Below are positions 1-64,000 of a stretch of DNA of 64,000 nucleotides, in pieces (position 1 is the first letter of the stretch; every line of letters begins with the position of its first letter). The stretch spans positions 6,305-70,304 of the forward strand of contig OMOE01000167.1 of NCBI GenBank assembly GCA_900290365.1, in the 5' to 3' direction. The DNA is from Syntrophobacter sp. SbD1. GTDB taxonomy: Bacteria; Desulfobacterota; Syntrophobacteria; Syntrophobacterales; Syntrophobacteraceae. The position numbers were made by a program, and so were the translations under genes. The notes under the pieces are model-generated. The model was not told the DNA's origin. It worked only from the letters and a program-made list of their open reading frames with translations, and made no database searches.

Positions 1-1
1 A

Positions 2-502
2 CGAGACGTCTCCACACCTAGAGAAAAAAAGGAATCGTTGTACGGGCTCGTAGTGAGATCTCTTCCCTGGCAGATGGATTTCAAGAGATCCGGAGTGAGG
101 GTTTCATTGCTCATGCCGCTCGTCCTTGGAATACTTGTCGGGATTCTGGCTGCGATAATGGGCGTGGGGGGCGGATTCATCATGGTCCCGGTAATGGTTT
201 ATCTGCTGCGGATGCCGATGCACGTCGTCGTTGGAACAAGTCTGTTCCAGATCCTTTTTACCTGCGTCAATGTTACAATCATGCAGGCATGGAGGAACCA
301 CACGGTGGATTTCGTCCTGGCGCTGGTGCTGCTCATCGGATCGTCCATAGGCGCTCAGGTGGGGGCGAAGCTCGGCAAGAAACTGCGCGGAGACCAGCTA
401 AAAATACTGCTGGCCTCACTGGTGCTCGTGGTCATGTTCAAAATGCTCTATGAACTCCTGGCCCGGCCCGAGGTGCTCCTTGCTTATGTGGGAGGACATT
501 AG
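2..502 (+). CDS. TSUP (TauE/SafE, DUF81) family membrane anion exporter, C-terminal half; 5' end lies outside the window
   Basis: The frame is open from nt 2; the listed ORF merely starts at an internal TTG at 38. Multi-TM hydrophobic sequence with the GVGGGFIMVP motif typical of DUF81 repeats. Confidence 0.7.
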   Translation, partial: RDVSTPREKKESLYGLVVRSLPWQMDFKRSGVRVSLLMPLVLGILVGILAAIMGVGGGFIMVPVMVYLLRMPMHVVVGTSLFQILFTCVNVTIMQAWRNHTVDFVLALVLLIGSSIGAQVGAKLGKKLRGDQLKILLASLVLVVMFKMLYELLARPEVLLAYVGGH

Positions 503-504
503 AA

Positions 505-1272
505 ATGAAGACACTATACTTTTTCCTCCTTTTGGCCCTGGGCCTTTTAACAGTTTCAAATGCTGCCGCGCAGGACGCGGCCCGGTTGACGGTCGAGCCC
601 GCCGCCATCAGCATCGGGGCTCTATACAACGGCATAACTCTTACCGCTGCCGGATCGATTCCGGAGGATAGCGAAGCCATCGTCCGGTTTATCGGGGCCA
701 CCTGTGATTTGCACATGAAGGAGAGAGGCAAAGTGGGCGGCGTCGTGTGGATGAACCTCGATTCGATCACCTTCAAGGGCGCCCCCAGCGTCTGCCTGGT
801 TTCCTCGGCAGCCGATTTCAACGGCCTCGAAGCAAATGGAGGCGTCTCGGTAAAGCTGCTGAGGCTCTCCGGTCTCAAGGGAGCCATCCAGGTGGAAGCC
901 AACGGAGGCGGGCACGAAAATGCCGTTGAAGAGTTCCTGAAATTGAAACGGAAAGAAGGTCTGTACAAGGAGTTAGTAGGGAACATCTCATATGAGAGCG
1001 CAGTTGAAGGGCAGAAACGCTTCCGGGCGCAGGTCCCGATCCCCTCCCGCCTGGCCCCCGGCTCTTATATGGTCGAACTCGCTGCGGTTAGAAACGGCGA
1101 GGTCGTTGCGCGGGCTGAACAGCCGGTTGATGCGGCCCTGGTAGGGTTTCCGGCCATGTTGGCAGCACTGGCCTTCGAGCACTCGGCCCTTTACGGCATT
1201 CTAGCCACAATTATAGCCCTGCTTGCAGGCCTTGCGATCGGATTGATTTTTCAGAGCAAGGGAGCGCATTGA
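505..1272 (+). CDS. Membrane protein resembling the TIGR02186 family (signal peptide plus C-terminal TM helix), the usual neighbour of DUF81 genes
   Basis: ATG lies 2 nt after the upstream stop. N-terminal signal-like LLLALGLLTVSNAAAQ and C-terminal hydrophobic helix ILATIIALLAGLAIGLIF. Family assignment is from memory of the gene-pair context only. Confidence 0.5.
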   Translation: MKTLYFFLLLALGLLTVSNAAAQDAARLTVEPAAISIGALYNGITLTAAGSIPEDSEAIVRFIGATCDLHMKERGKVGGVVWMNLDSITFKGAPSVCLVSSAADFNGLEANGGVSVKLLRLSGLKGAIQVEANGGGHENAVEEFLKLKRKEGLYKELVGNISYESAVEGQKRFRAQVPIPSRLAPGSYMVELAAVRNGEVVARAEQPVDAALVGFPAMLAALAFEHSALYGILATIIALLAGLAIGLIFQSKGAH

Positions 1273-1290
1273 AGCAGTGAGCGGTGAACA

Positions 1291-3942
1291 GTGAGCAAAA
1301 CGATGAATGTCATTGACGGTCTGAGGAAGGTTTTTTCCTTCTGGTCGCCCACAAAGCCAAGTCTACCCTTTTCGGTGCTGTTTAAAAAGTTCAGGAGCAT
1401 CCTGGAGCGCAATAACCGGATCCTCGAACTTATGGCCGACATGGGTGACAAGCTCGGGGGCGAGTATGTCTTTGACCGTCAGTATGTTTTAGACATAAGC
1501 GAGAATATAGGAGATCTGGTCTTCAAGCTGATTTCAGACCTGTGCGTTATGACACAGACCGAGAATGTGGATCTTTTTATCTCATTCGAACGTATACAGA
1601 ACGACATCCAGGAGGAGCTGGCCGGAAGGCGTGCTTTTCCGATGATCAGGCCGGCGGTCCTGCTCGATGAACTCAACGGCGACCTCAATGAGGAGGTCGG
1701 AAACAAGTTCGCAAACATCGGGGACATCCGCAATACGCTGGGTCTGCCCACCATGGACGGGTTTGCTATAACGACCAGGGCATTTTTCGACTTCATGAAG
1801 GCAAACGGTCTTCTCAAGCACATAGAGACCTCTCTGGCAGCGGTGGACCTAAAGGATGAGACCGCGTTCGAAGCAATGTGCGATGATGTGCGCACGCGCA
1901 TTTTGAAGGGGACTATTCCCCGGCATGTAGTTTCAAGCATAAATGCCATGCTCGATGTCGTAAAGGGCAGAGCCGAGGTGAGATACCCGCGCTTTGCCGT
2001 AAGGAGCAGTGCCTGGGGCGAGGACAGCGAATTCAGTTTTGCCGGGCAATATGAAAGCGTGCTCAATGTCCCGGGGAATGGAATCGCGGAAGCCTACCGG
2101 CGGGTTATAGCCAGCGCCTACACGCCTGAGGCCTGGCGGTACAGGCTTCATCGAGGATTCCGGGAAAGTGAGATGGCCATGGCGGTCGGATGCCAGTTGA
2201 TGGTCGACGCCGAAGTCAGCGGCGCAATGTACACTTATGCCCCGCTTCCCCTTGAAAAGGAAGCCATGATGATAAGCGCCGCCTGGGGCCTCGGACCGGC
2301 AGTTGTGAGCGGTCTCGCCGAATCGGATACCTTCGTTTTGGACAGGATGCCACCACATAATATCCTTTCGAACGAGTCAGGGCACAAAGTGAGCAAAATG
2401 GTCATGGACCTGAACGGCGGCACGGCCTGGCGTGAAGTTCCCGGCCATCTGCAGGATAAACCGTGCCTTTCGGACGAATATATACAGAGGCTGGCCCAGG
2501 CGGCCATAATGATCGAAAGATACTACAGACGTCCCCAGGACGTTGAATGGGCCTTTGACAGCAAAGGCAATTTGTATATCCTCCAGTCAAGACCTCTCAA
2601 CGTTCGGCCGAACCAGCCGGACCGTCATCGGCTCTATATCGATCATGCGTCCCTTTCGGCGCAGGTTCTTTTTTCGGGAAAGGGCACCGTTGTACAGGGA
2701 GGTGTGGCGTCGGGAAAGGTCTATGTGGCCCGGGCAGATGATGATCTCAATGATTTCCCGTACGGGGCCATCCTGGTGGCCCGCTATACCTCTCCCAAAT
2801 ACTCCAAGATCATGCGCAAAGCCAGGGGCATACTAACCGACATTGGTTCGGCCACCGGGCATATGGCCACTTTGGCGCGCGAATACCGGGTCCCTACGGT
2901 GGTGGATACCGGAGTGGCCACCAAAGTTCTGAAGACGGGCGATGAGGTGACGCTGGATGCGATCCAGAACGTGGTCTACGAAGGAACGGTCAATGAACTG
3001 AGCCAATTTGAGATCACCCAGGAAGAGGTCTTCGAAGAATCGTATGAGTACCGGCTGCTAAAAAGGATACTCAAAAAAGTGAATCCCCTCAATCTGGTCG
3101 ATCCTCACAGCGAGTCTTTCAAGGCAGCCCGGTGCCTGACGTTTCATGACATCACACGGTTCGTTCATGAAAAAGCGGTTGAGAGACTCATAGATCTGAG
3201 CGAAAATTACCAGAACTATCACGACAGGACCCCCAAACGACTGGATTGCGACATTCCTCTGGGTTTGGTGATAATCGATATAGACAAGGGCACGAGCGCG
3301 CTTCCCGAGGCTCGGTCCATGACGGTCGAGCAAATTGAATCCGCACCCATGAAAGCGATGCTGCAAGGGCTTTCGGAAAGCGGAATGTGGGAAACCACCC
3401 CGGTTGCCGTGGACATGGGAAGCATGATGTCGAGCTTCACAAGAACTTTCAGCTCATCGCTGGCCGGCCCCGAGGATGTGGGCCGCAACCTGGCGGTGAT
3501 ATCGAACAACTACATGAATCTCCACCTTAGGCTCGGTTATCATTTCACCATCCTGGACGCCTACATTGGAGATGAACTCAACGATAATTACATTTATTTC
3601 CGGTTTCTGGGGGGTGTTTCAGATCTCCAGCGCCGTTCGCGCCGGGCCAGGTTTATAGCCGAGGTCATGGAGTGCTACGATTTCCGTGTCGAAGTACATG
3701 GAGATTTGATTGTGGGCAGGCTTAAAAAAATGTCCCGCGACAGGATGGTCTCGAGAATGAAGGTGCTTGGCGGCCTGATAGGTTATACTCGCCAACTCGA
3801 TATCAGCATGATAAGCGATGAACGGATCGGCCAGCATGTGGCCGAATTCATGCACAGAATTGACGTTCTTACGGAGGTGGGAGATGACGTCCCAATGTGC
3901 CGGCTGCCAGCAACAAAAGACGCAGATTCTTATACTCGATGA
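1291..3942 (+). CDS. PpsA/PPDK-like phosphohistidine enzyme, paralogue 1 (N-helical region + ATP-grasp + swivel His domain + unassigned ~300-aa C-domain)
   Basis: VRSSAWGEDSEFSFAGQYESVLNV and PQDVEWAFDSKGNLYILQSRP match the PPDK_N ATP-grasp. GSATGHMATLAREYRVPTVV is the PEP-utiliser mobile domain (His codon 2860-2862). I recognise no PEP/pyruvate TIM-barrel motifs in the last ~330 aa. Start is GTG 1291 or ATG 1303. Confidence 0.85.
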   Translation: MSKTMNVIDGLRKVFSFWSPTKPSLPFSVLFKKFRSILERNNRILELMADMGDKLGGEYVFDRQYVLDISENIGDLVFKLISDLCVMTQTENVDLFISFERIQNDIQEELAGRRAFPMIRPAVLLDELNGDLNEEVGNKFANIGDIRNTLGLPTMDGFAITTRAFFDFMKANGLLKHIETSLAAVDLKDETAFEAMCDDVRTRILKGTIPRHVVSSINAMLDVVKGRAEVRYPRFAVRSSAWGEDSEFSFAGQYESVLNVPGNGIAEAYRRVIASAYTPEAWRYRLHRGFRESEMAMAVGCQLMVDAEVSGAMYTYAPLPLEKEAMMISAAWGLGPAVVSGLAESDTFVLDRMPPHNILSNESGHKVSKMVMDLNGGTAWREVPGHLQDKPCLSDEYIQRLAQAAIMIERYYRRPQDVEWAFDSKGNLYILQSRPLNVRPNQPDRHRLYIDHASLSAQVLFSGKGTVVQGGVASGKVYVARADDDLNDFPYGAILVARYTSPKYSKIMRKARGILTDIGSATGHMATLAREYRVPTVVDTGVATKVLKTGDEVTLDAIQNVVYEGTVNELSQFEITQEEVFEESYEYRLLKRILKKVNPLNLVDPHSESFKAARCLTFHDITRFVHEKAVERLIDLSENYQNYHDRTPKRLDCDIPLGLVIIDIDKGTSALPEARSMTVEQIESAPMKAMLQGLSESGMWETTPVAVDMGSMMSSFTRTFSSSLAGPEDVGRNLAVISNNYMNLHLRLGYHFTILDAYIGDELNDNYIYFRFLGGVSDLQRRSRRARFIAEVMECYDFRVEVHGDLIVGRLKKMSRDRMVSRMKVLGGLIGYTRQLDISMISDERIGQHVAEFMHRIDVLTEVGDDVPMCRLPATKDADSYTR

Positions 3943-4285
3943 TGAGCCTATCGTGTGCAAGAGGCTCAGACCTGCTTTCCAAAAAGCGGGCTACGAGGTG
4001 GAAACCTTTACCGACAGCGCTTCCGCTATGGCCAGGATAGAGGAAAAGAAGTTCGATATCATCATTACCGACCTGAAGATGAAGGGCGTGGACGGAATGC
4101 ATTTTCTGGAGCGGATCAAGGAGATTGCGCCCGATACCGGCGTTATAGTCATAACCGGATTTGCCACCTCTGAAACTGCCGGGGAGTCATTCCGGAAAGG
4201 GGCATTCGATTTTGTGGCCAAACCGTTCAAGTTGAACGACATAATCGATACTGTCCGGCGGCTGGAGGGAAATCGGAAGAGATGA
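3884..4285 (+). CDS. Stand-alone CheY-like response regulator receiver domain
   Basis: ILILDDEP ... DIIITDLKMKGVDG ... VIVITG ... VAKPF supplies the acidic pair, phospho-Asp, T/S and Lys positions. GGAGGTG RBS lies 4-5 nt before ATG 3884. The gene overlaps the end of paralogue 1. Confidence 0.8.
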   Translation: MTSQCAGCQQQKTQILILDDEPIVCKRLRPAFQKAGYEVETFTDSASAMARIEEKKFDIIITDLKMKGVDGMHFLERIKEIAPDTGVIVITGFATSETAGESFRKGAFDFVAKPFKLNDIIDTVRRLEGNRKR

Positions 4286-4374
4286 AAGGGTTAGAAATGG
4301 TGGTTCGTACATAAAGACCCTTTTGCGTGATACGAAGAACGCCGCCGCCATGGAAGGCGGCGCTACCATGGTAG

Positions 4375-6897
4375 ATGAAAGTTCCTATGCGCCTTCCGTT
4401 CATCTCACACAGGCGACAGAAGCCTTCCTCCGATCAGGGGCTGGAATGGGTCCGATCCCTGTTTGCAAAATTCCAGCGTATTCAGAAATACAATACCAGG
4501 GCCTTGGAAGTAATGGCCGAAATGGACCGTGCCCTGGGCGGAGAGTACATTTTCGACCGCGCCTTCCTTGAAAGCTCCGTTCGAGAGTTGAGCGGTCTCG
4601 CATACCAGGTTGTCTACAGCCTGAACGCCATGTCGCAGAACGGATACGTCGCTCTCTACGACAGGTATCAAAGCATAAAAGGCGTTCTGGATGACATCCT
4701 TGCCGGGGGACTGGGACCTTTTGGATCGAGTCTTGCCCTGCCGTATTCAGTACTTGGCCTTGAAATGGAGCCTCTGGCGGGGGCCTTGAATGTGTGCCTG
4801 GCCGAGGCGCGAAATCGCCTGGACATTCCCGCCCCCGACGGCTTTGCGGTGACGGTGACCGGCTGCTCGCAAATGATGGCCGCAGGCGGGGGGGATTTTG
4901 ATATTTTTGCTAAACCGGCGTCGCTCGAGGTTGCTGATTTCCCCCCGGAATTGGTCGAGGCGATTAACCACCAGATGGAGTCGCTGTTTGCAAGATGCGG
5001 AGGCCCGGTTCCTCTGATCGTGAGAATCTGTCCGGCTGCCGCAAACAACCAGACCCGGACCGAGACGGTCCGGCTGCCCTCGCAGGTGTTTACCAACGTT
5101 GGCTCCGATGAACTCCTGGAAACCTGCCGAATGGCCCTGGACAAATATTTGGCTTCATCCGAAGGACCCGATCCCGCGCCGGTGGCCCTGGCGGTCCATG
5201 AGGCTGTGCCCGCCCAGGTTGCCGGCTCAATTTCTCTTGTGACTTCGCCCGATTCGCCTTCGGGAGGACTTTTTTGTATAACGGCCTGGCCGGTGGGTGC
5301 GCCTGACAGCAGGGAGACCTTTTTTCTTCGCCGGACCTACCCATTCGATCCCGTTGAATCGGAAATCAAAGCGAAACCTTACAACGAGCGGATCTACCCC
5401 GGTGTGCATCCCCTGTCGATCACGCCAAAAGGCCTCTACAGAGGTTCTGCCCTCCTTGGTCCCTCTTTTCTCAGGGGCATTGCGGCATGCGCCTCGGCTT
5501 TTGAGCGGATTGTCGGCTGCCCCCAGGATCTCGATTGGGTCAGGGGCGATGCCGCGCGGCCGGTTATAGTGAATGTGAGGGCGGCGGGCGAGCTTGACGG
5601 TTCGATGGAGAGCGATTTCGATGCGCCGTTTTCCGAAGAGGAGGATGAGGGAAATTGGGTCGAGGACGCCGAGGTGATGCTTGCCGGGGGTGAGACCGCG
5701 CAGACGGGTATAGCAGCCGGTCCGGTGGTACATGTTCGTGAAAGCGAAATGGATCTGTTCCCCCATGGCGCCGTCGCCGTTGTCAGATATGCATACCCCA
5801 GTTTGAGCGCCATCATGAGCAGGGCTTCCGCTGTAGTGACCGAAATCGGCGCCTCCATCGGGCACCTGGCCACAATAGCCAGAGAACTGCGCATACCCGC
5901 CATCTTTGGCGCCGCAGGGGCAATGCAGAGATTGCCTGAGGGGACCGAAGTCACAGTTGACGCCGGGGAAAAGAGGGTCTACCGGGGGATAGTCGAGCCT
6001 CTGTTGGCCTCCCGGGCAACCGGCACGGAACTGTATCCGAGCGATCCGGAATACGTTACACTCCGCCGCCTGCTGCGCTGGATATTGCCCCTGGAACTCA
6101 TCGATCCTGAGTCCAGTACTTTTTGTGTGGATAATTGCCGCACTTATCACGACGTTATTCATTTTTCCCACGAGAGATCCATTGAGGAACTTCTAAAGAT
6201 CCAGGAGCACGGCGCCGGGCTGAAAAGTCCGTATGTTCGCAAACTCGGGATCGATACGCCGATCGATCTGTTCGTGCTCGATATTGGCGGCGGGGTGTCC
6301 CCGGGGGCCGGGGCTTGTGTGGAATTCGATGACGTCATTTCAAAGCCGTTCCTTGCATTCCTTAATGGGCTGACCCTCAAGGAAGTCTGGAACCGGGACC
6401 CGGGATCCCTCAACCTCAGAGGAATAATCTCCGGGCTTGACCGTACGTTTTCGGCCATGATGGAACTGCCTGAATACGCCGGCAGAAATCACGCAATCCT
6501 GGCGGAAAACTACATGAACGTCGGCCTTCGGCTCGGTTATCATTACAGTGTGATCGACAGCTATCTCTGCGGCAATGTAAATCAAAATTACGTCTATTTT
6601 CGTTTCGCAGGCGGTTTTGCCGATGAGAATCACCGGCGGCGCAGGGCTGAGCTTATAAGGTCTATCCTGGACCAACTGGGCTTCAAGGTGAGAATCAAAG
6701 GCGATCTCGTTCTGGCAAAGCTCAAACTGGTGGACAACCGGGAGGTAATCTCGGCATTAAAGGTCCTGGGAGAGCTTACGGGATTTACCCGGCAGATTGA
6801 TCTTGCGATGGACTCGGAAGATAAAATTGAAGAATTCGCCAGGCTATTCAATGAAAAATCCGGCCGCGCAGGCAAAGAGGAGAAAAACGGTGTCTAG
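4375..6897 (+). CDS. PpsA/PPDK-like paralogue 2 with a degenerate ATP-grasp but an intact swivel His domain and the shared C-domain
   Basis: GASIGHLATIARELRIPAIFG (His codon 5863-5865). C-domain NYMNVGLRLGYHYSVIDSYLCGNVNQNYVYFRFAGG parallels paralogue 1. The ATP-grasp signature positions read PLIVRICPAAANNQ and CPQDLDWVRGDAARPVIVNVRAAG. Confidence 0.75.
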   Translation: MKVPMRLPFISHRRQKPSSDQGLEWVRSLFAKFQRIQKYNTRALEVMAEMDRALGGEYIFDRAFLESSVRELSGLAYQVVYSLNAMSQNGYVALYDRYQSIKGVLDDILAGGLGPFGSSLALPYSVLGLEMEPLAGALNVCLAEARNRLDIPAPDGFAVTVTGCSQMMAAGGGDFDIFAKPASLEVADFPPELVEAINHQMESLFARCGGPVPLIVRICPAAANNQTRTETVRLPSQVFTNVGSDELLETCRMALDKYLASSEGPDPAPVALAVHEAVPAQVAGSISLVTSPDSPSGGLFCITAWPVGAPDSRETFFLRRTYPFDPVESEIKAKPYNERIYPGVHPLSITPKGLYRGSALLGPSFLRGIAACASAFERIVGCPQDLDWVRGDAARPVIVNVRAAGELDGSMESDFDAPFSEEEDEGNWVEDAEVMLAGGETAQTGIAAGPVVHVRESEMDLFPHGAVAVVRYAYPSLSAIMSRASAVVTEIGASIGHLATIARELRIPAIFGAAGAMQRLPEGTEVTVDAGEKRVYRGIVEPLLASRATGTELYPSDPEYVTLRRLLRWILPLELIDPESSTFCVDNCRTYHDVIHFSHERSIEELLKIQEHGAGLKSPYVRKLGIDTPIDLFVLDIGGGVSPGAGACVEFDDVISKPFLAFLNGLTLKEVWNRDPGSLNLRGIISGLDRTFSAMMELPEYAGRNHAILAENYMNVGLRLGYHYSVIDSYLCGNVNQNYVYFRFAGGFADENHRRRRAELIRSILDQLGFKVRIKGDLVLAKLKLVDNREVISALKVLGELTGFTRQIDLAMDSEDKIEEFARLFNEKSGRAGKEEKNGV

Positions 6898-9566
6898 CAT
6901 CGTCGCTCGATTGTTTCAAAAATTGCGCGAGCGGCGGCTGACTCGTGCGGCAAAATTCCTTGACGACCTCAAGGTCCGGTATCACACTTTCCGGATTCTC
7001 CTTGCCAATAATGAGTACTCGCTGGATCTGATGAGGTCGCTTGACCTGTCACTGAGGTCCGGGAGTTCCGAAATGCCGGAGATAGCCGAAGAGCTTCTAA
7101 GCGTCACCTACGAGCTTGTCGACGGTCTGAACAGGCTGAGCGGGGACCGTCACCAAAGACTTTATGAAACGCATTACAGCCTTGCGGGTGCTATCCGCAA
7201 CGAACTGGACGCCATCATGGCGGTCCAGTCCCATGCGCCGGCTTTTGTTTTCCTGGATCATCCGGCAGCCGATCTGCGGGAAGAGGTCGGAGGCAAGGCT
7301 GCCGGCCTGGCCCAGTTGCGCAAGGCCGGCTTTCCCGTTCCTGACGGTTTTGCCGTTACGTCGAACTCCTGCGAGGGAATACTATCGGCCAACGGTCTCG
7401 ATCTTTTTATTCGGCAGAGGGCGCAAAGACTGGAGGCCGGGTACAACCGAGGCACGGACTTCGAGGCTGACGCAGAGGAGATTCGCCTCCGCATTCTCGA
7501 CGCGGTTTTTCCGCAAGACTTCGAACAGGAGCTTCGGCGCGCTTACGAACGGCTCACCGGTTCGGGGGAAACGGCCATATCCGTGCGCAGCAGCGCTTCG
7601 GTCGAAGACCGGATTGAACACTCCTTTGCCGGTCAGTTCAAGAGCATACTTAACGTGATTTCATTCGATGGATTGAAGGACGCGTTAAGGGAAGTGATTG
7701 CAAGCAACTACAGCCCCGGGGCGATTTCCTACCGCCTTCACGCCGGACTGTCCCTGGCCAGGCACGACATGGCCGTTTTATGTCAGCGGATGATCCGGGC
7801 AGAGTCGGCAGGGATACTGTTCACTATAGATCCGGCAGACCCGGAAAACGGGCGGATGCTTATCAGCGCCGTTCCCGGGCTGGGAATAACGGCCGTGAGC
7901 GGGAGCGCTCCGGCGGATCTCTACCGGCCCTCGAGGGAACCAACAGACGCAGGCCCGATGGCGGATTGGGCGCAAGTTGCCAAAAAGACCCACCGCGCTG
8001 ATCCCGGGTTTAATGGAGGCATCGAGGAGCGGGAGCTTCCCGAAAATGAACAGGTCCTCCCCGTGCTTTCCGAGGACCGGGTCCACTCCCTCGTTAGCAT
8101 CGGCCGCCGGATCGAAAGCCTGGTCGGAAAACCGCAGGATATCGAATGGGCATTTTCGCAGGAAGGCGAGCTTGTGATCCTGCAGTCAAGGGATATCCGG
8201 CTTGCCCTCAAAAGCAGGCAGGCAGCGGAGGCTGCGCGGGGAGAAGTCCTTCTTAGAGGAGGGGTATGCGCCTCGCCGGGCCGGTGCGTGGGCAAGGTCA
8301 AAGTAGTTCATTCGACCCGTGATTTTGAGGACTGGCGTAAAGATCCTTCACGCGAGCCGGGTATCCTGGTGCTTCCACAGAGTATGTCGGATGCCGCAGG
8401 CTTCGTCCCGGAATTCGAAGGCGTGGTTGTGGATTTGGGCAACCCTGCCGATCACCTGGCCGTAACGGCAATTCGAAGGCGTGGTTGTGGATTTGGGCAA
8501 CCCTGCCGATCACCTGGCCGTAACGGCTCGGGAGTACTCCCGTCCGATGATGACCGGGGCCGGTAAGGCGACCCAAACGCTTCGGGACGGCCAGTGGGTT
8601 ATCCTGGACGCGGACATGGCCATGGTCTTCAAGGCCCCCGAGGAGGCCTGGTCGGCCGCCCAACGGGTTGGCAACGCTAATATGGAAGGCGGTTCGCAAA
8701 CCCGCAGGGCCGGGCGCAATGTCGCCTCACGCCCAGAGGCAGCCCGGCTCAGACAGTTGATCGAGCCTTTGAATCTGACCGACGCATACGGGCCAACGTT
8801 TTCCATACAGGAGTGCCGCTCTCTGCATGATCTGATCCGCTATAGCCATGAAATGGCTGTCCTGGCAATGTTCCAGACCGGAGACGACATCCTGGAGTCG
8901 GCGGAGGTGCTGGTGCGGCGACTCGAGGGCGCCGTACCGCTGCATTTCCTGATTATCGATCTGGGCGGCGGTATCGCTTCTGAAAGTAATAAGTTCAGGG
9001 TCCGGCTTGAAGATATCCTGTCGCTCCCCATGCTGGCGCTCTGGAAGGGGATACTGACGCCGGGGCTCAGATGGAACCTGCCGCCCCCCGCAGCCATGGT
9101 TTCCGGGCTCATGTCCCGATCCATGTTCGACTCGGGCAGCGCCAGGCCCATCGGCCAGCAGAACTACGCCTTGATTACACGGGATTATCTGAATCTGAAC
9201 GCGCGCGTTGACTATCATTTCGCCATGGTTGACGCGGTTTGCGGATCAAATCCGAGAGAGAACCATATCCGTTTCAGGTTCAAGGGGGGCGGGACGACCG
9301 CTGTGCAGCGCGAGCGGCGTGCGCTGTTCATAACCGAAGTGCTCGAAGCGAACAATTTTTTTGTAGACCAGCGGGGCGACCTGGTGACTGCGTCCATCCT
9401 GGAAACACAGCAGTCTGAAACCGAGGACCGGCTTGTCATGCTGGGAAGGCTGCTCGGATTTAGCAGGCTGCTCGATGCGACCATGCGCGACGACACCGTC
9501 CACAAAAAAGTGGCGCGTGCGTTTATTGATGGCGATTATGCGCTGACAACAGTGGGTCAGGAGTGA
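6890..9566 (+). pseudogene. PpsA/PPDK-like paralogue 3, split into two ORFs (to 8566, and 8481-9566) by a 58-bp tandem duplication
   Basis: VRSSASVEDRIEHSFAGQFKSILNV, PQDIEWAFSQEGELVILQSRD, GNPADHLAVTAREYSRPMMTG, and C-domain DYLNLNARVDYHFAMVDAVCG..NHIRFRFKGG. A GTG at 6890 overlaps the stop of paralogue 2 (GTGTCTAG), with GAGGAG 7 nt upstream. Deleting one 58-bp copy joins the frames (frame arithmetic checked) into one ~872-codon ORF. Confidence 0.8.
8412..8527. repeat. Perfect 58-bp tandem duplication (8412-8469 = 8470-8527)
   Basis: Read directly: aattcgaaggcgtggttgtggatttgggcaaccctgccgatcacctggccgtaacggc occurs twice with no mismatch and exactly 2.0 copies. The flanking bases differ. Confidence 0.97.
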
Positions 9567-10222
9567 TAGAAACGCATCCTGGGCAGTTCTACGGCAGTGA
9601 GCATGTTTCCGTAGGCCGCCCCCGTGTCGATGCCGATCTTGCCTGGCGCAACGAAAGGCGTCTCGAAAGGGGTGTGGCCAAAGACGGTTACCTCGCTTGA
9701 AGTGCTTTCGTCTTGTAAAAATATGTCCCGCACGCTCAGGAGACGATCCAGCGGGCAGTGCTCGAGGTCCTCTCCGGGTATAGTCCCCGCGTGGACAAAA
9801 AGATAGCCGCCCAGCCTGAAGTGTGGCTGGAGCCTTTCGAGAAAACGGATATGTTCGACCGGCATAAAGGATAAATCCCCCAGGGATCGAACCGGGGCGT
9901 TCGAGTAGCTGTTCAGGGTATCCTCCACACCGATGGATCGAAGCGTTCTCAGATAATCGAGATTGCCCGTGCGGGAATACTCCAGCAAAGCATGTTCGTG
10001 ATTTCCCATCAGGAAAACCGTGTTTCGAACCTTTCCCCCTGTCTTCAGAAGATAATCGATCACCTCACGCGATCCGGTTCCCCTGTTAATGTAGTCCCCG
10101 AGAAAAACCAGGTAATCCTTCTCCGGATCGATGGGCAACCGCTCGATCAGAGAGGTGAGCTTTCGATTGCAGCCGTGGATGTCGCCAACCGCGAATATCT
10201 TCTGTTCCGCAAAAAGGTTCAT
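9557..10222 (-). CDS. Calcineurin-like metallophosphoesterase (PrpA/ApaH-type Ser/Thr phosphatase or Ap4A hydrolase family)
   Basis: Motifs GDIHGC, GDYINRG, GNHE and VHAG in canonical order. The 3' end overlaps the stop of paralogue 3 by 10 nt (convergent). Confidence 0.85.
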   Translation of the reverse strand: MNLFAEQKIFAVGDIHGCNRKLTSLIERLPIDPEKDYLVFLGDYINRGTGSREVIDYLLKTGGKVRNTVFLMGNHEHALLEYSRTGNLDYLRTLRSIGVEDTLNSYSNAPVRSLGDLSFMPVEHIRFLERLQPHFRLGGYLFVHAGTIPGEDLEHCPLDRLLSVRDIFLQDESTSSEVTVFGHTPFETPFVAPGKIGIDTGAAYGNMLTAVELPRMRFYHS

Positions 10223-10230
10223 CGGGACCT

Positions 10231-10300
10231 TCGAGTTTTGAGTTTCGAGTTTTGAGTTTTTAGTTAGTCAACTCAAAACTGAAAACTGTTGAAAACTGTT
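10231..10300. repeat. Intergenic low-complexity block: 14-bp x2 (10231-10258) and 10-bp x2 (10281-10300) arranged as an imperfect palindrome
   Basis: tcgagttttgagtt x2, then aactcaaaactgaaaactgtt gaaaactgtt on the other arm. Lies directly upstream of the phosphatase start. Confidence 0.8.
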
Positions 10301-10475
10301 CATATGGTGTATTCGCCCCGGAAACATACAAGGTTCACTGAGGGGCGCATCGAAATATCAGTATATCCCAGACTACAAGCGTTCCCTACTCGTTTCTTTG
10401 TCCCTTCACCCCGCTTCGCTCGTACCCTTCGCGTTCTTCGTGACCAAGCTCTTCTTGCCCCGACCGACAAGACCA

Positions 10476-11051
10476 TCAGATTCTCATCGTCACATCGCGG
10501 CTCCATGTCTGACGGTACTGGGCAGCGGCCTGCTGCGCTACGGTGGCGTCTTCGATCTTCCCCCCGGCTGCAAGCTCACCTGCAAGGACAAATGGAATGA
10601 TATCGCTCAATTCCACGATAAAGGGAGTAAGATCGGTCATGTGCCGTTGGGCCATCGAGGCGATTTGGGTTTCATCGAGGGCCAGCGCCGTCGTTTGCAG
10701 CATCCCGTAGCTGATGACCGCCATATTGAGTAAAGTGTAATCGTCCCTGAGATTTTTTGAAACCGGCTCATTTGATCTAAGTTTTCCGTAGATGTTCGCA
10801 AAAGATCCCACAACCGATGTTGCCGCCTTCTTCAGCCTGGCTTCAAAATTCCCATCGAGTGTTGACAGATTTCGTTCAAGTTCGGCTACATGCGTTGTTA
10901 ACGCCGCATCGATTCTTTGAAGGGCTCCCAGGGCATTGTTAAACTTCCTTAGTCGTTCATCGTGGACCTGGCGCTCGATGCGTTGAAGGGCAAGTTGTTC
11001 GACGCCCAGCATATCGGCCAGATTTTCCCGAAGTACTTCCGATCCCGTCAT
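10476..11051 (-). CDS. Hypothetical all-helical protein, possibly ferritin-like (DUF892/YciE-type)
   Basis: GGAGG RBS 6 nt before the ATG. The helical pattern resembles YciE-like proteins, but the match is weak and by eye only. Confidence 0.45.
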   Translation of the reverse strand: MTGSEVLRENLADMLGVEQLALQRIERQVHDERLRKFNNALGALQRIDAALTTHVAELERNLSTLDGNFEARLKKAATSVVGSFANIYGKLRSNEPVSKNLRDDYTLLNMAVISYGMLQTTALALDETQIASMAQRHMTDLTPFIVELSDIIPFVLAGELAAGGKIEDATVAQQAAAQYRQTWSRDVTMRI

Positions 11052-11507
11052 TGCAGACCTCCAATGGTTATTCTTCTATTTTGGCTAATTCATTCGAATT
11101 ACAGACATTTGTTTTGTAATTTAAGCAGCTTTGCGCAAAAGGAAAGCAGAGGGGCAGATCACCGTATCCCACTCGAATGAGAATTTCTCGCGCGAAGGCG
11201 CGATTGACAACCCGGCCGCAACCCATCGATTCGTTCGAGGGGCCACGGTCGATCTTGAGCCGCGAAGAGGGAGCCCAAATCAATATCCTTGTGCCCCCCT
11301 TCATTGGGTTTGAGAAACTCAATTTTTCTGTCGCTAAATCAGAACAGCTTAGAGTCGCCTTTGAGGAAATCGCTCCGCCCTTATTGAAGCCCGCAGCCCC
11401 CCTTCGTTTACAATAGCCTACATATAATTACCTTAAATTAAACGGACTTGGCTGTCTCTGCCGTCAATGGGACAGTGTAAACGTTAACCTCCAGGGAGGG
11501 TACTTCG

Positions 11508-12017
11508 ATGTACAGCAAAGTTAAAATCATGGGACACCCAGTTCATCCCATGCTGGTGAATTTTCCGATCGCCTTTTACGTCTCGACCCTGATCGCGTTC
11601 ATTATATACAGCATTTTCGGCGACCCATTTTGGTTCTGGGTAGGTCTTGCGGCAAACTTCGCCGGAGTTGCGATGGCGTTTGTGGCGGCCACTTTCGGGT
11701 TTATCGACTGGACGTTCGGCATTCCGTACGGGTCGGCTGCTAAGGATACCGGCGCAAAACATATGTTGCTCAATATTGTTTCGCTCCTGTTGTTCATAAC
11801 CTGTTTGATCCTAAATGCCGGCCAGTGGAATGCTATTCTACCGGTTGCCAGGGGGATCGTTATCTTACCTCTGTTTGGGGTAATTTTGACAATCGGCGCG
11901 GGCTATTTCGGGTGGACGCTGGTGCAGAACCATCACGTCGGGGTTGAGTTCTCGCCCGACGAAGAACGCTGCATAAGTGAATCGCGATCCGCTGGATTTA
12001 CCAGAGACACGGTGTAG
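11508..12017 (+). CDS. DUF2231 domain membrane protein
   Basis: N-terminal GHPVHPMLVNFPIAFY signature, four predicted TM helices, GGGAGGG RBS. Confidence 0.75.
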   Translation: MYSKVKIMGHPVHPMLVNFPIAFYVSTLIAFIIYSIFGDPFWFWVGLAANFAGVAMAFVAATFGFIDWTFGIPYGSAAKDTGAKHMLLNIVSLLLFITCLILNAGQWNAILPVARGIVILPLFGVILTIGAGYFGWTLVQNHHVGVEFSPDEERCISESRSAGFTRDTV

Positions 12018-12147
12018 GCTTGAGTGCACAATGTAATCTATTTATTTTCAACGACAGAGGCATTAATTTTGTCTGACGTTCCCATAACGAGGGGGACCTG
12101 TGGCGAAAGCATTTTCGGCAGTGGCAATTCAGAAACTGTAAAACCAA

Positions 12148-13803
12148 ATGAGCCTCTCTCTAGATGCCAGACATTTGAAACGTTACAGGGAACTTGCCGG
12201 ATTTCTGATCAAGTACGGGCGCTCAGATATATTTTTTCGGGCCGGGCTTGAAAAAGTGCTCGATGAACAGCCTGCTGCCGAAAGGGTCAGCCCCGGGGCG
12301 GAAGAGCTTCCCAAAGACCTGGAGAAGATGGGTCCCACATACGTAAAACTGGGGCAGTTCCTTTCCACCCGCTCCGATCTGCTGGAGCCCCAATATATTG
12401 AAGCCCTCTCTCGCCTTCAGGACAGAGCCGAATATTTTTCTTATGAGAAGGTCGAGTCAATTATTACTTCCGAGCTGGGGCTGCCCGTAGCCAGGCTGTT
12501 TTCCTTTTTCGACAAGACGCCTCTTGCCGCCGCTTCCCTGTCGCAGGTCCACCGGGCTATCCTTCTTGACGGGCGCTCCGTGGCCGTAAAGGTCCAAAGG
12601 CCCGGCATCCGCGATCAGATAGCCCTGGACCTCGATGTGCTCCTCGAGTTGGCCGGATTTCTGGACAGACATATCGACGTGGCTAAGAGGTTTATGCTCC
12701 AGGAGACCATCGAGGAATTCCGAAAAGCGCTTGTCCAGGAACTCGATTTCAAGGAGGAAGCTCAGAACCTGGTGATACTCTCGGAGAACCTTGAAGAATA
12801 CGAGAAAATTGTGGTGCCGTTGCCCGTCCATGCCTATACTACCTCGAAAGTGCTCACCATGGAACATATCCGAGGGCAAAAGATTACAAGCATACATCCC
12901 CTTGGCAGGCCTGAAATCAACGGGCACGAACTTGCCGATGAGCTGTTCAGTGCGTACCTCAAGCAAATCCTTATCGATGGGTTCTACCACGCCGATCCGC
13001 ACCCCGGAAATGTGTTCCTGACTGACGATGGGCGTCTGGCATTGATAGATTTGGGTATGGCCGCCCGCATCTCCGACGGTATGCAAAAAAAGCTTCTCAG
13101 GTTCACCCTGGCTATAAGCGAGGGCAAAACCGATGAGGCCGTCCAGTATGCGATTGAAATCGGCGAAAAGACCCCTGCTTTTGACGAGCAGGCCTTTGGC
13201 AAACAGGTGCAGGAATTCATAACGCGCTGGCAGAGGATTAGAATCGGGCAAATGGAGATCGGCCGGGTCATCCTGGAGGTGCTCAAAGTGGCGGGAACCA
13301 GCGGTTTTCGTTTCCCGGCCGAACTGGCGATGCTCGGAAAGTGCATGCTAAATCTCGACAATATCGGCCGAACTCTGGACCCGGCATTCGATCCGAACGC
13401 GGCTATCCGCAGGCATGCCGGAAAACTCTTAAGGCAAAGGCTTTTAAAGAGGCTGTCGAGCGCCACCCTTTATAAAATGGCCATGGAGTCGGAAGAACTG
13501 GCTGAAAATTTCCCTCAAAAGCTCAGAAAGATAATCGACATCTTCGCCGACAACGATTTCAGGGTCGGCGTCAATGCTATTGATGAAAAATACCTCATGA
13601 GGATGTTCCAAAAGATCGCCAACCGCATTGCGATCGGGATTATAATAGCGGCCATCATTATCGGGGCAGCAATACTAATGCGTGTGGAAACCCCCCGGTT
13701 CACGCTTTTCGGGTATCCAGGGCTGGCAATAATTTCTTTTCTCATTGCCGCCATAGGGGGACTTATATTCGCAATCGTAATGTTGATAAAAGACGAAAGG
13801 TAG
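12148..13803 (+). CDS. ABC1/UbiB (AarF) family atypical kinase with C-terminal TM helices
   Basis: GPTYVKLGQFLSTRSDLLEPQYIEALSRLQD, AAASLSQVHRA, VAVKVQRPG, HADPHPGNV and IDLGM. Confidence 0.85.
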   Translation: MSLSLDARHLKRYRELAGFLIKYGRSDIFFRAGLEKVLDEQPAAERVSPGAEELPKDLEKMGPTYVKLGQFLSTRSDLLEPQYIEALSRLQDRAEYFSYEKVESIITSELGLPVARLFSFFDKTPLAAASLSQVHRAILLDGRSVAVKVQRPGIRDQIALDLDVLLELAGFLDRHIDVAKRFMLQETIEEFRKALVQELDFKEEAQNLVILSENLEEYEKIVVPLPVHAYTTSKVLTMEHIRGQKITSIHPLGRPEINGHELADELFSAYLKQILIDGFYHADPHPGNVFLTDDGRLALIDLGMAARISDGMQKKLLRFTLAISEGKTDEAVQYAIEIGEKTPAFDEQAFGKQVQEFITRWQRIRIGQMEIGRVILEVLKVAGTSGFRFPAELAMLGKCMLNLDNIGRTLDPAFDPNAAIRRHAGKLLRQRLLKRLSSATLYKMAMESEELAENFPQKLRKIIDIFADNDFRVGVNAIDEKYLMRMFQKIANRIAIGIIIAAIIIGAAILMRVETPRFTLFGYPGLAIISFLIAAIGGLIFAIVMLIKDER

Positions 13804-14053
13804 CACGAAAGAAAACATCATCGTTTACCAAACAGGTTTAGCTTGCGCAGTTTCCCCTTTTCATTTTTTTGCAGGTGTTTTAGTATCTTTCCGGGATAAA
13901 ATAGTTATGTTGTGTTTGTCAGTTCGAGTTGATTTGGGCTCAAGTGGGCTTGTCCAGCGGACTCTGCGCCCGAGCTAAGGCAGGTTCGCTTCTCATATCA
14001 AAATAGTAGTGCGGATATGGGAAGGTTGTCGTTACTGAAAGGAGATTTGTTTA

Positions 14054-14398
14054 ATGATTCACATGTCAGAGAAAGCCGAAACTGTTTTGCAGGATTATTT
14101 CAAGGAAAAGCAGATCACTCCGATCCGGATATTCCTCCAGACCGGTGGCTGAGCGGGTCCATCCCTTGCAATGGTTCTGGACGAACCAAAAGAAACTGAT
14201 GATGTTTATAAGCTGAACGGCTTTACCATGCTGGTCGATAAGGACCTTCATGAGAAGACCAAGGATATTACAGTCGATTATGTATCCTACGGGATGGGTT
14301 CCGGCTTCCGGGTGGCATCGGAAATCCCGATTGCAGGCGCCGGCGGAGGCGGGGGCCCCGTCGTGCAGTTGCTAGACAGGACCAAGGTCCGAGGGTAA
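14054..14398 (+). CDS. HesB/IscA-like protein with an in-frame UGA at 14150-14152 (candidate selenocysteine)
   Basis: GAAAGGAG RBS 8 nt before ATG 14054. Reads MIHMSEKAETVLQDYFKEKQITPIRIFLQTGG-TGA-AGPSLAMVLDEPKETDDVYKLNGFTMLVDKDL..., so the UGA sits where the family has the Cys of GGC.G. The downstream 75-aa ORF (14171-) is in the same frame and has no RBS of its own. Confidence 0.6.
14153..14185 (+). promoter_or_regulatory. Possible bacterial SECIS hairpin immediately 3' of the UGA
   Basis: GUCCA...UGGAC and CCAU...AUGG pairings are possible within gcgggtccatcccttgcaatggttctggacgaacc. Not folded computationally. Confidence 0.3.
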
Positions 14399-14410
14399 AG
14401 AACGAAGATC

Positions 14411-14446
14411 AAGGGTGGGCACTGTTTTCAGTGCCCACCCTTTTTT
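14411..14446. terminator. Bidirectional rho-independent terminator between the convergent HesB-like gene and sodC
   Basis: aagggtgggcactg-tttt-cagtgcccaccctt followed by ttttt; perfect 14-bp stem. Confidence 0.85.
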
Positions 14447-14470
14447 GACTTTACTCTTAACGTGTTCGAG

Positions 14471-15007
14471 TTACTTCACAATTCCGATGACGCCGCAAGC
14501 TGCTCGCGCGCCTGATCCGCCCGTCGGTTGGGTTTTGAAATCATCGGCCCCGGCATGAACGATTACCGAACGGCCTATTATCGATTCCGGCCCTGCGAGC
14601 CTTATGAGATTATCTGTTACTTCAAGTGTGGCCACGCCGTTTTTGTCTGCTTCGATGTTGCCCAGATCGCCGACGTGACGCATTTTGGAATTCGGACCTG
14701 CGTGGGGCATATCAGTGGGATTGAAGTGACCGCCTGCGGAATTTGCGTCGGGCGAAGTGCAGTTTCCAAACTCGTGAATGTGAAACCCGTGCGGACCAGG
14801 TGACAGGCCCTCAATGCTTGCCATGATTCGAACCCCGCCTGCGTCCTTTTTAAAGCTCACAACCCCATGTACTTTGCTGCCTTCCGTAGGGTTCATAACG
14901 GCGACCGCCTGTGTAACTTCAGATTCGGCAATCTTTCGGGAACATCCGGTAAGGGCCACCCCCAAAATGAGTCCTGAAAGCAGCACACCTTTGACAATTT
15001 CTTTCAT
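14471..15007 (-). CDS. sodC: Periplasmic Cu/Zn superoxide dismutase (lipoprotein signal)
   Basis: LTGCS lipobox, HGFHIHEFGNC, GGHFNP, HVGDLGN and GGSGARAACGVIG. Confidence 0.92.
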   Translation of the reverse strand: MKEIVKGVLLSGLILGVALTGCSRKIAESEVTQAVAVMNPTEGSKVHGVVSFKKDAGGVRIMASIEGLSPGPHGFHIHEFGNCTSPDANSAGGHFNPTDMPHAGPNSKMRHVGDLGNIEADKNGVATLEVTDNLIRLAGPESIIGRSVIVHAGADDFKTQPTGGSGARAACGVIGIVK

Positions 15008-15220
15008 CTTCCTCCTCCTGATTTAGCGAAAAATTTGATTATGAAATAATTTCTTCTGGATCAAATAAGATCAAATAGTTCAAATGGGAGGGAAAGTAAA
15101 ATTTTTGGATGAAAATTCCAATCAAAAAGTGGTAACTATGCCTCCAAACGGGATTAAGGACAAAGGTCCACAAAAAAATTGGTCACGAAGAACGCGAAGG
15201 GTACACGATCGACAACCCGT

Positions 15221-15344
15221 CCGCATTCCGCCGACCTGTTCGAGGGGCGAACCCTCACCTTGTTCGGGTTCCGCGTTAAACGCCGCATTCCGCCGACCTG
15301 TTCGAGGGGCGAACCCTCACCTTGTTCGGGTTCCGCGTTAAACG
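15221..15344. repeat. Perfect 62-bp intergenic tandem duplication (15221-15282 = 15283-15344), with a degenerate partial third unit near 15390-15420
   Basis: ccgcattccgccgacctgttcgaggggcgaaccctcaccttgttcgggttccgcgttaaacg occurs twice with no mismatch. Confidence 0.95.
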
Positions 15345-15605
15345 TTCGAACCTACGTTAGACGCTTATAGTTCGGCGTCTGATCTTAAGCCCTCACTTCG
15401 TTCGGACTTCGCGTTAGCCATTGCTGAGCGCGTTTAAATGCTTCAAGCTTGGCGTCCGATCTTCTGTGAGGACGCGTGAGGACGCATGGTCGATCTTGAG
15501 GCACACAAAGGGGAAATCTTTTGAAATTGATACGAATTATTTTTCAATTTCTTCATGCTCTTCGTGTATCCTCCGTGCTCTTCGTGTCCAAAAAAGGAAC
15601 TTGAG

Positions 15606-16094
15606 ATGGCCAATTCAAAAATCAAGGGAACAGCACTATTTTTCATCCTGGCAAGCGTCCTGGCCGCACTCGATCAGCTTTCGAAATACTACATCGTCTG
15701 CGCTATTCCCCTGAACACCGGGATCAATGTAATCCCCGGGTTTTTTAATCTGGTTCATGTTCATAATTCGGGGGGGGCTTTCAGTGTTTTTGCCGGTTCG
15801 GGATATCCCTGGAAGAGGTATCTCTTCATTGGCCTGACAGTGGTGGTGGTGGCCGCAATAGCCTACGCTTACGGCAAAACGGGTAAAAAGGATAACTGGA
15901 CCCGAATCGCATACGTATGCATTGCCGGCGGGGCAATGGGGAACCTGATCGATCGGATTAGATTAAGCGGCGAAGTTGTCGATTTTCTGGATATCTACGT
16001 TGGGAAATGGCACTGGCCGGCCTTCAATGTGGCCGACGCCGCCATTTCTACGGGCGCGGTAATGCTGCTGGTCTCGCTTATGAGAAAAAAGTAA
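15606..16094 (+). CDS. lspA: Lipoprotein signal peptidase (signal peptidase II)
   Basis: FFNLVHVHNSGGAFS, GNLIDR, VVDFLD and WPAFNVAD. ATG 15606 with an AAGGA RBS; the upstream part of the listed ORF runs through repeat DNA. Confidence 0.9.
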   Translation: MANSKIKGTALFFILASVLAALDQLSKYYIVCAIPLNTGINVIPGFFNLVHVHNSGGAFSVFAGSGYPWKRYLFIGLTVVVVAAIAYAYGKTGKKDNWTRIAYVCIAGGAMGNLIDRIRLSGEVVDFLDIYVGKWHWPAFNVADAAISTGAVMLLVSLMRKK

Positions 16095-16149
16095 GGGCCA
16101 TAAAAGATTTTGTCGGATTTAACAGAGCCTGCCCCGGACTCGATCCGGG

Positions 16150-16284
16150 GGATTTACAGGATTAAGAGCAAAAGAATGGAAAATCAGGGCAGGGCCTTTT
16201 TTGACAGGATTTACAGGACTAAGAGCAAAAGAATGTCGCGCGGGCCTTGCAAAACAGTTTGTTTTTAATCCTGTAAATCCTGTC
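16150..16284. repeat. Dispersed word-repeat family copies (GGATTTACAGGATTAAGAGCAAAAGAATG x2, then the inverted TAATCCTGTAAATCCTGTC)
   Basis: Same words as at 38139-38167, 39340-39367 and 46436-46464. Confidence 0.8.
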
Positions 16285-16288
16285 GAAG

Positions 16289-17002
16289 TTATTTATTTTC
16301 GGTCTTTTTGGCCAGCTTTACAGTGAACTCCCTCGGGGACCTCTTTCTTGAAAGCCTGTCATAGATTTCCTGCTGAATTACAAGACGATCGCTAAGGATC
16401 TGCGTGATGACTCCGCCGTGCTCTCCGGCCGGCGTTCCTATGCTGACTATATACCCCCTGCCGGTGGAATCCTCGATGACTGCCCTGCTGCCGAGCTGAC
16501 CCCAGGTAATCGCCTTGAGTCCTCTTTCGATTTCACTCATGGTCATTTTTTGCAAAGGCGTCAATGCAAATCCGGCCGAATCATCCCCCTCTTCAGGCGA
16601 GTGCCCCTGGGCTGTTGTTTCTAAATTTACGAAAGGGACAAATGGATCGAGCGCCTTTACCGACACAAAGGTAAAATCGGGGGTCATCAGGGCTGAGGCT
16701 GTTTTATGTACCAGAAGTGCGTATTCCGGCGAACAATTCATTGAAGCGGCCCCGGGCTGGGGTGCAGACACATCGGGCGCCTGCGGCACAGTCGTTTGAT
16801 CCGTAGCCTGCTGTGCCGGTTGGGCCTGCTGTGCGCCTCCCTCAGAAACAGCAGATGGATTGGAAGCGGCCTGGTCAGTGCTCTGCCGGGCCTGCTCCTG
16901 GGCTGCTGAAATGGAAAAATTCAAAGCCGCCGCTGCAAGCAGCAGGACAATGATAAGATAAAAATGGCGTTCGATTGCTTTTCTCCCAAGAGGCGCTTTC
17001 AT
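16289..17002 (-). CDS. Secreted/anchored protein with a Q/A-rich linker and a PilP-like C-terminal domain
   Basis: N-terminal TM/signal. The C-terminal block MSEIERGLKAITWGQLGSRAVIEDSTGRGYIVSIGTPAGEHGGVITQILSDRLVIQQE resembles the PilP/GspC HR beta-domain pattern. Alternative start at 17053. Confidence 0.5.
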   Translation of the reverse strand: MKAPLGRKAIERHFYLIIVLLLAAAALNFSISAAQEQARQSTDQAASNPSAVSEGGAQQAQPAQQATDQTTVPQAPDVSAPQPGAASMNCSPEYALLVHKTASALMTPDFTFVSVKALDPFVPFVNLETTAQGHSPEEGDDSAGFALTPLQKMTMSEIERGLKAITWGQLGSRAVIEDSTGRGYIVSIGTPAGEHGGVITQILSDRLVIQQEIYDRLSRKRSPREFTVKLAKKTENK

Positions 17003-17114
17003 GGCTCCCCCAAGTATCTGTAGATAAAATCCTGTCAATGCCCTGACAAACATCTAATATCAATACACTATTTTTTGGCCAGATCAAACAATTTCCAAGA
17101 AGATTTCGACTTTT

Positions 17115-19521
17115 TCATTGCCGGTTCGAAGCTGATGCGATTGATCTTCCCGCGCGCAACTGCTTGCAGAAATCTTCCACCAGAGTTCGCTTCTGATAGC
17201 CGGGGTAAAGCTCGATTACCTTTTCGAAAGCCGCTATAGCTCCTTCTGTATCTCCCGCCTCGGATGAAAAGAATCCGAGCGCCAGCCATGCGTTCGAGTC
17301 TTCCGGGTCGCCTTTTAGCACTTTTCTTGCCGCTTCTACGGCGTGGTCCCCGTCACCTCTGGCATAATTATACCACCCCTTGAGCAGCCGGGCGTCACGA
17401 GAACCGGGAAAAATTTGCAGGGCAGCATCCAGTCGATTTTCCCCGAGTGCCTGGAAAACCTTCGGCAAATGTTTCTGTTGCACTAAAAATGCCACAACCA
17501 TGTCGAAATTGAATCTGGAAAAAGGATTTCGTACATATTTTTGGAAGGAGTTCCATTTTTCTTTTTGAGCGCTATTCTGGGCATCTTCCTTTTGGAGGTT
17601 TTCCATTTCTGTTTTCAGGTGCGGATCACCGGGGTCGTTTGCGTACTCCCGCTCAATTATCTCACGGGCATATTGCGCCTCCCCGTGTTTCTTGAATTCT
17701 TTGGCGACCCAGAGTCCAGGGGGCAGGTCTCCGGGGTCGAGTATGCCGTCATGGTTCGGGTCTAAGCCCTGCGGGCCGAACTCGGCAAGAATTGCCCTTG
17801 CGGTCATTTCAACCAGGCCCTTCTTGTAGAAGGAATTATCGGTCAGTTGCACGTACTTGAGCGCTTCGAGCGTCCATCTGTATGCTTCTTCGGGCTTCTT
17901 TGCGATAATGCATGCCTGGGCCAGGTTCAGGCAAAGATTCGGAAGGGGTCCTCCATCGAGCCCGTTGACCTTATCTTTTAAAAATTCCTCGTCGCGTTCG
18001 ATCGCTTCGTCAATTCTCCCCAGTTTTATAAGGGCTATGGTTATGGCGTTCTGGGCAAGAGCATCGGTCTCGCGTCCCTTTCTTCCGAGTTCAATTGATC
18101 TCTCGGCGTATTTTATGGCGTCCTCGTACCGGTCGACTGTGCAAAGCACATTGGCGAAGTCGGAATTTGCCCGCGGACTGTTGGGAGCTTTTGCTACCGC
18201 ATCGTAATGGATCGTGACCGGGTCTTCCCAAGCGCCGTTCCGGGAGAATGTCAGAAGGGTAAGGCACGCGGCGACAATGAGAAGGGATGAGCAGGCAGCC
18301 TTTGCGAATTCGGCTTCCGGGAGCCGGCGTGCGGCCTGCCGGAAAACAGTCACAAGAATGGCGGTTATTGAAAGATAAAAGCCTATCGAGGGCAGGTAGA
18401 GCCTGTGTTCGAAAACCAGTTCCAATGGAATGATCGTCGATTCGATTACGAGATTCAAAAAGAACCAGGCAATTCCGAATGTGATCACAGGAAATCGCCT
18501 TCGGAACCTGATCGCGAGGAAAATGAGGGCGCCGATCACAAGCAGAGAAGGAAGCGTAGTAAGAGGGCTTAAAAGCGAAGTGGAAATCTCGACTTCATGG
18601 TCCATAGACAGGCGGGCCGGGTTTGGCCAGAGAAGAAGCGACATGTACCATACGACTGCCCTTCCTTCGGTGAGCAGGCGCTCAATCAGATTGAAATCCC
18701 TCTTGGCGTAACCGCTGAGAAGTTCAGGCAATACGACCGCGAAGGCATAAAAGGAGGATGAAAGCAGTGCGGCAGCAGTAGCCGCGCGGACTTTCCAGCC
18801 GGTTTTCCGGCACAGGGCCCAGGCTTTTTTCAGCCAGGCGGAATCGAAAAACCAGATATCGGTTATGGCCAGCGCAACCGGCAGGACCGCCGAGTTTTCT
18901 TTCGAAAGAAAGCTACAGAGGGAGCTAAGCGCGCAAAGAAAGAAGAAAAAGATGGCGCTCCTTTTTTTGTCCCCCGAAAGAAGGCGCGCCTTTATAAAGC
19001 ACGCCACGCTCAGCGTAAAAAAAAGCGCCTGTATGGAAGCCATGCGCTGAACGAGGTATGTGACGGCGCTTGTCTGAAGTGGGCTCAAGGCCCATACGGC
19101 GGCGGCGCAGAGCGGCGGCGGCGCAGAGTGGAAGAAGGCCTGCAATTTCATGGATTGGCCCTTCTGCGCCTCTGTTCTTTCCGGCTGCAAGAACCTGCCT
19201 GAAGAACCAAAAGACTGCCACGAACGCCAGCAAGTGGATCAGCAGATTCACGGCATGAAAATAAATGCCTTTGCTGTGACCCAGAGAGTGATTGAGCGCC
19301 AGGGTGATTACGGGCAGAAATCGCGTCCAGCCGAATTTTGACTGAGAAAGCGAAAGAATGCTCGAAACCGAGACTGAATCCAGATAGAGGGCTTTGTCAT
19401 ATATGAATGATTGAAAATCATCGAGGAAAGGCGGCGAGGTGAAAGTGTTCGAGTAAGCGGAAATAATCATCAAAACGATGAAAAAGGCAAGAATGTGAGG
19501 CAGCGCTTTTTTCGCCCGCAT
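17115..19521 (-). pseudogene. Polytopic membrane protein with C-terminal TPR repeats (TMTC/PMT_2-like glycosyltransferase-type family), frameshifted by a 16-bp tandem duplication
   Basis: The N-terminal ORF (MRAKKALPHILAFF...FLDDFQSF...) and the 691-aa ORF are offset by one frame. Removing 19113-19128 gives ...AGLLPLCAAAVWALSPLQTSAVTYLVQRMASIQALFF..., continuous and family-like. Confidence 0.75.
19097..19128. repeat. Perfect 16-bp tandem duplication (cggcggcggcgcagag x2)
   Basis: Read directly: 19097-19112 = 19113-19128, exactly 2.0 copies. Confidence 0.97.
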
Positions 19522-19572
19522 ACCTGTCCTTTCCCCCAATTGCCCGGGCGAAAAAATAGAAAGAATAGATAA

Positions 19573-19609
19573 CACAAAGAATGCCGGTATCATACCGGCA
19601 TTCTTTGTG
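19573..19609 (-). terminator. Rho-independent terminator downstream of pilA
   Basis: Perfect 18-bp inverted repeat cacaaagaatgccggtat / ataccggcattctttgtg, followed on the minus strand by a T-rich tract (ttatctattctttctatttttt). Confidence 0.8.
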
Positions 19610-19636
19610 CTCGGTCTTCTTTTGCTTGCAGCAGAT

Positions 19637-20104
19637 TTATTGTGCGCCTGCCAAGCCCATGTTTGCGGCAAGCGTACCACCAAAAGTCCAGCCGGTAATT
19701 ACTTGCGCATTGTTTCCAAGAATCGGCGATGCGGTAATAGTCTGGTTATACAGGGACGAGAGCTCAGTGCAGCCCGCACCCACGATTGCGAAGGTGATTT
19801 TGAAGTTAGAAGTGGCGCCGGCGGCGGAAGTTACCGTCGGGGTAAAGCAATGGGTGTTGGCATCCGTGAACATGGCATTTACGGTTGCACCAGCGCCAGG
19901 GAACATCTGCTGAAAGCTGAAGTAAGTCGCCAGATCGGTTTGGATTGAGTGAATTCCGGGGATAACCTTGCTGGTCAGGCGCGCTTTCTGAATATACTTT
20001 TGATAGTACGGGACAGCGACCGCAGCCAGGATGCCGATGATGGCAACGACGATCATAAGTTCCACCAATGTAAAGCCTTTGCTCTCTCTCATTCTGATAA
20101 ACAT
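19637..20104 (-). CDS. pilA: Type IV major pilin
   Basis: Prepilin leader [10 protein letters not shown] followed by [38 protein letters not shown] 6 nt upstream of the ATG. Confidence 0.9.
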
Positions 20105-20249
20105 TGTTCTCTCCTTGGTTGGGTAATGGTTTTCTGGTTTTATAGGATAATACTCCTACTTGGTTTCTCCGCGTTCTTATGAAAGATCGTCAATCGCCTC
20201 CTGTTGCTTAAGCCTTTTTTTCGCCAGTGTTGTGTTGCGGGAAAGGTAG

Positions 20250-20265
20250 AGCAAAATTGATGCCT
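20250..20265 (-). promoter_or_regulatory. Sigma-54 (-24/-12) promoter candidate for pilA
   Basis: Minus strand reads aGGCATcaattTTGCt, with correct GG-N10-GC spacing, ~145 nt upstream of the pilA ATG. Confidence 0.55.
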
Positions 20266-20398
20266 CCATTCCCATTTTTCACAATAAATCTGTCGGGTCT
20301 CAGCAAGTCGGCTCTGTGATTAGATTATCAGTCATCGATCCGGCAGGGCCGGTGGGCAAAGACTGCGGCGTCCGGCATGAGTTGGCGCCTCCGGCTAA

Positions 20399-20429
20399 CA
20401 ATTTTCGTCACTAACTGTGACGAAAATTG
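20399..20429. promoter_or_regulatory. 13-bp perfect inverted repeat, candidate enhancer-binding-protein (PilR-type) site
   Basis: caattttcgtcac-taact-gtgacgaaaattg, ~140 nt upstream of the sigma-54 promoter. A 12/13 half-site lies at 21174-21186. Confidence 0.4.
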
Positions 20430-20597
20430 GCTTTCGGAAACTCGTGCCAAGTTGCATTCAAGAGCGGGCGGGGATAAACCCCGTAAGCGTTCAAACAAGA
20501 AATAATACATGTTAGACGTCAATCGCCTGAAATGTTTCAGACTTTTTTATGGTGTCAGGGTGTCCATAGGGACGTGAGGAACTGCTGCGAAAAATTC

Positions 20598-20678
20598 TTG
20601 GTGGGCACGGTAAAGTTGTGCACGCATCCCTCCTGCGGTCCTTTTCGTAGTTTAAGGTGTCCCGCAGGGACATGTGAG
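20598..20678 (+). repeat. Left copy of a ~75-bp imperfect direct repeat bracketing the 20.7-30.4 kb block
   Basis: ttggtgggcacggtaaagttgtgcac...cttttcgtagtttaaggtgtcccgcagggacatgtgag, compared with 30395-30465. Confidence 0.7.
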
Positions 20679-20745
20679 ACTGGGGTGGAATTTAAATGCG
20701 GGAGCAGAGTTTGTCTTATCAGCATACTGATTTGTTTGCCGCAGT

Positions 20746-21056
20746 TTATTGTATGCCTTGCAATCCCATGTTCAAGGCAAGTGAGCCGGAATAAGACCAA
20801 CATGTAACTAACCCCGAGAGCAGTTGCGACCAGAGGGTGTCGAGAGATGTGAGTGGAGCCTGGTTTTTGAGAGTGAAGCTAATAACGGTGCCGGCAACCC
20901 CTGCACCAAAAGAAGTGCTGTCACCGTCCGCTGCCATTTGCGCTATGGAGCGGCCCGTGTCGGGAAGTCTCCGTTAATGGCGTAATAGGTGGCGACGTTG
21001 ATTTGGAATGTGTGTATTCCGGGCCAAACCAAGCTGGTGAGGCGCTATCTCTGAAT
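20746..21056 (-). pseudogene. Pilin pseudogene or silent copy lacking the N-terminal alpha-helix
   Basis: Minus strand reads IQR*RLTSLVWPGIHTFQINVATYY... (pil[26 protein letters not shown]), and after a frame change ...WSYSGSLALNMGLQGIQ* (pil[18 protein letters not shown]). It contains two in-frame stops, and homology stops where the FTLVELM helix should begin. Confidence 0.7.
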
Positions 21057-21360
21057 GTGCCATCTTTGCCGAATCGCCTAAAAAGGTCATCGGATTAACT
21101 TTGTGGCGTATAGGCCAGTGTGCGGATAGTGGTGGAAGGTTATAATGAAGGACACTTATTGCCGCAGAGCGGACAATTTTTGTCACTACCTCGGAAAACC
21201 TCACGAAGAGCGTGCGCAGAATACGAGGTACGAATTTTGCTAGGTATATACCCATCATAATGAGATATTTACCCGAGCCGGCCCCGAAAGAGCCAGCGCA
21301 AGGATGGTCCCAGCAGGATCTGCTCTGTATGGTTTCGTGAAAAATTCAAGGACCCGACAA

Positions 21361-22428
21361 ATGAATATCTTTGTAAACATAAGTCATCCTGCCCACATGC
21401 ATTTTTTTAAGAATGCAATGAGGATACTCTCGCAAAGAGGGCATCGCGTGCTCGTTGGCGCAAGGATAAAAGAATTCACACTTCAATTGCTGAACGAAGC
21501 CCATTTTGAATACAAAACTTTGACAAAAAAAGGAAAAGGGCCCTTGGGTCTTGTTAAGGAATTAATTGAACAGCAGATAAAAATAATGGGAATAATCCGT
21601 AAAACCCCTGTGGATCTCATGCTTCAGATAAGCGGCATATTCAATGCCCCGGTTGGCAAGTGCTGCGGGATTCCGACGCTCGCGTTTTCAGATACCGAAA
21701 ACGACAAATTGGCTAATCAGGTATCTTTTTCACTGAGCAAGCACGTGATCTCCCCCACCTGCTTCAACCATGGTGCGGGGGGATCGTGGGCCAATCAGGT
21801 CCACTATCCAGGGTATCACGAACTGGCTTATTTATCACCTCGCTATGCCCCTGAAGTGGGACGGCCGCACGACAGATTCCTCCTTCGCTTTGTGGGCTGG
21901 GGGGCCGGTCATGACATAGGGGAGAAAAGCCTTTCAATCGAATCGAAAATAGAACTCGTCCGGATATTGAGCCGGTTCGGGTCGGTCCACATCTCTTCCG
22001 AAGCACCCTTGCCCGAGTCCCTGGCAAATCTGGCTTTCAAAATGCATCCATCAAAGATCCATGATTTTATGGCGACATGCAAACTGATAGTAGGAGAATC
22101 CGCCACCATGGCTTCGGAAGCTGCCTGCCTTGGAATCCCGGCCATTTTTATCTCCAACACCGGTAGAGGCTATACGACCGAGCAGGACACCAGATACGAT
22201 CTGGTCAGGCATTACCGCCTGGACCAGTGGCAGGAGATATCGCAGAGAGTGGAGGAATGGGCACAACGAGATCTTTATGAGGAATGGCAGCAAAAGCGCC
22301 GGAAAATGTTGAGCGACAAGATAGATGTTACTTCCTGGTTGGTCGACCTTGTGGAAGGCTACCCGGGAAGCATCGTGGATGCGAAAAGAGGGCATTTCGA
22401 AGAGTACCGAATTAAGTTTGCGGTTTAG
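21361..22428 (+). CDS. DUF354 family protein (GT-B / UDP-sugar epimerase-like fold)
   Basis: MNIFVNISHPAHMHFFKNAMRILSQRGHRVLVGAR matches the DUF354 N-terminal signature (HPxHVHFFKN). Confidence 0.7.
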   Translation: MNIFVNISHPAHMHFFKNAMRILSQRGHRVLVGARIKEFTLQLLNEAHFEYKTLTKKGKGPLGLVKELIEQQIKIMGIIRKTPVDLMLQISGIFNAPVGKCCGIPTLAFSDTENDKLANQVSFSLSKHVISPTCFNHGAGGSWANQVHYPGYHELAYLSPRYAPEVGRPHDRFLLRFVGWGAGHDIGEKSLSIESKIELVRILSRFGSVHISSEAPLPESLANLAFKMHPSKIHDFMATCKLIVGESATMASEAACLGIPAIFISNTGRGYTTEQDTRYDLVRHYRLDQWQEISQRVEEWAQRDLYEEWQQKRRKMLSDKIDVTSWLVDLVEGYPGSIVDAKRGHFEEYRIKFAV

Positions 22429-22481
22429 CGGAAGATTTTGGGCAGGGCGGTTACGATTCTCTAATAAGAAATTATGAACCT

Positions 22482-23645
22482 ATGTGCGACGTTTTCAAAA
22501 TATTGACGGGCGTGCTGGATGCGGCTCACGAAACCGATTACAGCGGATTCAGTAAATTTGACGCCCTGAATAGCCCTTTTCTCAATACCTTATCTTTCAA
22601 TAACAAGTGGCTGCGATTGGCATTCACACAACTTGTAAAAGAATCGCCCATAAACTTCAGACCCTTATTAAGGGTTAAGAAATCCAGGAACCCTAAGGGG
22701 ATAGCGCTATTTGCCGGTGCATATCTGTCTTTGTACAAAACAACAGGTATTGTGAGATATCTCGACCGGGCCGAGGACCTTATCGGATGGCTCCTGGAAA
22801 ATCCCAGTTCCGGCTATCGCCATCTTTGTTGGGGTTATAATCACATTTGGCAAAATACCATTTTCCTTCAGGGAATGTATGAACCTAACGCGGTAGTGTC
22901 CATATTCGCAGGTGAGGCGCTTTTGTGCGCTTACGAAGCTACAGGAAATAATCGGTATCTCAGCGCCGCCCGTTCCGTGGCCGATTTTATACTCTTCGAC
23001 TTGCCCGTCCTTTATCATTCCGGTGATGAACGAGCGATTGCGTATGTACTAAAAGAGGTTGACGCCGTTGTTTTGAACAACCAGGTCCTTGCAGGGGCGT
23101 TTTTGGCCAAACTTTGGAGGCACACGGGTGAACGCCACTTAATCGAAACAGCGCGCCAACTTATCAACTACACCGTCAATCGGCGAACGGACTACTACGC
23201 CTGGTATTATACATACCCCAGGGAAAAATCCAGGATCACGCATGACAACTACCATACCGGCGGTATCCTTGACGGCTTGGTCGAGTACTACGAACACACC
23301 GGAGACGACAGATATCTGGCAGTCTATTGGCGTGGCCTGGATTACTACCAGGCTAATCTGTTCGAACCCGATGGCAGCCCGAGATGGATGAGCGACAGAA
23401 AATATCCTTTTGATATACATGGTTCCGCTCAGGGCATCATTTCTTTCAAGAAAGCATCCCGCCACGACCGCAGGTTCCTCCCCGAAGCCGAAAAGATTGC
23501 GGGCTGGGCCGTTGCGAACCTGTATCGTGAGGAAACACGTGATTTTGCCTACCGCAAGGGCAAATGGTTTAAGTGGAATTATTCCTTGATGAGGTGGTGC
23601 AACGCCTGGATGGCAAGATCCCTGGCTTTTTCGCTCGAAGGTTGA
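22482..23645 (+). CDS. Hypothetical protein, aromatic-rich, possibly an alpha/alpha-toroid sugar-acting enzyme
   Basis: Uninterrupted 387-codon ORF in an operon-like series. I recognise no diagnostic motif. Confidence 0.55.
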   Translation: MCDVFKILTGVLDAAHETDYSGFSKFDALNSPFLNTLSFNNKWLRLAFTQLVKESPINFRPLLRVKKSRNPKGIALFAGAYLSLYKTTGIVRYLDRAEDLIGWLLENPSSGYRHLCWGYNHIWQNTIFLQGMYEPNAVVSIFAGEALLCAYEATGNNRYLSAARSVADFILFDLPVLYHSGDERAIAYVLKEVDAVVLNNQVLAGAFLAKLWRHTGERHLIETARQLINYTVNRRTDYYAWYYTYPREKSRITHDNYHTGGILDGLVEYYEHTGDDRYLAVYWRGLDYYQANLFEPDGSPRWMSDRKYPFDIHGSAQGIISFKKASRHDRRFLPEAEKIAGWAVANLYREETRDFAYRKGKWFKWNYSLMRWCNAWMARSLAFSLEG

Positions 23646-23649
23646 CAAA

Positions 23650-25587
23650 ATGTGCGGTATTGCTGGTTTTTTCTATTTTTCAGGGCGGAGTCCGGATAAT
23701 GCGGCCGGTCTGCTGCACGGCATGTCGGACCTTATGAAGCATAGAGGACCTGACGGCCAGGGTCTGTTTTCGCAAAACGGAGTTGGACTGGTGCATCGCC
23801 GGCTTGCCATAATAGACCTCCAAACGGGAAATCAGCCGATGGTCTCTGCCGATGGCCGCCTCCAGGTTGTTTATAACGGCGAGATTTACAATTACCGGGA
23901 CCTGCGCCGCCAGCTCGATTCATACCCGTTTCGAACCCGCAGTGACACTGAAGTCCTGCTTGCAGCCTACGAACGGTGGGGCGAAGATTGCTTCAAGATG
24001 CTCAATGGCATTTTCGCTTTTGCCTTGTGGGACTCCGGTTGTCGTCGGTTGCTCCTTGTCCGTGACCCTTTTGGGGTAAAACCGCTCCATATTCACATCA
24101 ACAAGGACAGGATAGCCTTTGCATCGGAGATCAAATCCATCCTGTCGCTTCCGGATGTACAGGCGGAGGTGGACTACCAGGGTCTCCATGATTTTATGAA
24201 TGTTCGCTATGTTCCGGGGGCGGGCACGCTGTTCGCGGGGATCTCCCGGCTCGAACCCGGGCATACTATTTCGGCGGATGAACGTGGGACCAGGAATCGA
24301 AAATATTTCGATTTTGAGCCGCGCGTGGAAACCGGTGTAAGTGAAGGGGAATGGTGCGAGCGAATCGTATCGGCCACAAAATGTGCGGTGAAAAGACAAC
24401 TCATGTCTGATGTCCCGTTAGGGGTCTACCTCTCGGGGGGATTGGATTCGGGCACGCTGGTAGCTATGATGCATGCTTTGGGGGCGCCTGAAATTCTGAC
24501 TTTTTCGTTGGGTTTTAACGAACCGACCGATGAGCTCGGGGATGCGGCAATTGTTGCCAAACACTTCGGAACGGATCATTTCCCCTTGCTGATCGATCCG
24601 GAGCCACTGAAGTTCATGGATAAAGTCCTCTGGCACGTAGAGGAGCCCCAGGTGAACATGCTGCAGGGCTACATAATGGCCGAACATGCGGCAAAAAAGG
24701 TCAAGGTGGTGCTGGGAGGCCTGGGGGGAGATGAATTGTTCGCTGGTTATGTTACAAATATTTACCTCAAGAATTCCCGTTGGGGCCGTCAACTAACCCC
24801 CAAATGGCTCCAAAACACGGTTCTATCACCGCTATCGCGGTCGGCTTATCGCCTGGGGTCTCGTTTCGATTTAAAGTGGGAGGAGTTCCGGAGAGGAATC
24901 CAGTTGCTCTGTGCGGCAGGTGCTCCGGAGCGATTCTACGCAATCTTGCGAAACGTATGGGACTATGATCCGGAAGTGTCCCGCTCGCTCTACGGGGAGC
25001 GGATGATCTCACGTGAACACCTCTCGGTGGTTCGACACTTCGATCCCCATTTTCGCCATGGCGTCAATTCGGACACACTTACCGATTCGCTATGGCTCGA
25101 ATTTAATACCAAAATGATTGACGACTTCCTGCTGTCGGAAGACAGGGTCTCCATGGCGCATGGGCTCGAATCCCGCGTGCCCTTCCTCGATCTCGATCTG
25201 GTGAAGCTGGCGTTTTCGATTCCGGTCAAGCTCAAGATGCGCGGAAACGAAACGAAGTCTCTTTTCCGGAAGGCTATGAGCGCCTATTTGCCCGAACCGA
25301 TCCTGAACAAAAAAAAGTGGGGGTTTTCTTTCAACCCATACTATCAATTCCAGAAAGACCTGAAAATCGCAATCCAGGAACGATTGACTCCACAGACGGT
25401 AAAGGAGCTTGGATTCTTCAATTACGAGTTCATCGAAAAGATCTTGAAGCATCCTCCTCATCCAAGGCTCCGGTGGCATTATTTTATGTTGTGGGTCATG
25501 CTCGGATTTCACCAATGGCACGATATTTTCATAAAGAAAAATGGATTTCGGAACTGTTCCCTGGAGATTACAGGCAATAGCCGATAA
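23650..25587 (+). CDS. Asparagine synthase (glutamine-hydrolysing) family amidotransferase
   Basis: N-terminal MCGIAGFF nucleophile, HRGPDG, and the YLSGGLDSG PP-loop. Confidence 0.9.
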   Translation: MCGIAGFFYFSGRSPDNAAGLLHGMSDLMKHRGPDGQGLFSQNGVGLVHRRLAIIDLQTGNQPMVSADGRLQVVYNGEIYNYRDLRRQLDSYPFRTRSDTEVLLAAYERWGEDCFKMLNGIFAFALWDSGCRRLLLVRDPFGVKPLHIHINKDRIAFASEIKSILSLPDVQAEVDYQGLHDFMNVRYVPGAGTLFAGISRLEPGHTISADERGTRNRKYFDFEPRVETGVSEGEWCERIVSATKCAVKRQLMSDVPLGVYLSGGLDSGTLVAMMHALGAPEILTFSLGFNEPTDELGDAAIVAKHFGTDHFPLLIDPEPLKFMDKVLWHVEEPQVNMLQGYIMAEHAAKKVKVVLGGLGGDELFAGYVTNIYLKNSRWGRQLTPKWLQNTVLSPLSRSAYRLGSRFDLKWEEFRRGIQLLCAAGAPERFYAILRNVWDYDPEVSRSLYGERMISREHLSVVRHFDPHFRHGVNSDTLTDSLWLEFNTKMIDDFLLSEDRVSMAHGLESRVPFLDLDLVKLAFSIPVKLKMRGNETKSLFRKAMSAYLPEPILNKKKWGFSFNPYYQFQKDLKIAIQERLTPQTVKELGFFNYEFIEKILKHPPHPRLRWHYFMLWVMLGFHQWHDIFIKKNGFRNCSLEITGNSR

Positions 25588-25636
25588 ATGAAAATGCGGG
25601 ACGGTTCAGTCCTGAAATCGTTAAGGAAGGCGGGAC

Positions 25637-26425
25637 ATGTTCATTGGAAGTGAGTTAGCCTACCACCCAGAATATTCTCTGCTGCAAAGAGTCTATATCC
25701 GATTGCTCGGCGTCCCCATAGTCGGATTGCGTATACGCATGCGAAATATTTTTTCGCTTATCCCTGGGAACCGCTCTTATCGTAAAATCCTTGACGCGGG
25801 CTGCGGACTGGGAGTGTTTTCCTTTCATCTGGCAAGGTGTTTTCCACAAGCCGAGGTGCTGGGCATCGATCTGAGCGGTGATATGGTCCGGAGCGCGGAG
25901 CACATACGCGTGATGGCCGGAATTCCCAATGTGAGGTTCAAGGCGGCTGACATTGCAGGCATGAATGAGGAGGGGCAGTTCGACCTTGCCATATGCGTGG
26001 ATATTCTGGAGCATATTGAAGATGCCGATGCCGCGCTGCACGCGTTGCATCGGGCCCTCGGCAGTGGAGGGGTGCTGGTGCTGCACGTGCCGAACCTATA
26101 CCGTCGTTATCCCGTATGGAAAAAGAGCCTGAACTTTGACGTGGAAACGCATGTGAGACCCGGATACGAGTTGCGGGACATCCTGCACCGGGTGGAAAAT
26201 GCCGGGTTTTCCATATTGGAGAAAGGCTATACTTACGGGTTTCTGGAGACCCTCGCCAACAATATAAGCTATATGATTACTCGCGCCCGCAGACAAAATA
26301 AGAATCTTTATGCCCTGGCGTTTCCCTTTTTAAACGCTTTGTCGTGGTTTGGGGCTCGAGCCCGCCCCAAAGAGCTTGGTGCGGGGATTTATGTGGTTGC
26401 AGTGAGGGGAAAGTTCAATGATTGA
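25637..26425 (+). CDS. Class I SAM-dependent methyltransferase
   Basis: ILDAGCGLGVF motif I, DLAICVDILEHI, VLVLHVPN. Confidence 0.8.
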   Translation: MFIGSELAYHPEYSLLQRVYIRLLGVPIVGLRIRMRNIFSLIPGNRSYRKILDAGCGLGVFSFHLARCFPQAEVLGIDLSGDMVRSAEHIRVMAGIPNVRFKAADIAGMNEEGQFDLAICVDILEHIEDADAALHALHRALGSGGVLVLHVPNLYRRYPVWKKSLNFDVETHVRPGYELRDILHRVENAGFSILEKGYTYGFLETLANNISYMITRARRQNKNLYALAFPFLNALSWFGARARPKELGAGIYVVAVRGKFND

Positions 26426-27218
26426 TGAAAAGAATCACGTAATTGAAAATAGAGATATGTTGAAACGGATTGCCGACTTTTGGTCCGCTCAGCTCAATAA
26501 CGAGATATTCCTGCGCAATCACCCGAATGTCCTGCGCGGCAGCAGGGAGTACTTTGAAATCATCCTGGCCGCTCGGCTTAAGTACATCTACTATCTTCCA
26601 AAGATGATTGAGTTTCTGGAGACCATTCCTGTCAAGACCCTTCTTGAGGTCGGTTGCGGTATGGGAACAGACACCGTGGTATTCGAGTCCAAAGGATTCC
26701 AGGTTACAGGAATCGACCTCGCATCGGCGCACCTGCAATTGGCCTCTCGTCTATTTGAATATTATGGCGCCAGGGGGAGTTTCCTTGAAGCAAATGCAGA
26801 AAGACTTCCTTTTTCAAACGAAGCTTTCGGGGGCGTTTACTCATTTGGTGTACTGCATCATACTCCAAATACCGCTCTTGGAATTAGTGAGATCCATCGG
26901 GTGCTGAAACCCGGAGGCCGGGCTGTGGTTATGCTCTACAATCGCAATTCGTTGAATAACTTTGCACATTGGGTCACCCGGAAAGGTTTTGAGAATGCCG
27001 TTAAAAGAGACGCAGCAAACAGCGACGCGCCGGTGACATACAGGTTTACCAGGAAGCAGGTTGGTTCTATGTGTTCGATGTTTACCAAGTGTGAGATAAG
27101 CACCGAGTATCTGTTTGGAGCAGGCTGGAGTCGAATATACGGCCTGGTGCCCAAGCAGGTCCACGAAAAGCTGAGTAAGATTTGGGGATGGCATTTGGTA
27201 GCCTATCTTGAAAAGTAA
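26418..27218 (+). CDS. Class I SAM-dependent methyltransferase
   Basis: LLEVGCGMGTD, GVLHHTPN, LKPGGRAVV. 8-nt overlap with the upstream gene. Confidence 0.8.
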   Translation: MIDEKNHVIENRDMLKRIADFWSAQLNNEIFLRNHPNVLRGSREYFEIILAARLKYIYYLPKMIEFLETIPVKTLLEVGCGMGTDTVVFESKGFQVTGIDLASAHLQLASRLFEYYGARGSFLEANAERLPFSNEAFGGVYSFGVLHHTPNTALGISEIHRVLKPGGRAVVMLYNRNSLNNFAHWVTRKGFENAVKRDAANSDAPVTYRFTRKQVGSMCSMFTKCEISTEYLFGAGWSRIYGLVPKQVHEKLSKIWGWHLVAYLEK

Positions 27219-27235
27219 GAGTCTGTAATAGATAA

Positions 27236-28741
27236 ATGCGGAGTATGAGGCAAATGGGCAGACGTATTCGTGAGGAAATCGTTCTGGTGGCGCCCGGATT
27301 CCCGAGAAGGCAAATCGGCGCCATTCAGCATCTTCCCCTGGCCATTCTATGTCTAGCCGCATGGCTTCGTGAGAGAGGCAGTTATGATGGGCAAGTGAAG
27401 GTGCTCGATGCAAATGTTCGCAACGTCTCGGCGCCGGACTTCACCAACGCGGCAGTGGTAGGGATTTCTGCTATGACCGGCTATCAGGTCAAGCATGGTT
27501 TGAGAATTGCTGCAATGGTCAGAGAAGCCAATCCAGGCGCATTGATTGTCTGGGGTGGAATCCACCCGTCCCTTTTGCCGGAACAGACCGCCGCCCATCC
27601 TCTAGTCGATGCGGTTGTGGTTGGGGAAGGCGAACAGACTTTCCTGGAAGTGATCGATGCTGTGTTTAGCGGACGCGATATAGACGGTATTCCCGGTACA
27701 TATGTTCCGGGTTCGGATGGAGGGCTGGCGGTAGTCTCAAGGCGAGAATTTCTGGACTTGGATAGCATGCCCCTTCCGGCGTATGATTTGGTTAATATGG
27801 GTGATTATGCCGGGATCGAGAATCAGTTTGATTACCAATCTTCCAGGGGTTGCCCGTTCAAATGTGGATTCTGCTACAATACGGTCTTTTGTGGCAGCCG
27901 GTGGCGAAAGAAAGCATCCCGCAAGGTGGTCGAAGAACTCATCTATCTTCACGAGAAGTACAAAGTTGCGGCCTTCGCACTGGTAGATGACGAATTTTTC
28001 ATAGATTTGAAAAGAACAGAAGCGATTTTCGATGGGATACTCGCGAGCGGGAACAAATTTAGTCTTGTGGCCTCTTGCAGGTTGGATACGGTCCGCCGCT
28101 TTCCTGCAGCTCTGATCGATAAAATGAAACAAGCCGGTGTGATCCAAATGTTCTTCGGGGCGGAATCCGGTTCTCCCAAAATACTTCGTGCGATTCAGAA
28201 GGGTATCTCGACAGAAGATATGATAGAGGGAGCGAAGGTGGTAGCTGAGGCCGGAATCCGGCCGATATTGAGCTTCATGAGTGGGTTTCCCGGAGAAACC
28301 TCCGAGGACTTTGACAGGACGATCGATATTATTCCTCAGCTTTGGGCGACACATTCTCTGATTACTATCAATGGGATATTCCCATTCAACCCTTACCCGG
28401 GCACGGCCCTTTACTTAAGGTCTCTTGAACTGGGATTGAAGGCGCCAGAGTCGCTCGATCAATGGGGGGAGTGGAACTTCCAGTATGAACCGGACAATCC
28501 GTGGCTCTCCTCCGATATGAAGTATAAGATGGAAATTGCATTTTACATGGTGCGATTTATGTATTATTTGGCAAGGCTTGAAGATAGATATAAGGGTAAG
28601 CCAATTGTTCGCATTATCAAAATATTATCTTGGCCCGCCGTGTGTGCGGCCAAGATAAGGATGAGCAGACATAAATTCGGTATGGCATTAGAGTGGAGAG
28701 TTTTTGCCTTACTAGCTAGAAAGACATTTGGGTATCTATAA
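27236..28741 (+). CDS. B12-binding-domain radical SAM enzyme
   Basis: N-terminal Rossmann-like B12 region, then SSRGCPFKCGFCYN (CX3CX2C). Confidence 0.85.
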   Translation: MRSMRQMGRRIREEIVLVAPGFPRRQIGAIQHLPLAILCLAAWLRERGSYDGQVKVLDANVRNVSAPDFTNAAVVGISAMTGYQVKHGLRIAAMVREANPGALIVWGGIHPSLLPEQTAAHPLVDAVVVGEGEQTFLEVIDAVFSGRDIDGIPGTYVPGSDGGLAVVSRREFLDLDSMPLPAYDLVNMGDYAGIENQFDYQSSRGCPFKCGFCYNTVFCGSRWRKKASRKVVEELIYLHEKYKVAAFALVDDEFFIDLKRTEAIFDGILASGNKFSLVASCRLDTVRRFPAALIDKMKQAGVIQMFFGAESGSPKILRAIQKGISTEDMIEGAKVVAEAGIRPILSFMSGFPGETSEDFDRTIDIIPQLWATHSLITINGIFPFNPYPGTALYLRSLELGLKAPESLDQWGEWNFQYEPDNPWLSSDMKYKMEIAFYMVRFMYYLARLEDRYKGKPIVRIIKILSWPAVCAAKIRMSRHKFGMALEWRVFALLARKTFGYL

Positions 28742-28776
28742 AATATTCACACCTAACTTTATTGTGACATTTTATC

Positions 28777-29337
28777 ATGAAATTACTTTCAAATTTATTT
28801 CAAGATGAACGAGGGACTAATAGACAGAGCGTTGGAAAGAATCTGTCTGATTTTCTGGTAGATTTGTTTCTGGAATATCTCCCGCACGCACCGATAGCCA
28901 ACAGGTTAAAATCAAAACTTATGTCTCTGCGTGGCGCCAAGATGGGCTGTAGAGTCAAGTTGTTGAAAGGAGTCTGGGTCGATCGGTTTGAGGGCCTTGT
29001 AATCGGTGATGATGTTTCGATTTCAAAGGACGTTATAATCTTGGCGGTAGGCGGTGTCGAGATAGGTGATCGCTCCATGATCGGTCCCGGCAGTAAGCTG
29101 ATATCCGCCGGCCATTTGATCCCCGAAGGTCGCGGCCCGATGAGATTTTCTGGAGGCTTTCTGAAAAAAATCACTATTGAGAAGGACGTGTGGATAGGCG
29201 CCCAAGTCGTCATATTGCCGGGCATAAAGATAGGGGAGGGTGCTATAATAGCGGCTGGCGCAGTGGTTACAAAGGATGTTCCTCCATTCGCGATCGTAGG
29301 TGGAGTGCCTGCCGGTATGATCCGGATGAGGGATTGA
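28777..29337 (+). CDS. Hexapeptide-repeat (left-handed beta-helix) acyl/acetyltransferase
   Basis: Repeating [LIV]G-x4 hexapeptides: [43 protein letters not shown]. Confidence 0.8.
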
Positions 29338-29446
29338 TCTACCGTTATTCTTGCATCTCATTTTCCTTCGGTCCCAAATCTTGGATACTTTAAACTCATT
29401 GCAGTTAGTTCTATTCCATAATGGACAGACCGTGTCGGACAATTTA

Positions 29447-30382
29447 ATGAAATTAAACTTCAGGCACATATTAAAACTGATAATCACTGTAGGATTAATC
29501 GTCTACTTATTACAGTCATGTCATCCGCAACAATTACTATCGACTATATTAGACATAAATATCTCCTTGGCATGTATAATATTTATTATTAACTTAGCGC
29601 TACTCGCTTGTGGTGCATTAAATTTATGGCTGCTGTTGAACTCGATATGTCGTATACCGTTCAGATCATTTATGAATTCGTATATCTATGGCTATGCTAT
29701 TAATTTATTCGCTCCTGGTCAGCTAGGTGATGCTAGTGTAGCCATATTTCTTAAAGACCATGGAATTTATTATAGTCAATCGGCTCTTGCCTATGCAGTT
29801 GATAAGCTTATAACATTAATATTTATTCTGTTAATAGGATGTATTGGAGCAAAATATATAATCGTTGGATTTACAGAACCAATATGGATATTTGGTATTC
29901 CTATAATATGTGTTTTGGTTGGTGCAGGTGGTAGTGCACTGCTATTATATATCCCCTATGATACTGGCAAGCTGGGGCGTATCAAAAGCTTCATAACGAA
30001 TATATATAAAGAATCACTTCAATGGAAGTCCAAGGGGCAGGCGATAACTATAAATATAGTAATAACTATTCTCAGATGGTTATTGTTAAGTGTGATATAT
30101 TATCTTGCATTTCGTGCTTTTGGAGTCGATGCCAAGTGGCCGGCAGTGGGTATAATTCCGATAGTATCGACCTTGATCGGGTATATACCGATTTCGATCG
30201 GGGGCATTGGCGCCGTGGAATTATGTGCAGTATATCTTTTTTCATTAATTTCCATTGATAGAGTTTATGTAATTGATGTTTATATCTTTCTAAGATTCAC
30301 AACATACGTGCAGGCTGCTGTAATTCTCGGTCTATGTAACTGGCAATGCGGAAGGATACGGACTGTTACGAAAAGTTCCTGA
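29447..30382 (+). CDS. Flippase-like / UPF0104 (lysyl-PG synthase TM region-like) membrane protein, markedly AT-rich
   Basis: ~8 TM helices, N-terminal KLNFRHILKLIITVGLIVYLL, and GIGAVE near the C-terminus. Start chosen at the internal ATG. Confidence 0.6.
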   Translation: MKLNFRHILKLIITVGLIVYLLQSCHPQQLLSTILDINISLACIIFIINLALLACGALNLWLLLNSICRIPFRSFMNSYIYGYAINLFAPGQLGDASVAIFLKDHGIYYSQSALAYAVDKLITLIFILLIGCIGAKYIIVGFTEPIWIFGIPIICVLVGAGGSALLLYIPYDTGKLGRIKSFITNIYKESLQWKSKGQAITINIVITILRWLLLSVIYYLAFRAFGVDAKWPAVGIIPIVSTLIGYIPISIGGIGAVELCAVYLFSLISIDRVYVIDVYIFLRFTTYVQAAVILGLCNWQCGRIRTVTKSS

Positions 30383-30394
30383 TGGGTTGCGCAA

Positions 30395-30465
30395 TTGGTG
30401 GGCACGATAAAGCTGTGCCCACCCTATACCTTTTCATAATTTTGGGTGTCCCCGCGGGACATGAG
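30395..30465 (+). repeat. Right copy of the ~75-bp imperfect direct repeat; also forms terminator-like hairpins 3' of the LUD gene
   Basis: ttggtgggcacgataaagctgtgcccacc...ttttgggtgtccccgcgggacatgag. Confidence 0.7.
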
Positions 30466-30480
30466 TTGCGTGGAGAACGC

Positions 30481-31125
30481 TTAGTACCCCAAATCCTCCC
30501 CAACCAGCTTCACATGGATGCGGCCTCGTGTTCTGTGGCCTTCTATGATGCTCCACAGGTTGCAGACCCGTTCGGGTGATCGGCAGTCGGTGCAGAGCCC
30601 GCTGGCCGCACAGGGTGTTTCGACCCCGGTACGCAGAGCGTTAATCGGCGCCGCGAAGTGTTTGACCCTGGCAATGGCGCAATCAAGGTCGGTGGCGACT
30701 TTATTCATTCCAACCACCAGGATCACCTTTGCGGGACCGAACATCATGGCCGCCACGCGGTTTCCCAGCCCATCGAGGTTTACCAGCCTTCCATCCAGGG
30801 TTATGGCGTTGCAGCTGGCGATCATAATGTCCGCACCGAGCCCCTTGTGTCTGGCTGCCATGCTTTCCTGATGCGAAATCCCATGCCGGTAAGGATCGAT
30901 TACCTTAACGTTCGGAATATCGGCTATTCTGTTCCACAGCCCCATCGAAGTTGTCGTACTGGAACCACAGCGGTAGACGGTGGCCCCATGCGGGATCATT
31001 GAGAGCACCTCTTCGAGCGCCTGGGCGGCGGTGGCCGCATAACTGCCCTCCATGCGGCGTTTTTCGAGGTTCTGAATTATTTGCTGCGAGACATTTTCAT
31101 TCCATTGGATACGGTTTTTATCCAT
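30481..31125 (-). CDS. LUD (DUF162, LutC/YkgG-like) domain protein
   Basis: CGSSTTT, NAITLDGRLVNLDGLGNRVAAMMFGP, and a C-terminal Cys cluster TPCAASGLCTDCRSPERVCN. Confidence 0.8.
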   Translation of the reverse strand: MDKNRIQWNENVSQQIIQNLEKRRMEGSYAATAAQALEEVLSMIPHGATVYRCGSSTTTSMGLWNRIADIPNVKVIDPYRHGISHQESMAARHKGLGADIMIASCNAITLDGRLVNLDGLGNRVAAMMFGPAKVILVVGMNKVATDLDCAIARVKHFAAPINALRTGVETPCAASGLCTDCRSPERVCNLWSIIEGHRTRGRIHVKLVGEDLGY

Positions 31126-31142
31126 CTTGAACTCCTCTAGAG

Positions 31143-31177
31143 GGGAAGCGGGAAGCGGGAAGCGGGAAGCGGGAAGC
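31143..31177. repeat. Heptanucleotide repeat (GGGAAGC)x5
   Basis: Read directly. Lies 18 nt upstream of the LUD start codon on the opposite strand sense. Confidence 0.95.
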
Positions 31178-31240
31178 AAGCGAGCGGTTTTCTTCCAACT
31201 TCATGCTCCTTGCTTCTTGCTCCTCGCTCCCTTCACTCCC

Positions 31241-32191
31241 CTAACTCACCAGGCATACAATGGCGCCCCTCGCGTTCTGCAGCACTTTGGAGGCGTGGCT
31301 TCCCATGAGAAACGGCTTTCGGTCCCGGAAGCTTTTTTTGCCCATGACCACGATCTGAAACTTGTGGGTTTCGATTTCATTAAGAAGGTCCCGCGCAATA
31401 CCTTCCTTACTGTCGAGGATGAGGCTCTGCACCCTTTGGTTCCCAACTCCTCGCTCCAGCAGCAGATCGCGTCCTTCGGACATGTAACTGCCCACCATTT
31501 CGGTCCACTCGGACTTCCATTTTTCGATTCGGCTCTGCCTGTCTTTCTGCTCCGCAGGGTCGAGAATGTGACCGTCATCCCAGAACGTGGGGGGTACGGG
31601 GGGAATAATGTGCATAAAGGTATAGCTCAACCCCGGGCAGGGGCCGAACAGCTCGGCCGTATAGTAGGAGAGTTCCCGAACCTCCGGCGCTCCCTCCATT
31701 GCAATCATTACCTTCATTGAATCTTCCACGGTGGTATCCACGATCCATACGGCCTTGTCGAGCGCGTACTGTGCCACCTTGCCCACAATGGTCCCGAGCA
31801 GCAGCGCCTCAACCTGGCTCCTCCCGCGCCTTCCCAAGACTATCGTGCGGATTTGCTCGGCATCCGCCTGTTTGATTATGTCCGAGGCCGGGTCGAGGCA
31901 GTCGAGTTTTAGCCTGGGATCGATGTTGGCGCCCGGAAAACCCGCATCGGTCAGCATCTTGGAAGAGGCCTCCAAAACTGCCTGGCCAATCCTTTCCTGA
32001 TCTTTGAAGGGGAGCTTGCTGCTTTCTTCGATATCCATGCAGATGTCCCCCGGAAGAAGAGTGGAAACCTGCGGAACGCAATGAAAAAGCACAATTTTCA
32101 TATCTTCCTGGTCCTTGAGCAGCCGTCCCAGGATCGACACCGTTTCGAGCCCCTTTCGCGTACCATCCACCGCCAAAAGTATTTTTCGCAT
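31241..32191 (-). CDS. Tandem universal stress protein (2 x UspA domain)
   Basis: MRKILLAVDG..., IVLGRRGRS... and VVMGKKSF...GSHASKVL motifs occur twice. Confidence 0.85.
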   Translation of the reverse strand: MRKILLAVDGTRKGLETVSILGRLLKDQEDMKIVLFHCVPQVSTLLPGDICMDIEESSKLPFKDQERIGQAVLEASSKMLTDAGFPGANIDPRLKLDCLDPASDIIKQADAEQIRTIVLGRRGRSQVEALLLGTIVGKVAQYALDKAVWIVDTTVEDSMKVMIAMEGAPEVRELSYYTAELFGPCPGLSYTFMHIIPPVPPTFWDDGHILDPAEQKDRQSRIEKWKSEWTEMVGSYMSEGRDLLLERGVGNQRVQSLILDSKEGIARDLLNEIETHKFQIVVMGKKSFRDRKPFLMGSHASKVLQNARGAIVCLVS

Positions 32192-32287
32192 AAGCGCCCC
32201 CTTTTTTGTAGTTGAATTCCATATCTAACCACAGCCCGGCATGCCCGCAACCAAAAGACTGAAAGCGATTTGCCGATTGCAAAAAAA

Positions 32288-34219
32288 TCAATCGCCTGCG
32301 TTTATCTGTGTCAGAAAGGTATCGATTTCATCGAGGCAATGAACCACCCGGCAGGGCGGGAGGCTCTTGACGAAGACCTGTCCATAGCTCTTGGTGAGCA
32401 TGCGGATATCGAAAACGGCTATTACCCCACGGTCCCTGGATGAACGGATCAGCCGTCCGATTCCCTGCTTCAACTGGATTGCGGCCCTTGGCACCTGGTA
32501 CTGATAAAAGGCATTGCCGCCGCTGCGGCTGATGCGGTCCAGCCTGGCTGCAATCACAGGGTCATCGGGGACTTCGAACGGCAATTTGTCGATGATAAGG
32601 CAGCTCAGAGCCTCCCCCGGCACATCGATCCCCTGCCAGAAGGAACTGGTCGCCAGGAGGACCGAATCGACCTTGTCCTTGAATTCCTGGAGAAGCGCAC
32701 GTTTGGTCTTTTGCCCCTGGATGAGCAGCGGGAATGAGATCTTGCCCTCAAAGAGCTTATGGACTTCGTGCATGTTTCTGTAGCTGGTGAAAAGGAAAAG
32801 GGCCCGTCCGCGGGTCTTTTCGATTATTTCAGCGGCCTCGGCAGCCATCCGGGCGCAAAATGCCCCGTCATTGGGCGCCGGGAACCGCGACGGTATGTAA
32901 GCTATTGCCTGCCGCTCATAGCTGAACGGAGAGCGCAGCAGTAATTCACGGCTGTCCGGCGGTACCCCGAGAGAGTTTCGCACAAATTCAAAACTCCCGG
33001 CTACGGACAACGTGGCTGAGGTCATTACCACAGCGGTAACAGAGGGGAAAAGAAATTCGTTTAGCACCGGCCCGACGTCTATGGGCGTAGCATTTACAAA
33101 AACCCCCTGCTGCGACACTTCATGCCAGTAAACGAGGGATTGATCCTTTTGCTCGATGAGCAACTTGAGGGCGGTGGAAAGCTCGCCGGCACGGCGGCCG
33201 GTTCCGGCAAAGTTTTCGACTTTTTCGGCCAAAGGTTCGACCATGGCTGGAAGTTCATCCAGGGCGTGAGCAACCTGCCGGCATGTACCGGCGAAATCTT
33301 CCCCGGCCCTTGAAGGTTCGAAGCGAAATCGCCCCATCCGGTTTTGGGACTGGGCCAGGTTGTGGTAAAAAAGACGGCTCAACACCTCAAGCTGCTGACC
33401 AACTGTTTGAACCGCCTTTAAATCAAGCTTTTTCGACCCGCCGCGGCATTCCTTCACAATGTCCTGGCCAAGCTGCGCTATAGCGAAACTGCTGAAATGA
33501 ACCCCGAAGTACTCGCCCACCACGTCTTCCAACTGGTGGGCTTCATCGAAGACAACCGCCTGATATTCCGGAAGTACTTCGCCTAGTCCCCTCTTGCGCA
33601 GCGACAGGTCCGCGAAAAACAGGTGGTGATTCACCAGCACTATGTTGGCGCGGGACGCCTCGTTTCTCATCCGTGTCAGGTGGCATCGTGAGAATTCCGA
33701 ACACTGCTGGCCCAGGCAATATTCGGAATTCGAATTGACCTCGTTCCAGGTCCGAAAATTGTCGGGCAGCCAATCGACTTCGGAACGGTCGCCCGTATTT
33801 GATGTTGCAGCCCACTTCTGGAACCGGCGAAAGAGCTTTGCTTCCTCCTTGTTCCAGAGCGTCGGCTGATAGCAGAACTGGAGAAACCGGCGCCGGCACA
33901 GGTAATTTCTGCGTCCCTTGAGGCAGACTGCCTTAAGCGTCGGGTCTATATTTTTCTTGAGAAAGGGGATGTCGTGATCGAGGATTTGGTCCTGGAGCGT
34001 CTTTGTGCCGGTCGATACGATCACCTTTTTACCACTGAGTATTGCAGGGATCAGATATGCCCAAGTCTTGCCCGTACCGGTCCCTGCCTCTGCCATGAGC
34101 GGAGTTTGAGAACGAAAGCTCTCAAAGACGGCCTGGGCCATTTCGAGCTGGCCCTGGCGGTACTCGAAGCCTTGAACTTTTGAGGCCAAAATTCCTTCAG
34201 GCCCGAAATATTTTTGCAT
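32288..34219 (-). CDS. dinG: DinG/XPD-family ATP-dependent DNA helicase with an Fe-S cluster
   Basis: AEAGTGTGKTWAYLIPA, VFDEAHQLED, four Cys (CLKG..NYLC..C..C) between motifs I and II, and C-terminal QGIGRLIR. Confidence 0.88.
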   Translation of the reverse strand: MQKYFGPEGILASKVQGFEYRQGQLEMAQAVFESFRSQTPLMAEAGTGTGKTWAYLIPAILSGKKVIVSTGTKTLQDQILDHDIPFLKKNIDPTLKAVCLKGRRNYLCRRRFLQFCYQPTLWNKEEAKLFRRFQKWAATSNTGDRSEVDWLPDNFRTWNEVNSNSEYCLGQQCSEFSRCHLTRMRNEASRANIVLVNHHLFFADLSLRKRGLGEVLPEYQAVVFDEAHQLEDVVGEYFGVHFSSFAIAQLGQDIVKECRGGSKKLDLKAVQTVGQQLEVLSRLFYHNLAQSQNRMGRFRFEPSRAGEDFAGTCRQVAHALDELPAMVEPLAEKVENFAGTGRRAGELSTALKLLIEQKDQSLVYWHEVSQQGVFVNATPIDVGPVLNEFLFPSVTAVVMTSATLSVAGSFEFVRNSLGVPPDSRELLLRSPFSYERQAIAYIPSRFPAPNDGAFCARMAAEAAEIIEKTRGRALFLFTSYRNMHEVHKLFEGKISFPLLIQGQKTKRALLQEFKDKVDSVLLATSSFWQGIDVPGEALSCLIIDKLPFEVPDDPVIAARLDRISRSGGNAFYQYQVPRAAIQLKQGIGRLIRSSRDRGVIAVFDIRMLTKSYGQVFVKSLPPCRVVHCLDEIDTFLTQINAGD

Positions 34220-34230
34220 AGAACCTCTTC

Positions 34231-34545
34231 AGACACGGATGGACACAGGTTTCAGACACGGATAGATAAGGATGAATTCATGCCAAAAATAAGTGGTGAA
34301 CCGGGCAGTTTCACTACCATGGTTCCTTATGCCCGGTGCGTATCCATCCATCCGCAACCAAAGCGTCAGACACGGATGGACACGGATGAACACGGATAGA
34401 TGAGGATGAATTCATGGCGCCGCCAAAAATAAATGGTGAACAACCGTGTCACAGCCGTAATTTCTCATGCTCGGTCCTTGTCCAGCCACCCGCAATCAAA
34501 GCAATCAGACACGGATAAACACGGATGGATAAGACATTGATTAAT
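34231..34545. repeat. ~140-bp imperfect tandem repeat (~2.2 units) built from CAGACACGGATGGACACGG words
   Basis: Units start at 34231, 34367 and 34507. Each contains aggatgaattcatg and ccaaaaataa(g/a)tggtgaac. Confidence 0.8.
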
Positions 34546-34931
34546 TTATAACAGCACCCTTTTGTATTCGACGCGGGGCCTGCCGAAGTTAAATAATACC
34601 CCTACTTGCAGGCCGCCGGCCTTCAAGTAGTTCAGCAACTGTCCGGTGTGTGAGAGATTGAGCCGGTCAATAGCTTTCACTTCCACGATAATCTTTTTCT
34701 CCACCAGGATGTCGCAGTAGTATATCCCCAACCTCGTGTCTTTGTACATGACATCAAGAGGGACTTCTTCCTGTACGGATAAACTCTGCTGGACAGTTCA
34801 TGCACGAGCGCTCTTCGATAAATTACCTCGAGAAACCCATGCCCCAAGGTATTGGAAACCTCGAATGCGGCTCCAATAATGGACTCGGTGACGGTTTCAA
34901 CCCCTTTGTCCAAAGATATTCTCACGTTCAT
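34546..34931 (-). pseudogene. GxxExxY (PD-(D/E)XK-like) protein gene, frameshifted
   Basis: The N-terminal part ESIIGAAFEVSNTLGHGFLEVIYRRALVHEL and the C-terminal part YYCDILVEKKIIVEVKAIDRLNLSHTGQLLNYLKAGGLQVGVLFNFG lie in different frames, overlapping around 34680-34750. Confidence 0.75.
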
Positions 34932-34966
34932 CGCTATCCGTGTCTATCCGTGTCACAGCTTTTGTC

Positions 34967-36553
34967 TCACAGCTTTACCTGCTGGACGAAAATGATGTTC
35001 GGGTGACACCTCAGGGCTTCAAGGGCCTCCGCTGGGGCTTCGTTGTCGAGCCGCACTATTGCGATCGCCCGGTCTCTTTCGCGGCTGCGGGCGAGGTGCA
35101 TGTCGGCGATATTGACATTGAAAGTGCCGAGCGTTGTCCCTATGTGGCCGATGGTTCCGGGTTTGTCGAAGTTCTGGATAATGAGGTTGATTCCTTCCAA
35201 TTCTGCTTCGAGCATGTAATCGTTTAGGCGAACCAGCCGGATTGCCTGGCCGAGAAAAACCGCCCCGGAGGCGGAGTATTGCATTTTCCCGGGTCCTTTC
35301 ACAGTTACGGTAATCTCCCCGGTATAGCCCCTGCACTGAGAAGTAGTGGACGTGGTAAGCTCTATCTGGCGCTGTTTTAGAAGAAGAGGCGCGTTTATGA
35401 GGTTCACCTTTTCCGCCATTATCGGGTCGAGCAATCCCTTTATTACGGTCTGGGTAAGGGGCTGGGTAGGGACTTGTTCGAGGTCCTGTCCCGCATAGGT
35501 TATTTGAAGTTTGAGCACCGGGCTGCAAAGCTGACCCTGAAGCCGGCCGAGCCGCTCTGCAAGGCGCAGGTACGGTTTGATCCTTTCGTAGTCCTTCATG
35601 CTGATCGACGGGAAGTTGATGGCGTTTCGAATCAGCCCTCGCTGCAGGTAGTCCAGAATTTGAGAAGCGATCTCGACAGAGACATTTTCCTGCGCCTGTT
35701 GGCTTGAGGCGCCAAGATGAGGGGTGAAGACGGCATTGGGCATGCCGAGCAGAGGGCTTCCGGTGGGGGGCTCTTTTTCGAAAACATCTAGTGCCGCCCC
35801 TGCCACATGCCCGCTGGAAAGAAATTCGCCCAGGGCTTGCTCATCGATCAGCCCCCCTCTGGCACAGTTGACAATGCGCACGCCCGGCTTTGTCTTTGCC
35901 AGAGTATCGCGGTTCAGGATATAGCGGGTCTCGTCGGTGAGGGGCGTGTGAACCGTGATAAAATCCGATCCGGCCAGCAGAACGTCGAGTGAGACATATT
36001 CGACGCCCAGGACTGCCGCCATGTCGGGCACGATATGCGGGTCATAGGCAAGGACCCTCATTTTCATTGCAAGCGCGCGATCGGCGACAATCGAGCCTAT
36101 TTTCCCAAGCCCCACAATCCCAAGGGTTTGGTGGTAGAGTTCGGTGCCGACAAATTTCTTTTTTTCCCAAAGCCCCTTGCGCATGGATTCGGTTGCCTGC
36201 GGGATGTGGCGCGCCAGTGCGAGCATCAACGCCAGGGTATGCTCGGCGGCGGCCATCGCGTTTGCCCCCGGGGTGTTCATAACCAGGACCCCGCGTGCGC
36301 TCGCCGCATCGACGTCGATATTGTCCACACCCGTGCCTGCCCTCCCGGCCACTTTCAGCCTCGGGGCCCCGGCGAGCAGTTCTGCCGTGACCTTTGTGCG
36401 GCTGCGCACGATCATGGCGTCGTATTCAGGCAGCATGGCCTTGATTTCATCGGCACCGGCCCCTTCGGGCATATCCGCCTCGACCCCTTCGGCCGAGCGC
36501 AACATCTTCAAACCGCTTTCATCGAGTCCGTCGCAAATCAGAATTTTCAGCAT
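34967..36553 (-). CDS. serA: D-3-phosphoglycerate dehydrogenase with a C-terminal ACT domain
   Basis: GIVGLGKIGS NAD motif, CARGGLID, TPHLGAS, 528-aa long form. Confidence 0.92.
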   Translation of the reverse strand: MLKILICDGLDESGLKMLRSAEGVEADMPEGAGADEIKAMLPEYDAMIVRSRTKVTAELLAGAPRLKVAGRAGTGVDNIDVDAASARGVLVMNTPGANAMAAAEHTLALMLALARHIPQATESMRKGLWEKKKFVGTELYHQTLGIVGLGKIGSIVADRALAMKMRVLAYDPHIVPDMAAVLGVEYVSLDVLLAGSDFITVHTPLTDETRYILNRDTLAKTKPGVRIVNCARGGLIDEQALGEFLSSGHVAGAALDVFEKEPPTGSPLLGMPNAVFTPHLGASSQQAQENVSVEIASQILDYLQRGLIRNAINFPSISMKDYERIKPYLRLAERLGRLQGQLCSPVLKLQITYAGQDLEQVPTQPLTQTVIKGLLDPIMAEKVNLINAPLLLKQRQIELTTSTTSQCRGYTGEITVTVKGPGKMQYSASGAVFLGQAIRLVRLNDYMLEAELEGINLIIQNFDKPGTIGHIGTTLGTFNVNIADMHLARSRERDRAIAIVRLDNEAPAEALEALRCHPNIIFVQQVKL

Positions 36554-36558
36554 TGGCT

Positions 36559-37278
36559 TTACCCCAGATAAGCTTTTTGAATCTCCGGATTTTGGGAAAG
36601 CGCCTGTGATTGACCTTCAAGCACAATTTTCCCGGCTTCAAGAACATAAGCGCGATGAGAGTACTTTAAAGCAATCCTTGCGTTTTGTTCCACTACTAAA
36701 AACGTGGTGCCGCTCTCATTGAGTTCTTTGAGCGCACGAAAAAGAACGGTCATAAGAAGAGGCGAGAGCCCCATTGAAGGCTCGTCGAGCAAGACGAACC
36801 GGACGCCGCTCATCAAGGCGCGGCCGATTGCGAGCATCTGCTGCTCCCCGCCGCTCAGCAGGTCCCCGCGCTGAGACCTGCGGTCGGCCAGGCGGGGGAA
36901 GAGCGCAAAAACACGTTCGAAGTCCCTTTGCATCTGCTCGCGGTCATTTCTTGAAAATGTCGCCAGCTTGAGGTTTTCAAAGACGGTCAGGTTTCCGAAA
37001 ATATGTCTGCCTTCCGGCACAAGCCCGATTCCATGCCTGGAGACCAGGATATGTGCAGGGATGGGAAGAAGACTGAGTCCGTCTAATTTTATGCTGCCGC
37101 TGCTTACCCGGGGCCCTTCGGGAGGCGGAAGGCGCATGATGCTCATAAGAGCGGTCGATTTGCCTGCGCCGTTGGCGCCAAGCAAAGCGACTATCTCGCC
37201 CTTGTTGACACTAAAGGATATCCCGTGCAGAGCCTCTATATTTCCGTACTTTACATGAAGATCAGATACCTCGAGCAT
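36559..37278 (-). CDS. livF: Branched-chain amino acid ABC transporter ATP-binding protein
   Basis: GANGAGKST, LSGGEQQMLAIGRAL, LLDEPSMGLSP. Confidence 0.9.
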   Translation of the reverse strand: MLEVSDLHVKYGNIEALHGISFSVNKGEIVALLGANGAGKSTALMSIMRLPPPEGPRVSSGSIKLDGLSLLPIPAHILVSRHGIGLVPEGRHIFGNLTVFENLKLATFSRNDREQMQRDFERVFALFPRLADRRSQRGDLLSGGEQQMLAIGRALMSGVRFVLLDEPSMGLSPLLMTVLFRALKELNESGTTFLVVEQNARIALKYSHRAYVLEAGKIVLEGQSQALSQNPEIQKAYLG

Positions 37279-38050
37279 GGCCCGGTTCTTCTCCTCCAAG
37301 ATAAGCCTCGATTACGCGGGGGTCCCGTCTTATTTCATCGGGTGTGCCCTCGGCGATCGTCTGGCCGAAATCGAGCACTTTCATGTTCCCGCACACGCTC
37401 ATTACCACCCGCATGTGATGTTCTATCAAAAGAATTGTCAACTTGAATTCGTCTCGAATCCAGCGGATCGTTTCTATCAACTGGCCGATGTCGCCCGGGT
37501 TCATTCCGGCGGCCGGCTCATCGAGCAGAAGGAGCCTGGGCCGAAGCGACAGCGCGCGGCCTATTTCCACACGCCGCTGAAGTCCGTAGGGCAGATTTTT
37601 TGGGAATTCGAGGGCATAGTGCCCAAGCCCGAGCAGATCGATCAGTTCTTCAGCCCTCTTTTTCACCCGCCGCTCGCCTGTTACGAATTTTTCGGTGCGC
37701 AGAACCGAGTGCAAAAACCCGTAACCGAGCTGATGATGCTGGGAGACGCAAAGGTTTTCGAAAACACTCAAGCTGTTCCAAAGGCGGATATTCTGAAATG
37801 TGCGCGCTATTCCCCGGGAGGTGACCTGGTGTGGCCGCAGGCCTGTTATGTCGAGGTCCAGAAAACTGATTCGACCTTCCGAAGGACGGTAGAAGCCGCT
37901 CACAAGGTTGAATATAGTGGTCTTGCCGGCGCCGTTCGGGCCTATCAGCCCCATCAGCTCTCCACCCTGAAGGGTCAGGCTGAAATTACATACGGCCCTT
38001 AGACCTCCGAAAAAGTGCGTTACGTTATCTAGTTCAAGAAGAGCCATCAC
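37262..38050 (-). CDS. livG: Branched-chain amino acid ABC transporter ATP-binding protein
   Basis: GPNGAGKTT, LPYGLQRRVEIGRAL, LLLDEPAAGM, and a C-terminal LivG-type extension. Confidence 0.9.
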   Translation of the reverse strand: MMALLELDNVTHFFGGLRAVCNFSLTLQGGELMGLIGPNGAGKTTIFNLVSGFYRPSEGRISFLDLDITGLRPHQVTSRGIARTFQNIRLWNSLSVFENLCVSQHHQLGYGFLHSVLRTEKFVTGERRVKKRAEELIDLLGLGHYALEFPKNLPYGLQRRVEIGRALSLRPRLLLLDEPAAGMNPGDIGQLIETIRWIRDEFKLTILLIEHHMRVVMSVCGNMKVLDFGQTIAEGTPDEIRRDPRVIEAYLGGEEPGHARGI

Positions 38051-38084
38051 AAATCCAAGGCAAAAGGCAAAGACAAATAAATCT

Positions 38085-38167
38085 CACCACAGAGACACAG
38101 AGGACACGGAGAAAAATTGTAGCTTTTTTCTTTATTTTTAATCCTGTAAATCCTGTTAATCCTGTCC
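38085..38167. repeat. Word-repeat module inside the livM-livG spacer
   Basis: caccacagagacacagaggacacggagaa ... taatcctgtaaatcctgttaatcctgtcc. Confidence 0.8.
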
Positions 38168-38187
38168 AAATCTTTGGCGAATCGCTT

Positions 38188-39201
38188 TTAATCTTTTTGC
38201 CTTATTTTTAACAGCTTCGGGAAAATATCGGGCAGTTCCCGATGTCCCATTATTCCCTCCGGCCGGAAAAACATCAGGAGGATGAGCAGAAGGGGCACCA
38301 CCACCCATTTTATGATGCCAAGCGGCCTGAATGCCTCAAGGGCAAGCGTAATGACGATCGCGCTGATCACCGAGCCGCTCAATGATCCCATTCCGCCGAG
38401 ATAAACCATTACCAGCACTTCAGTCGATTTCATAATGGTGAAAGTTCCGGGATTTATATAACCCAGCACGTGCGCGAAGAGTCCCCCGGCTATTCCGGCC
38501 AACCCTGACGAAAGCATGAAAGCCGTTATTTTCATATGCTGCGTGTTTATGCTCATGATCTCAGCCGCAATCTCGTCATCCCTTAACGCAATGATGCCTT
38601 TGCCGTAGGTGGAATTTACCAGCCGATGAATTATCCACACAGTAACGCCAACGCATATGAAGACCCAAATCATGGTCCAGGGGAGATTGACGACCGCCTG
38701 CATCGCATCGATCACGTTGCGCATGCCCATGAAGCCCCGTGCGCCTCCAATCGGCTGAATATTTTCCACCGAGCTTTTGACAATATAGTTAACCGCGAGG
38801 GTAATGATCGCCAGGTAGTCGCCCCTGGTCCTGAAAGAAGGCACCGCTACGAGCAGGCCGGCAAGCGCAGCAGCGGCCCCGCCGGCGGCCAGAGTAACCG
38901 GAAAGAGAAAAATTGCGCTGGAAGGTGAGAGCAGAGGCGGTCCGAAAACCGAGCTGGTGGTGAAGAGCATTACGTTGAGTATGGAGGCAACATAGGCTCC
39001 GACGGCCATGAACCCGGCATGTCCCACCGAGAATTCCCCCATGTAGCCGTTTACGATGTTTAACGAAGCAGACAGGATTATGTTTATCCCGACATACATT
39101 ATAACGAGTTGAACGTAGGCGTTCAAAACGCCGAGCTTGGATGCGGCGACGGCCAAGGTGCAAATTATCGTATAAGATAGAAGGTACCCATATTTGCGCA
39201 A
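38188..39201 (-). CDS. livM: Branched-chain amino acid ABC transporter permease
   Basis: Polytopic; typical LivM layout. TTG start with an AAGGA RBS. Confidence 0.85.
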   Translation of the reverse strand: MRKYGYLLSYTIICTLAVAASKLGVLNAYVQLVIMYVGINIILSASLNIVNGYMGEFSVGHAGFMAVGAYVASILNVMLFTTSSVFGPPLLSPSSAIFLFPVTLAAGGAAAALAGLLVAVPSFRTRGDYLAIITLAVNYIVKSSVENIQPIGGARGFMGMRNVIDAMQAVVNLPWTMIWVFICVGVTVWIIHRLVNSTYGKGIIALRDDEIAAEIMSINTQHMKITAFMLSSGLAGIAGGLFAHVLGYINPGTFTIMKSTEVLVMVYLGGMGSLSGSVISAIVITLALEAFRPLGIIKWVVVPLLLILLMFFRPEGIMGHRELPDIFPKLLKIRQKD

Positions 39202-39223
39202 TTGAAAATCCTTGGTACCTATT

Positions 39224-39390
39224 CACCTCCGGCCCAGAAGCACTGCCGGGGCAGGCTGCGAGGCACAGGGCGCAGAGAAAAGGGAATGGGCATGCAGGAA
39301 AAACCTTAAGCAAAAAGGGATCTGGCTTTTAGTTTTTCTTAATCCTGTAAATCCTGTTAATCCTGTCTAAGCACTTCTCTGTGTCTCCGT
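39224..39390. repeat. Word-repeat modules inside the livH-livM spacer
   Basis: A ~54-nt block at 39224-39277 is homologous to 40357-40411. taatcctgtaaatcctgttaatcctgtc lies at 39340-39367, followed by ttctctgtgtctccgtggtg. Confidence 0.8.
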
Positions 39391-39402
39391 GGTGAATGTT
39401 TA

Positions 39403-40359
39403 CTAGATCTTTGTGACCCTTGCCACGCCGAAAATCCCTGTGGGCTTTATACTTAGGAACAACAACAGAATGCTGAAAGCAATCAGATCGCGCAAGGTCG
39501 ATGGAAAGAAGGCCGCGACGAAAATTTCGACGAACCCGAGGAGAAATCCCCCCGCAATGGCGCCGCGTATTTCACCGATTCCTCCCAGGACGGCCGCAAT
39601 GAAAGCCTTCCAGCCTACGAGCGCCCCCATATAGGGATCGAGTACCGGATAGGCGGTGGCGAAGAGCACCCCGGCAAGGGCAGCCAGCGAAGAGCCCAGG
39701 ACAAAGGTGAAAACGATGACCGTATCCAGTGGAATACCCATCAGCGGCACCGCCATCCTGTCATAGGAGATAGCCCGCATAGCCATTCCGATCCTGGTCC
39801 TGCGAACGAGTGTTTCGAGCAAAACGAAGATGATCACCGTCGTGAGGATCACCAGTACTTTAACGTTGGTGAAAGTTACTCCTCCAATTGTATAGGCGGT
39901 ATTTGAAAGAAGCTGGGGAAAGCTGCGCCGGCTCGCTCCAAAAATGGCCAGATTGCCGTTTTCAAGGATAAGCCCGCACATAAGGGCCGTAATTACAACA
40001 TAGAGGCGCGATGCGCCCTTGCGCCGAAGCGGGCGGTAGGCAACCCGCTCGAGGGCTACTCCAACCCCCGATGTAATAATCATGGTGGCCATCACGGTCA
40101 GGCCGAAAATCAGCGCCGAAGGCAACCCGGGCGAAATCCACGCATACCGGCCAAGCAAAAGAGAAGCTATGAAAAAGCCGATATATGCCCCCACCATGAA
40201 TATGTCGCCATGGGCGAAATTGATCAGGAGCAATACCCCGTAGACCATCGTGTAACCCAGGGCTATCAAGGCGTAAAAGCTCCCCCACTGCAGGGCGTTA
40301 AGCAGATCCTGGAGAAATGTTTCTAAGAGCAAGCAACGGTTCCCTTCCAAACAGTTCAC
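39403..40359 (-). CDS. livH: Branched-chain amino acid ABC transporter permease
   Basis: FLQDLLNALQWGSFYALIALGYTMVYG signature. The true start is probably TTG 40332 (GGAAGGGA RBS). Confidence 0.85.
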   Translation of the reverse strand: MNCLEGNRCLLLETFLQDLLNALQWGSFYALIALGYTMVYGVLLLINFAHGDIFMVGAYIGFFIASLLLGRYAWISPGLPSALIFGLTVMATMIITSGVGVALERVAYRPLRRKGASRLYVVITALMCGLILENGNLAIFGASRRSFPQLLSNTAYTIGGVTFTNVKVLVILTTVIIFVLLETLVRRTRIGMAMRAISYDRMAVPLMGIPLDTVIVFTFVLGSSLAALAGVLFATAYPVLDPYMGALVGWKAFIAAVLGGIGEIRGAIAGGFLLGFVEIFVAAFFPSTLRDLIAFSILLLFLSIKPTGIFGVARVTKI

Positions 40360-40360
40360 C

Positions 40361-40630
40361 CCCGGCCCAAAAGAACTGCCGGGGCAGGCTGCGAGGCGCA
40401 GAGGGCACGGAGAAACACAGCCTACATTAAAAGACTAAAAGCGATTTATCCGATCGACAACTCCCACGCAATCCGGCTATTCCTTCGAAGGGCCACGGTT
40501 GATGTTGAGATGACACAGATTTTCACAGATTATTTTTATTTACTTATGCTTCTATCTGCGCTTATCTGAGTCATCTGTGGATAAAATAGATTCTTCTGCT
40601 CTGTGACCTCTGTGCCTCCGTGGTAATCGC
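40361..40630. repeat. Word-repeat modules inside the livJ-livH spacer
   Basis: ccggcccaaaagaactgccggggcaggctgcgaggcgcagag, cacagattttcacagatt, ctgcgcttatctgagtcatctgtgg and ctctgtgacctctgtgcctccgtgg. Confidence 0.75.
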
Positions 40631-40638
40631 TTCTATCC

Positions 40639-41808
40639 TCAGGGACAGATCGACCTATACCATTCAAATTCTTCCTTGTCGCTGATCTTGACTATCACAG
40701 CGCACTTGGCGGGGTTTCCCCCCTGGGAGAAGGTCATCTTGCCGGTAATCCCTTCGAAATCTTTTACCCTGGTGAGCTGGTCCTTAACGGCCTCCCGGTC
40801 CTTTTCAATATTTCCGCTCAGTGCGCCGGTATTGCTGATTGCCAGGCACATCAGGTTTATCGCGTCCCAGGTAAGGGCGGCTACGTCATCGGGAACATAG
40901 CCGTATTTGGCTTTGTACTTGTCGATGAATTCCCGGGTTGCCCCCTTTGCGCCGGCAGCGGCATAATGAGTGCTGAAATAAGACCCGATGCATGCGTCAC
41001 CGCAAAGGGTCATCAGTTCGGCCGATCCCCAACTGTCGCTTCCAAGTATAGGCTTATTCCACCCAAGTTCCCGAGCCTGTCTTACAATGAGCGGCACTTC
41101 ATCATAATACTGTGGCGTAAAAAGAATATCGGCATCGGATTTGGATATCTTGGTCAACTGAGCGCTAAAATCCTTGTCGCCGTGAGTGAAGGTTTCGAAC
41201 GCAACGACCGAACCGGGCCCGTTGATCTTCTCGAAAGCCTCTTTGAAGAACTCGGCAAGCCCCTTGGGGTAGTCGCTCGAGATGTCGTAGAGAACCGCCG
41301 CCTTTTTGGCATTGAATTCCGCAGCTGCGAATTTCGCTACAACCGGTCCCTGGAAAGCATCCAGGAAACATGCCCTGAAAACGTAAGGCCTGTTTTCGGT
41401 TGTCTGGGGATTGGTCGACCAGGGCGAGATCATGGGGGTCTTATTTGCGTTGCAGACTTCGCCTGCGGGTATCGCCTGCTTGCTCGCCTGGGGACCGATG
41501 ATTCCGATCACCTCGTCCTGGGCGATCAGCTTGAGCGCGGCGGCCACAGCGGATTCCGCCTTGGACTCGTTGTCTTCATAAATGAACTCGAGCCTGTACG
41601 TCTTGCCGCCAACCTTGAGCCCACCAGCCTCATTGATTTCCGCGATCCGGATTTGCGCGGCATATTTGGAAGATTCACCTACTTTGGGAATGTCTCCGGT
41701 CATTGGAATATTAAAGCCTATCTTGATGGTATCGGCGCTCCAGGCCGTAGGCATAACCATGAGGGCCGCAACAAGAACCAGCTCCGCAACAAAGATCGGT
41801 CTACGCAT
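40639..41808 (-). CDS. livJ: Branched-chain amino acid ABC transporter substrate-binding protein
   Basis: Signal peptide; IKIGFNIPMTGD and GIIGPQAS type-I PBP motifs. Confidence 0.88.
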   Translation of the reverse strand: MRRPIFVAELVLVAALMVMPTAWSADTIKIGFNIPMTGDIPKVGESSKYAAQIRIAEINEAGGLKVGGKTYRLEFIYEDNESKAESAVAAALKLIAQDEVIGIIGPQASKQAIPAGEVCNANKTPMISPWSTNPQTTENRPYVFRACFLDAFQGPVVAKFAAAEFNAKKAAVLYDISSDYPKGLAEFFKEAFEKINGPGSVVAFETFTHGDKDFSAQLTKISKSDADILFTPQYYDEVPLIVRQARELGWNKPILGSDSWGSAELMTLCGDACIGSYFSTHYAAAGAKGATREFIDKYKAKYGYVPDDVAALTWDAINLMCLAISNTGALSGNIEKDREAVKDQLTRVKDFEGITGKMTFSQGGNPAKCAVIVKISDKEEFEWYRSICP

Positions 41809-41973
41809 GCTACTTCCCTTTCTAGATCAATAGTGTAGTCATACTTTCACCGGTCATGTAAGGTCACCTGCGGGGGATTTGCCTTGCCGCCGCCGAAGGC
41901 AGCGGCAAACCTGGCTGGCGGTCCCACCGCCATCGCTGTTTACCGCACAACGGGAAAGGCTGTCAATCGGCAA

Positions 41974-42174
41974 CTATCTGTCTTCTCTCGTGTGCCATAC
42001 GCGTAACATATAGATTGTCGATCCCTGGATTTCTTGTCGCATCTCGTAATGTCCCACGATTATACTGCGAACTTCGCGCGGCTCAAATTCGTGAAGTTTC
42101 CTGCCGATGCGAGGGTACTCAAGGAGGCGGAGCGGGGCTGTGGCCAACGCTTGAACGATGCGAGCCGCCGCATG
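41974..42174 (-). pseudogene. ParE/RelE-family toxin remnant (C-terminal ~65 codons, no start codon)
   Basis: Minus strand reads AAARIVQALATAPLRLLEYPRIGRKLHEFEPREVRSIIVGHYEMRQEIQGSTIYMLRVWHTREDR*, preceded in frame by a TAA. Confidence 0.55.
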
Positions 42175-42210
42175 TTATTAAATCTGATTATTTCAAATGG
42201 GAAAGCCACT

Positions 42211-42283
42211 TAGCGAGGCTCAGAATCGAACTGAGGACACGAGGATTTTCACTCCGGTCGAGACCCCGGTCCTGCTCGGCCAC
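42211..42283 (-). pseudogene. tRNA-Ser-like remnant (D-arm and T-arm words present, no acceptor pairing)
   Basis: Minus strand reads GTGGCCGAGCAGG..CCGGGGTCTCGACCGG..CCTCAGTTCGATTCTGAGCCTCGCTA. The 5' acceptor complement is absent and the anticodon loop is malformed. Confidence 0.3.
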
Positions 42284-42431
42284 TGTGGGGTTGGACGAGG
42301 AAATTGGAAAGGGCTACAACGCAGTGGCAGGGACGGTGATTCCCCACCGCCCCTGCGTCACTTCATTCATGCGGAATTAGGAATTCGTTCTTCATTCCTA
42401 ATTCGTAATTCTTAATTCCTAATTGCCCTTC

Positions 42432-44123
42432 CTAGTACATATCATCCATGCCGCCCATGCCACCCATTCCACCCATACCGCCCATGCCGCCCATTCCTCC
42501 CATGCCACCCATACCGCCTCCGGGGGGCATCATTGAGGAACCTTTCTTCTTGGGCTTTTCAGCGATGATGGCTTCGGTTGTGAGAAGCAGCGATGCGACG
42601 CTTGCAGCATTCTGGAGGGCGAACCGCACCACCTTGGTGGGGTCTATAACGCCTGCTTCCACCAAGTCGCCGTATTCATCGGTTTCCGCATTGTAGCCGT
42701 ATGATCCCTGGCCTGCCTTTACCTTCTCGACGACAACCGAACCTTCGCGGCCTGCATTGTCTGCGATCTGGCGGATCGGCGCCTCGAGCGCACGCTTTAC
42801 AATGTTGAGGCCAAAGCGTTCCTCGCCTTCGAAGTTCAACTTTTCGAGCGCCGCTACGCAGCGCAGAAGGGCAACGCCTCCGCCCGGGACAATTCCTTCT
42901 TCCACGGCGGCCCTGGTAGCATTGAGCGCATCTTCGACGCGCGCTTTCTTTTCCTTCATCTCGGTTTCGGTGGCAGCGCCGACCTTTATCACCGCAACTC
43001 CGCCGACCAGCTTCGCAAGTCTTTCCTGAAGTTTTTCACGGTCGTAATCCGAGGTCGTCTCTTCTACCTGGGCGCGAAGCTGCTTCACACGGCCTTCTAT
43101 AGCGTCGCGGGAACCCGCTCCGTCTACGATTGTCGTGTTGTCTTTGGTGATGTTGATGCGCTTGGCCGAACCCAGGTCCTTCAATGTAATGCTTTCGAGC
43201 TTGATGCCGATGTCTTCGGAGACTACCTTGCCGCCGGTAAGAATAGCGATATCTTCAAGCATTGCCTTGCGCCGGTCGCCAAACCCGGGGGCCTTAACGG
43301 CGCTCACCTTCAAGGTTCCCCTCAGCTTGTTTACCACCAGGGTCGCCAGGGCTTCGCCATCCACGTCTTCTGACAGTATCAGAAGCGGCCGCGCCATTTT
43401 TGCGATCTGTTCGAGGATGGGCAGTATGTCTTTCATGTTGCTGATCTTCTTTTCATTGATCAGGATCAGGGGTTCTTCGAGAACCACTTCCATCCGCTCG
43501 GCATCGGTCACAAAATAGGGAGAAATGTAGCCGCGGTCGAACTGCATGCCCTCAACGATATCAAGGGTCGTTTCCATGCTCTTGGCTTCTTCGACCGTGA
43601 TGACGCCTTCCTTGCCAACCCTGTTCATGGCTTCGGCAATAATGTCGCCTATAGTGGCGTCATTGTTGGCGCTTATCTTTCCGACCTGGGCAATCTCTTT
43701 TTGGTCCTTAGTCGGTTTGCTGAGCCTTTTGAGTTCCTCGACGACTGCTGCAACCGATTTTTCGATTCCGCGTTTGAGGCCCATCGGGTTGTGTCCGGCG
43801 CTCACCAGTTTCGCGCCTTCGTGAAAAATGGATTGCGCGAGGATCGTGGCGGTAGTTGTGCCGTCGCCTGCGACGTCAGAGGTTTTGCTCGCCACTTCTT
43901 TAACCATCTGGGCGCCCATGTTTTCGAACTTGTCCTCCAGTTCGATTTCCTTTGCGACCGTTACCCCGTCCTTGGTGATAGTGGGCGATCCCCAGGATTT
44001 TTCCAGCACCACGTTGCGCCCTCTCGGGCCAAGGGTCACCTTGACCGCATTGGCCAGGATGTCAACTCCCTTCAATAGTTTGTCTCTTGCCTTAACATCA
44101 TATTTGATTTCTTTAGCCGACAT
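42432..44123 (-). CDS. groL: Chaperonin GroEL (Cpn60) with an extended GGM tail
   Basis: [39 protein letters not shown]..., DGTTTATIL, and a C-terminal (GGM)x8. Confidence 0.98.
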
Positions 44124-44138
44124 CTGTTCGATCTCCTT

Positions 44139-44426
44139 TTATTCCAGAATCCCAAGTATATCGTCCTCACGCATCACCAGATAATCTTCATCTCCGAGCT
44201 TGATCTCGGTGCCGCCGTACTTGTTGAAGATCACCCGGTCACCCGGCTTTACCTGCAACGGGCTGATTGTGCCGTCTTTGAGGATAATTCCGGTCCCCAC
44301 GGCAATAACCTTGCCCTGCTGTGGTTTTTCCTTGGCGGTATCCGGAATGATGATGCCTCCGGCGCTCTTTTCCTGTTCCTCGAGACGCTGAACGATGACT
44401 TTGTCGTGAAGCGGTTTGTACGCCAT
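44139..44426 (-). CDS. groS: Co-chaperonin GroES (Cpn10)
   Basis: [44 protein letters not shown]. The upstream part of the listed ORF is leader sequence. Confidence 0.97.
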
Positions 44427-44484
44427 ACTGCTATACTCCTTGATTGTTTTTGGTGGTTTACCTGAGACGAATCCGGACACAATA

Positions 44485-44511
44485 CTAGCACTCTTTTTCA
44501 CTGAGTGCTAA
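44485..44511 (-). promoter_or_regulatory. CIRCE operator (HrcA binding site) of groESL
   Basis: Minus strand reads TTAGCACTC-AGTGAAAAA-GAGTGCTAg, against the consensus TTAGCACTC-N9-GAGTGCTAA. Confidence 0.9.
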
Positions 44512-44691
44512 TCAATATAAAACGAAGAGTGAAAAAATCAAGGGATAAAAGAGAAATAGGGGGATTGAGGGATTGAGGGAAGGGGGTGCAGGCCACCCAT
44601 TTCGTCAGATGAACCGCAGCCTCGCGAACGAATCGCAGGATTTCGCGAGTTGTCGATCGGTGAATTGCCGCATAACTCCGTTTATAGGCGC

Positions 44692-44719
44692 TTGACGCTA
44701 TTAGCGCACTGCGCTAATA
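44692..44719 (+). promoter_or_regulatory. Sigma-70-like promoter with an overlapping palindromic operator
   Basis: TTGACG-16 nt-TAATAC. The perfect palindrome TTAGCGCA-C-TGCGCTAA (44701-44717) spans the spacer and the -10 element. Confidence 0.5.
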
Positions 44720-44747
44720 CGATTACCGTTAGAAAGGGGCAAGAGCC

Positions 44748-44849
44748 ATGATCGAAGAAAAAATGGCCCCGATGCACCCCGGTGAAGTTCTGAAAGAGGA
44801 CTTCCTGGACCCTATGGGAATGAGCTGGAAAAGTTGGAACAGGAAGTGA
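44748..44849 (+). pseudogene. HigA-type antitoxin remnant with an internal deletion of the HTH
   Basis: MIEEKMAPMHPGEVLKEDFLDPMGMS is the HigA N-terminus. It then joins out of frame to a C-terminal-like ELEKLEQEVKIRTAA*. Confidence 0.45.
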
Positions 44850-44965
44850 AGATACGCACAGCAGCTTAAAGGAACCGGGCCGGTCTTGCAGAAAAGAAGA
44901 CGGTGCCGAAAACTGGAAGCTTGCAGATCACAACATTGTGAAACTAACTAATTGTTCTTGATTCT

Positions 44966-45628
44966 ATGTCGAAGCTCTTATACCAATTGCCCCAAAATGC
45001 CCTCCGCTGTTTTAAGGGTTATAATCTGTGTTGGCATTTTTTGGCCGTAGTTCTTACGTACATCATTGTATCTTCCGGTTTTGATTGGTATTATTTCATC
45101 TCTACCCGAACCCCGGCGCTGAGGGCCTTTCTTTTTCCGGCTGTCGTGCTCGGTATGATTTTGCCGGTTGTTGTTCCATTGATCCTGTTGGCAATCGGCG
45201 CTTTAGGAAAAACTCTCAAAATCAAAATCACCGCCTTCACCTTGGGACAGGCCGCCATTTTGGGCCTGGCTATCTCATCCTTCTACAAAGCTTTTACAGG
45301 CAGGATTCCACCTCCCCATTTCTTTAGCTATGGTGCGCTCATAGACAGCAGCCACGGATTCCGCTTCGGTTTATTGCGTGGTGGAATGTTTTGGGGTTGG
45401 CCCTCTTCACACACCACCGTTGCGTTCGCCATGGCTGTTGCGCTTTGGGAGTTATATCCTGAAAACAGGCTTGTTCGATACGCAGCCGTCTCATACGCCT
45501 TTTATGTTGGAATTGGTGTCTCGATTACAATCCATTGGTTCTCCGAATTCGTAGCCGGCGCCATCATCGGTTCACTAATCGGAGCGGTCGTTGGAAGAAG
45601 CTTCGCAGGTGAGTGGGTGAGTAGGTGA
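44966..45628 (+). CDS. PAP2-family (type 2 phosphatidic acid phosphatase-like) membrane phosphatase
   Basis: KAFTGRIPP (KX6RP), WPSSHT (PSGH) and SITIHWFSEFVAG (SRX5HX3D-like) in order. Confidence 0.75.
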   Translation: MSKLLYQLPQNALRCFKGYNLCWHFLAVVLTYIIVSSGFDWYYFISTRTPALRAFLFPAVVLGMILPVVVPLILLAIGALGKTLKIKITAFTLGQAAILGLAISSFYKAFTGRIPPPHFFSYGALIDSSHGFRFGLLRGGMFWGWPSSHTTVAFAMAVALWELYPENRLVRYAAVSYAFYVGIGVSITIHWFSEFVAGAIIGSLIGAVVGRSFAGEWVSR

Positions 45629-45679
45629 ATCTCAAGAACCACACCATCAGTTTCCAGGGAGCGTCTCATCCTAATGGAT

Positions 45680-46330
45680 TCATTCGAAATTCCTAATTGC
45701 CCCTCTAAGGGCTCGCACAGCCTCCGCAATATCCGCCGCCTGTGAGATTGCCGTGACCACGGCAACCTTTCGCGCCCCGTTGGCCAGGACCTCATTTATA
45801 TTGGTTTCCTTTATTCCGCCCATCACTGTAAACGGGATTCGCAGACCGGGGGCTATCTGCGAGATCGCCTCGGGGCCGAGGAAGTACTTGACGCCCTCTT
45901 TGGTTCCGGTCGGGAAAATCGGTCCGATATTAACGTAATCAGCCCCTTCATCCTGAGCTCGGAGGGCCTCTTCGAGGTTGTGCGAGGATGCGCCGATCAG
46001 TAGATCGGGGGCGATCTTTTTTGCAGCCGGAACAGGAAAGTCCTCCTGCCCGAGGTGCACTCCGTCGGCGCCAACGGCTATGGCCACATCCACCCTATCA
46101 TTTATGATGAGCATTATGCCGGCCTTTGCCGTGCGCTCCCTGAAAATTTGGGCCAGCATATAGAAGTCCCTCTCGCACAGGTCTTTTTCCCTGAGCTGAA
46201 CGATTCTAGCCCCGCCTTCGATCAGGCCGTCGAGTACTTCAATATCGGAGCGGCCCATGGAAAGCTTCTCGCAGGTGACCGGATAGATGTCGACGGCTTC
46301 GAAACGTGATTTTCTTTCATCTCTTGTCAT
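45680..46330 (-). CDS. thiE: Thiamine-phosphate synthase
   Basis: IVQLREKD, INDRVDVAIAVGADGVHLGQED, GASSH, ADYVNIGPIFPT, MGGI. ATG at 46330. Confidence 0.9.
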   Translation of the reverse strand: MTRDERKSRFEAVDIYPVTCEKLSMGRSDIEVLDGLIEGGARIVQLREKDLCERDFYMLAQIFRERTAKAGIMLIINDRVDVAIAVGADGVHLGQEDFPVPAAKKIAPDLLIGASSHNLEEALRAQDEGADYVNIGPIFPTGTKEGVKYFLGPEAISQIAPGLRIPFTVMGGIKETNINEVLANGARKVAVVTAISQAADIAEAVRALRGAIRNFE

Positions 46331-46435
46331 AAAAATACCCGCTGTTCTTTTGTAGCAAGGGGAGGGCTTTATGCCCTCCCGGAGCACCCGATTTGAACGC
46401 AACTTTGATTTAAAAGTTGAGTTTTTCCTTATTTC

Positions 46436-46464
46436 TAATCCTGTAAATCCTGTTAATCCTGTCC
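46436..46464. repeat. Word-repeat copy (TAATCCTGTAAATCCTGTTAATCCTGTCC)
   Basis: Identical to 38139-38167 and to 39340-39367. Confidence 0.9.
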
Positions 46465-46599
46465 AAGTCTTTAGTAATTGCTTCCGTACCCCCAACACGA
46501 TATCTTTTTTTAAAGTTATCAGACTAATACGCTTTTGGATAGAGACAGATGTGCCTGCGCTGATATAACATATGACGACTACAACCAAGGAGGGGTCGA

Positions 46600-47064
46600 A
46601 TGGAATGGTTCTTCAGGACCGATGACACGTGGCAGAACCTGATTGTGCGGGTCAGCCTCGGGGCAGTAATGTTCCCGCATGGAGCGATGAAGCTTTTGGG
46701 ATGGTTCGGAGGCAGCGGCGTTTCGGGGACCGTTGCGGCTTTTTCTCAAAACTTTCACATTCCCCCGTTTTTGACTCTGCTCGTCATAGCGGCCGAATCT
46801 TTGGGCGCGCTGGGGCTGATTGCCGGTTTTGCCACCAGGCTGTGCGCATTCGGGATTTTTTGCGACATGCTCGGGGCTATTTATCTCGTTCACTGGCCCA
46901 ACGGGTTTTTCATGAACTGGTTTGGCAAGCAGCATGGAGAAGGGTTCGAATATCACCTCCTGGTCATCGGTATGTCACTCGCACTCATGGTCGCCGGAGG
47001 AGGCAGGTTCTCGGTGGACAGTGCCATATGTCCCAAGAGCTTTCATAACAGGATAAGTCTATAA
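46600..47064 (+). CDS. DoxX family membrane protein
   Basis: LIVRVSLGAVMFPHGAMKLLGWFGG and four TM helices. Confidence 0.75.
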   Translation: MEWFFRTDDTWQNLIVRVSLGAVMFPHGAMKLLGWFGGSGVSGTVAAFSQNFHIPPFLTLLVIAAESLGALGLIAGFATRLCAFGIFCDMLGAIYLVHWPNGFFMNWFGKQHGEGFEYHLLVIGMSLALMVAGGGRFSVDSAICPKSFHNRISL

Positions 47065-47067
47065 GGA

Positions 47068-48234
47068 TTACCTGGACCTCAACGCCGAAACGATATTCAT
47101 GCGGGCGGCTCTGACAGAGGGCAGCGCACCTCCCACTATTCCCATCACGATTGCAAATATCACCGAATCGGCAACTATCCGGCGGCTTAGAAGAAAGCGG
47201 AAGGTCAGCTCCGAGAAAGTGGTCCAGTTCATCGTGGAGATAGTTATCCTGTTCATGCACGAGGCGGCGGCCAGACCGGTCACGGCGCCGAGCAGGCTCA
47301 AGAATACCGCTTCGGCCATAAACGCAAGCAGGATGAAGAGCCGGCGAAACCCGAGCGCCCTCAGGGTCCCGATTTCCGAGGTGCGCGCCGAAACGGCGGC
47401 GTACATGGTGATCATGGACCCGGTAATGGCCCCAAGGCTAAAGATGAGCGTGAGGCTTATTCCCAGAATTCGGATAAATCTGGCCATCAATTCCGATTGG
47501 GCTTCATAGTACTTGTCCTCGCGCCTGGCTTCCTCCACAAGGCGGGGGTCTTTGAGCACGGTTTCTTTCAATTCCGGCAGGGTCGACGGGTCCCTCATCC
47601 GGATGAGCACCGATGAATAGACCGTTCTTTTGAAAGCGCCCATAAGGCTATCGACGTCTCCCCAGATTTCCGAGTCGAAAGCGGTGCCGCCGGCATCCAT
47701 AATGCCTGAAACCGTCCAGGTGTGTCCCCCGAAATTGATGGTCCCGCCAAGACCGGCGATTTTGAATTTTTTGGCGATATTTCTGCCTATCAGGATTTCA
47801 GTGGAACCTGCATTGAACTCGCGCCCCGCAACTATTTTGATCTGAGGACGCAGTGCGAGGGAAACTCCGTGCGTTGCCCCACGCACCTGAATATTTGACC
47901 GAGAGCCGGTCTCCTTTTTGGCAAGAGTGATCAGCACTACCAGTTCGCGAGCTGCGAGCAGTCCCAGGTCATGGTCTACGGCCACCTGCGGAAACGACTC
48001 GAGGATTGCGGCATCTTTTCTCTCTATGAGACTCTGGACCTCGGTTTCTGCCGATCTGCGGATAAAAACGGCGTTTTCGGAGCTTCCCGAAGTGATCAGT
48101 GTCTGCTGGAAGCCTTCGGCAAGCATCAGGACCGTTGCGAAAACGAAAATGACCAGTCCCATACCGCCCGCCGTCAAAAGGGTGGTAAGGCGCCGAACGA
48201 GCAGATTGCGATAACTGTAATAGAAAAGGAGCAT
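47068..48234 (-). CDS. ABC transporter permease, MacB/FtsX-like (no adjacent ATPase gene)
   Basis: N-terminal TM, large periplasmic domain, and a C-terminal FtsX 3-TM block (RTSEIGTLRALGF). Confidence 0.8.
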   Translation of the reverse strand: MLLFYYSYRNLLVRRLTTLLTAGGMGLVIFVFATVLMLAEGFQQTLITSGSSENAVFIRRSAETEVQSLIERKDAAILESFPQVAVDHDLGLLAARELVVLITLAKKETGSRSNIQVRGATHGVSLALRPQIKIVAGREFNAGSTEILIGRNIAKKFKIAGLGGTINFGGHTWTVSGIMDAGGTAFDSEIWGDVDSLMGAFKRTVYSSVLIRMRDPSTLPELKETVLKDPRLVEEARREDKYYEAQSELMARFIRILGISLTLIFSLGAITGSMITMYAAVSARTSEIGTLRALGFRRLFILLAFMAEAVFLSLLGAVTGLAAASCMNRITISTMNWTTFSELTFRFLLSRRIVADSVIFAIVMGIVGGALPSVRAARMNIVSALRSR

Positions 48235-48290
48235 TCAGATCACTTGGAGCCGTGAAACTTTGTCAGTGGTTTTGCTGTTCCATTCGCTGG

Positions 48291-48377
48291 TTAGCTGCGG
48301 GATTTCCACTCTTTTGGGTCGCGACGGCCATGAAAAACGGCGAGTATGGTCGCGACGTCCTGCTGAGCGCAGGCGCC
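48291..48377 (-). pseudogene. RelE/ParE toxin remnant (last 28 codons only)
   Basis: Directly after the antitoxin stop, in the same frame: GACAQQDVATILAVFHGRRDPKEWKSRS*. Confidence 0.45.
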
Positions 48378-48602
48378 TCACTTCGAGGTTTCCAGCCTAC
48401 GCTTTATCTCTTCCCACGATTTGCCCTCATCGGGAGATGCTTCCCGGGAGTTAAGCCTCCTGTCAAGCTCTGTTTTTTGTGCTTCGGTTAATTGTAGCGA
48501 CTCTTGTTCGGCAGCAATACTATCCCATAACTCTTCAACCATAAGTATCCGCTCAGCCACACTGAGTTTCTTCATCTCTGATGGTGTCAAGCACTGTTCC
48601 AT
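48378..48602 (-). CDS. Addiction-module antitoxin component (TIGR02574-like)
   Basis: LSVAERILMVEELWDSIA...LTEAQKTELDRRL...SWEEIKRRL. Confidence 0.7.
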   Translation of the reverse strand: MEQCLTPSEMKKLSVAERILMVEELWDSIAAEQESLQLTEAQKTELDRRLNSREASPDEGKSWEEIKRRLETSK

Positions 48603-48696
48603 ATATTGCCCTCCAATTGGCGTTATCACGTTTAAATCAAGTGCCGGTGACAATCGAGGATAGGGCAAAAAATTATATCAGCGTGAACCCGCCGTA

Positions 48697-49788
48697 TCAA
48701 TCGGAAAAAGAGCCGATCCTTTCAGCCGCTTCCCGGTCAAGGGTTTCGATAAGCTTAAGTATCAGTTTCAGGGTGTTCGAGTAGTCCGTTATATCGAGTA
48801 TGGTGTTGTGTGTATGGACATATCGCGACGGGACGGCCAAAACAACGGTGGGCACTCCGGATGCATGCAGGTGAATAGGGCCCGCATCGGTACCGCCTTT
48901 CCTCCTGACGGCCACCTGGTGGGGAATGGAGTTTTTCTCAGCCGTTTCGATCACGAATTCGGTAAATTTGCGATTCATGATCGCAGATGAGTCTATGATG
49001 CGGATCTGGGGACCCGAACCGACAACCGCCTGCCGGTCCTGTTTGCTCGTGCCGGGCAGATCGTCTGCTGGAGCGCCTTCAGCCACAATGGCCAGATCCG
49101 GGTTTGTCGAAAATGCTGCCGCGCGTGCGCCCCGCATCCCCATCTCCTCCTGGATGGTCCCCGCAAAAATGAGTGTATTAGGATGGGACATTTTTGCGCT
49201 CTCCAGTGCCGCATGGATCACCAGGGAAAGGCCGGCCCTGTCATCGAAAGCTTTGGACAGCAGCAGGTCAGGGTTGTGCATCCGCACAAAAGGACTGTCC
49301 GGCACTGCCGGGTCTCCGAGCCGGATGCCGAAATCGCGCGCCTCGCCGGCATCGCGGGCGCCCACGTCGATGAACATCTCCTCTATGCCCATCACCTTTT
49401 CGCGTTCGGCATCGGAGAGGAAATGAGGAGGCTTTGCGCCTATCACGCCCGGAATTTCGATTCCTTCCCTGGTGCGAATTCGCACTCGTTTGGCAAGCAG
49501 CGTGTGCGCCCACCATCCGCCGAGCACAAGGAATCTTATGAGGCCGTCATCCATTATTGTCTGCACCATGAGACCGACTTCGTCCATGTGCGCGGGAATA
49601 AGTATCCGGGGATAGGCTGAGCTGCCTTTTCTTTCGCAAAAGATGTTGCCGGCCCTGTCGGCAAAAACGCCTTCTCCAAGCTCACTTCGAAAGAGCCGCC
49701 GCACCTCGTTTTCCTGCCCTGGCGCACCGTGGGCCTGGCTCAGTTTTTGGAGAAGCTCCACCCCTTTTTCTTTTATCGTATCGTTCAT
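48697..49788 (-). CDS. M42 family metallopeptidase (FrvX/glutamyl aminopeptidase-like)
   Basis: HGAPGQENEVR, HMDEVGLMV, AFDDRAG, QEEMGMRGA, and TVVLAVPSRYVHT. Confidence 0.88.
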   Translation of the reverse strand: MNDTIKEKGVELLQKLSQAHGAPGQENEVRRLFRSELGEGVFADRAGNIFCERKGSSAYPRILIPAHMDEVGLMVQTIMDDGLIRFLVLGGWWAHTLLAKRVRIRTREGIEIPGVIGAKPPHFLSDAEREKVMGIEEMFIDVGARDAGEARDFGIRLGDPAVPDSPFVRMHNPDLLLSKAFDDRAGLSLVIHAALESAKMSHPNTLIFAGTIQEEMGMRGARAAAFSTNPDLAIVAEGAPADDLPGTSKQDRQAVVGSGPQIRIIDSSAIMNRKFTEFVIETAEKNSIPHQVAVRRKGGTDAGPIHLHASGVPTVVLAVPSRYVHTHNTILDITDYSNTLKLILKLIETLDREAAERIGSFSD

Positions 49789-50180
49789 CTTCCGGTCTCC
49801 ACGTGCACAACTGACGTTGGTCGTTCGTCGGGCGCAAAACCTGCCCGCTCGCTGTTATCGTGTTTTAAATGTAATTGCAGTGGGGCACAATAGAAATCAG
49901 GCGGTTTGAAAGCAAGGAGATTTTAGTCTCGTGAAGGGAGAAGCCTCGATGTGGGTTTTAAGGGGGCGCAAAACCCCAAACATTTGCCACAATGATGAGA
50001 GCATCACGAGCCGATATGAGGTATAATAGATACGCCCACCGCCCTGAATTCTGCTTCTCACCTGTGTCTTAATGCTTGACCGGTTCCCTATATCACTTTA
50101 AATTCAACTCATTGGAATTTGTAGATTCTACTGTTTGCTTTCGGCCCAAATATTTACTGCCCGGGGATTGGAGATAAATC

Positions 50181-51437
50181 ATGTTGGATTCAACGGCGGC
50201 TGTGGACAAGATATTGGTCTGTGTGAGCGCCAGTACTTCCAGTGCGAACGTGATACGATACGCTGCAACAAAGGCCGAGGGCATGCACACCAGGTTTTTT
50301 GCGGTGCATGTGGAAACTCCTCGCGGGATGCTGCTGCCCGAAGATGAGCGCAACCGGGCTATGGACAATATGAGGCTGGCCGAGCAACTCGGGGCTGAAA
50401 CAGCTACCCTGACAGGTCGAAACATTGCCGAAGAAACGATGAGGTTCGCGCGCGAGAAGGGCATAACAAGGATAATAGCCGGAAAACCAGGACGTTCGCT
50501 ACTACGGAGTATTTTCCTGGCCAGCCCTGTGGATCGCCTGGTGCACATCAGCGGAGAAATCGACATTGAGATTGTCTCAGGTGAATCCGGGGAGGCGTTT
50601 CGCGCGCCCTATCGCATTAGGTCCCGTGAAATTCCCTGGTCGGATTATGGAACGGGCTTACTTTTTTACATGCTTGCTACGGGGCTCTGCTTCCTGATGT
50701 TCAGGCGTTTCGATCTGAGCAACCTCATAATGGTCTATTTGCTGGCTGTTATGGTGACGGCCATTGAGACCGGGCGCGGACCGGCAATTGCCATCTCTCT
50801 GCTGAGCGTGCTGTCGTTCGATTTCTTTTTTGTTCCCCCGCGTTTTTCGTTCACGGTGGATGACGCTCAGTACATAGTGACTTTCATCGTCATGTTTGCG
50901 GTCTCTTTGACTATAAGCCACCTTACGGAGCTGATGCGCAGGCAGACTCGAACGGCCCGTCTGCAAGAGAGGCAGGCAGCCGCGATGCATGGTCTGAGCC
51001 GACAGCTTGCCGGCTCCAGGAGTGTTGAAAAGATCTTGAAGATAACCGTGGAGTACATCTCGGAGATTTTCGACTCCAAAGTGATAGTCCTGTTGCCTGA
51101 CAAGGACGGCAGATTGAAGACGGGCGGTGGCGACCCTTCCCTTGTATTTCAAAAGGATGTGGTCCGGCAACTCGACGTTGCGAGCAAAGCATTCAAAACG
51201 GGGGAATCAACCGGGTGGGGAACCCAACACGAGCCGGAAAACGAAATACTCTATGCCCCGCTTCAAGTAGCGGATTTAACTCTTGGAGTTGTCGCGCTGC
51301 GGCCCGGCGATCCTGATAGGTTTCTCATGCCCGATCAGCGCTACCTGTTCGAATCGCTTGTGAAGCAGGTGGCCCTTTCACTTGAAGTTGAGTTTATGGC
51401 CGAAAGATGCATACCGTTGCAATCGGCGGTTTTCTAA
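50181..51437 (+). CDS. KdpD-like sensor fragment: USP-like + DUF4118 membrane + GAF-like domains, no histidine-kinase core
   Basis: ILVCVSASTSSANVIRYAATKAE...RIIAGKPGRS (the KdpD USP region), 3-4 TM helices, and a GAF-like tail. The ORF ends before any HisKA H-box. Confidence 0.7.
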   Translation: MLDSTAAVDKILVCVSASTSSANVIRYAATKAEGMHTRFFAVHVETPRGMLLPEDERNRAMDNMRLAEQLGAETATLTGRNIAEETMRFAREKGITRIIAGKPGRSLLRSIFLASPVDRLVHISGEIDIEIVSGESGEAFRAPYRIRSREIPWSDYGTGLLFYMLATGLCFLMFRRFDLSNLIMVYLLAVMVTAIETGRGPAIAISLLSVLSFDFFFVPPRFSFTVDDAQYIVTFIVMFAVSLTISHLTELMRRQTRTARLQERQAAAMHGLSRQLAGSRSVEKILKITVEYISEIFDSKVIVLLPDKDGRLKTGGGDPSLVFQKDVVRQLDVASKAFKTGESTGWGTQHEPENEILYAPLQVADLTLGVVALRPGDPDRFLMPDQRYLFESLVKQVALSLEVEFMAERCIPLQSAVF

Positions 51438-53296
51438 TCTTTCTTCATCGTATCGGGGCGGCAGCCAAAATAGCTGATTTCAAAGTTAAACTCAGGGAAT
51501 TTCCTGGGCAGGGTCATCAGGTTGAACACCATGACCCCGATTGCGAGTCTGTCCAGCCATGAGGACATAGGCCAGCCGAAGTGAACGGTAATATTTTTGT
51601 CAGGCAACTCATATTTGAGAATCTTGAGCAGAAGCAAAATACGCTGATATAGCTTGCCCCGCAGAAGGGGAAAACGGAAATGGTTTATCGCCATTTTTGG
51701 CGGAATGCCCTGGCGCGGTGTATAAAAGGTTATGTAAGCTTCATTTTCCTTAGGATCTTCGAGGGATTCTTCCCGGGGACGGCGGAATATTACGTGTACG
51801 TCCGGCGAGGATGATTCCGCCAGGAAGAGTATCATTTCCATCTCATTGTCGGCCTGGCCGATCTGAACGATTTCCGGCGCCCTTTTCTTTGCAAGCAGGC
51901 TTCCCGCCACGAGGACAAAAAAAGTTATCCCTCCCCACAGAGCCGTTCCATGGGGCTTGTCTATCGCCAGAAAAATGAAGCAGCTTATCAGGATTATCCA
52001 GAGAATAAGCGTGCCGATGCGGCTGGTGTAATAAGGGATTACTTCCTTGGTGCCCACAAAATAGCGGTAAATTAAAAGCGATCCCATATTTATGCAAAAA
52101 CTCGCCAGGAGCCCTATAGCGTACATATCGGCAAGAACTTGCTGAGAGCCGCTTGTAATTACGATGACGATTGAAAAGAAAATCGCATTTAGAATGTGAA
52201 TCCGGTAGAGCGAATGTCGCCGGTTCGTAGCGATCAGCCACAGGAATCCGTAGCGGTGCGCCACGCGCTCGATCAGTTCGCTTGAGGCGACGAAAGCGGT
52301 ATTAACGGCCATAATCAAAGTGATGCTGGCCAGTCCGGCAACCAGGATGCCGAATAATGTCCCGTTGAGCAATGTTGCATAATGGGTGACCAGGTCGCCT
52401 TCATGCTCGCTGAAATTGATCGGGGCGCAAAGAACCAGTCCTGCAACCAGAGGTGTCGCGATGCCCACTGTAAGCGCCAGGAAAAGATATGCCTTATGGA
52501 TCTCGCGCCAGCTCCGCACAAAACCGGCCGTCTGTATGACCGATTCGATTCCTGAATAGGCCAGGATACAAAATGCTATGTGGCTTATGAAATTGCCGTA
52601 ATCATGGAGAAGTGAGCCCGTCTCAAGCGGCTTTAACGCTTCACCGCCGGACTCTTTGAGGCGCGCCAGGGCAGAGCTGTCAAATTCGACTATCCCGGAT
52701 GCAATAAGGTTCATCATAACGAAGGCGGCCATGATGAAAATCAGGAACGTAAACCTGGCATTCTCTCTTATGCCGAGAATATTTAGTCCTGCCATTGCCC
52801 AGAGAATCCCGAGCACGAGAAAGACAACAAGGGACGGGTTCTCAGCAACATGAGGGAAAAATGAAGTCGCATTAAGAACGGCGCTCACAGCCGAAATACA
52901 CGCGGTGAGTATATAATCGACCATAATGGAAGAAACGGCCACAAAGGATATCATCGGACCAAGCACGAGGTAGGAGAAAGAATATACTCCTCCACCAATG
53001 AGACCGTTATGCTCCAGGATTTCAGCAATCTCGGTAAACCGCGTGCTCATGAACCGGATAAGAATGCTGGTAATGGCGATGAAAACTATGGCTTTCAAAC
53101 CGATGAATCTGAATGCTTCGGCAGGGACATAAAAGATGGACGTAAATTCGTCCATAAGGGTGATTATTGCAACCGCCAGCCAAGTCAGCCAAATTCGGCC
53201 CGTCTGGGAAACGGTGAGAAGATTCGGCCGTCTCATTAGGTAGACGAAGGTTACCACAAGTGACAGATTGAGGAGGAAGAGAACGATGAACTTCAT
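51434..53296 (-). CDS. APC-superfamily transporter resembling KimA (K+/H+ symporter) with a cytoplasmic C-domain
   Basis: 12 TM. GGGVYSFSYLVLGP...SSIMVDYILTACISAVSAV parallels the KimA GGGAYIVS...LLVDYILTVAVS. Preceded by a c-di-AMP riboswitch. Confidence 0.65.
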   Translation of the reverse strand: MKFIVLFLLNLSLVVTFVYLMRRPNLLTVSQTGRIWLTWLAVAIITLMDEFTSIFYVPAEAFRFIGLKAIVFIAITSILIRFMSTRFTEIAEILEHNGLIGGGVYSFSYLVLGPMISFVAVSSIMVDYILTACISAVSAVLNATSFFPHVAENPSLVVFLVLGILWAMAGLNILGIRENARFTFLIFIMAAFVMMNLIASGIVEFDSSALARLKESGGEALKPLETGSLLHDYGNFISHIAFCILAYSGIESVIQTAGFVRSWREIHKAYLFLALTVGIATPLVAGLVLCAPINFSEHEGDLVTHYATLLNGTLFGILVAGLASITLIMAVNTAFVASSELIERVAHRYGFLWLIATNRRHSLYRIHILNAIFFSIVIVITSGSQQVLADMYAIGLLASFCINMGSLLIYRYFVGTKEVIPYYTSRIGTLILWIILISCFIFLAIDKPHGTALWGGITFFVLVAGSLLAKKRAPEIVQIGQADNEMEMILFLAESSSPDVHVIFRRPREESLEDPKENEAYITFYTPRQGIPPKMAINHFRFPLLRGKLYQRILLLLKILKYELPDKNITVHFGWPMSSWLDRLAIGVMVFNLMTLPRKFPEFNFEISYFGCRPDTMKKD

Positions 53297-53474
53297 TTAG
53301 TTTCCGCTGAGCCTCGTCACAATTTTGTTTTAATTTAATATCGTGAAGCAAAATAAAACTGCTGAAGATCGCGGAAAAGCGTGGGAGGGGAGCCTTGGGC
53401 GGATTTGTACGGGAGACTCACGCCCAGTGCTAAGACGTGTACAATCTCATACATTCCGTTTAAGAAAGTACCCT

Positions 53475-53600
53475 CTTGACGCCTGCGAGGTTAGCTGACG
53501 GGCTCGGGCCAATGAGGTTGCCCTACGCCATTTGGCGATACGCCCCTTTTTTCTGGGTCCCCCGCTCCAAAGACCGGATTCGGCGATTAAAGCGTGGGCA
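53475..53600 (-). promoter_or_regulatory. c-di-AMP riboswitch (ydaO/kimA class)
   Basis: Minus strand reads ACGCTTTAATCGCCGAATCC...GGAGCGGGGGACCCAGAAAAAAGGGGCG...CCCGAGCCCGTCAGCTAACCTCGCAGGCGTC. The conserved cores AGCGGGGGACCCA and CCGA.CCCGUCAGCUAACCUCG.AGGCG are both present. Confidence 0.8.
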
Positions 53601-53628
53601 ATGTAAATCCTTGCAAAGCGCATGTCAA
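53600..53628 (-). promoter_or_regulatory. Sigma-70 promoter driving the riboswitch and transporter
   Basis: Minus strand reads TTGACA-17 nt-TACATT. The predicted +1 falls at the 5' edge of the riboswitch. Confidence 0.7.
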
Positions 53629-53802
53629 GAAAGTTAACGTGCCCCACATTTCATTTTGAAATGATTTGCAATAATTTGCATTGCGATTCAGCCTTGCCCC
53701 TGGAGAGGTCTTTTTCTTTAATTTATTGAAGTTAAAGGATATTATTGCCTGCTCCGGATGCGGGGCATTAGATTGCCTGATACTCCGGCACCGGCCGGGA
53801 GG

Positions 53803-55623
53803 ATGACTATGAGATTGAGGACAAAACTTATTCTGGCATTCAGCGGGCCGCTCGCCATTCTGATCATTCTCGGCCTGATCAGCGCTCGAACGATCACGAA
53901 GTCCAGCCACACGGTGGAGAGGATTTTCCGTGAAAACTACGACAGCGCCGACGCATGCCTTAAGATGAAAGACGCCATCCTAGTGATGGATGGAACGGCG
54001 GAGATATTTGTTTGGGACGGTGTGAAGGACGAAAAAACAATTGCCGCCGATCTGGAGTTTGTAAATCACCTCCGGTTCCAGCAGGGCAACGTAACGCTTC
54101 CGGGCGAGCAGGATTTGACCGATTCTCTAACAAATCAATGGAACACGTATCGGGTGGCGTTAGAGAAGTTTTTCACCCTATCCTCAGAAGGAACGGACCG
54201 GAGGCAGTTTTATCGAAACAGCATCCTGCCGCAGTCCCAGCGCGTTTTGGACATTGCGCAGCGAATTATCGACATAAACCTCAACAACATGGTTTCCACA
54301 GACGGGCAGGTACGCAAGGAGGCGGCGGAAACCAACCGCACCCTGCTGCTCCTTGTGCTCTCAGGCATCCTGCTCTCGGCGCTCTTCGTTGGAATATTCT
54401 GGCAATCCATGGTGAGGCCTATTTCCAGGCTTATGGATTCCGTACAGGAGATCCAACGCGGAAACCTCGACTTCTTTGTCCATGTGCATTCGAAGGATGA
54501 AATAGGAAACCTGGCCTCCGCATTCAATGAAATGACTTCAACCCTTCGCCGGTTCAGAAAAATGAACCGGACAAAGCTCCTGCGTTCTCAAAGGGCGACC
54601 ATTTCGGTGCTGAACGCTCTTCCACAGGCAATCGCCGTTTGCAATCCAGGCGGTGGGATCGAACTTTCAAACGAGGCCGCGGTGAAGATGTTCGCCCTTG
54701 CTCCCGGGAAATCTATTAAGGACGCAGCAGATGAAAAGATAGTCGAACTGTTCTCACAGGCGAACCTGGAAATGCGGCCGTTTTGCAACAAGGGATGGGA
54801 TTGGGCAATCCAGAAGTTTTCGGACGGCGATGAAAAGTTTTTCCTGCCCGAAGCAATTCCGATATTCGATGATGAGCATGGACTGATCGGCGTTACCATG
54901 GTCATCTCCGACGTTACCAGGCTGCGGCAGCTCGATGAGGCAAAAAATGGCCTGATTTCGACCGTTTCACACGAGCTCAAGACCCCCTTGACTTCCATCA
55001 GGCTAGCAACGCATGCCTTGCTCAATGAAAAACTGGGAGTCCTGAACCCCAAGCAGACGGAACTTGTCTTGGCCGCCCGCGAGGAAAGCGATCGGCTGCA
55101 CAGGATCATCGAGAATTTGCTCGAACTTGGCAGGATGGAATCCGGTGGAGCCAGGCTCGATCTTATGCCGATCAGTGCGGAGGAAATCCTGCTGGCAGCC
55201 GCAGATGAAATGAGGACTGCCTTTGCCGACAGGGGCGTATCACTTTCCCTCGAATTGCCGGCCGATTCACCCCGGGTACTTGCCGACAGGCTCAGGCTGG
55301 GAATTGTATTCGCAAACCTGCTTAACAACGCGCTCAAGCACACCCCTCCCGGAGGCCGGGTTACGCTCTCCGGGCGCGAAGAAGGCGGCGAAGTGCTCTT
55401 TTCCGTCGAAGATACCGGTGAGGGAATACCCCAGGAGAATTTGCCCCACATTTTTGAAAAATTCTTTCGAGTGCCGGGATGTGAAGAGTATGGGACCTCG
55501 GGATTGGGACTGGCCATAGTGAAAGAGATTACCGAGGGTCATGGAAGCAATATCAAAGTGAACAGCAGTCCCGGAAAAGGCGCCAGGTTCGAATTCGCGC
55601 TCAGCAAGGCTGAATCGGTTTGA
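53803..55623 (+). CDS. Sensor histidine kinase (periplasmic/4-helix sensor, HAMP, PAS-like, HisKA, HATPase_c)
   Basis: H-box STVSHELKTPLTSI, N-box LLNNALKHT, G1 VEDTGEGIP, G2 GTSGLGLAIV. Confidence 0.9.
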   Translation: MTMRLRTKLILAFSGPLAILIILGLISARTITKSSHTVERIFRENYDSADACLKMKDAILVMDGTAEIFVWDGVKDEKTIAADLEFVNHLRFQQGNVTLPGEQDLTDSLTNQWNTYRVALEKFFTLSSEGTDRRQFYRNSILPQSQRVLDIAQRIIDINLNNMVSTDGQVRKEAAETNRTLLLLVLSGILLSALFVGIFWQSMVRPISRLMDSVQEIQRGNLDFFVHVHSKDEIGNLASAFNEMTSTLRRFRKMNRTKLLRSQRATISVLNALPQAIAVCNPGGGIELSNEAAVKMFALAPGKSIKDAADEKIVELFSQANLEMRPFCNKGWDWAIQKFSDGDEKFFLPEAIPIFDDEHGLIGVTMVISDVTRLRQLDEAKNGLISTVSHELKTPLTSIRLATHALLNEKLGVLNPKQTELVLAAREESDRLHRIIENLLELGRMESGGARLDLMPISAEEILLAAADEMRTAFADRGVSLSLELPADSPRVLADRLRLGIVFANLLNNALKHTPPGGRVTLSGREEGGEVLFSVEDTGEGIPQENLPHIFEKFFRVPGCEEYGTSGLGLAIVKEITEGHGSNIKVNSSPGKGARFEFALSKAESV

Positions 55624-55778
55624 AAAACAGGTGCTGCATGGCCAAAAATCCGTATCCGGTAAGTAGGTATACTATTCGATGAGGCAGGAAGAACTGGCAT
55701 TTTGCTCAATTCGGCTTTACAATTAACAAAAAATAACGAACATTGTTATCGCGGGTACCTATGAGAGGAGCCAGCGCC

Positions 55779-56042
55779 ATGAATGTTTCCCTCACGCCAC
55801 AGCTCGAAGAGTTGGTTAAAAAGAAAGTTGAAAGCGGCCTATACGGTTCCGCAAGCGAAGTTATGCGCGAAGCCTTGCGCCTTCTGGATGAACGGGACCG
55901 CCTTCATACCATGCGTCTTGAAGAATTGAGAGCGGAAATCAAAAAGGGTTTGGAGAGTGGCGAGCCGACGCCATTGGATGTTAAAGCCATCAAGGCACGG
56001 GGGCGCGAACGCCTTGCCGCACAAAAGAGGATGCCCACCTGA
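55779..56042 (+). CDS. parD: ParD-family (CC2985/TIGR02606-like RHH) antitoxin
   Basis: MNVSLTPQLEELVKKKVESGLYGSASEVMREALRLL; GAGAGGAG RBS. Confidence 0.8.
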   Translation: MNVSLTPQLEELVKKKVESGLYGSASEVMREALRLLDERDRLHTMRLEELRAEIKKGLESGEPTPLDVKAIKARGRERLAAQKRMPT

Positions 56043-56155
56043 TGGCCCGCGTCCTTAAGCGCCCGCAGGCGGCTGTCCGTTACGAACTCAAATGGCGCGT
56101 CCTTGGCCGGTTCTCCTTTATCAGCCTGTCCAGGCCAAATTTTTTGACCCGATAG
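56042..56155 (+). pseudogene. parE toxin remnant (N-terminal ~12 codons recognisable)
   Basis: A TGATG overlap start gives MARVLKRPQAAV..., then the frame runs into the 3' end of the convergent activator gene and loses similarity. Confidence 0.4.
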
Positions 56156-57651
56156 TTCATTTGCCGGAATGTAAGACCCAGATCGTCGGCGGCCCTTCTC
56201 CTGATCCACTTGTTGCGCTCAAGCGCCGCCGAAACTTCCTTTCGTTCGATTTCGTCCAGGCGGGACCAGGCGGAAATCGACTCAAGGCCTTTCGGCCCGT
56301 AACCCGCCGCCCTGTTCGGGTCGAATATCGATGCAAGGTCACCCGGTTCGATCTCCTCGCCTTCAGCCATTACCACCAGGCGAATTACGGCATTTTTCAT
56401 CTCCGCCAAATTTCCCGGCCAGTCATATTCGCACAGTTTCTTTAATGCTTGCGGGCTCAATTGAGTCGTTCTGCCCTGTTCCCTGCATGCATCCTCGAGA
56501 AAATGCCCGATCAATAATGGTATGTCTTCTTTTCTGTCACGGATCGAAGGCACATGAATCGGCAGGGTGCCGAGCCTGCTCAGCAGGTCTTTTCTGAAGG
56601 ACCCAGCAGCCGCTGCATCGGAAAGACTGCCGCTCGATACGGCGATGAGCCTCACATCGCCCCCCTTGGGCTTAGTCGTTCCAAAACCGCCTGCTTGCAG
56701 CTTGTCAAGAAAGTCCAACAACTTCACCTGGTGGGACGCCGAGAGGTCGCCCACCTCATCGAGAAGCAATGAGCCGCCGGCCGCCTTGTCGAAGGCGCCT
56801 CGCGAGGAGCAGATCTCGTCCATGCCGCCGCTATGGAACCCGGTTCCACTTCCGAACAGCTCAGTTTCCAGCAGGTCCTCGGGAAGAGAGCAATGAACTT
56901 TTACAAAAGGAGAGGATGCCCTGCCGCTAAGTTCGTGAACGATCCGGGCGACCGAACTTTTTCCCGTGCCCGGTTCACCCCAGATCAGAACAGGCGCTTC
57001 GGTGGGCGCCACCTTCCTGATTTGGACCTCGAGCCTCCGGCCCGCCATGCTCTTGCCAAGGCATACCAGCCCGAGATGCTCTTCGGAAATCTTCGCCCTT
57101 AGAGCCATATTTTCTCTTACCAGAGTCTCCTCGCGCCTCCTTACCTGGGATTGCAGGCTCAATACCCGGGCAACAAATGAAGCCAGCATCGAAAGGAACT
57201 GCATGTCATCGGCCAGCGGCGCCTGATCTCCGAACAGATCGTCCATGATGATCGCTCCCATGACTTCATCGGAGAGGGTGACCGGGGCGCCGAGCAAGCG
57301 GACCTGTTCCTTTTGAATGGAATGAAGAGCCTTGCGGTCCAAAAAAAGAGGCCTCGGGTTATCGCGCAGAACAACGAAGGGCTGGGGAATGCGCAATACA
57401 AGGTCAAACCCGGTTTTGTAAAGGGTGCGGATCATCTGTTCCGTGTCACCGCGCGAATCTTGCCTGGTTGGGGTAAAGAAAAAACGCACCTCTTCCCTGT
57501 TGCTGACGATGATGGCGGCAGTCGCCCGGGGAACAGCCTGTGAAAGGACTCCCAGCACTCCCTCGATGGCCTGTTCGAGATAGAGCGCACGATCTATCAT
57601 CCTGTGCATCACAGAAAAGATATTTAATTTTAGTTCACATAGGTTGTCCAT
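56080..57651 (-). CDS. Sigma-54-dependent transcriptional activator (GAF + AAA+ + Fis-type HTH), no receiver domain
   Basis: Walker A GEPGTGKS, Walker B GGSLLLDEV, RKDLLSRL, and a C-terminal HTH AADDLGLTFRQMNYRVKKFGL. The GAFTGA loop is atypical (see findings). Confidence 0.88.
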   Translation of the reverse strand: MDNLCELKLNIFSVMHRMIDRALYLEQAIEGVLGVLSQAVPRATAAIIVSNREEVRFFFTPTRQDSRGDTEQMIRTLYKTGFDLVLRIPQPFVVLRDNPRPLFLDRKALHSIQKEQVRLLGAPVTLSDEVMGAIIMDDLFGDQAPLADDMQFLSMLASFVARVLSLQSQVRRREETLVRENMALRAKISEEHLGLVCLGKSMAGRRLEVQIRKVAPTEAPVLIWGEPGTGKSSVARIVHELSGRASSPFVKVHCSLPEDLLETELFGSGTGFHSGGMDEICSSRGAFDKAAGGSLLLDEVGDLSASHQVKLLDFLDKLQAGGFGTTKPKGGDVRLIAVSSGSLSDAAAAGSFRKDLLSRLGTLPIHVPSIRDRKEDIPLLIGHFLEDACREQGRTTQLSPQALKKLCEYDWPGNLAEMKNAVIRLVVMAEGEEIEPGDLASIFDPNRAAGYGPKGLESISAWSRLDEIERKEVSAALERNKWIRRRAADDLGLTFRQMNYRVKKFGLDRLIKENRPRTRHLSS

Positions 57652-57835
57652 GCTTGCCGCCTTCTCGTTCGTTTAAAAACTGGATATCCGGGCTGGCTCC
57701 CCCGAACGGGTCTTGCCGCATAGCTTCCAGTTCCGTGCCAAACCGGAATAAGCCCGTTTTTGATAGCGAAATCAGAAAATTCAGATGAATTCTGTGCACA
57801 AAACGGCACAATTATGTTCGTTTAACCCTATTGAA

Positions 57836-57851
57836 GGCACAGTATTGTGCC
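57836..57851. promoter_or_regulatory. Palindromic UAS (GGCACA-N4-TGTGCC), NtrC-type enhancer site candidate
   Basis: ggcacagtattgtgcc, with a second GCACA-containing site at ~57795-57812. Confidence 0.55.
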
Positions 57852-57928
57852 AATTATGATATGTGTTTTGAACCAACCCTGCCGTCAAAAACTTTCCGAA
57901 CCCCACTCTTGGCCGCGATGGAAGTATT

Positions 57929-57944
57929 TGGCAGATAAATTGCT
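57929..57944 (+). promoter_or_regulatory. Sigma-54 promoter of glnB-amt
   Basis: TGGCAGataaaTTGCT, with exact -24 GG / -12 GC spacing, 105 nt upstream of glnB. Confidence 0.8.
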
Positions 57945-58000
57945 CACTGATTAACCGCCACGCAGCACCAGAAATCTCCACATGTCCCACAACGGTTTAA

Positions 58001-58387
<387 letters not shown>

Positions 58388-58493
58388 GACGAATGAGGAT
58401 CCATGAGTGTGCCTGAAACCGCCGCCCCAAAACGGGAGGCTGGATTTTTTCCGGCTAAAGAACGTTTAATCGAAATAAGAGGAGAGATAAAAA

Positions 58494-60197
58494 ATGGCTG
58501 GATGGAAAAGAGCGCGGGTACTTCTGTTCGTTTCAACATTTATAGCCTTGATGTTAATGCTGCGCCCGGCCGTTGCAGAGGAAACTTCCCCCCAAGTTGG
58601 AGTTCAAGCTGCTGCGGCACAGCCTGCAGAGCCGCAACCCGACCCCGCTGGAATTGCGACGGGGACTAAGGCGGATGCCCTGGATGCGGCCGGTAATCCT
58701 TTTGTTGTTGCCGAGCCCACCGACACAAAGGATCCCGACTACGCGAAGAAGAAAAAGGAGTACGAAGAATACCAGGAGCAGGCAGCCAAAGAGCCCCTCG
58801 CGGTTAAGCTGGCCGACACCGTGGGGCATGGCCGGATTGCGACCAATTTCAACTGGACACTCGTCACAGGTTACCTGGTGCTCTTCATGCAAGCAGGCTT
58901 CGCCCTTCTCACCTGCGGTTTGGTGCGCAAGAAAAACGCCGCCCATCTAATGATGCTTAACTTCGCCGCATACGTCTTCGCCTTCCTGGCATACTACGCA
59001 TGCGGCTACGCCTTCCAGTTCGGCGCCGTCGCAGTGAATGCGGCTCCAACGAATCTCGGTGGGATCCCGACTCTAAATGAGTTCCTCATTGGAAGCGGCC
59101 AGTGGGGCTTCCTGGGCGGCAAAGGCTTTTTCTTGAGCGGCCCGGCCTACGACGCCGGGAGCAATTGTCTCACGCTGTTCGAAGTCGTGTTCATGGAGAC
59201 GGCCGGGTATATCATCGTAGGCGCCATCTGTGAGCGGATCACTTTCTGGGGATTCATCCTCTGTGAGATCTTCATGGGCGCCTTCCTCTACCCCATATTC
59301 GGTTGTTGGGTCTGGGGCGGCGGCTGGATGTCGCAGTTAGGCGCCACTATGGGCTTTGGCCACGGCTACGTGGATTTTGCCGGCTCGACCGTTGTCCATG
59401 GAGTGGGTGGCTTCGCCGCAATGGCGCTCGCCTATATTCTCGGCCCACGCATCGGCAAGTACGGTAAGGACGGCAAGCCTCGAGCCTTTCCCGCGCACAA
59501 CCTCGCCTTTGTCGTGACCGGCACCTTTATTCTCCTGTTTGGCTGGATGGGTTTTAACCCGGGCTCAACCCTCGGCGCGTCGGACCTGCGCATTTCGGTG
59601 ATAGCCGTTAACACCAATCTCGCCGCAGTCGCTGCTTCGGCGACGGCCTTGATTTTCTGGTACTGGCGTTTCGGCAAACCGGACATCACGATGGCGTGCA
59701 ATGGCATGCTCGCAGGTCTCGTTGCCATTACTGCGCCTTGTGCGTTTGTTAGCCCGAACTCCGCCGTTATGATCGGCATCCTTGCGGGCATCCTCGTTTG
59801 CCTCGGAGTTCTTTTTAATGAGCGGGTGATCAAAGTCGACGATCCCTGCGGGGCCATCTCCGTGCACGGATATTGCGGCTGGCTAGGGGCCGTTTGTGTC
59901 GGCATTTTTGCTGATGGCACCTATGGTTCAGGCTGGAACGGCGTCGGCGCAACGACCTACCTCGGCAAAGCCGGCCAGGGTGTGACTGGTCTTCTCCATG
60001 GGGACGTGACGCAGTTCCTGACCCAGCTTGGCGGGGCCACCTTCCTGGCGCTGTACGCTTTCGGGTTTACCTTCATCGTGTTTAAAATCGTGAACGCCGT
60101 CAAGTCGATGCGCGTCTCTGAAGAAGTGGAACGCGAAGGACTCGACGTTCCGGAATTTGGTTTGCATGCTTACCCCGAGGACTCCTTGGTCGCATAG
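58494..60197 (+). CDS. amtB: Ammonium transporter (Amt family) with a long N-terminal extension
   Basis: Signal peptide. FMQAGFALLTCG, DFAGSTVVHGVGG, GWMGFNPGS, VHGYCGWLG. Confidence 0.95.
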   Translation: MAGWKRARVLLFVSTFIALMLMLRPAVAEETSPQVGVQAAAAQPAEPQPDPAGIATGTKADALDAAGNPFVVAEPTDTKDPDYAKKKKEYEEYQEQAAKEPLAVKLADTVGHGRIATNFNWTLVTGYLVLFMQAGFALLTCGLVRKKNAAHLMMLNFAAYVFAFLAYYACGYAFQFGAVAVNAAPTNLGGIPTLNEFLIGSGQWGFLGGKGFFLSGPAYDAGSNCLTLFEVVFMETAGYIIVGAICERITFWGFILCEIFMGAFLYPIFGCWVWGGGWMSQLGATMGFGHGYVDFAGSTVVHGVGGFAAMALAYILGPRIGKYGKDGKPRAFPAHNLAFVVTGTFILLFGWMGFNPGSTLGASDLRISVIAVNTNLAAVAASATALIFWYWRFGKPDITMACNGMLAGLVAITAPCAFVSPNSAVMIGILAGILVCLGVLFNERVIKVDDPCGAISVHGYCGWLGAVCVGIFADGTYGSGWNGVGATTYLGKAGQGVTGLLHGDVTQFLTQLGGATFLALYAFGFTFIVFKIVNAVKSMRVSEEVEREGLDVPEFGLHAYPEDSLVA

Positions 60198-60369
60198 AAT
60201 ATAGGTGAGTGGGTGAATAGGTGAGTGGGAGTGTAAACCTCGCTCCGACTCACCCACTTCACCCATTCACTCATTTTTGAAATAAGTGCGTTTTGGTATG
60301 AACAAATTGGATATAAGAATGAGTTCCCTCACAAAAACGGCACAATTATGTTCATAGACCTCAATTGTA

Positions 60370-60385
60370 GGCACAGTTTTGTGCC
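60370..60385. promoter_or_regulatory. Palindromic UAS, paralogous to 57836-57851
   Basis: ggcacagttttgtgcc. Confidence 0.55.
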
Positions 60386-60462
60386 AAATATGTTACGAGT
60401 TTTGAACCTATCCCGCCGAAAAAACCTTTTCTAGACTCACTCTTGGCCGAAATGACAGCCTT

Positions 60463-60478
60463 TGGCAAACAAATTGCT
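60463..60478 (+). promoter_or_regulatory. Sigma-54 promoter of the APC permease gene
   Basis: TGGCAAacaaaTTGCT, with exact spacing, 120 nt upstream of ATG 60599. Confidence 0.8.
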
Positions 60479-60598
60479 CTTTGTGTTGACTGCATGCAAA
60501 GCTCCAGAAGTTTCCACATCTTGCAAGGCGGCAATTTTTCACGGCGAAGAAGTAAACGACTACTATTTTACTAATCAATCGAATGAGGAAGGTGACTT

Positions 60599-62122
60599 AT
60601 GGCACAGGGAGAAATGAAAAAGACACTGGGGCTGACCGGTGTCACGGTGAATGCAATGGCGTTGATTGCGCCGGGGGCATTTTTATGGTTGACCTACCAG
60701 GTGCAGGCCTCGCAGGTGGATTTGGCCGGCAACACTACTGCGATGGATATGTTTGCCGGACTTTTTGTCGCATTGATTCTGGCATTCCTGACCGCAGTTT
60801 CCTATTCCAAGCTCGCGGAACTCTATCCGGATGCCGGGACGGGCAGTTCATACTACTTTACCGAACAGGCCTTGCTGGGGGAGGACAAGCTGTCGCCTTT
60901 CGCCAGGTTGTCCAAGTTTGTGGTGGGCTGGTTCTCGCATCTTTACTACTGGGTATACCCGGGCGTAATGGTAGCAATGATGGCTACGCTCATAGTCTAT
61001 ATTTTCCAGCAGTTCGGTATCGATCTCTCCGCTTTCTGGCAGATTGTGGTCGCGGTATTATTCGCATTCATGGTCGGATACATAGCTTTTCGCGGGATCA
61101 CCGGGTCAACCGTATCCAGTGTGGTGATCAATGTTATCCAGATCATTGCTTTGCTGGTAGTAACGATTCTGGCGCTGGTTTACCGTTTTACCAACCCCGA
61201 GCATGTTGAGTTCGTTCACTCGACACTCTCCTCGATTGTAATGCCTCACAGTTTCTCAAACGTGATGTTCCAGGCTACTGTGGCAATATTGCTGCTGGTT
61301 GGTTTCGAATCGGCCACGGCCCTTACGGCAGAAGCCAAGTCGCACAAGCACGTAAGCCGAGGGGTCATGATCTCGCTGGTTATCCAGGGACTCTTAATGT
61401 ACCTTTTCGAATACTTCGGGGCCAATGCCTGGATTAACACGGCTTATACCGGGAAAGACGCCAAGGGCGCAGTGGTCACCGGCCTTGACGCCGCAGCCGC
61501 CTCCAGCGCTCCGCTTGGAGACATGGTGCAAAACCTTGGCAATGCTCTTCTGGGCAACATGGGCTTCGTCCTGATGATTACGGTCGCGATTACGGTGGCT
61601 ATCGCCGTAATAGGCACCACTTTGGCCTGTTATAACACCGGGGTGCGCGTTACCTACGCAATGTCGAAGGATAAGGAAATGCCGAGCTTCCTCGGGTTTT
61701 TGCATCCCAAACACGCGACGCCGCATGCAGGCATACTGGCGATGACCATTGCCTCGGCAGTGATCGGTGCGTTCGGGGTCCTTTCGGTCGTAAACCTGAC
61801 CGCCATAACCTTCTGGTCCAATATCGGCACCTTCGTTCTCTACGGGATGACAAATGTGATAGCGCTGGTGGCGTTTTTGCGGCATCCGCAGCGAAATGCG
61901 TTCACGCACATAGTGGTTCCCGTTCTCGGCACTTTTGCCAACATCGCCATGCTGGTCGCGGTGCTCTACCTGGGAATCCTTGGCGGCGGCGATACCCAGA
62001 CCGCTGCTATGTACTCGATCATAGCCACCGGGGTATGGCTTGTGATTGGCGTTGTTTACCTGTTTGTACAAAGCTCCCGTACCCGCAGGAAAATAATTGG
62101 AGTACCTGTTGAAACCCATTAA
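60599..62122 (+). CDS. APC-family amino acid/polyamine permease, apparently nitrogen-regulated
   Basis: 12 TM; NAMALIAPGAF and FESATALTAEAK motifs; GAGGAAGG RBS. Confidence 0.85.
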   Translation: MAQGEMKKTLGLTGVTVNAMALIAPGAFLWLTYQVQASQVDLAGNTTAMDMFAGLFVALILAFLTAVSYSKLAELYPDAGTGSSYYFTEQALLGEDKLSPFARLSKFVVGWFSHLYYWVYPGVMVAMMATLIVYIFQQFGIDLSAFWQIVVAVLFAFMVGYIAFRGITGSTVSSVVINVIQIIALLVVTILALVYRFTNPEHVEFVHSTLSSIVMPHSFSNVMFQATVAILLLVGFESATALTAEAKSHKHVSRGVMISLVIQGLLMYLFEYFGANAWINTAYTGKDAKGAVVTGLDAAAASSAPLGDMVQNLGNALLGNMGFVLMITVAITVAIAVIGTTLACYNTGVRVTYAMSKDKEMPSFLGFLHPKHATPHAGILAMTIASAVIGAFGVLSVVNLTAITFWSNIGTFVLYGMTNVIALVAFLRHPQRNAFTHIVVPVLGTFANIAMLVAVLYLGILGGGDTQTAAMYSIIATGVWLVIGVVYLFVQSSRTRRKIIGVPVETH

Positions 62123-62150
62123 AGTTACTATAGACTTAACCCGTTAAATT

Positions 62151-62185
62151 GGCAGAAGGGCGCATTTCGAGAGCGCCCTTCTGCC
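62151..62185 (+). terminator. Hairpin 3' of the permease gene (no clear U-tract)
   Basis: ggcagaagggcgc-atttcgaga-gcgcccttctgcc, 13-bp perfect stem. Confidence 0.4.
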
Positions 62186-62235
62186 CGTTGGAGGCCTCCT
62201 TGCGAGCCAGCACTGCTTCTAAGAGGGATTATGTA

Positions 62236-62985
62236 GTGGATGCCTTACAGGTGCACGGTCTTTCCGATAAGGGGAGCCGTCAAAACAACGAAGATTACTT
62301 CGGCTATTACATGCCTACCGGGGGGCTCGACCGCCTGGGAAGCCTGTTTGCGGTTTCGGACGGCGTGGGCGGAAGCGCTGCCGGGGAGGTCGCCAGCGCC
62401 GAGGCGGTCAACGTGTTGCTCCAGGAATATTATTTCGGCGATCATACGGACAAAGTCCCCGAGAGGCTAAAAAACGCATTCCGAAATACTTCCCTGCACA
62501 TTTACGATCTTTCGATCAGTCATAGTTCGACGCGCCACATGAAGTGCACCCTCTCCACTCTTTTGTTGAAACAAAACCGGTTCTTTATCACACATGTCGG
62601 TGACTCGAAAATCATGCTGCTGCGCGATAATGATATGATCCAACTGACCAAGGACCACAACCTGGTGGGAAAACTCATGCGCCTTGGACTGGTAACCGCT
62701 GAAGAGGCGCGTACACATCCCAACAAAAATGTGCTATTGAAAGCGGTTGGGGATGGCCCATTGCTGATGCCTGATTTTTATTCGGGGGTCATCCGGCCCG
62801 GGGACCTTTTTTGTATGATTACCGATGGGATACTGGAACATGCCACCCACGACGAGTTAAAATCATTTCTCATCGAGCAGGGTTCGTCCACAAATGAATT
62901 GGCCGAGCTGATAGCCGAACTCAACAGGCGCGGCGGCCAGGATAACATGACCATCATGACGGTTAGAGTTAACAGGATTTACTAA
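62236..62985 (+). CDS. PP2C-family Ser/Thr protein phosphatase
   Basis: SDKGSRQNNEDY, AVSDGVGG, HVGDSK, MITDGI, GGQDNMT. GTG 62236 with an AAGAGGGA RBS. Confidence 0.88.
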   Translation: MDALQVHGLSDKGSRQNNEDYFGYYMPTGGLDRLGSLFAVSDGVGGSAAGEVASAEAVNVLLQEYYFGDHTDKVPERLKNAFRNTSLHIYDLSISHSSTRHMKCTLSTLLLKQNRFFITHVGDSKIMLLRDNDMIQLTKDHNLVGKLMRLGLVTAEEARTHPNKNVLLKAVGDGPLLMPDFYSGVIRPGDLFCMITDGILEHATHDELKSFLIEQGSSTNELAELIAELNRRGGQDNMTIMTVRVNRIY

Positions 62986-63002
62986 AAGAGGCGGTGACAA
63001 AA

Positions 63003-63341
63003 ATGACTAAAATAGAATGCATCCTGCGGCCGGATAGGATTTCGGAAGTGAGCAAAATCCTTGGCAGCCTGGGGATCAAAGGGATGACCGTAACAGAGGT
63101 GATCGGCTGCGGATTGCAGAAAGGCCACATCCGGGATGACTGGAACACCGAGTTCAAGATCAATCTGCTGCCGAAAACCAAAATAGAGATGGTGGTCTCC
63201 GACAGCATGGTTGATGACGTAGTAAACGCCGTAATCAAAATTTCCCGCACTGGCGAAATCGGAGACGGCAAAATTTTCACCTATCCCCTTGGTAACGCCA
63301 TACGGATTCGCACGGGTGAAACCGGCGAGGATGCAATCTAG
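63003..63341 (+). CDS. P-II family signal protein paralogue with a non-canonical T-loop (Thr49, Phe51)
   Basis: MTKIECILRPDRISEV...GMTVTEVIGCGLQKGHIRDDWNTEFKINLLP...TGEIGDGKIFT...IRIRTGE. Confidence 0.88.
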   Translation: MTKIECILRPDRISEVSKILGSLGIKGMTVTEVIGCGLQKGHIRDDWNTEFKINLLPKTKIEMVVSDSMVDDVVNAVIKISRTGEIGDGKIFTYPLGNAIRIRTGETGEDAI

Positions 63342-64000
63342 GGTTTTCTCAATAAAAGCAGAAGAATCGCAATCAGAACGGCAGCCAACACTGCCCCTCC
63401 GTATATCAGCAGGTTATTCCGCTTGGTGGGGAGGACAGCGGCCATCGGCGGGTCGGGTTCATTCACCCATTTGAGGTCTGCCGGGTCGGGTTCATTCACC
63501 CATTTGAGGTCTGCATTTTCAGGAAAGCGCAAATCATTTGCCATCTGCTCCGCCGAGTCGTAGCGTTCATCCTTTCTTCTGCGCAACGCTCTGCGAATGG
63601 CCGCCCATATCCCTGGATGCAAACCTTTTACCCCCGTGAGCGGTTCAGGGTCTTTGGTCATGTGCAGGTACATGACCGTCAGCGGATTATCCCCGGTAAA
63701 CGGAGGAGATCCGCTTAAAAGGTTATACATGAGGCAGCCGACTGCATAGATATCGCTTTTTGCAGTGCCGCGTTCTCCTTTGATCTGTTCGGGGGCCATG
63801 TATTCGGGGGTCCCCATGAGACCCGAAAAACCGCGCCAGGTAACCCGGGGCGCCCCTTCCATGAGCGCGATGCCGAAATCGAGAATTTTCAAATGGCCAT
63901 CCGGGCCCAGCACAAGGTTTTCCGGTTTTATATCACGGTGATACACTCCCCTTTCATGGCAGTAGTGTAGCGCATCCAACAGGTTTGCCACTATCTTTAC
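63338..64000 (-). CDS. Hanks-type Ser/Thr protein kinase, C-terminal part with TM anchor; 5' end lies outside the window
   Basis: HRDIKPENL, ILDFGIA, GTPEYMAPEQ, and a C-terminal TM LLIYGGAVLAAVLIAILLLLL. The frame is open to nt 64000. Confidence 0.9.
   Translation of the reverse strand, partial: VKIVANLLDALHYCHERGVYHRDIKPENLVLGPDGHLKILDFGIALMEGAPRVTWRGFSGLMGTPEYMAPEQIKGERGTAKSDIYAVGCLMYNLLSGSPPFTGDNPLTVMYLHMTKDPEPLTGVKGLHPGIWAAIRRALRRRKDERYDSAEQMANDLRFPENADLKWVNEPDPADLKWVNEPDPPMAAVLPTKRNNLLIYGGAVLAAVLIAILLLLLRKP
63449..63514. repeat. Perfect 33-bp in-frame tandem duplication inside the kinase gene
   Basis: 63449-63481 = 63482-63514, giving ADLKWVNEPDP twice in the juxtamembrane linker. Confidence 0.95.

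Follow-up and report, generated by a model that had tools for sequence, protein, structure and literature searches.

Across the Desulfobacterota, a family of proteins annotated as PEP synthases was found to combine an ATP-grasp and a catalytic swivel His with a C-terminal domain (C-domain) that is not the PEP/pyruvate barrel. Three such proteins, g1, g2 and g3, are encoded side by side in the window, i.e., the whole stretch of 64,000 nucleotides of Syntrophobacter sp. SbD1 DNA that was analysed. With about even confidence, we read them as "X, water dikinase"-type enzymes that have a new acceptor domain and are under conventional two-component control via a CheY protein, with g3 charging g2. 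The features concerned are as follows (window positions).

38 to 502, plus strand: 3' part of tauE (TauE/SafE, DUF81, TSUP permease), whose start precedes the window; Pfam TauE 4e-26
505 to 1272, plus strand: gene for a TIGR02186 / Alph_Pro_TM protein; Pfam PF09608 3e-37
1291 to 3942, plus strand: g1, the core enzyme, 883 aa; PPDK_N 2e-82, PEP-utilizers 1e-20
g1 aa 1-125, plus strand: N-domain of three helices (structure model)
g1 aa 134-445, nt 1690-2625, plus strand: ATP-grasp (Pfam PPDK_N)
g1 aa 490-557, nt 2758-2961, plus strand: swivel domain with His524 (codon 2860)
g1 aa 575-883, nt 3013-3939, plus strand: C-domain (structure model; no database relatives)
3884 to 4285, plus strand: CheY-type single-domain receiver, 133 aa, phospho-acceptor Asp63 (codon 4070); Response_reg 3e-30
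4375 to 6897, plus strand: g2, paralogue, 840 aa; PEP-utilizers 3e-16
about 4771 to 5664, plus strand: degenerate ATP-grasp of g2; PPDK_N 22.7 bits against a 27-bit cut-off
5758 to 5967, plus strand: intact swivel domain of g2 with His497 (codon 5863)
6007 to 6894, plus strand: intact C-domain of g2 (residues kept in alignment)
6890 to 9566, plus strand: g3, paralogue, frame broken by a 58-bp duplication; PPDK_N 1e-71, PEP-utilizers 5e-8
7280 to 8221, plus strand: live ATP-grasp of g3 (Pfam PPDK_N; catalytic residues)
8453, plus strand: swivel His codon of g3, with a second copy at 8511 within the duplication
8412 to 8469 and 8470 to 8527: the two copies of the exact 58-bp tandem duplication, which spans the g3 phospho-His codon
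8628 to 9563, plus strand: C-domain of g3 (paralogue comparison)
9557 to 10222, minus strand: convergent PPP-family metallophosphoesterase (ApaH / PrpE / PrpA-like); Metallophos 6e-17

An earlier note on this DNA had given the sizes of the three genes, which agree with ours (883 aa, 840 aa and, for g3, ~873 codons from the GTG at 6890 after removal of one duplicate copy), as do its phospho-His codons at 2860, 5863 and 8453 and the 18 nt that separate the end of the TIGR02186 gene (1272) from g1. The start of g3 at GTG 6890, overlapping the g2 stop and with GAGGAG 7 nt 5' of it, was likewise reproduced. For the receiver, the most likely start is the ATG at 3884, which has GGAGG ~7 nt upstream, in place of 3818; the receiver gene thus overlaps the 3' end of g1 by 59 nt, and the phosphoesterase gene overlaps that of g3 by 10 nt. 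The NCBI copy of g1 from Syntrophobacter sp. SbD1 is 100% identical and starts at ATG 1303 (879 aa). The window's TauE match covers only profile positions 120-237; a full-length orthologue of 311 aa is present in related locus L028. By sequence, the TIGR02186 protein reads as a signal peptide, an extracytoplasmic part of ~200 aa and a single C-terminal membrane helix.

As sequenced, g3 consists of two ORFs (6797-8566 and 8481-9566), and removal of one copy of the 58 bp restores a single uninterrupted frame. The window contains two further exact two-copy tandem duplications (62 bp at 15221-15344 and 33 bp at 63449-63514), and g3 orthologues in five related loci (L002, L003, L005, L010 and L016) align as single unbroken matches. 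Because of these three exact duplications in 64 kb and the intact orthologues, the 58-bp duplication is probably an artefact of assembly joining. A real gene split, or phase variation via the duplication, was considered and is disfavoured as the primary reading in view of the two other duplications.

The four-part plan that the earlier note had assigned to all three proteins (N-domain, ATP-grasp, swivel His and ~300-aa C-domain) holds for g1 and g3, but g2 lacks a bona fide ATP-grasp. Pfam searches returned the PPDK_N and PEP-utilizers domains and no PF02896, as had been predicted, except that PPDK_N fell below the cut-off in g2; the PF00391 swivel domain was matched by all three genes. Residue conservation was counted over 75 g1, 34 g2 (the window copy and 33 orthologues) and 35 g3 sequences. 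The ATP-grasp residues K139, R238, E419, Q432 and R434 are 99-100% kept in the g1 class (n=75), and the corresponding Lys/Arg/Glu/Gln/Arg set is 97-100% kept in the g1 and g3 classes. The swivel His is present in 100% of g1, 100% of g2 and 94% of g3 sequences. In the structure model of g1, the N-domain is a three-helix addition at the N-terminus, for which Foldseek gave only generic helical bundles (E>=1), leaving its identification as an HPt-like or Enzyme I HPr-binding domain without support. PADLOC gave zero matches to g1-g3, and their assignment to a defence system was rejected.

The claim that the C-domain is not a PEP/pyruvate barrel was borne out by Pfam, NCBIfam, PDB sequence search, an AF2 model and Foldseek. 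No match to the C-domain was found in Pfam or NCBIfam, and PDB sequences gave chance matches only (E 0.02-0.9). The AF2 model (pLDDT 80, pTM 0.72) is composed of helices and antiparallel hairpins, with no beta-alpha barrel. Foldseek with this model returned 0 matches at E<=1e-3 in both PDB and BFVD; its top matches, a T3SS-chaperone/YbjN-like fold, Arp2/3 p34 and a C-Ala domain, were weak, with query-relative TM-scores of 0.1-0.2. The C-domain was found in 1554 clusters (50% identity) and, among the full-length matches listed, lies at the C-terminal end of proteins of ~800-890 aa. Its polar and Arg-rich positions are 88-100% kept across all three paralogue classes, except at R623, a position occupied by His in every g2 sequence. 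We propose that it is a new alpha/beta acceptor domain of ~300 aa for the swivelling-His dikinase mechanism; it could instead serve in protein docking or regulation rather than catalysis.

Could these be ordinary PEP synthases whose C-terminal barrel has diverged past recognition? Public annotation names g1-type proteins "pyruvate, water dikinase" or "PEP/pyruvate-binding domain-containing protein", and their grasp and swivel are closest to PpsA. However, PF02896 is unmatched in g1-g3 at E<0.01, and g1 scores below both PpsA equivalog cut-offs (333 against 598 for NF005057 and 323 against 740 for TIGR01418), the NCBIfam alignments extending to about profile position 470 of 798 and ending at the swivel. 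Matches of g1 to PEP synthases of known structure (PDB 9dae, 2ols and 8a8e) are confined to its residues 121-572. The modelled C-domain is an antiparallel meander with helices, and the 50 Foldseek PDB matches listed for it include no barrel from PpsA, PPDK or Enzyme I. We therefore regard this explanation as extremely improbable.

Within the g2 class (n=34), the catalytic ATP-grasp residues have been lost, including K139, RSS238-240, ED244-245, the FAGQ motif, YR284-285, E419, Q432 and R434, and the invariant His and the C-domain residues are kept at 88-100%. Within-class identity of the ATP-grasp is 0.31 for g2 versus 0.45 for g1 and 0.49 for g3. Judged by these residues, the g2 grasp is catalytically dead, and the decay is confined to this region, which evolves faster than in g1 and g3. 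The g2-g3 pair is an optional module, present in about half of the related loci, and g2 occurs without a following g3 in only 2 loci having room for it (L029 and L055). The dead grasp, the invariant His and the kept C-domain make a hetero-oligomeric dikinase, as the earlier note had hypothesised, more plausible. Trans-acting ATP-grasp subunits have been documented for HpeHI and PpsAB (PMC12167813). A PPP-type phosphatase gene follows g3 in 29 of 36 g2-g3 loci and in 0 of 21 g1-only loci, and it is thus not part of the operon core. NCBIfam models for ApaH, PrpE and Ser/Thr phosphatases all match this phosphoesterase, each below its cut-off; at this level an ApaH-type dinucleoside-polyphosphate hydrolase fits equally well.

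The order tauE-TIGR02186-g1-cheY was found in 80/80 related loci with enough flanking sequence, and (usp)-tauE-TIGR02186-g1-cheY is an operon distributed throughout the Desulfobacterota. The conserved cluster also includes usp, a kinase and an activator. With regard to the expectation that the gene arrangement would be conserved, the receiver lies beside g1 in all loci, but the paralogues g2 and g3 only in about half. The organisms that carry related loci (sulfate reducers, syntrophs and disproportionators) live under energy limitation. The g1 family has at least 586 tblastn-confirmed matches in a set of genomes limited to one per species. A homologue search for alphaproteobacterial contexts of TIGR02186 gave close relatives only. 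No published characterisation of the g1 family was found in the literature on TIGR02186/PF09608, PF01326/PF00391, Desulfovibrio sigma-54 regulons or the D. vulgaris response-regulator map. The sole lead in the literature was Dissulfuribacter thermophilus proteomics, in which a "PEP synthase" rises together with TauE and a co-occurring membrane protein during thiosulfate disproportionation; its locus tag adjoins those of TauE and the membrane protein, making it a putative g1-family member (PMC13490349). Two different locus tags are given for this protein in that paper.

The receiver, described earlier as having a complete D-D-D-T-K set, indeed has one (Response_reg 3e-30), and the set is kept in 70 orthologues; the motifs DDEP, TDLKM, ITGFAT and KPFK are kept in the CheY of 70 loci. 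CheY follows g1 in every locus with downstream sequence, and their genes overlap in the Syntrophobacteraceae. In relatives, the region corresponding to that before the window start encodes a HAMP-HisKA-HATPase kinase and an NtrC-type sigma-54 activator, the latter 56-80% identical among related loci; g1-g3 themselves have no HisKA or HATPase domain (Pfam), the kinase gene being known from related loci, outside the window. A -24/-12 element (TGGCAC-N5-TTGC) is located upstream of usp/tauE in 43/66 loci; its background frequency is 0.038 per kb. This sigma-54 promoter was seen in relatives, and the matching region of the window locus precedes the window start. CheY and the activator's receiver share 0.50 identity in alpha-1, compared with about 0.12-0.33 for unrelated NtrC-type receivers, although this likeness could stem from shared ancestry and not from a shared kinase. 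The L068 operon begins directly with the kinase gene, and no response regulator other than CheY lies nearby. From these features we infer that the cluster kinase pairs with CheY. The fixed position of the receiver beside a dikinase-like enzyme in all loci examined points to an enzyme as its target, and not a motor or another kinase.

The reading that we favour is that g1-g3 derive from a PEP synthase and would be swivelling-His phosphotransferases in which the barrel was swapped for the ~300-aa alpha/beta domain. By analogy with the family, the ATP-grasp would pyrophosphorylate the swivel His, which is His524 in g1; after release of the gamma-phosphate, the swivel domain would swing to the C-domain, where the beta-phosphoryl group would pass to a putative, probably anionic, acceptor. 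The predicted acceptor pocket is conserved and comprises C615, H619, D620, R623, H626 and E627, all on one helix, and N733, Y741, H751, D756, N766, R771, G774-G775, R784-R785, D805, R834 and D837 on the sheet. The operon would be read from the sigma-54 promoter under the adjacent histidine kinase and NtrC-type activator, and the same kinase probably phosphorylates CheY, which may in turn modulate g1 post-translationally. The substrate is likely linked to the cargo of the TauE/TIGR02186 membrane pair, a sulfur oxyanion being one lead. The g2-g3 pair and the convergent PPP phosphatase would be an add-on in which g3, with the only live grasp of the module, may charge the g2 His in trans, as in two-component dikinases.

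A different role for the receiver is possible if g1 uses ATP to phosphorylate its own His524 and then transfers the phosphoryl group directly to Asp63 of CheY, which would make g1 a new type of histidine kinase whose C- or N-domain docks the receiver. Receivers are able to phosphorylate themselves with small phospho-donors and with phospho-imidazole, so the chemistry is feasible. CheY is fully competent by sequence, the two genes adjoin in every locus and overlap in the Syntrophobacteraceae, and CheY persists beside g1 in L011 and L012, two loci whose ~20 kb around the match yielded neither a kinase nor an activator. Nevertheless, we consider such a phosphorelay quite unlikely: the cluster has a conserved kinase of the classical HisKA type, CheY resembles that kinase's other likely partner, the activator, in alpha-1, no second receiver was seen beside g2 or g3 in the g2-g3 loci examined, and the ~20 polar or charged C-domain residues, kept also in g2 and g3, exceed what a docking surface needs. 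To our knowledge, no member of the ATP-grasp/swivel-His class phosphorylates a receiver. The His-to-Asp relay bypassing histidine kinases that the earlier note had offered is thus consistent with the conserved adjacency but is weakened by the classical kinase, the alpha-1 likeness and L068, which account for the receiver without it. A related idea, that the family is a new ATP-driven phospho-His donor with a non-carbon target, either feeding CheY directly or acting with TauE/TIGR02186 as a PTS-like trap for an anion (a sulfur oxyanion or other), seems to us similarly doubtful; if true, it would tie energy status to the handling of sulfur compounds in sulfate reducers and disproportionators.

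The acceptor could also be a protein (Usp, the TauE/TIGR02186 loops or other), bound and phosphorylated by the C-domain, with the PPP phosphatase as eraser. The usp and membrane-protein genes are conserved in the operon, and a phosphoesterase related to the protein phosphatases PrpA, PrpB and PrpE accompanies most g2-g3 pairs (29/36 loci), but it is missing from all 21 g1-only loci, and the equally good ApaH-type assignment, like every phosphatase match, is sub-cut-off. The swivel-His dikinases known to us act on small molecules or glucans, and we give protein phosphorylation only a low probability. Finally, PPDK-type reactions are reversible, and PPDK in anaerobes runs in reverse. The enzymes might therefore make ATP from a phosphorylated metabolite, AMP and Pi or PPi, or supply AMP/PPi to the APS-reductase/ATP-sulfurylase branch, which would suit energy-limited hosts and the induction of a putative family member in thiosulfate disproportionation (PMC13490349). 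However, this proposal is purely inferential, as no sequence feature indicates direction and the Dissulfuribacter protein is only a putative member; we consider it unlikely.

The g1 family is large and phylogenetically wide, and its uniform annotation as PEP synthase misleads reconstructions of metabolism in sulfate reducers, syntrophs and sulfur disproportionators; in proteomics, for example, g1-type proteins are taken for gluconeogenesis. The g2/g3 pair is a natural pseudo-enzyme/enzyme pair, and the locus ties a dikinase-like enzyme unusually tightly to a CheY protein and to TauE and TIGR02186, a membrane pair of which little is understood. Identification of the acceptor could expose a novel phosphorylated metabolite, or a new step of regulation, in the sulfur or energy metabolism of anaerobes.

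Among known systems, PEP synthase and PPDK share with g1-type proteins a PPDK_N ATP-grasp followed directly by the PEP-utilizers swivel with its catalytic His. They differ in that the PF02896 TIM barrel is replaced in g1-g3 by a domain without detectable relatives, in the extra three-helix N-domain, and in the location of g1-type genes within a regulated operon that also encodes membrane proteins and a receiver. Rifampin phosphotransferase (RPH), PigC/RedH and flavonoid phosphate synthetase follow the logic of a grasp, a swivel His and a non-barrel acceptor domain, with which the g1 architecture is compatible. This part of the earlier comparison with RPH stands, but the domain order is that of PEP synthase: RPH has grasp, substrate domain and C-terminal swivel, whereas g1 has grasp, central swivel and C-domain. 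Consistent with this, RPH chains match g1 in two separate stretches and PpsA in one contiguous stretch. The RPH model gives g1 212 bits, reflecting ATP-grasp similarity, against a cut-off of 999, and Foldseek found no fold match between the g1 acceptor domain and RPH structures in PDB.

In HpeHI, CreHI and PpsAB, a grasp polypeptide charges the swivel His of a second chain, on which the substrate site is also located (PMC12167813), and these systems provide a model for the proposed action of g3 on g2. In contrast to them, g2 and g3 are full-length paralogues, g2 retaining a dead grasp; their acceptor domain is unrelated, and there is no aromatic-catabolism context. As in branched two-component systems, the gene for a HAMP-HisKA-HATPase kinase is clustered in related loci with those for an NtrC-type activator and a stand-alone receiver, and the two receivers have alpha-1 features in common, but here CheY is fixed beside a dikinase-like enzyme in all loci examined.

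The three paralogous genes (g1, g2 and g3) and the receiver gene overlapping the end of g1 are laid out in the window as the earlier note described, including the split frame of g3:

5' of g1: tauE gene, 3' part only, followed by a TIGR02186/Alph_Pro_TM gene
1291-3942: g1, His codon at 2860; C-domain, residues 575-883 of the protein
3818-4285: receiver ORF (CheY), likely start ATG 3884
4375-6897: g2, His codon at 5863
6797-8566 and 8481-9566: g3, as split ORFs; start GTG 6890, His codon at 8453
9557-10222, minus strand: PPP-family metallophosphoesterase gene, convergent to g3 with an overlap of 10 nt; ApaH/PrpE/PrpA-like, all matches below cut-off

The g1 protein matches one from the metagenome-derived genome of Syntrophobacter sp. 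SbD1 at 100% identity. The GTG at 6890 overlaps the stop of g2 and has GAGGAG 7 nt upstream. The g3 frame is split by an exact 58-bp tandem duplication (8412-8469 / 8470-8527), and deletion of one copy yields a single frame from this GTG. Exact tandem duplications of two copies occur three times in the 64-kb window (33 bp at 63449-63514, 58 bp at 8412-8527 and 62 bp at 15221-15344), which suggests contig-joining artefacts of a metagenome-assembled genome. Because there are three such duplications, and because the g3 orthologues of close relatives (L002, L003, L005, L010 and L016) each give one unbroken alignment, the 58-bp repeat is probably an artefact of this kind rather than biology, and g3 was treated as an intact gene of ~872 aa. 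The 62-bp duplication is flanked by genes for a periplasmic Cu/Zn superoxide dismutase (14471-15007, minus strand) and signal peptidase II (15555-16094).

Pfam searches returned the pattern foreseen from the sequence, i.e., PPDK_N and PEP-utilizers domains without the PEP/pyruvate TIM barrel (PF02896), which is absent from g1, g2 and g3. PPDK_N was matched at 2e-82 in g1 and 1e-71 in g3, both with PEP-utilizers; g2 has PEP-utilizers, and its PPDK_N match (22.7 bits) is below the cut-off of 27 bits. The receiver was matched at 3e-30. The ATP-grasp and swivel block of g1 is contiguous and PpsA-like: PEP synthases in PDB (9dae, 2ols and 8a8e) match residues 121-572 and end there. Likewise, alignments of g1 to the NCBIfam PpsA equivalogs end at about position 470 of 798, with scores of 333 bits (cut-off 598) and 323 bits (cut-off 740).

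The C-domain has no relative in PDB by sequence search. Its AlphaFold model, built from a 41-sequence alignment (pLDDT 80, pTM 0.72), shows one long helix and, after it, antiparallel hairpins and further helices, with no beta-alpha barrel. Foldseek searches of this model against PDB and BFVD gave zero matches at E<=1e-3, and no PpsA, PPDK, Enzyme I or rifampin phosphotransferase (RPH) chain was among the 50 matches listed. The proposal that this domain is not a PEP/pyruvate barrel is thus upheld by domain search, model and structural comparison. A C-domain profile matched 1554 clusters among 1.84 billion representative proteins; in the full-length matches listed it forms the C-terminal end of ~800-890-aa proteins, and therefore is bound to one architecture. 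The N-domain of g1 (the first ~125 residues) was modeled as three long helices (pLDDT 79), and structural search with this model gave no informative match.

We aligned 75 g1, 34 g2 and 35 g3 sequences from the window and 80 related loci. The g1 and g3 classes retain all conserved grasp positions (g1 numbering: K139, R238-S-S, E244-D, FAGQ250-253, Y284-R285, E419, Q432 and R434), which we take to be the nucleotide and Mg ligands of PPDK. In the g2 class all of these are gone, whereas the swivel His is present in 100% of sequences. Identity within the grasp is also lower in g2 (0.31) than in g1 (0.45) and g3 (0.49), and this fast evolution is confined to the grasp, with the g2 N, swivel and C domains under constraint. 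Because the grasp residues are lost, the His and C-domain are kept, and only the grasp evolves fast, g2 is, as judged from these sequences, a pseudo-ATP-grasp paralogue whose swivel arm and third domain still work. The single architecture ascribed to all three genes therefore stands for the swivel His and C-domain, but not for the ATP-grasp of g2.

The C-domain carries a conserved polar pocket. C615, H619, D620, H626, E627, D663, N733, Y741, N743, H751, D756, N766, R771, G774-G775, R784-R785, D805, R834 and D837 are kept at 88-100% across the three classes; only R623 differs by class, being replaced by His in every g2 sequence. With the spacing C-x3-H-D-x2-R-x2-H-E, one face of a helix carries Cys, His, Arg and His, and the sheet bears four invariant Arg residues. 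Together, these residues look like a putative metal- and anion-binding active site.

One genome per species was scanned by pattern, which yielded at least 586 matches, each confirmed by tblastn; the best 80 of these were used as the related loci. They span Syntrophobacteraceae, Desulfovibrionaceae, Halodesulfovibrio, Desulfobulbaceae, Desulfobacteraceae and Desulfatiglandaceae. Carriers of the cluster include Solidesulfovibrio and the cultured Halodesulfovibrio aestuarii DSM 17919 (L028). Among these 80, the core tauE-TIGR02186-g1-cheY was found in all loci with enough flank, so the adjacency of receiver and g1 noted earlier is conserved throughout these. The g1-g2-g3 arrangement is conserved in part: g2-g3 follow the core in about half of the loci and are missing from g1-only loci, and Syntrophobacteraceae include both kinds. 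Only two loci with room (L029 and L055) have g2 without g3. The metallophosphoesterase gene lies 3' of g3 in 29 of 36 g2-g3 loci, whereas the 21 g1-only loci all lack it. At least 13 loci of the g1-only kind, mostly of Desulfobacteraceae type, instead have two other genes 3' of cheY, the first for a conserved 320-aa protein that matches neither Pfam nor NCBIfam and the second for a tandem Usp protein (e.g., L074, 11218-14617; also L048, L049, L054, L058, L068, L076 and L080). A further HAMP-HisKA kinase, which shares 71-73% identity with that of L074, is encoded in five g1-only loci (L049, L054, L058, L069 and L075).

Some genomes contain extra diverged g1-like copies, 30-53% identical (L039, 11679-16089, minus strand; L051, 120-1901; L037, 2296-4863). 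Next to the L039 copy, on the opposite strand, is a second TauE-like gene; the L037 copy has no TauE/TIGR02186 pair. Further 3' in the window (10476-13803) come a 190-aa ORF that matches no known family, a gene for a DUF2231 membrane protein (11508-12017) and one for an atypical kinase of ABC1/UbiB type (12148-13803). Conservation of these neighbors is limited to the closest relatives (L006, L010 and L019), so they are probably outside the system. In the variant locus L068 (319-4375, minus strand), which has no activator, the kinase-headed operon adjoins genes for TrkH/TrkA potassium uptake and for a transporter that resembles CitMHS/Na-sulfate symporters and has TrkA-C domains.

The operon lies in a sigma-54 and two-component context. 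In relatives, genes for a HAMP-HisKA-HATPase kinase and an NtrC-type sigma-54 activator, and then a Usp gene, are located 5' of the region matching the window start. The activator orthologues are 56-80% identical across orders, and a TGGCAC-N5-TTGC motif precedes usp/tauE in 43 of 66 loci (background, 0.038 per kb). The CheY start is most likely ATG 3884, which would make Asp63 the acceptor. Across 70 loci, CheY conserves its catalytic set and a large part of its surface.

The earlier note raised a His-to-Asp relay that bypasses classical kinases, with g1 handing phosphate directly to CheY. We keep this reading because CheY adjoins g1 in L011 and L012, where ~20 kb around the match showed neither kinase nor activator, but the classical kinase in the relatives' clusters makes it less likely than first supposed. 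Moreover, the CheY alpha-1 segment (IVCKRLKPAF..GYEVETF) resembles that of the cluster activator's receiver (VCRRLSxAL..GYEVEAF), with an identity of 0.50 versus ~0.12-0.33 for unrelated NtrC-type receivers in the flanks. In L068, the kinase is immediately 5' of tauE-TIGR02186-g1-cheY, the activator is absent, and CheY is the sole response regulator beside the kinase. The alpha-1 likeness and the L068 arrangement fit a conventional branched system, in which the kinase phosphorylates both the activator (operon transcription) and CheY (post-translational control of g1).

With such a branched system, CheY~P may tune g1. By analogy with the PpsA, PPDK and RPH class, ATP would pyrophosphorylate the swivel His, the gamma-phosphate would be released, and the beta-phosphoryl group would pass to an acceptor in the C-domain. 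g3 could charge g2 in trans, as modeled on the two-component dikinases HpeHI and PpsAB (PMC12167813), and the acceptor may be linked to whatever TauE/TIGR02186 handle. Three Dissulfuribacter thermophilus proteins whose locus tags are consecutive all rise in abundance during thiosulfate disproportionation: DITHS69_1988, "phosphoenolpyruvate synthase" (log2FC 3.4), interpreted by the authors as gluconeogenesis; DITHS69_1989, "transmembrane protein co-occurring with TauE" (log2FC 1.8); and DITHS69_1990, TauE (log2FC 1.6) (PMC13490349). Accession A0A1B9F8F1 ("PEP synthase") is DITHS69_1988 in Table 2 and DITHS69_1161 in the text of that report (PMC13490349). If tag 1988 is right, this protein adjoins the TauE pair and has probably been misread as a gluconeogenic enzyme. 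This putative g1-family member tied to thiosulfate disproportionation is a lead rather than evidence.

No characterisation of the g1-g3 family was found in the searchable literature, and its public annotation, "pyruvate, water dikinase" or "PEP/pyruvate-binding domain-containing protein", is misleading. By analogy, these proteins would work like swivelling-His dikinases. However, lacking the barrel, they fall outside the PEP synthase/PPDK family. Nor do they belong with the rifampin-phosphotransferase-type enzymes, whose logic the earlier note saw here: rifampin phosphotransferases in PDB match g1 as two separate stretches, PpsA as one, and because both domain order and acceptor fold differ, g1-g3 are outside that family as well. 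They are a real, conserved and widespread family, set apart by a distinctive regulatory setting and a novel predicted acceptor domain.

Follow-up and report, generated by a model that had tools for sequence, protein, structure and literature searches.

Whether a gene that stands split in a deposited genome is also split in the organism is the question raised by a perfect 58-bp tandem duplication at 8412–8527 of a 64,000-nucleotide stretch of Syntrophobacter sp. SbD1 (GCA_900290365.1 OMOE01000167.1:6305-70304; hereafter the window, whose coordinates are used throughout). The duplication breaks the third of three paralogous genes related to PEP synthase, and an initial annotation had listed three possible origins for it, namely that it arose very recently, that it is one state of a reversible ON/OFF switch, or that the assembly created it. 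SbD1 belongs to a set of 13 MAGs recovered from Schloppnerbrunnen II peat by co-assembly in CLC Genomics Workbench with a word size of 63 and with scaffolding on (PMC6018796). It comprises 182 scaffolds and 248 contigs (PMC6018796), numbers that indicate that the scaffolder was active, and neither the main text nor the supplement describes a second assembler or a re-assembly (PMC6018796). The authors themselves considered a truncated aprB in another of the MAGs to be a pseudogene or an assembly error (PMC6018796).

A perfect two-copy duplication interrupts paralogue 3

The three paralogues lie on the plus strand. Paralogue 1 (1291/1303–3942) encodes an intact PpsA-like protein (SPF50148.1, 879 aa), and a receiver-domain gene sits between it and paralogue 2 (4375/4387–6897), which is also intact and retains its His domain, with a degenerate ATP-grasp domain. 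Paralogue 3 is represented by two plus-strand ORFs. In the N-terminal fragment (6851–8566; SPF50152.1, 571 aa, annotated as "conserved hypothetical protein"), a PPDK_N ATP-grasp and the N-terminal half of a His swivel domain precede an out-of-frame tail; the C-terminal fragment (8481–9566), whose deposited version, SPF50153.1 (339 aa, "(fragment)"), starts at ATG 8547, contributes the remainder of the His domain and a conserved ~300-aa C-terminal domain. In Pfam searches, the upstream fragment matched PPDK_N and the downstream fragment the second half of the PEP-utilizers swivel, and each of paralogues 1 and 2 matched both domains in a single chain. Products of the window matched SPF50148.1 and SPF50153.1 of Syntrophobacter sp. 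SbD1 exactly, with SPF50152.1 as a cluster mate, and the three accessions are located together on one 95,127-bp SbD1 contig. Exact protein look-ups with paralogue 2 from ATG 4375, P0125, and the pilin from its second ATG returned no record.

String comparison of the 58-mers at 8412–8469 and 8470–8527 gave no mismatches, and TRF reported a period of 58, 2.0 copies and 100% matches at 8412–8527, in agreement with the initial annotation. The unit is AATTCGAAGGCGTGGTTGTGGATTTGGGCAACCCTGCCGATCACCTGGCCGTAACGGC. The base before the first copy is g and the unit ends in c, and the base after the second copy is t and the unit starts with a; with both flanks differing from the unit, there are exactly two copies and neither a partial third copy nor flanking microhomology. 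At 8469/8470, the junction between the copies reads ...CCGTAACGGC on the left and AATTCGAAGG... on the right, or in longer form ...CACCTGGCCGTAACGGC and AATTCGAAGGCGTGGTT... A perfect 58-bp tandem repeat in 64 kb cannot be a product of chance.

The His codon (CAC) of the ADHLAV motif is present in both copies, at 8453–8455 and 8511–8513. Because 58 is not a multiple of three, the upstream ORF leaves its frame, as had been claimed, and the original frame is picked up by ORF 8481–9566. The break does not fall exactly at the catalytic histidine, as first described: the frame is lost 14 nt 3′ of the His codon, and the upstream ORF runs on to a stop at 8566, its out-of-frame tail ending in ...ADHLAVTAIRRRGCGFGQPCRSPGRNGSGVLPSDDDRGR. 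That tail had been recognized correctly in an ORF given as 6797/6890–8566, the start of which has to be revised, since the likely start of paralogue 3 is ATG 6851. Deletion of one copy restores an uninterrupted ORF, colinear with the other two paralogues as predicted; its length is 872 aa if counted from GTG 6890 and 885 aa if counted from ATG 6851.

Independent assemblies carry one copy and an intact gene

Independent contigs were obtained via P0033, P0123, and neighbouring genes. Three of them, L002 (JGI 3300010379), L003 (Logan SRR6193119), and L004 (JGI 3300032160), match the window with 99.9–100% identity over 3.7–7.3 kb on either side of the duplication, contain one 58-bp unit each, and each encode an intact 885-aa protein, P0123, which starts at ATG 6851. 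The repaired 872-aa protein of the window is identical to P0123 from residue 14 on when the printed sequences are compared by eye. The same single-copy state was found in a sister MAG (L001/L031; MFD04752.bin.2.21, Microflora Danica) that shares 96% DNA identity and represents the species in GTDB, so that the comparison with sister genomes proposed in the initial annotation gives the same result as L002–L004; the exact string of left flank, one unit, and right flank is present in all four contigs, L001–L004. The 90% cluster of the N-terminal fragment includes the 885-aa P0123 from JGI/IMG and Logan, and the frameshifted products, P0122 and P0121, occur in the SbD1 record only, among ~15 billion proteins searched. 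Because the independent assemblies are single-copy with an intact gene, we regard the second copy as an artefact. Copy 1 (8412–8469, plus strand), as the sole copy in the independent assemblies, is taken to be genuine sequence, and copy 2 (8470–8527, plus strand), which is identical to it and absent from L001–L004, to be the putative extra; the choice of which copy counts as extra is arbitrary.

SRR6193119 and the JGI metagenomes are probably libraries of the CLC co-assembly, given the 100% identity and the statement that the samples were sequenced by JGI (PMC6018796). Searching the literature for sample and run identifiers yielded just a BioProject number in the source papers.

A real and very recent duplication, fixed in the SbD1 population and pseudogenizing paralogue 3, would explain why the two-copy sequence stands in the deposited record and why the 58-bp copies have not diverged, and the two intact paralogues could buffer the loss of the third. 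Against it stand the three independent assemblies of the same population, 99.9–100% identical, each with one copy and an intact ORF, and the confinement of the frameshifted product to the CLC record; the notion of a very recent event is not borne out by them. The evidence from other sites in the window, given below, also disfavours fixation, which we consider very unlikely.

A reversible ON/OFF switch would require that one- and two-copy molecules coexist and that the CLC co-assembly caught the OFF state. Tandem duplications are generally known to collapse often through recombination, this one is placed in a catalytic domain, and the sister MAG is also frameshifted ~40 bp downstream of it. However, the two-copy state and its frameshifted product are found in the CLC-derived record alone, and the sister frameshift reads as an indel error in a gap-rich assembly. 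Furthermore, the Logan contig, which we take to have been built with k = 31, passes the 58-bp site unbranched, implying that the run contained few or no junction k-mers. Spontaneous tandem duplications and phase-variable switches likewise consist of identical head-to-tail copies that shift the frame and are reversible in principle by recombination, but real tandem duplications are polymorphic or shared among relatives, whereas two copies occur here in only one assembly, and unrelated sites are affected. There is a very slim chance that the locus is such a switch, and the narrower proposition that a minority of SbD1 cells carry the duplication as a reversible OFF state, the co-assembly having caught OFF and the per-sample assemblies ON, is quite improbable.

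The frameshift in the sister MAG is a 1-bp insertion at ~6000 of L001, corresponding to ~8571 of the window. It was considered as a case of convergent inactivation of paralogue 3, and this was rejected: aligned to the window, the sister contig has 16 gaps per 5.9 kb (~1 indel per 370 bp), and its paralogue 2 is also truncated. The insertion is probably an indel error of the sister assembly.

Two scans were made for the junction between the copies. In the metagenome-contig collection the junction had no matches, and neither did the one-copy control, though L002 and L004 carry the latter; the collection does not include these JGI metagenomes, and this null result carries no weight. The genome-contig scan for the junction also gave no matches, in a collection where the species is represented by the Microflora Danica MAG and not by SbD1, and that null has no weight either. 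P0002 was considered as a protein of SbD2, a sibling MAG made with the same assembler, and was rejected, as it belongs to another ENA assembly with "contig_" names.

Three further perfect duplications in the window are absent elsewhere

Scanning the window for perfect tandem repeats identified four, with units of 58, 62, 16, and 33 bp and each present in exactly 2.0 copies. The 62-bp duplication (15221–15344) lies in the sodC-lspA intergenic spacer and is represented by one copy in the JGI contigs L005 and L006. The 16-bp duplication (19097–19128) frameshifts a minus-strand membrane protein ORF into two pieces, 18925–19683 and 17115–19190, which on repair give a protein of 850 aa; the exact one-copy string was found in eight contigs (L012–L015 and L017–L020), and L016 and the sister contig L001, which is 91% identical there, also do not have the 16 bp in alignment. 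The 33-bp duplication (63449–63514) is in frame, doubling ADLKWVNEPDP in a minus-strand protein kinase-like ORF (63338–63991), and is single-copy in L008 and L009 (JGI 3300000567 and Logan SRR6193119). Over the four sites, all 16 spanning contigs contain the one-copy string and none contains the two-copy string or the junction; their flanks are 99.9–100% identical to the window at the 58-, 62-, and 33-bp sites. All four unit lengths are at most 62, which is k−1 for k = 63, and one is exactly 62. One Logan contig, L007, ends within the 62-bp unit and a Logan contig also ends 12 nt from the 16-bp unit, which suggests that these are natural graph breaks.

These sites bear on each of the biological readings. 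If the 58-bp duplication were fixed in the population, it would be expected neither that three sibling duplications within the same 64 kb likewise vanish elsewhere nor that unit lengths are limited to the k−1 of the assembler. A locus-specific switch is disfavoured by look-alike duplications elsewhere, one of them intergenic and the other two in genes for a membrane protein and a kinase; the ON/OFF state suggested initially finds its two-copy form in the CLC-derived record only. It could instead be argued that the duplication is real and was collapsed by the independent short-read assemblies, since short-read assemblers can merge repeats longer than k. However, two tandem copies of 58 bp add novel junction k-mers as well as a cycle, at which contigs would break rather than become one-copy, and assemblers using large k would resolve a 58-bp repeat from spanning reads. 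Moreover, the 16-bp unit is below any k in use and yet is single-copy in eight assemblies made from different samples. The merging of two real copies into one is not plausible at 58 bp and cannot happen at 16 bp, and we give this explanation next to no credence. Even taken jointly, all the biological readings are improbable.

The density of such repeats was compared with a background set drawn from other genomes: 78 loci (1.21 Mb) that contain relatives of the paralogue gene and whose names derive from other assemblers. Perfect duplications with a period of at least 30 number two in the 1.21 Mb and three in the 64 kb of the window, making those of ≥30 bp ~28 times commoner in the window (Poisson P = 1.8e-4, n = 3). 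Exact 2.0-copy duplications with a period of at least 16 number two in the background and four in the window (P = 4.8e-6, n = 4). A partial third copy accompanies 8 of the 10 perfect repeats in the background set.

A defect of another kind is located at 14355/14356, where the window lacks the 8 bp CGGCTGTT carried by L005–L007; this loss is a probable join artefact of opposite sign. It falls in a gene for an IscA/HesB-family selenoprotein (14054–14398) that we observed to contain an in-frame TGA (14150–14152) in a GG-U-AG motif and that scores 112 bits against NF038090 (cut-off 85) with C substituted for U. The loss exchanges the Cys-rich end of the selenoprotein, ...GGCSPSCSC, for a frameshifted tail.

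Other length differences and repeats in the window were also noted. Around the 62-bp site, ~409 bp of the sodC-lspA spacer (15177–15585) are missing in the 96%-identical sister and present in the 100%-identical JGI contigs, which is an indel difference between lineages. A dispersed short repeat of AATCCTGTA 9-mers (TTAATCCTGTAAATCCTGTTAATCCTGTC) occurs in at least four intergenic places (16150–16283, 38125–38175, 39326–39376, and 46422–46472), with inverted copies at 16150–16235; possible identities are a REP- or MITE-like element and an array of binding sites. A 9-bp repeat array at 42438–42518 encodes the C-terminal (GGM)n tail of a GroEL whose gene, on the minus strand (42432–44123), is an ordinary one.

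Unmerged contig overlap as the probable source

We estimate a probability of about 0.93 that copy 2 is a spurious tandem repeat of the 58-bp unit, arising from a contig overlap that the CLC assembler left unmerged. Of the three initial options, the artefact is the only one with support, and three observations carry it: the one-copy state in all independent assemblies, the recurrence of the defect at three sibling sites, and the bound of k−1 on unit length.

The step within the assembler that would produce such duplications is probably a join made after graph construction. Adjacent nodes or unitigs of a de Bruijn graph share k−1 bases, 62 for k = 63. Contigs that stop at graph branch points would overlap their neighbours by up to k−1 bases, and a post-graph step of CLC that uses read pairs might butt such contigs together with the overlap left unmerged. 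An overlap of 58 nt between two contig ends would then appear twice, perfectly repeated and with arbitrary boundaries, and where a few bases are missing, the same joining step would yield a small deletion; the 8-bp loss at 14355/14356 fits imprecise joins of either sign. The 58-, 33-, and 16-bp units, which are shorter than k−1, are accounted for only if contig ends are assumed to have been trimmed ahead of the join.

In draft assemblies, false duplications at contig joins likewise consist of two, and only two, identical copies whose boundaries are arbitrary and free of microhomology; their units measure at most k−1, they occur several to a scaffold, and they are missing from other assemblies of the same DNA. 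Unlike them, the joins proposed here bear no N-gap mark, there being 0 N in the window. For CLC 5.5.1 we infer this behaviour, documentation of which was not found; a literature search on CLC tandem-duplication or "contigs joined" artefacts retrieved no paper on it, and the join mechanism therefore draws on the k−1 signature together with general knowledge of de Bruijn graphs.

The restored protein is a PpsA relative with a distinct C-terminal domain

In SbD1 itself, paralogue 3 is a single intact gene of 885 aa, in whose product an ATP-grasp domain and a phospho-His swivel precede an uncharacterised C-terminal domain. The repaired protein has an N-terminal ATP-grasp domain (PF01326) followed by a swivel domain (PF00391) with the phospho-His, which aligns with the phospho-His of PEP synthases (TSHAAIVSREL in 8a8e and TCHAAIIAREL in 2ols). 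The combination of a PPDK_N ATP-grasp and a PEP-utilizers swivel is shared with PEP synthase (PpsA, pyruvate, water dikinase), rifampin phosphotransferase, and PigC/RedH; in contrast to PEP synthase, the repaired gene is without the PEP-utilizers_C TIM barrel. The NCBIfam PEP synthase models cover just the first two domains of the repaired gene and score far below their curated cut-offs, with 243.7 bits for NF005057 (cut-off 598) and 235.9 bits for TIGR01418 (cut-off 739.75), indicating that the trio are not PpsA orthologues.

The C-terminal domain of ~300 aa is common to all three paralogues and contains the motifs LNLTDAYGPTFS, DLGGG, NYIRFRFKGGG, and QRERRA. Pfam gave no matches to the C-terminal region of the paralogues at E ≤ 10, the PEP/pyruvate-binding TIM barrel (PF02896) being absent, and a sequence-profile search of the domain against the PDB found no match. 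A Foldseek search of the PDB with an AF2 model, confident across most of the domain, likewise found no match at E ≤ 0.001. The gene order of the three paralogues (1303–9566) is kept in an 82%-identical relative, and the trio are uncharacterised PpsA relatives that are widespread in Syntrophobacteraceae and other sulfate-reducer lineages.

Consequences

Owing to the artefact, paralogue 3 is split in the public record into SPF50152.1 and SPF50153.1, which are artefactual pieces of one 885-aa protein and call for a database correction. At least three other features of the scaffold are corrupted in a similar way: the 850-aa membrane protein is split, the kinase carries an 11-residue insertion, and the IscA/HesB selenoprotein has an altered C terminus. 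A perfect tandem duplication of exactly two copies, with a unit of at most k−1 and missing from other assemblies, provides a quality-control signature that can be screened for cheaply, and the screen is applicable to the other 12 MAGs of the co-assembly and to other CLC-scaffolded MAGs. For the biology of SbD1 the weight of the duplication is small, because the gene is intact in the organism. The PpsA-like trio, with its unmatched C-terminal domain, is the sole biologically interesting item nearby, and its interest is independent of the duplication.

Follow-up and report, generated by a model that had tools for sequence, protein, structure and literature searches.

Exact two-copy tandem duplications that recur within a few tens of kilobases could record an unusual mutational process, a switching mechanism or an error of assembly. 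This question was raised by a 64,000-nucleotide stretch of the draft genome of Syntrophobacter sp. SbD1 (the window), in which a first-pass annotation had noted six head-to-tail duplications of 10 to 62 bp and had offered a slippage or repair-deficient background, reversible duplication-based switching or assembly artefacts as possible causes.

Tandem repeats in the window

All six arrays were recovered at their positions by Tandem Repeats Finder (TRF), each with 100% matches and 2.0–2.1 copies (Table 1). An exact scan of the borders gave a junction microhomology of 0 nt at the 58-, 62-, 16- and 33-bp sites, in keeping with the earlier remark that the four longest repeats lacked extended homology at their junctions. 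The gene context had to be corrected for the three coding events, which affect a PpsA/PPDK-like gene (58 bp; Pfam domains PF01326 and PF00391), a gene for a TPR membrane protein downstream of pilA (16 bp) and a Ser/Thr kinase gene (33 bp). Near the 33-bp site, a 278-aa PP2C-like ORF was observed at 62149-62985, with a P-II gene adjoining.

Table 1. Exact tandem repeats and a sequence omission located in the window.
Feature	Position	Strand	Evidence	Context
58-bp unit x2	8412-8527	.	TRF period 58	inside PpsA/PPDK-like gene
14-bp x2.1 repeat	10230-10259	.	TRF period 14	intergenic, within GAGTTTT heptamer tract
10-bp x2.1 repeat	10280-10300	.	TRF period 10	intergenic
8-nt omission	14355/14356	.	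comparison with three independent assemblies	
62-bp unit x2	15221-15344	.	TRF period 62	sodC-lspA spacer
16-bp unit x2	19097-19128	.	TRF period 16	TPR membrane-protein gene
33-bp unit x2	63449-63514	.	TRF period 33	near 3' end of Ser/Thr kinase gene

The six repeats, first described as a single phenomenon, are read here as two kinds, with the 58-, 62-, 16- and 33-bp repeats as probable join artefacts. The 14-bp and 10-bp repeats are genuine intergenic low-complexity sequence outside this artefact class. They are embedded in heptamer tracts (GAGTTTT x4.7 and AACTGAA x2.7 by TRF), and both were found unaltered in a contig of JGI assembly 3300000567 (L016) and in Logan contig SRR6193119_189307 (L015). 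In the draft, the 10-bp and 14-bp size classes have frequencies of 10.9 and 18.2 per Mb, respectively; the control genomes have 10 and 25–37 per Mb, and no excess over those genomes was found for either class.

The long duplications in independent assemblies

The one-copy or two-copy state of the long repeats was read from assembled JGI and Logan metagenome contigs and from congeneric genomes. A single copy was found in the independent JGI and Logan assemblies of the same population at all five sites tested, the four in the window and a 31-bp duplication on contig C36, within rpoC. At every site the best contig had flanks of 100% identity; a few mismatches were present in other contigs for the 16-bp and rpoC sites. 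The two-copy state was not seen among more than 15 independent contigs; these come from several samples of apparently one site, and a sister clone without the duplications is conceivable in principle.

At the 58-bp site, Logan contig SRR6193119_189307 was 100% identical over 5.6 kb and carried one copy, as did the congeners. The PpsA/PPDK-like gene, split in the draft into ORFs at 6797-8566 and 8481-9566, runs uninterrupted over 885 aa in this contig. The 62-bp site was covered with one copy by JGI contigs Ga0311301_10324354 (L011/L014) and Ga0136449_101246935 (L012), which were 100% identical save for an 8-nt tract at 14355/14356. These 8 nt (CGGCTGTT) are present in L012, L013 and L014 and missing from the window; judged from these alignments, the position would be a join that lost bases, the opposite error to the duplications.

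The 16-bp site was crossed by eight JGI assemblies (L080-L087) with exactly one 16-nt gap, and one copy was also found in Logan SRR5253617 (L088) and in the congeners. Logan contigs of run SRR6193119 end at or beside this site, one of them precisely at position 19112, where the first copy gives way to the second; that run alone was not decisive, the other assemblies were. At the 33-bp site, one copy with flanks of 100% identity was found in a JGI 3300000567 contig (L077) and a Logan SRR6193119 contig (L078), and the congeners likewise had one. The duplication here is in frame and adds 11 residues to the kinase. The frameshifts ascribed earlier to the 58-bp and 16-bp events thus exist in the draft sequence, but the gene inactivation concluded from them does not hold, the independent assemblies having one copy at both sites.

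Genome-wide frequency

The draft was scanned in full and compared with 400 kb of each of two closed or near-closed congeneric genomes, G009 and G019 (800 kb in total). Since raw counts of repeats of at least 16 bp were inflated in the controls by CRISPR and heptamer arrays, the same filter was applied to all genomes, accepting only events that stood apart from other hits, had at most 3 extra bases and lacked internal periodicity. In the 4.67 Mb of the draft, 82 exact two-copy duplications of 16-62 bp pass this filter, or 17.6 per Mb, and in the controls 0 and 1 per 400 kb (P = 0.0009 and 0.007 at the rate of the draft). By chance, about 0.001 exact duplications of at least 16 bp would be expected per genome (~4.67e6 x 4^-16); duplications of this length cannot be chance. 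The comparison with other genomes proposed in the first-pass annotation bore out an excess, with 17.6 events per Mb in the draft and a single one in the 800 kb of the controls. The unusual density claimed for the window itself amounts to a mild excess, with four long events where the genome-wide rate predicts about 1.1.

Absence of selection and of microhomology above chance

Genome-wide, no preference for unit lengths that are multiples of three and no bias in location was found. Modulo 3, the unit lengths were split 33/30/28 over all sites and 25/24/22 over the coding-like ones, and 86% of the duplication sites were coding-like, compared with 84% of random positions. Frameshifting events were located in rpoC, dnaE, glnS, ftsH, hemA, uvrA, aprA and lpd, and about 47 genes are frameshifted by duplications in all; a second genomic copy of rpoC, glnS, hemA or aprA was not found in the draft. 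The events have not been filtered by selection.

These observations bear on the proposal of a reversible switch, similar to phase variation, in surface and signalling genes. Two window events do frameshift genes that could be regarded in this way, the TPR membrane-protein gene beside pilA and the PpsA/PPDK-like gene, and the 33-bp event extends a kinase linker in frame. Across the genome, however, the events fall in housekeeping genes and at random positions with the background coding fraction, neither in-frame nor out-of-frame states are enriched, and no repeat tract that could mediate reversal is present, the microhomology at the four window sites being zero. As the two-copy state was also absent from every independent contig, such a switch is considered extremely unlikely, the least probable of the explanations weighed here.

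In bacterial and yeast mutators, duplications made by slippage or flap processing usually have short direct repeats at their borders and are filtered by selection. Those in the draft resemble them in being head-to-tail and tens of bases long, but differ in their absence from independent assemblies, in the essential genes hit and in their borders, where junction microhomology of 0/1/2/3 nt was observed 51/18/12/5 times against 48/24/9/3 by chance; microhomology above chance was not found genome-wide. A mutator lineage with a slippage or repair defect, carrying real duplications too recent to have been removed by selection, would account for the perfect identity of the copies, the exact number of two per site and a density far above that of related genomes. 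The apparently broken uvrA and dnaE genes could even be taken as its cause. Yet these two breaks are themselves made by duplications, and the idea was dropped once they were seen as products of the artefact. About 47 frameshifted genes, among them single-copy rpoC and glnS, are moreover incompatible with a living cell, and all five tested sites have one copy between identical flanks elsewhere. A biological process would also have no reason to stop at the k of an assembler or to flank N gaps, as described below, and a mutator origin is therefore held to be very improbable.

N gaps, size ceiling and the published assembly

The draft consists of 182 contigs with 4,665,561 bases and a G+C content of 52.4%. 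For the metagenome-assembled genome SbD1, Supplementary Table S1 of Hausmann et al. (2018) lists 182 scaffolds, 248 contigs, 4.66556 Mnt and 52.5% G+C; the 248 published contigs equal the 182 scaffolds plus 66 ten-N gaps, and the draft matches this published genome. The latter was assembled with CLC at a k-mer of 63, with scaffolding (Hausmann et al., 2018), from the five source libraries of BioProject PRJNA412436 (PMC6018796).

Of the 66 ten-N gaps, 39 lie between exact direct repeats with lengths of 11-63 bp, the end of the left flank being equal to the start of the right, and about eight more have near-exact ones. The same type of exact repeat flanks 14 of the 24 gaps of 1-9 N, so that 53 of the 184 N runs in the draft have this structure. 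The reading frame is kept across only 11 of 47 NN runs in a coding context, which indicates that these runs are placeholders at joins. Duplicates reach at most 62 bp without N, which is k-1 of the assembler and the unit length of the longest window event, and 63 bp beside N. The size ceiling equals the k of the assembler.

One outlier, a 95-bp event at C103:2121, is longer than k, and scaffold joining does not account for it. There is a slight chance that this event or a few shorter ones are real, as young duplications segregating in peat Syntrophobacter and caught by the assembler; if so, they would suggest that duplications can arise independently of homology in this lineage.

Also considered was an artefact introduced before assembly, through chimeric library molecules or a minor variant in the population whose junction k-mers would occur in some reads. 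Joins without N outnumber those with 1-9 N (82 vs 24), which leaves room for a distinct route, and part of the input consisted of DNA-SIP heavy fractions (Hausmann et al., 2018). In contrast, both the size limit at k and the same arrangement at N gaps point to overlap between contig ends, and the Logan and JGI assemblies, which include runs from the same site, lack the junctions. Amplification is not mentioned in the main text of the source paper ('amplif' occurs 0 times; Hausmann et al., 2018), and this route is thought most unlikely.

Origin of the duplications

Taken together, the exact two-copy duplications of 16-62 bp are, with high probability, artefacts of scaffold joining and not mutations. 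De Bruijn contigs that adjoin at a locus would share up to about k terminal bases. If such contigs were abutted and their common end neither detected nor merged, the shared stretch would be written out as two perfectly identical head-to-tail copies that lack homology at the junction. The same process would sometimes leave an N run between the copies (10 N, or 1-9 N), and contig ends falling short of each other would result in dropped bases. Because the unit lengths are spread over 16-62 bp and do not cluster at k-1, a variable trimming of contig ends prior to joining has to be assumed in addition. The particular assembler step behind the joins without N is one that we infer; no paper or manual text on this behaviour in CLC specifically was found. 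Of the three causes first suggested, the assembly artefact is thus supported, with short-read de Bruijn scaffold joining in place of long-read polishing.

Related errors have been described. In 'negative gaps', contigs that should overlap are set side by side with redundant bases on both sides, and PBJelly trimmed 1-43 such bases at Sanger-validated gaps (English et al., 2012, PMC3504050). The 53 repeat-flanked N runs have exactly this structure, whereas most events in the draft have no N at the join; the redundancy then resembles a clean biological tandem duplication and escapes gap-based quality checks. SOAPdenovo2 is likewise a de Bruijn scaffolder that mishandles contigs overlapping by less than k, putting gaps between them (PMC5368935), but it is another program, and the report concerns gaps within overlapping contigs and not concatenation with zero gap.

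Consequences for the SbD1 genome

With the duplications being artefactual, the genes that appear broken in the draft are not broken in nature, and neither the frameshifts nor the 11-residue insertion are properties of the organism. The finding holds no new biology; its worth is as a quality warning on a public genome that serves as species representative in a reference taxonomy. This draft carries about 80 false duplications, at least 47 false frameshifts, 184 N runs, of which many are arbitrary placeholders, and at least one silent 8-nt omission. Similar errors are probable in the twelve other bins from this co-assembly (SbA1-7, SbB1-2, SbD2, SbF1 and SbV1). The problem can be flagged without reads by screening for exact two-copy repeats that are no longer than k and show mod-3 neutrality, and for corresponding repeats next to N gaps. 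For Syntrophobacter sp. SbD1, pseudogene counts, inferences of gene loss, 'split gene' annotations and scans for repeats or mutational signatures would be misled when made on the draft as it stands.

Exact duplications in the window and in the draft genome

All six exact two-copy arrays reported by the first-pass annotation were recovered in place with Tandem Repeats Finder, with 100% matches and 2.0–2.1 copies. The window corresponds to C148:6305-70304 of the draft genome (182 contigs, 4,665,561 bases, 52.4% G+C, 956 N). Coding and intergenic arrays are both present as first described, with somewhat different genes involved: PpsA/PPDK-like, TPR and Ser/Thr kinase genes and the sodC–lspA spacer. 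The third of three consecutive PpsA/PPDK-like genes was called intact in a Logan assembly (885 aa, PPDK_N and PEP-utilizers), so that in nature all three paralogues of the array are intact. Two genes, one encoding a PP2C phosphatase and the other a P-II (GlnB-like) protein, are convergent with the Ser/Thr kinase gene, and the stop of the P-II gene overlaps the stop region of the kinase gene.

Duplications and associated features (window coordinates unless a contig is named), with the independent assemblies that carry one copy
Feature	Position	Context	One copy in
58-bp duplication	8412	splits PpsA/PPDK-like gene (PF01326 + PF00391)	Logan SRR6193119 contig that matches the window identically for 5.6 kb
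14-bp repeat	10230		
10-bp repeat	10280		
62-bp duplication	15221	between sodC and lspA	JGI 3300032160, JGI 3300010379 contigs
16-bp duplication	19097	inside TPR protein gene	eight JGI assemblies, all aligning to the window with exactly one gap of 16 nt; Logan SRR5253617
33-bp duplication	63449	close to 3' end of Ser/Thr kinase gene	JGI 3300000567, Logan SRR6193119
31-bp rpoC duplication	C36	outside the window	five JGI assemblies (flanks 100% identical), two slightly divergent
95-bp duplication	C103:2121-2312		
PpsA/PPDK-like genes	1291-9566		
PP2C and P-II genes	62149-63341		
8-nt omission	14355/14356	near 3' end of small plus-strand gene downstream of sodC	
24-mer	15181-15204	immediately upstream of 62-bp join	
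24-mer, reverse complement	10422-10445	10.4-kb spacer	
Logan contig end	19112	boundary between the two 16-bp copies	

An exact scan of the draft (runs of s[i]=s[i+p] of at least p, p = 8 to 600) yielded 91 primitive exact duplications with p ≥ 16. After a filter applied uniformly to all genomes (at most three extra matching bases, no internal periodicity, isolation from other hits), 82 survived, or 17.6 per Mb, with units of 16–62 bp throughout and a single exception of 95 bp. Of two congeneric genomes sampled over 400 kb each, G009 (a single contig) had none and G019 (four contigs) had one, with 7.0 expected in each at the rate of the draft (P = 0.0009 and 0.007), and by our own arithmetic random sequence would hold ~0.001 per whole genome. 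The impression of an unusual density was thus right, and it applies genome-wide, not just to the window, where four were found versus ~1.1 expected at the draft's own rate. The 10–11 bp class (10.9 per Mb versus 10 in the controls) and the 12–15 bp class (18.2 versus 25–37) were not elevated. Exact two-copy repeats of 8–9 bp occurred at 74.6 per Mb, versus 42–47 in the two congeners, an excess which may represent many further short join duplications hidden under the 16-bp threshold.

Neutrality of the duplications

The period modulo 3 was 33/30/28 over all events. Upon in silico removal of one copy, 86% of the sites lay in long open frames, versus 84% for random positions; the coding-like sites were distributed 25/24/22, which means that about 47 genes are frameshifted. 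Junction microhomology of 0, 1, 2 and 3 nt was observed 51, 18, 12 and 5 times, compared to 48, 24, 9 and 3 calculated by us for chance match extension on either side of a homology-free duplication. Eight frameshifted genes were identified by NCBIfam: rpoC (TIGR02386), dnaE (DNA polymerase III alpha), glnS (TIGR00440), ftsH (TIGR01241), hemA (TIGR01035), uvrA (NF001503), aprA (TIGR02061) and lpd (TIGR01350). No second copy of rpoC, glnS, hemA or aprA was found by tblastn against the draft, and the sole other match of dnaE was a paralogue at 31% identity. Such a load of frameshifts is incompatible with a living cell, and selection has never acted on the duplications.

Comparison with independent assemblies

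JGI and Logan contigs, assembled independently from the same population, were found by exact-protein look-up of intact genes beside the sites. Flanks were 100% identical to the window in the best contig per site, with a few mismatches in some of the remaining contigs for the rpoC and 16-bp duplications. Every contig spanning one of the five sites contained one copy, as did the congeneric genomes at all four window sites (58, 62, 16 and 33 bp). The 14-bp and 10-bp repeats were unchanged in Logan and JGI contigs and are therefore real sequence. The six repeats had been regarded as one phenomenon, which holds for the four long ones and not for these two.

N gaps and other join errors

N runs number 184 in the draft: 94 are two-N runs, 66 are ten-N gaps and the other 24 have 1–9 N. 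The bases left of the gap were repeated exactly at its right in 39 of the 66 ten-N gaps, over 11–63 bp, and with one to three mismatches in about eight more; 14 of the 24 gaps of 1–9 N had an exact flanking repeat. Their lengths span the same range as those of the N-free duplications, and such an exact repeat flanking a gap is the signature of two contigs with overlapping, unmerged ends. Two-N runs (for example C6:1741, C8:48489 and C16:6734) were flanked by a repeat in only 2 of 94 cases. The frame is maintained across NN in just 11 of the 47 that lie in coding context, so these runs are placeholders marking joins of undefined length rather than ambiguous bases.

Two JGI assemblies and one Logan assembly, all independent, have eight nucleotides (CGGCTGTT) at 14355/14356 that are missing from the window. 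This is a join where bases were lost, not repeated, a silent error that repeat or N scans would miss. At the 16-bp site, one Logan contig stops exactly where the first copy meets the second, which suggests a natural graph break there. Repeated words like the 24-mer GGTCACGAAGAACGCGAAGGGTAC, found next to the 62-bp join and again in the 10.4-kb spacer, may be the cause of contig breaks at those two places.

A mutator lineage, with real recent duplications from slippage or a repair defect, is highly improbable, and a reversible duplication switch even more so. Both had been offered as explanations, and both are contradicted by the neutrality and essential-gene frameshifts, by the single copy in independent assemblies and by the N-flank evidence. 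The third proposal, assembly artefacts, is supported by the one copy elsewhere, the N-gap repeats and the ceiling at k.

Origin of the duplications

The published entry for MAG SbD1 (182 scaffolds, 248 contigs, 4.66556 Mnt, 52.5% G+C; Hausmann et al. 2018, Supplementary Table S1, PMC6018796) fits the draft, whose 182 contigs and 66 ten-N gaps account for the 248. The published co-assembly of all reads used CLC Genomics Workbench 5.5.1 (k-mer size of 63, a bubble size of 50 and scaffolds of at least 1000 nt; PMC6018796), and the duplications have a ceiling of 62–63 bp because k was 63. Library chimeras or a minor population variant are a very unlikely source, leaving both this ceiling and the N-flank structure unexplained.

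The 16–62 bp duplications are very probably scaffold-join artefacts. As joining mechanism we infer that de Bruijn contigs neighbouring in the graph would hold up to ~k bases in common at their ends and would have been linked through paired reads in a scaffolding or joining step. The shared end would be left unmerged and both copies written, sometimes with N between, more often with nothing; lengths under k presumably come from variable trimming of contig ends. The lone 95-bp event, far over the ceiling of the others, falls outside this contig-overlap model. Negative gaps in draft assemblies belong to the same general error class, there trimmed by 1–43 bases (PMC3504050), and overlapping contigs are likewise mishandled by another de Bruijn scaffolder (PMC5368935); a literature search found no description of unmerged-overlap behaviour for CLC specifically.

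The original observation is correct, yet the duplications are no feature of the organism. They are a quality warning for the reference MAG SbD1, and probably for its sibling bins too.

Follow-up and report, generated by a model that had tools for sequence, protein, structure and literature searches.

The window, by which we mean the whole 64-kb stretch of DNA analysed, carries on its forward strand a short gene that is interrupted by an in-frame TGA (Table 1). A Shine-Dalgarno-type sequence lies 9 nt ahead of an ATG at 14054-14056, from which 32 sense codons run up to 14149; codon 33 is the TGA, in the context IRIFLQTGG-UGA-AGPSLAMVLDEP, and past it the frame of the ATG stays open until a TAA at 14396-14398. 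The original prediction, made from the letters alone, had described this layout, and the ribosome-binding site (RBS), the start codon, the 32 sense codons, the TGA and the open frame are all present in the sequence. It had also stated that the gene was missed by ORF calling and that the downstream segment has no RBS. Both statements were borne out: for this locus the list of ORFs holds just a 75-aa piece (14171-14398) starting at ATG 14171, and on reading the sequence this piece lacks an RBS of its own.

Table 1. Coordinates of features at the interrupted gene, in window positions.
Feature	Position	Strand	Basis
Ribosome-binding site GAAAGGAG	14037..14044	+	Sequence reading
Start codon and 32 N-terminal sense codons, MIHMSEKAETVLQDYFKEKQITPIRIFLQTGG	14054..14149	+	Translation, conservation in 80 loci, profile cutoffs
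UGA, codon 33, predicted Sec; motif U-A-G-P	14150..14152	+	TGA/Cys column, alignment to IscA Cys35
Codons 34-101 in the family frame (AGPSLAMVLDEP...IPIAGAGGGGG)	14153..14356	+	Translation, ORF list, homologues
Predicted SECIS-type hairpin GGUUC-UGGAC-GAACC	14173..14187	+	75-sequence alignment, RNAalifold, invariant synonymous sites
Junction of frame-shifting 8-bp deletion (GGCTGTTC)	14356..14357	+	BLASTN against contigs L081-L084
Remnant of native C-terminus, now in the +1 frame; stop TAG 14373-14375	14357..14375	+	41-aa ORF, comparison with L081-L084
Out-of-frame tail PVVQLLDRTKVRG; stop TAA 14396-14398	14357..14398	+	Translation; found in no homologue
Intrinsic terminator, 14-bp stem and T-run, common with convergent sodC	14411..14447	+	Terminator scan and sequence

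The gene is monocistronic, having its own RBS and a terminator in common with a convergent Cu/Zn superoxide dismutase gene (sodC). It is preceded by a gene for an ABC1/UbiB-type kinase, and lspA is found beyond sodC. The grouping of ABC1 kinase, sodC and lspA is kept in close relatives only and offers no operon or synteny clue to function. A second copy or a Cys-containing paralogue was not found in the window. Three other candidates for TGA-interrupted genes, each beside a real gene, have upstream parts that look non-coding, and none is convincing.

Elsewhere in the window, three tandem paralogues on the forward strand (1291-9566; individually 1291-3942, 4375-6897 and 6797-9566) match the PPDK_N and PEP-utilizer mobile domains without a match to the PEP/pyruvate-binding domain, and a response-regulator receiver ORF is located at 3818-4285. 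A co-oriented cluster at 21304-30382 (+) encodes a DUF354 protein, a GH88-like protein, an asparagine synthase, two SAM methyltransferases, a B12-binding radical SAM enzyme, a hexapeptide acyltransferase and an LPG_synthase_TM protein, and may be a cell-envelope or glycan modification locus. On the reverse strand, a c-di-AMP riboswitch (RF00379, 102 bits, 53466-53595) is the sole Rfam match in the window, and an amino-acid permease family gene (51434-53296) lies downstream of it.

Profile searches recognize the interrupted gene only when both of its parts are read together. With UGA translated as Cys, the read-through product matches PF01521 (Fe-S_biosyn) over residues 2-90 at 31.6 bits, above the cutoff of 26.3, and either half of the product alone falls under it. 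The NCBIfam model NF038090 ('IscA_HesB_Se') returns 111.1 bits for the read-through product, or 111.7 bits once the tail is repaired as described below, against a cutoff of 85, and 56.2 bits for the 75-aa ORF alone. The 32 N-terminal codons are required for the Pfam and NCBIfam matches to clear their cutoffs; hence the locus is one gene and not two, as the original prediction of an IscA/HesB-family gene, with UGA at the first ligand Cys and cut in two by ORF calling, had proposed. The classic HesB-like selenoprotein model TIGR01911 ('HesB_rel_seleno') stays below its cutoff of 66.35 at 45.8-46.3 bits, and the NCBIfam equivalogs for IscA, SufA and ErpA score 18-33 bits against cutoffs of 117-181. 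The window reads U-A-G-P at the UGA, which corresponds to UxGP, the motif listed for HesB-like selenoproteins (PMC13188914). From its profile scores, we place the locus as a relative of the TIGR01911 subfamily that is a member of the NF038090 branch instead.

The 92 relatives returned by a protein search fall into three sets. About 10 are full-length with Cys at the column of the UGA (FLQTGGCAGQSLAMVLDEP), five are nominally 'full-length' with Trp at this column, and about 75 are fragments of 62-70 aa beginning MVLDEP, a pattern that betrays ORF callers halted by the UGA. Scanning one genome for each species yielded 382 tblastn-confirmed loci. The 80 retained for analysis belong to metagenome-assembled genomes (MAGs) of Syntrophobacteraceae, Desulfobacterales and allied groups and to isolates, namely Desulforhabdus sp. 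TSK, Desulfoferrobacter suflitae and Desulfacinum hydrothermale, all three with the TGA form. Gene calls in related sequences repeat the split, with a 32-aa gene called in L085 and genes of 62-70 aa called elsewhere. Upstream of the TGA, the residues P, I, R, F, L, G and G are invariant or nearly so across the 80 loci and wobble positions have entropies of 1.3-1.9 bits; conservation of the protein alongside free third positions places these 32 codons under coding selection, and their status as coding sequence, on which the original prediction depended, is confirmed.

At the column itself the codon is TGA in 74 of the 80 loci, TGC in three and TGT in three; the window brings TGA to 75 of 81, and TAA or TAG occurs nowhere at this column in the 80 loci or the window. 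The column aligns to Cys35 of E. coli IscA (PDB 1s98, 1r94), in A-type carriers the first of three conserved cysteines that ligate the cluster (Cys35, Cys99 and Cys101). Since the exact column is either TGA or a Cys codon throughout, the in-frame TGA at 14150 is far beyond chance. The placement of the UGA at a cluster-ligand Cys thus agrees with what had been predicted, and the proposed alignment with Cys-containing homologues supplied six loci in its favour. Six database proteins were flagged in the course of this comparison: P0001, P0002, P0007, P0048 and P0074 have Trp in place of the Sec codon, a wrong-code artefact, and P0018 is frameshifted. Apart from its W, P0007 matches the L031 product exactly, and the DNA of L031 reads TGA.

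The 75 UGA forms (74 loci and the window) were aligned downstream of the UGA in search of a SECIS element. RNAalifold recovers a single helix, pairing columns 33-37 with 43-47 around a loop UGGAY. In the window the stem GGUUC/GAACC comprises 14173-14177 and 14183-14187, the loop UGGAC comprises 14178-14182, and a sixth pair, U14172-A14188, is present; the hairpin begins 20 nt, and its loop 25 nt, past the UGA. Standard pairs occupy 375 of 375 pair cells, none of 500 column shuffles reached the observed hairpin score, and control registers slid by one to three columns gave only 12-52% pairing. Pair 35-45 covaries (U-A in 43 sequences, C-G in 31, U-G in one), coupling a non-synonymous change from Val (GUU) to Ala (GCU) with a synonymous change from GAA to GAG at Glu, although this covariation concerns one pair and largely splits two clades, and so represents few independent events. 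The degenerate third positions 14176 and 14179, inside the hairpin, are invariant in 75 of 75 sequences (entropy 0.0), against 1.6-1.9 bits at the remaining four-fold degenerate positions up to about 20 codons away. The stem is broken or the invariant sites altered in five of the six Cys forms and in none of the 75 Sec forms (Fisher p = 2e-7, a statistic that ignores phylogeny), L033 being the sole Cys form that keeps all five pairs. This decay is in agreement with the SECIS-like remnant structures published for HesB-like selenoproteins after Sec-to-Cys conversion (PMC1794560).

The bacterial SECIS (bSECIS) model specifies a loop of 3-9 nt, a stem of 4-16 bp, a distance of 16-37 nt from UGA to loop, a G at loop position 1 or 2 with G or U as the next base, and a minimum free energy no higher than -7.5 kcal/mol (PMC13188914). 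The hairpin has a loop of 5 nt, a stem of 5-6 bp, a spacing of 25 nt and a G at loop position 2 followed by G. Alone it folds at -6.9 kcal/mol, slightly short of the threshold; the version in Desulfobacterales reaches -9.1 kcal/mol, and a segment of 43-51 nt around the window hairpin reaches -11.5 to -11.7 kcal/mol only with an extra mini-hairpin on its 5' side (14153-14169 in the minimum free energy fold), which we rejected as unconserved, being 60% paired across the alignment. Folding 14150-14200 as a single sequence, the check suggested originally, gave -11.5 kcal/mol and a z-score of -0.76, no better than shuffled sequences and uninformative alone. The helices named in the original prediction did not withstand the alignment. 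GUCCA/UGGAC and CCAU/AUGG can each form in the window, but their variable pairs are broken in 12 to 48 of the 75 sequences, and they compete with the conserved hairpin; pairs 18-41 and 21-38 of the former are lost in 48 and 20 of 75 respectively, and it would use the conserved loop as a stem arm. Neither helix shows covariation or does better than its shuffled controls. The Rfam scan of the window found no family at the hairpin site. On the strength of its conservation at the RNA level, the predicted SECIS is GGUUC-UGGAC-GAACC at 14173-14187.

Taken as a whole, 14054-14375 is predicted to be a monocistronic IscA/HesB-family (A-type carrier-like) selenoprotein gene of the NF038090 branch with Sec at its UGA, a reading to which we assign a probability of about 0.92. 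Two other accounts of the UGA were weighed. Were it an ordinary stop, the locus would be a dead gene or a pair of small ORFs encoding a 32-aa peptide and a 75-aa protein from ATG 14171; gene callers do split the homologous loci in this way, and TGA is the commonest stop in the window, ending 17 of the 41 Pfam-supported genes counted. A truncating stop, however, would not remain TGA at one column in 75 genomes from two orders and never become TAA or TAG, nor would it alternate with Cys codons alone or leave purifying selection on both of its flanks. The lack of an RBS and of a family match for the 75-aa piece, and the conservation of an RNA hairpin in TGA forms only, point the same way, and we regard this account as extremely improbable. 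Nearly as improbable is a selenium-free read-through of the UGA, whether a near-cognate or suppressor tRNA inserts Trp, Cys or Arg or the code has been reassigned. The five database proteins with W at the column would favour this account, as would the absence of Sec-machinery genes from the window. The W entries, however, are translation-table artefacts, as the TGA in the DNA of L031 indicates, and the use of TGA as an ordinary stop by 17 of 41 well-supported genes means that the code is standard and the recoding local to this site. The alternative residue in homologues is, moreover, always Cys at the position of a ligand Cys, the hairpin fits the bSECIS model in four of five criteria, and the family includes a protein confirmed through 75Se labelling, the HesB-like selenoprotein of M. 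maripaludis, which was identified by labelling and mutagenesis (PMC11097638) and is the one member for which incorporation of Sec is known.

Neither selA, selB, selC nor selD was found in the 64-kb window: the 49 ORFs scanned against Pfam contain no SelA, SelB or SelD domain, and a search aimed at tRNA-Sec detected no tRNA in the window or in 60 related loci. We infer the Sec machinery of the organism from its lineage, Syntrophobacter fumaroxidans having SelD and 31 selenoproteins, one of them HesB-like (PMC1794560). Translation would start at AUG 14054, and the hairpin would recruit SelB carrying Sec-tRNA(Sec) at UGA 14150, so that Sec would be inserted at position 33, the counterpart of Cys35, the first cluster ligand of IscA. 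The native protein ends in a flexible Gly-rich linker bearing a C-x3-C-x-C motif, whose cysteines may, by analogy with Cys99 and Cys101 of IscA, act as the other ligands. Predicted uses of such a centre would be the binding or transfer of an Fe-S cluster or of iron, or redox chemistry of the Se/S centre.

The 3' end of the gene departs from its family. In its homologues a Gly-rich stretch leads into a terminal Cys-rich tail, for example GGGGCSPSCSC and a stop, which is in frame in 80 of 80 loci. The window copy ends GGGGGPVVQLLDRTKVRG before its stop, and its last 13 codons, PVVQLLDRTKVRG, lie outside the family frame and occur in none of the homologues. The expected ending is found in the +1 frame, where C CCG TCG TGC AGT TGC TAG encodes (S)PSCSC and a stop, and a listed 41-aa ORF accordingly ends APSCSC. 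Contigs with exactly the SodC or ABC1-kinase protein of the window were found in JGI metagenomes 3300032160, 3300010379 and 3300000567 and in Logan run SRR6193119; four of them, L081-L084, extend over the 3' end of the gene. BLASTN of window 14000-14470 against these four contigs gave zero mismatches and one 8-nt gap: relative to the four otherwise identical contigs, the window lacks the 8 bp GGCTGTTC after 14356. The native protein has 109 aa and ends GGGGGGCSPSCSC, with a C-x3-C-x-C tail. Taken literally, the sequence of the window gives a product of 114 aa whose last 13 residues are nonsense and which has lost all three tail cysteines. The Gly-rich linker and in-frame C-x(2-3)-C-x-C tail of the family are therefore absent from the window copy and present in L081-L084, a defect of this copy that leaves the family assignment untouched. 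An exact database look-up of the 75-aa product of the window returned no record, as would be expected of a tail that only the assembly of the window contains. The native C-terminus does not correspond to 14357-14398, since in the native frame the protein closes with CSPSCSC, at TAG 14373-14375. The selenoprotein reading of the original prediction thus stands, and its location of the SECIS and its acceptance of 14357-14398 as the native 3' end do not.

The window was compared with contigs from the same population over about 11 kb (approximately 5499-16671), and zero mismatches and three indels were found, all three of them in the window. Besides the 8-bp deletion after 14356, these are a 58-bp tandem duplication at 8412-8527 (2.0 copies, 100% match) and an intergenic tandem duplication of about 62 bp at 15221-15344, between sodC and lspA, relative to L081 and L082. 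The 58-bp duplication splits a PPDK_N/PEP-utilizers gene into overlapping ORFs (6797-8566 and 8481-9566), and the otherwise identical Logan contig L086 has one 58-bp copy and an intact gene of 885 aa. A 1-nt gap that the alignment shows near 8469 arises from an edge effect where the duplicated copies join, and is no separate indel.

In the form given, without its tail cysteines, the copy in the window might be a dead allele. The occurrence of several indels without any SNP over about 11 kb suggests that the three are assembly or consensus errors, and we consider it probable that the 8-bp deletion in particular is an error of the assembly of the window rather than an inactivating mutation. It is conceivable, if rather unlikely, that the population has a real selenoprotein gene of which the window holds a genuine, recent loss-of-function variant without two or three of the ligand cysteines. 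The deletion is, after all, part of the sequence supplied, slippage is a natural source of small tandem duplications and deletions, and the frameshift of P0018 in the same G-rich tract indicates that the tract may be prone to indels. Strain divergence is, however, normally richer in SNPs than in indels, yet about 11 kb match contigs from three or four other samples without a mismatch and three indels are confined to the window, two of which hit otherwise conserved genes; the tail, moreover, is in frame in every homologue. On either account of its origin, what is newly seen here is an 8-bp deletion that frameshifts the tail, by comparison with four independent metagenome contigs.

HesB-like selenoproteins have been known since 2004-2006. 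Eleven bacterial examples were already listed in 2006, from Syntrophobacter fumaroxidans, Desulfovibrio, Geobacter and others (PMC1794560); the type is also described from Syntrophus, Geobacter sulfurreducens, Alkaliphilus, Symbiobacterium and Methanococcus maripaludis. With these proteins the window gene has in common the PF01521 fold family, predicted Sec at the first conserved Cys, the UxGP motif, Cys homologues that include Sec-to-Cys conversions with decaying SECIS remnants, and an occurrence in anaerobic deltaproteobacterial lineages. It differs from the TIGR01911 type in that its NF038090 branch has a long Gly-rich linker and a C-x3-C-x-C tail.

Among A-type carriers (IscA, SufA and ErpA), the structures compared were E. 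coli IscA (1s98, 1r94), the [2Fe-2S] form of Thermosynechococcus IscA (1x0g) and Aquifex AQ_1857 (1nwb), and the domain of the window gene aligns to this group at E = 4e-6 to 1e-3. The native family has a C-terminal Cys pair, like Cys99-x-Cys101 of IscA, although the tail is a poly-Gly linker followed by C-x3-C-x-C rather than the C-G-C-G of IscA, SufA and ErpA. Unlike these proteins the window gene has a predicted Sec for the first Cys, and it is monocistronic and lies outside isc, suf and nif operons. Its hairpin resembles bacterial SECIS elements (the E. coli fdhF type and the bSECISearch consensus) in lying within the coding region just past the UGA, in the small size of its apical loop, where a second G comes directly after the G at position 2, in its stem of 5-6 bp and in the 25 nt between UGA and loop; unlike them, it is very short and lacks a conserved lower stem. 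Its sequence is almost invariant across two orders, and its recruitment of SelB is a prediction.

In a neighbour-joining tree the Cys forms lie on long branches nested within Sec clades in two or more places, in agreement with published work in which Sec-to-Cys conversions were counted for HesB-like selenoproteins (PMC1794560). In two MAGs a Sec form occurs beside a Cys paralogue that evolves faster (L007 and L024 in JBMFHI01; L010 and L030 in JBMFWU01), and each of these could be a Sec/Cys isoform pair. Selenium-dependent switching between Sec and Cys isoforms is known in Methanococcus. A speculative extension, which we think improbable, would make the Sec/Cys paralogues a bacterial counterpart of this switching in an Fe-S-carrier-like protein, and the 15-nt hairpin a minimal, portable SECIS used across two orders, with, as a lesser alternative, a real deletion and a natural tail-less allele in the window.

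In terms of biology, the window gene adds nothing new to the known family of HesB-like selenoproteins; its significance lies with annotation and with the alignment. The locus should be annotated as one gene with a Sec codon and not as a 75-aa hypothetical protein, and some 75 database clusters of the subfamily are truncated in the same way, with five more mistranslated with Trp. The three indel-type defects in the source assembly are relevant to any other finding made from the window. Finally, the alignment of 75 genomes offers a clean and well-controlled example of a predicted bacterial SECIS, in which RNA-level constraint on synonymous sites is seen together with decay of the hairpin after Sec-to-Cys conversion.
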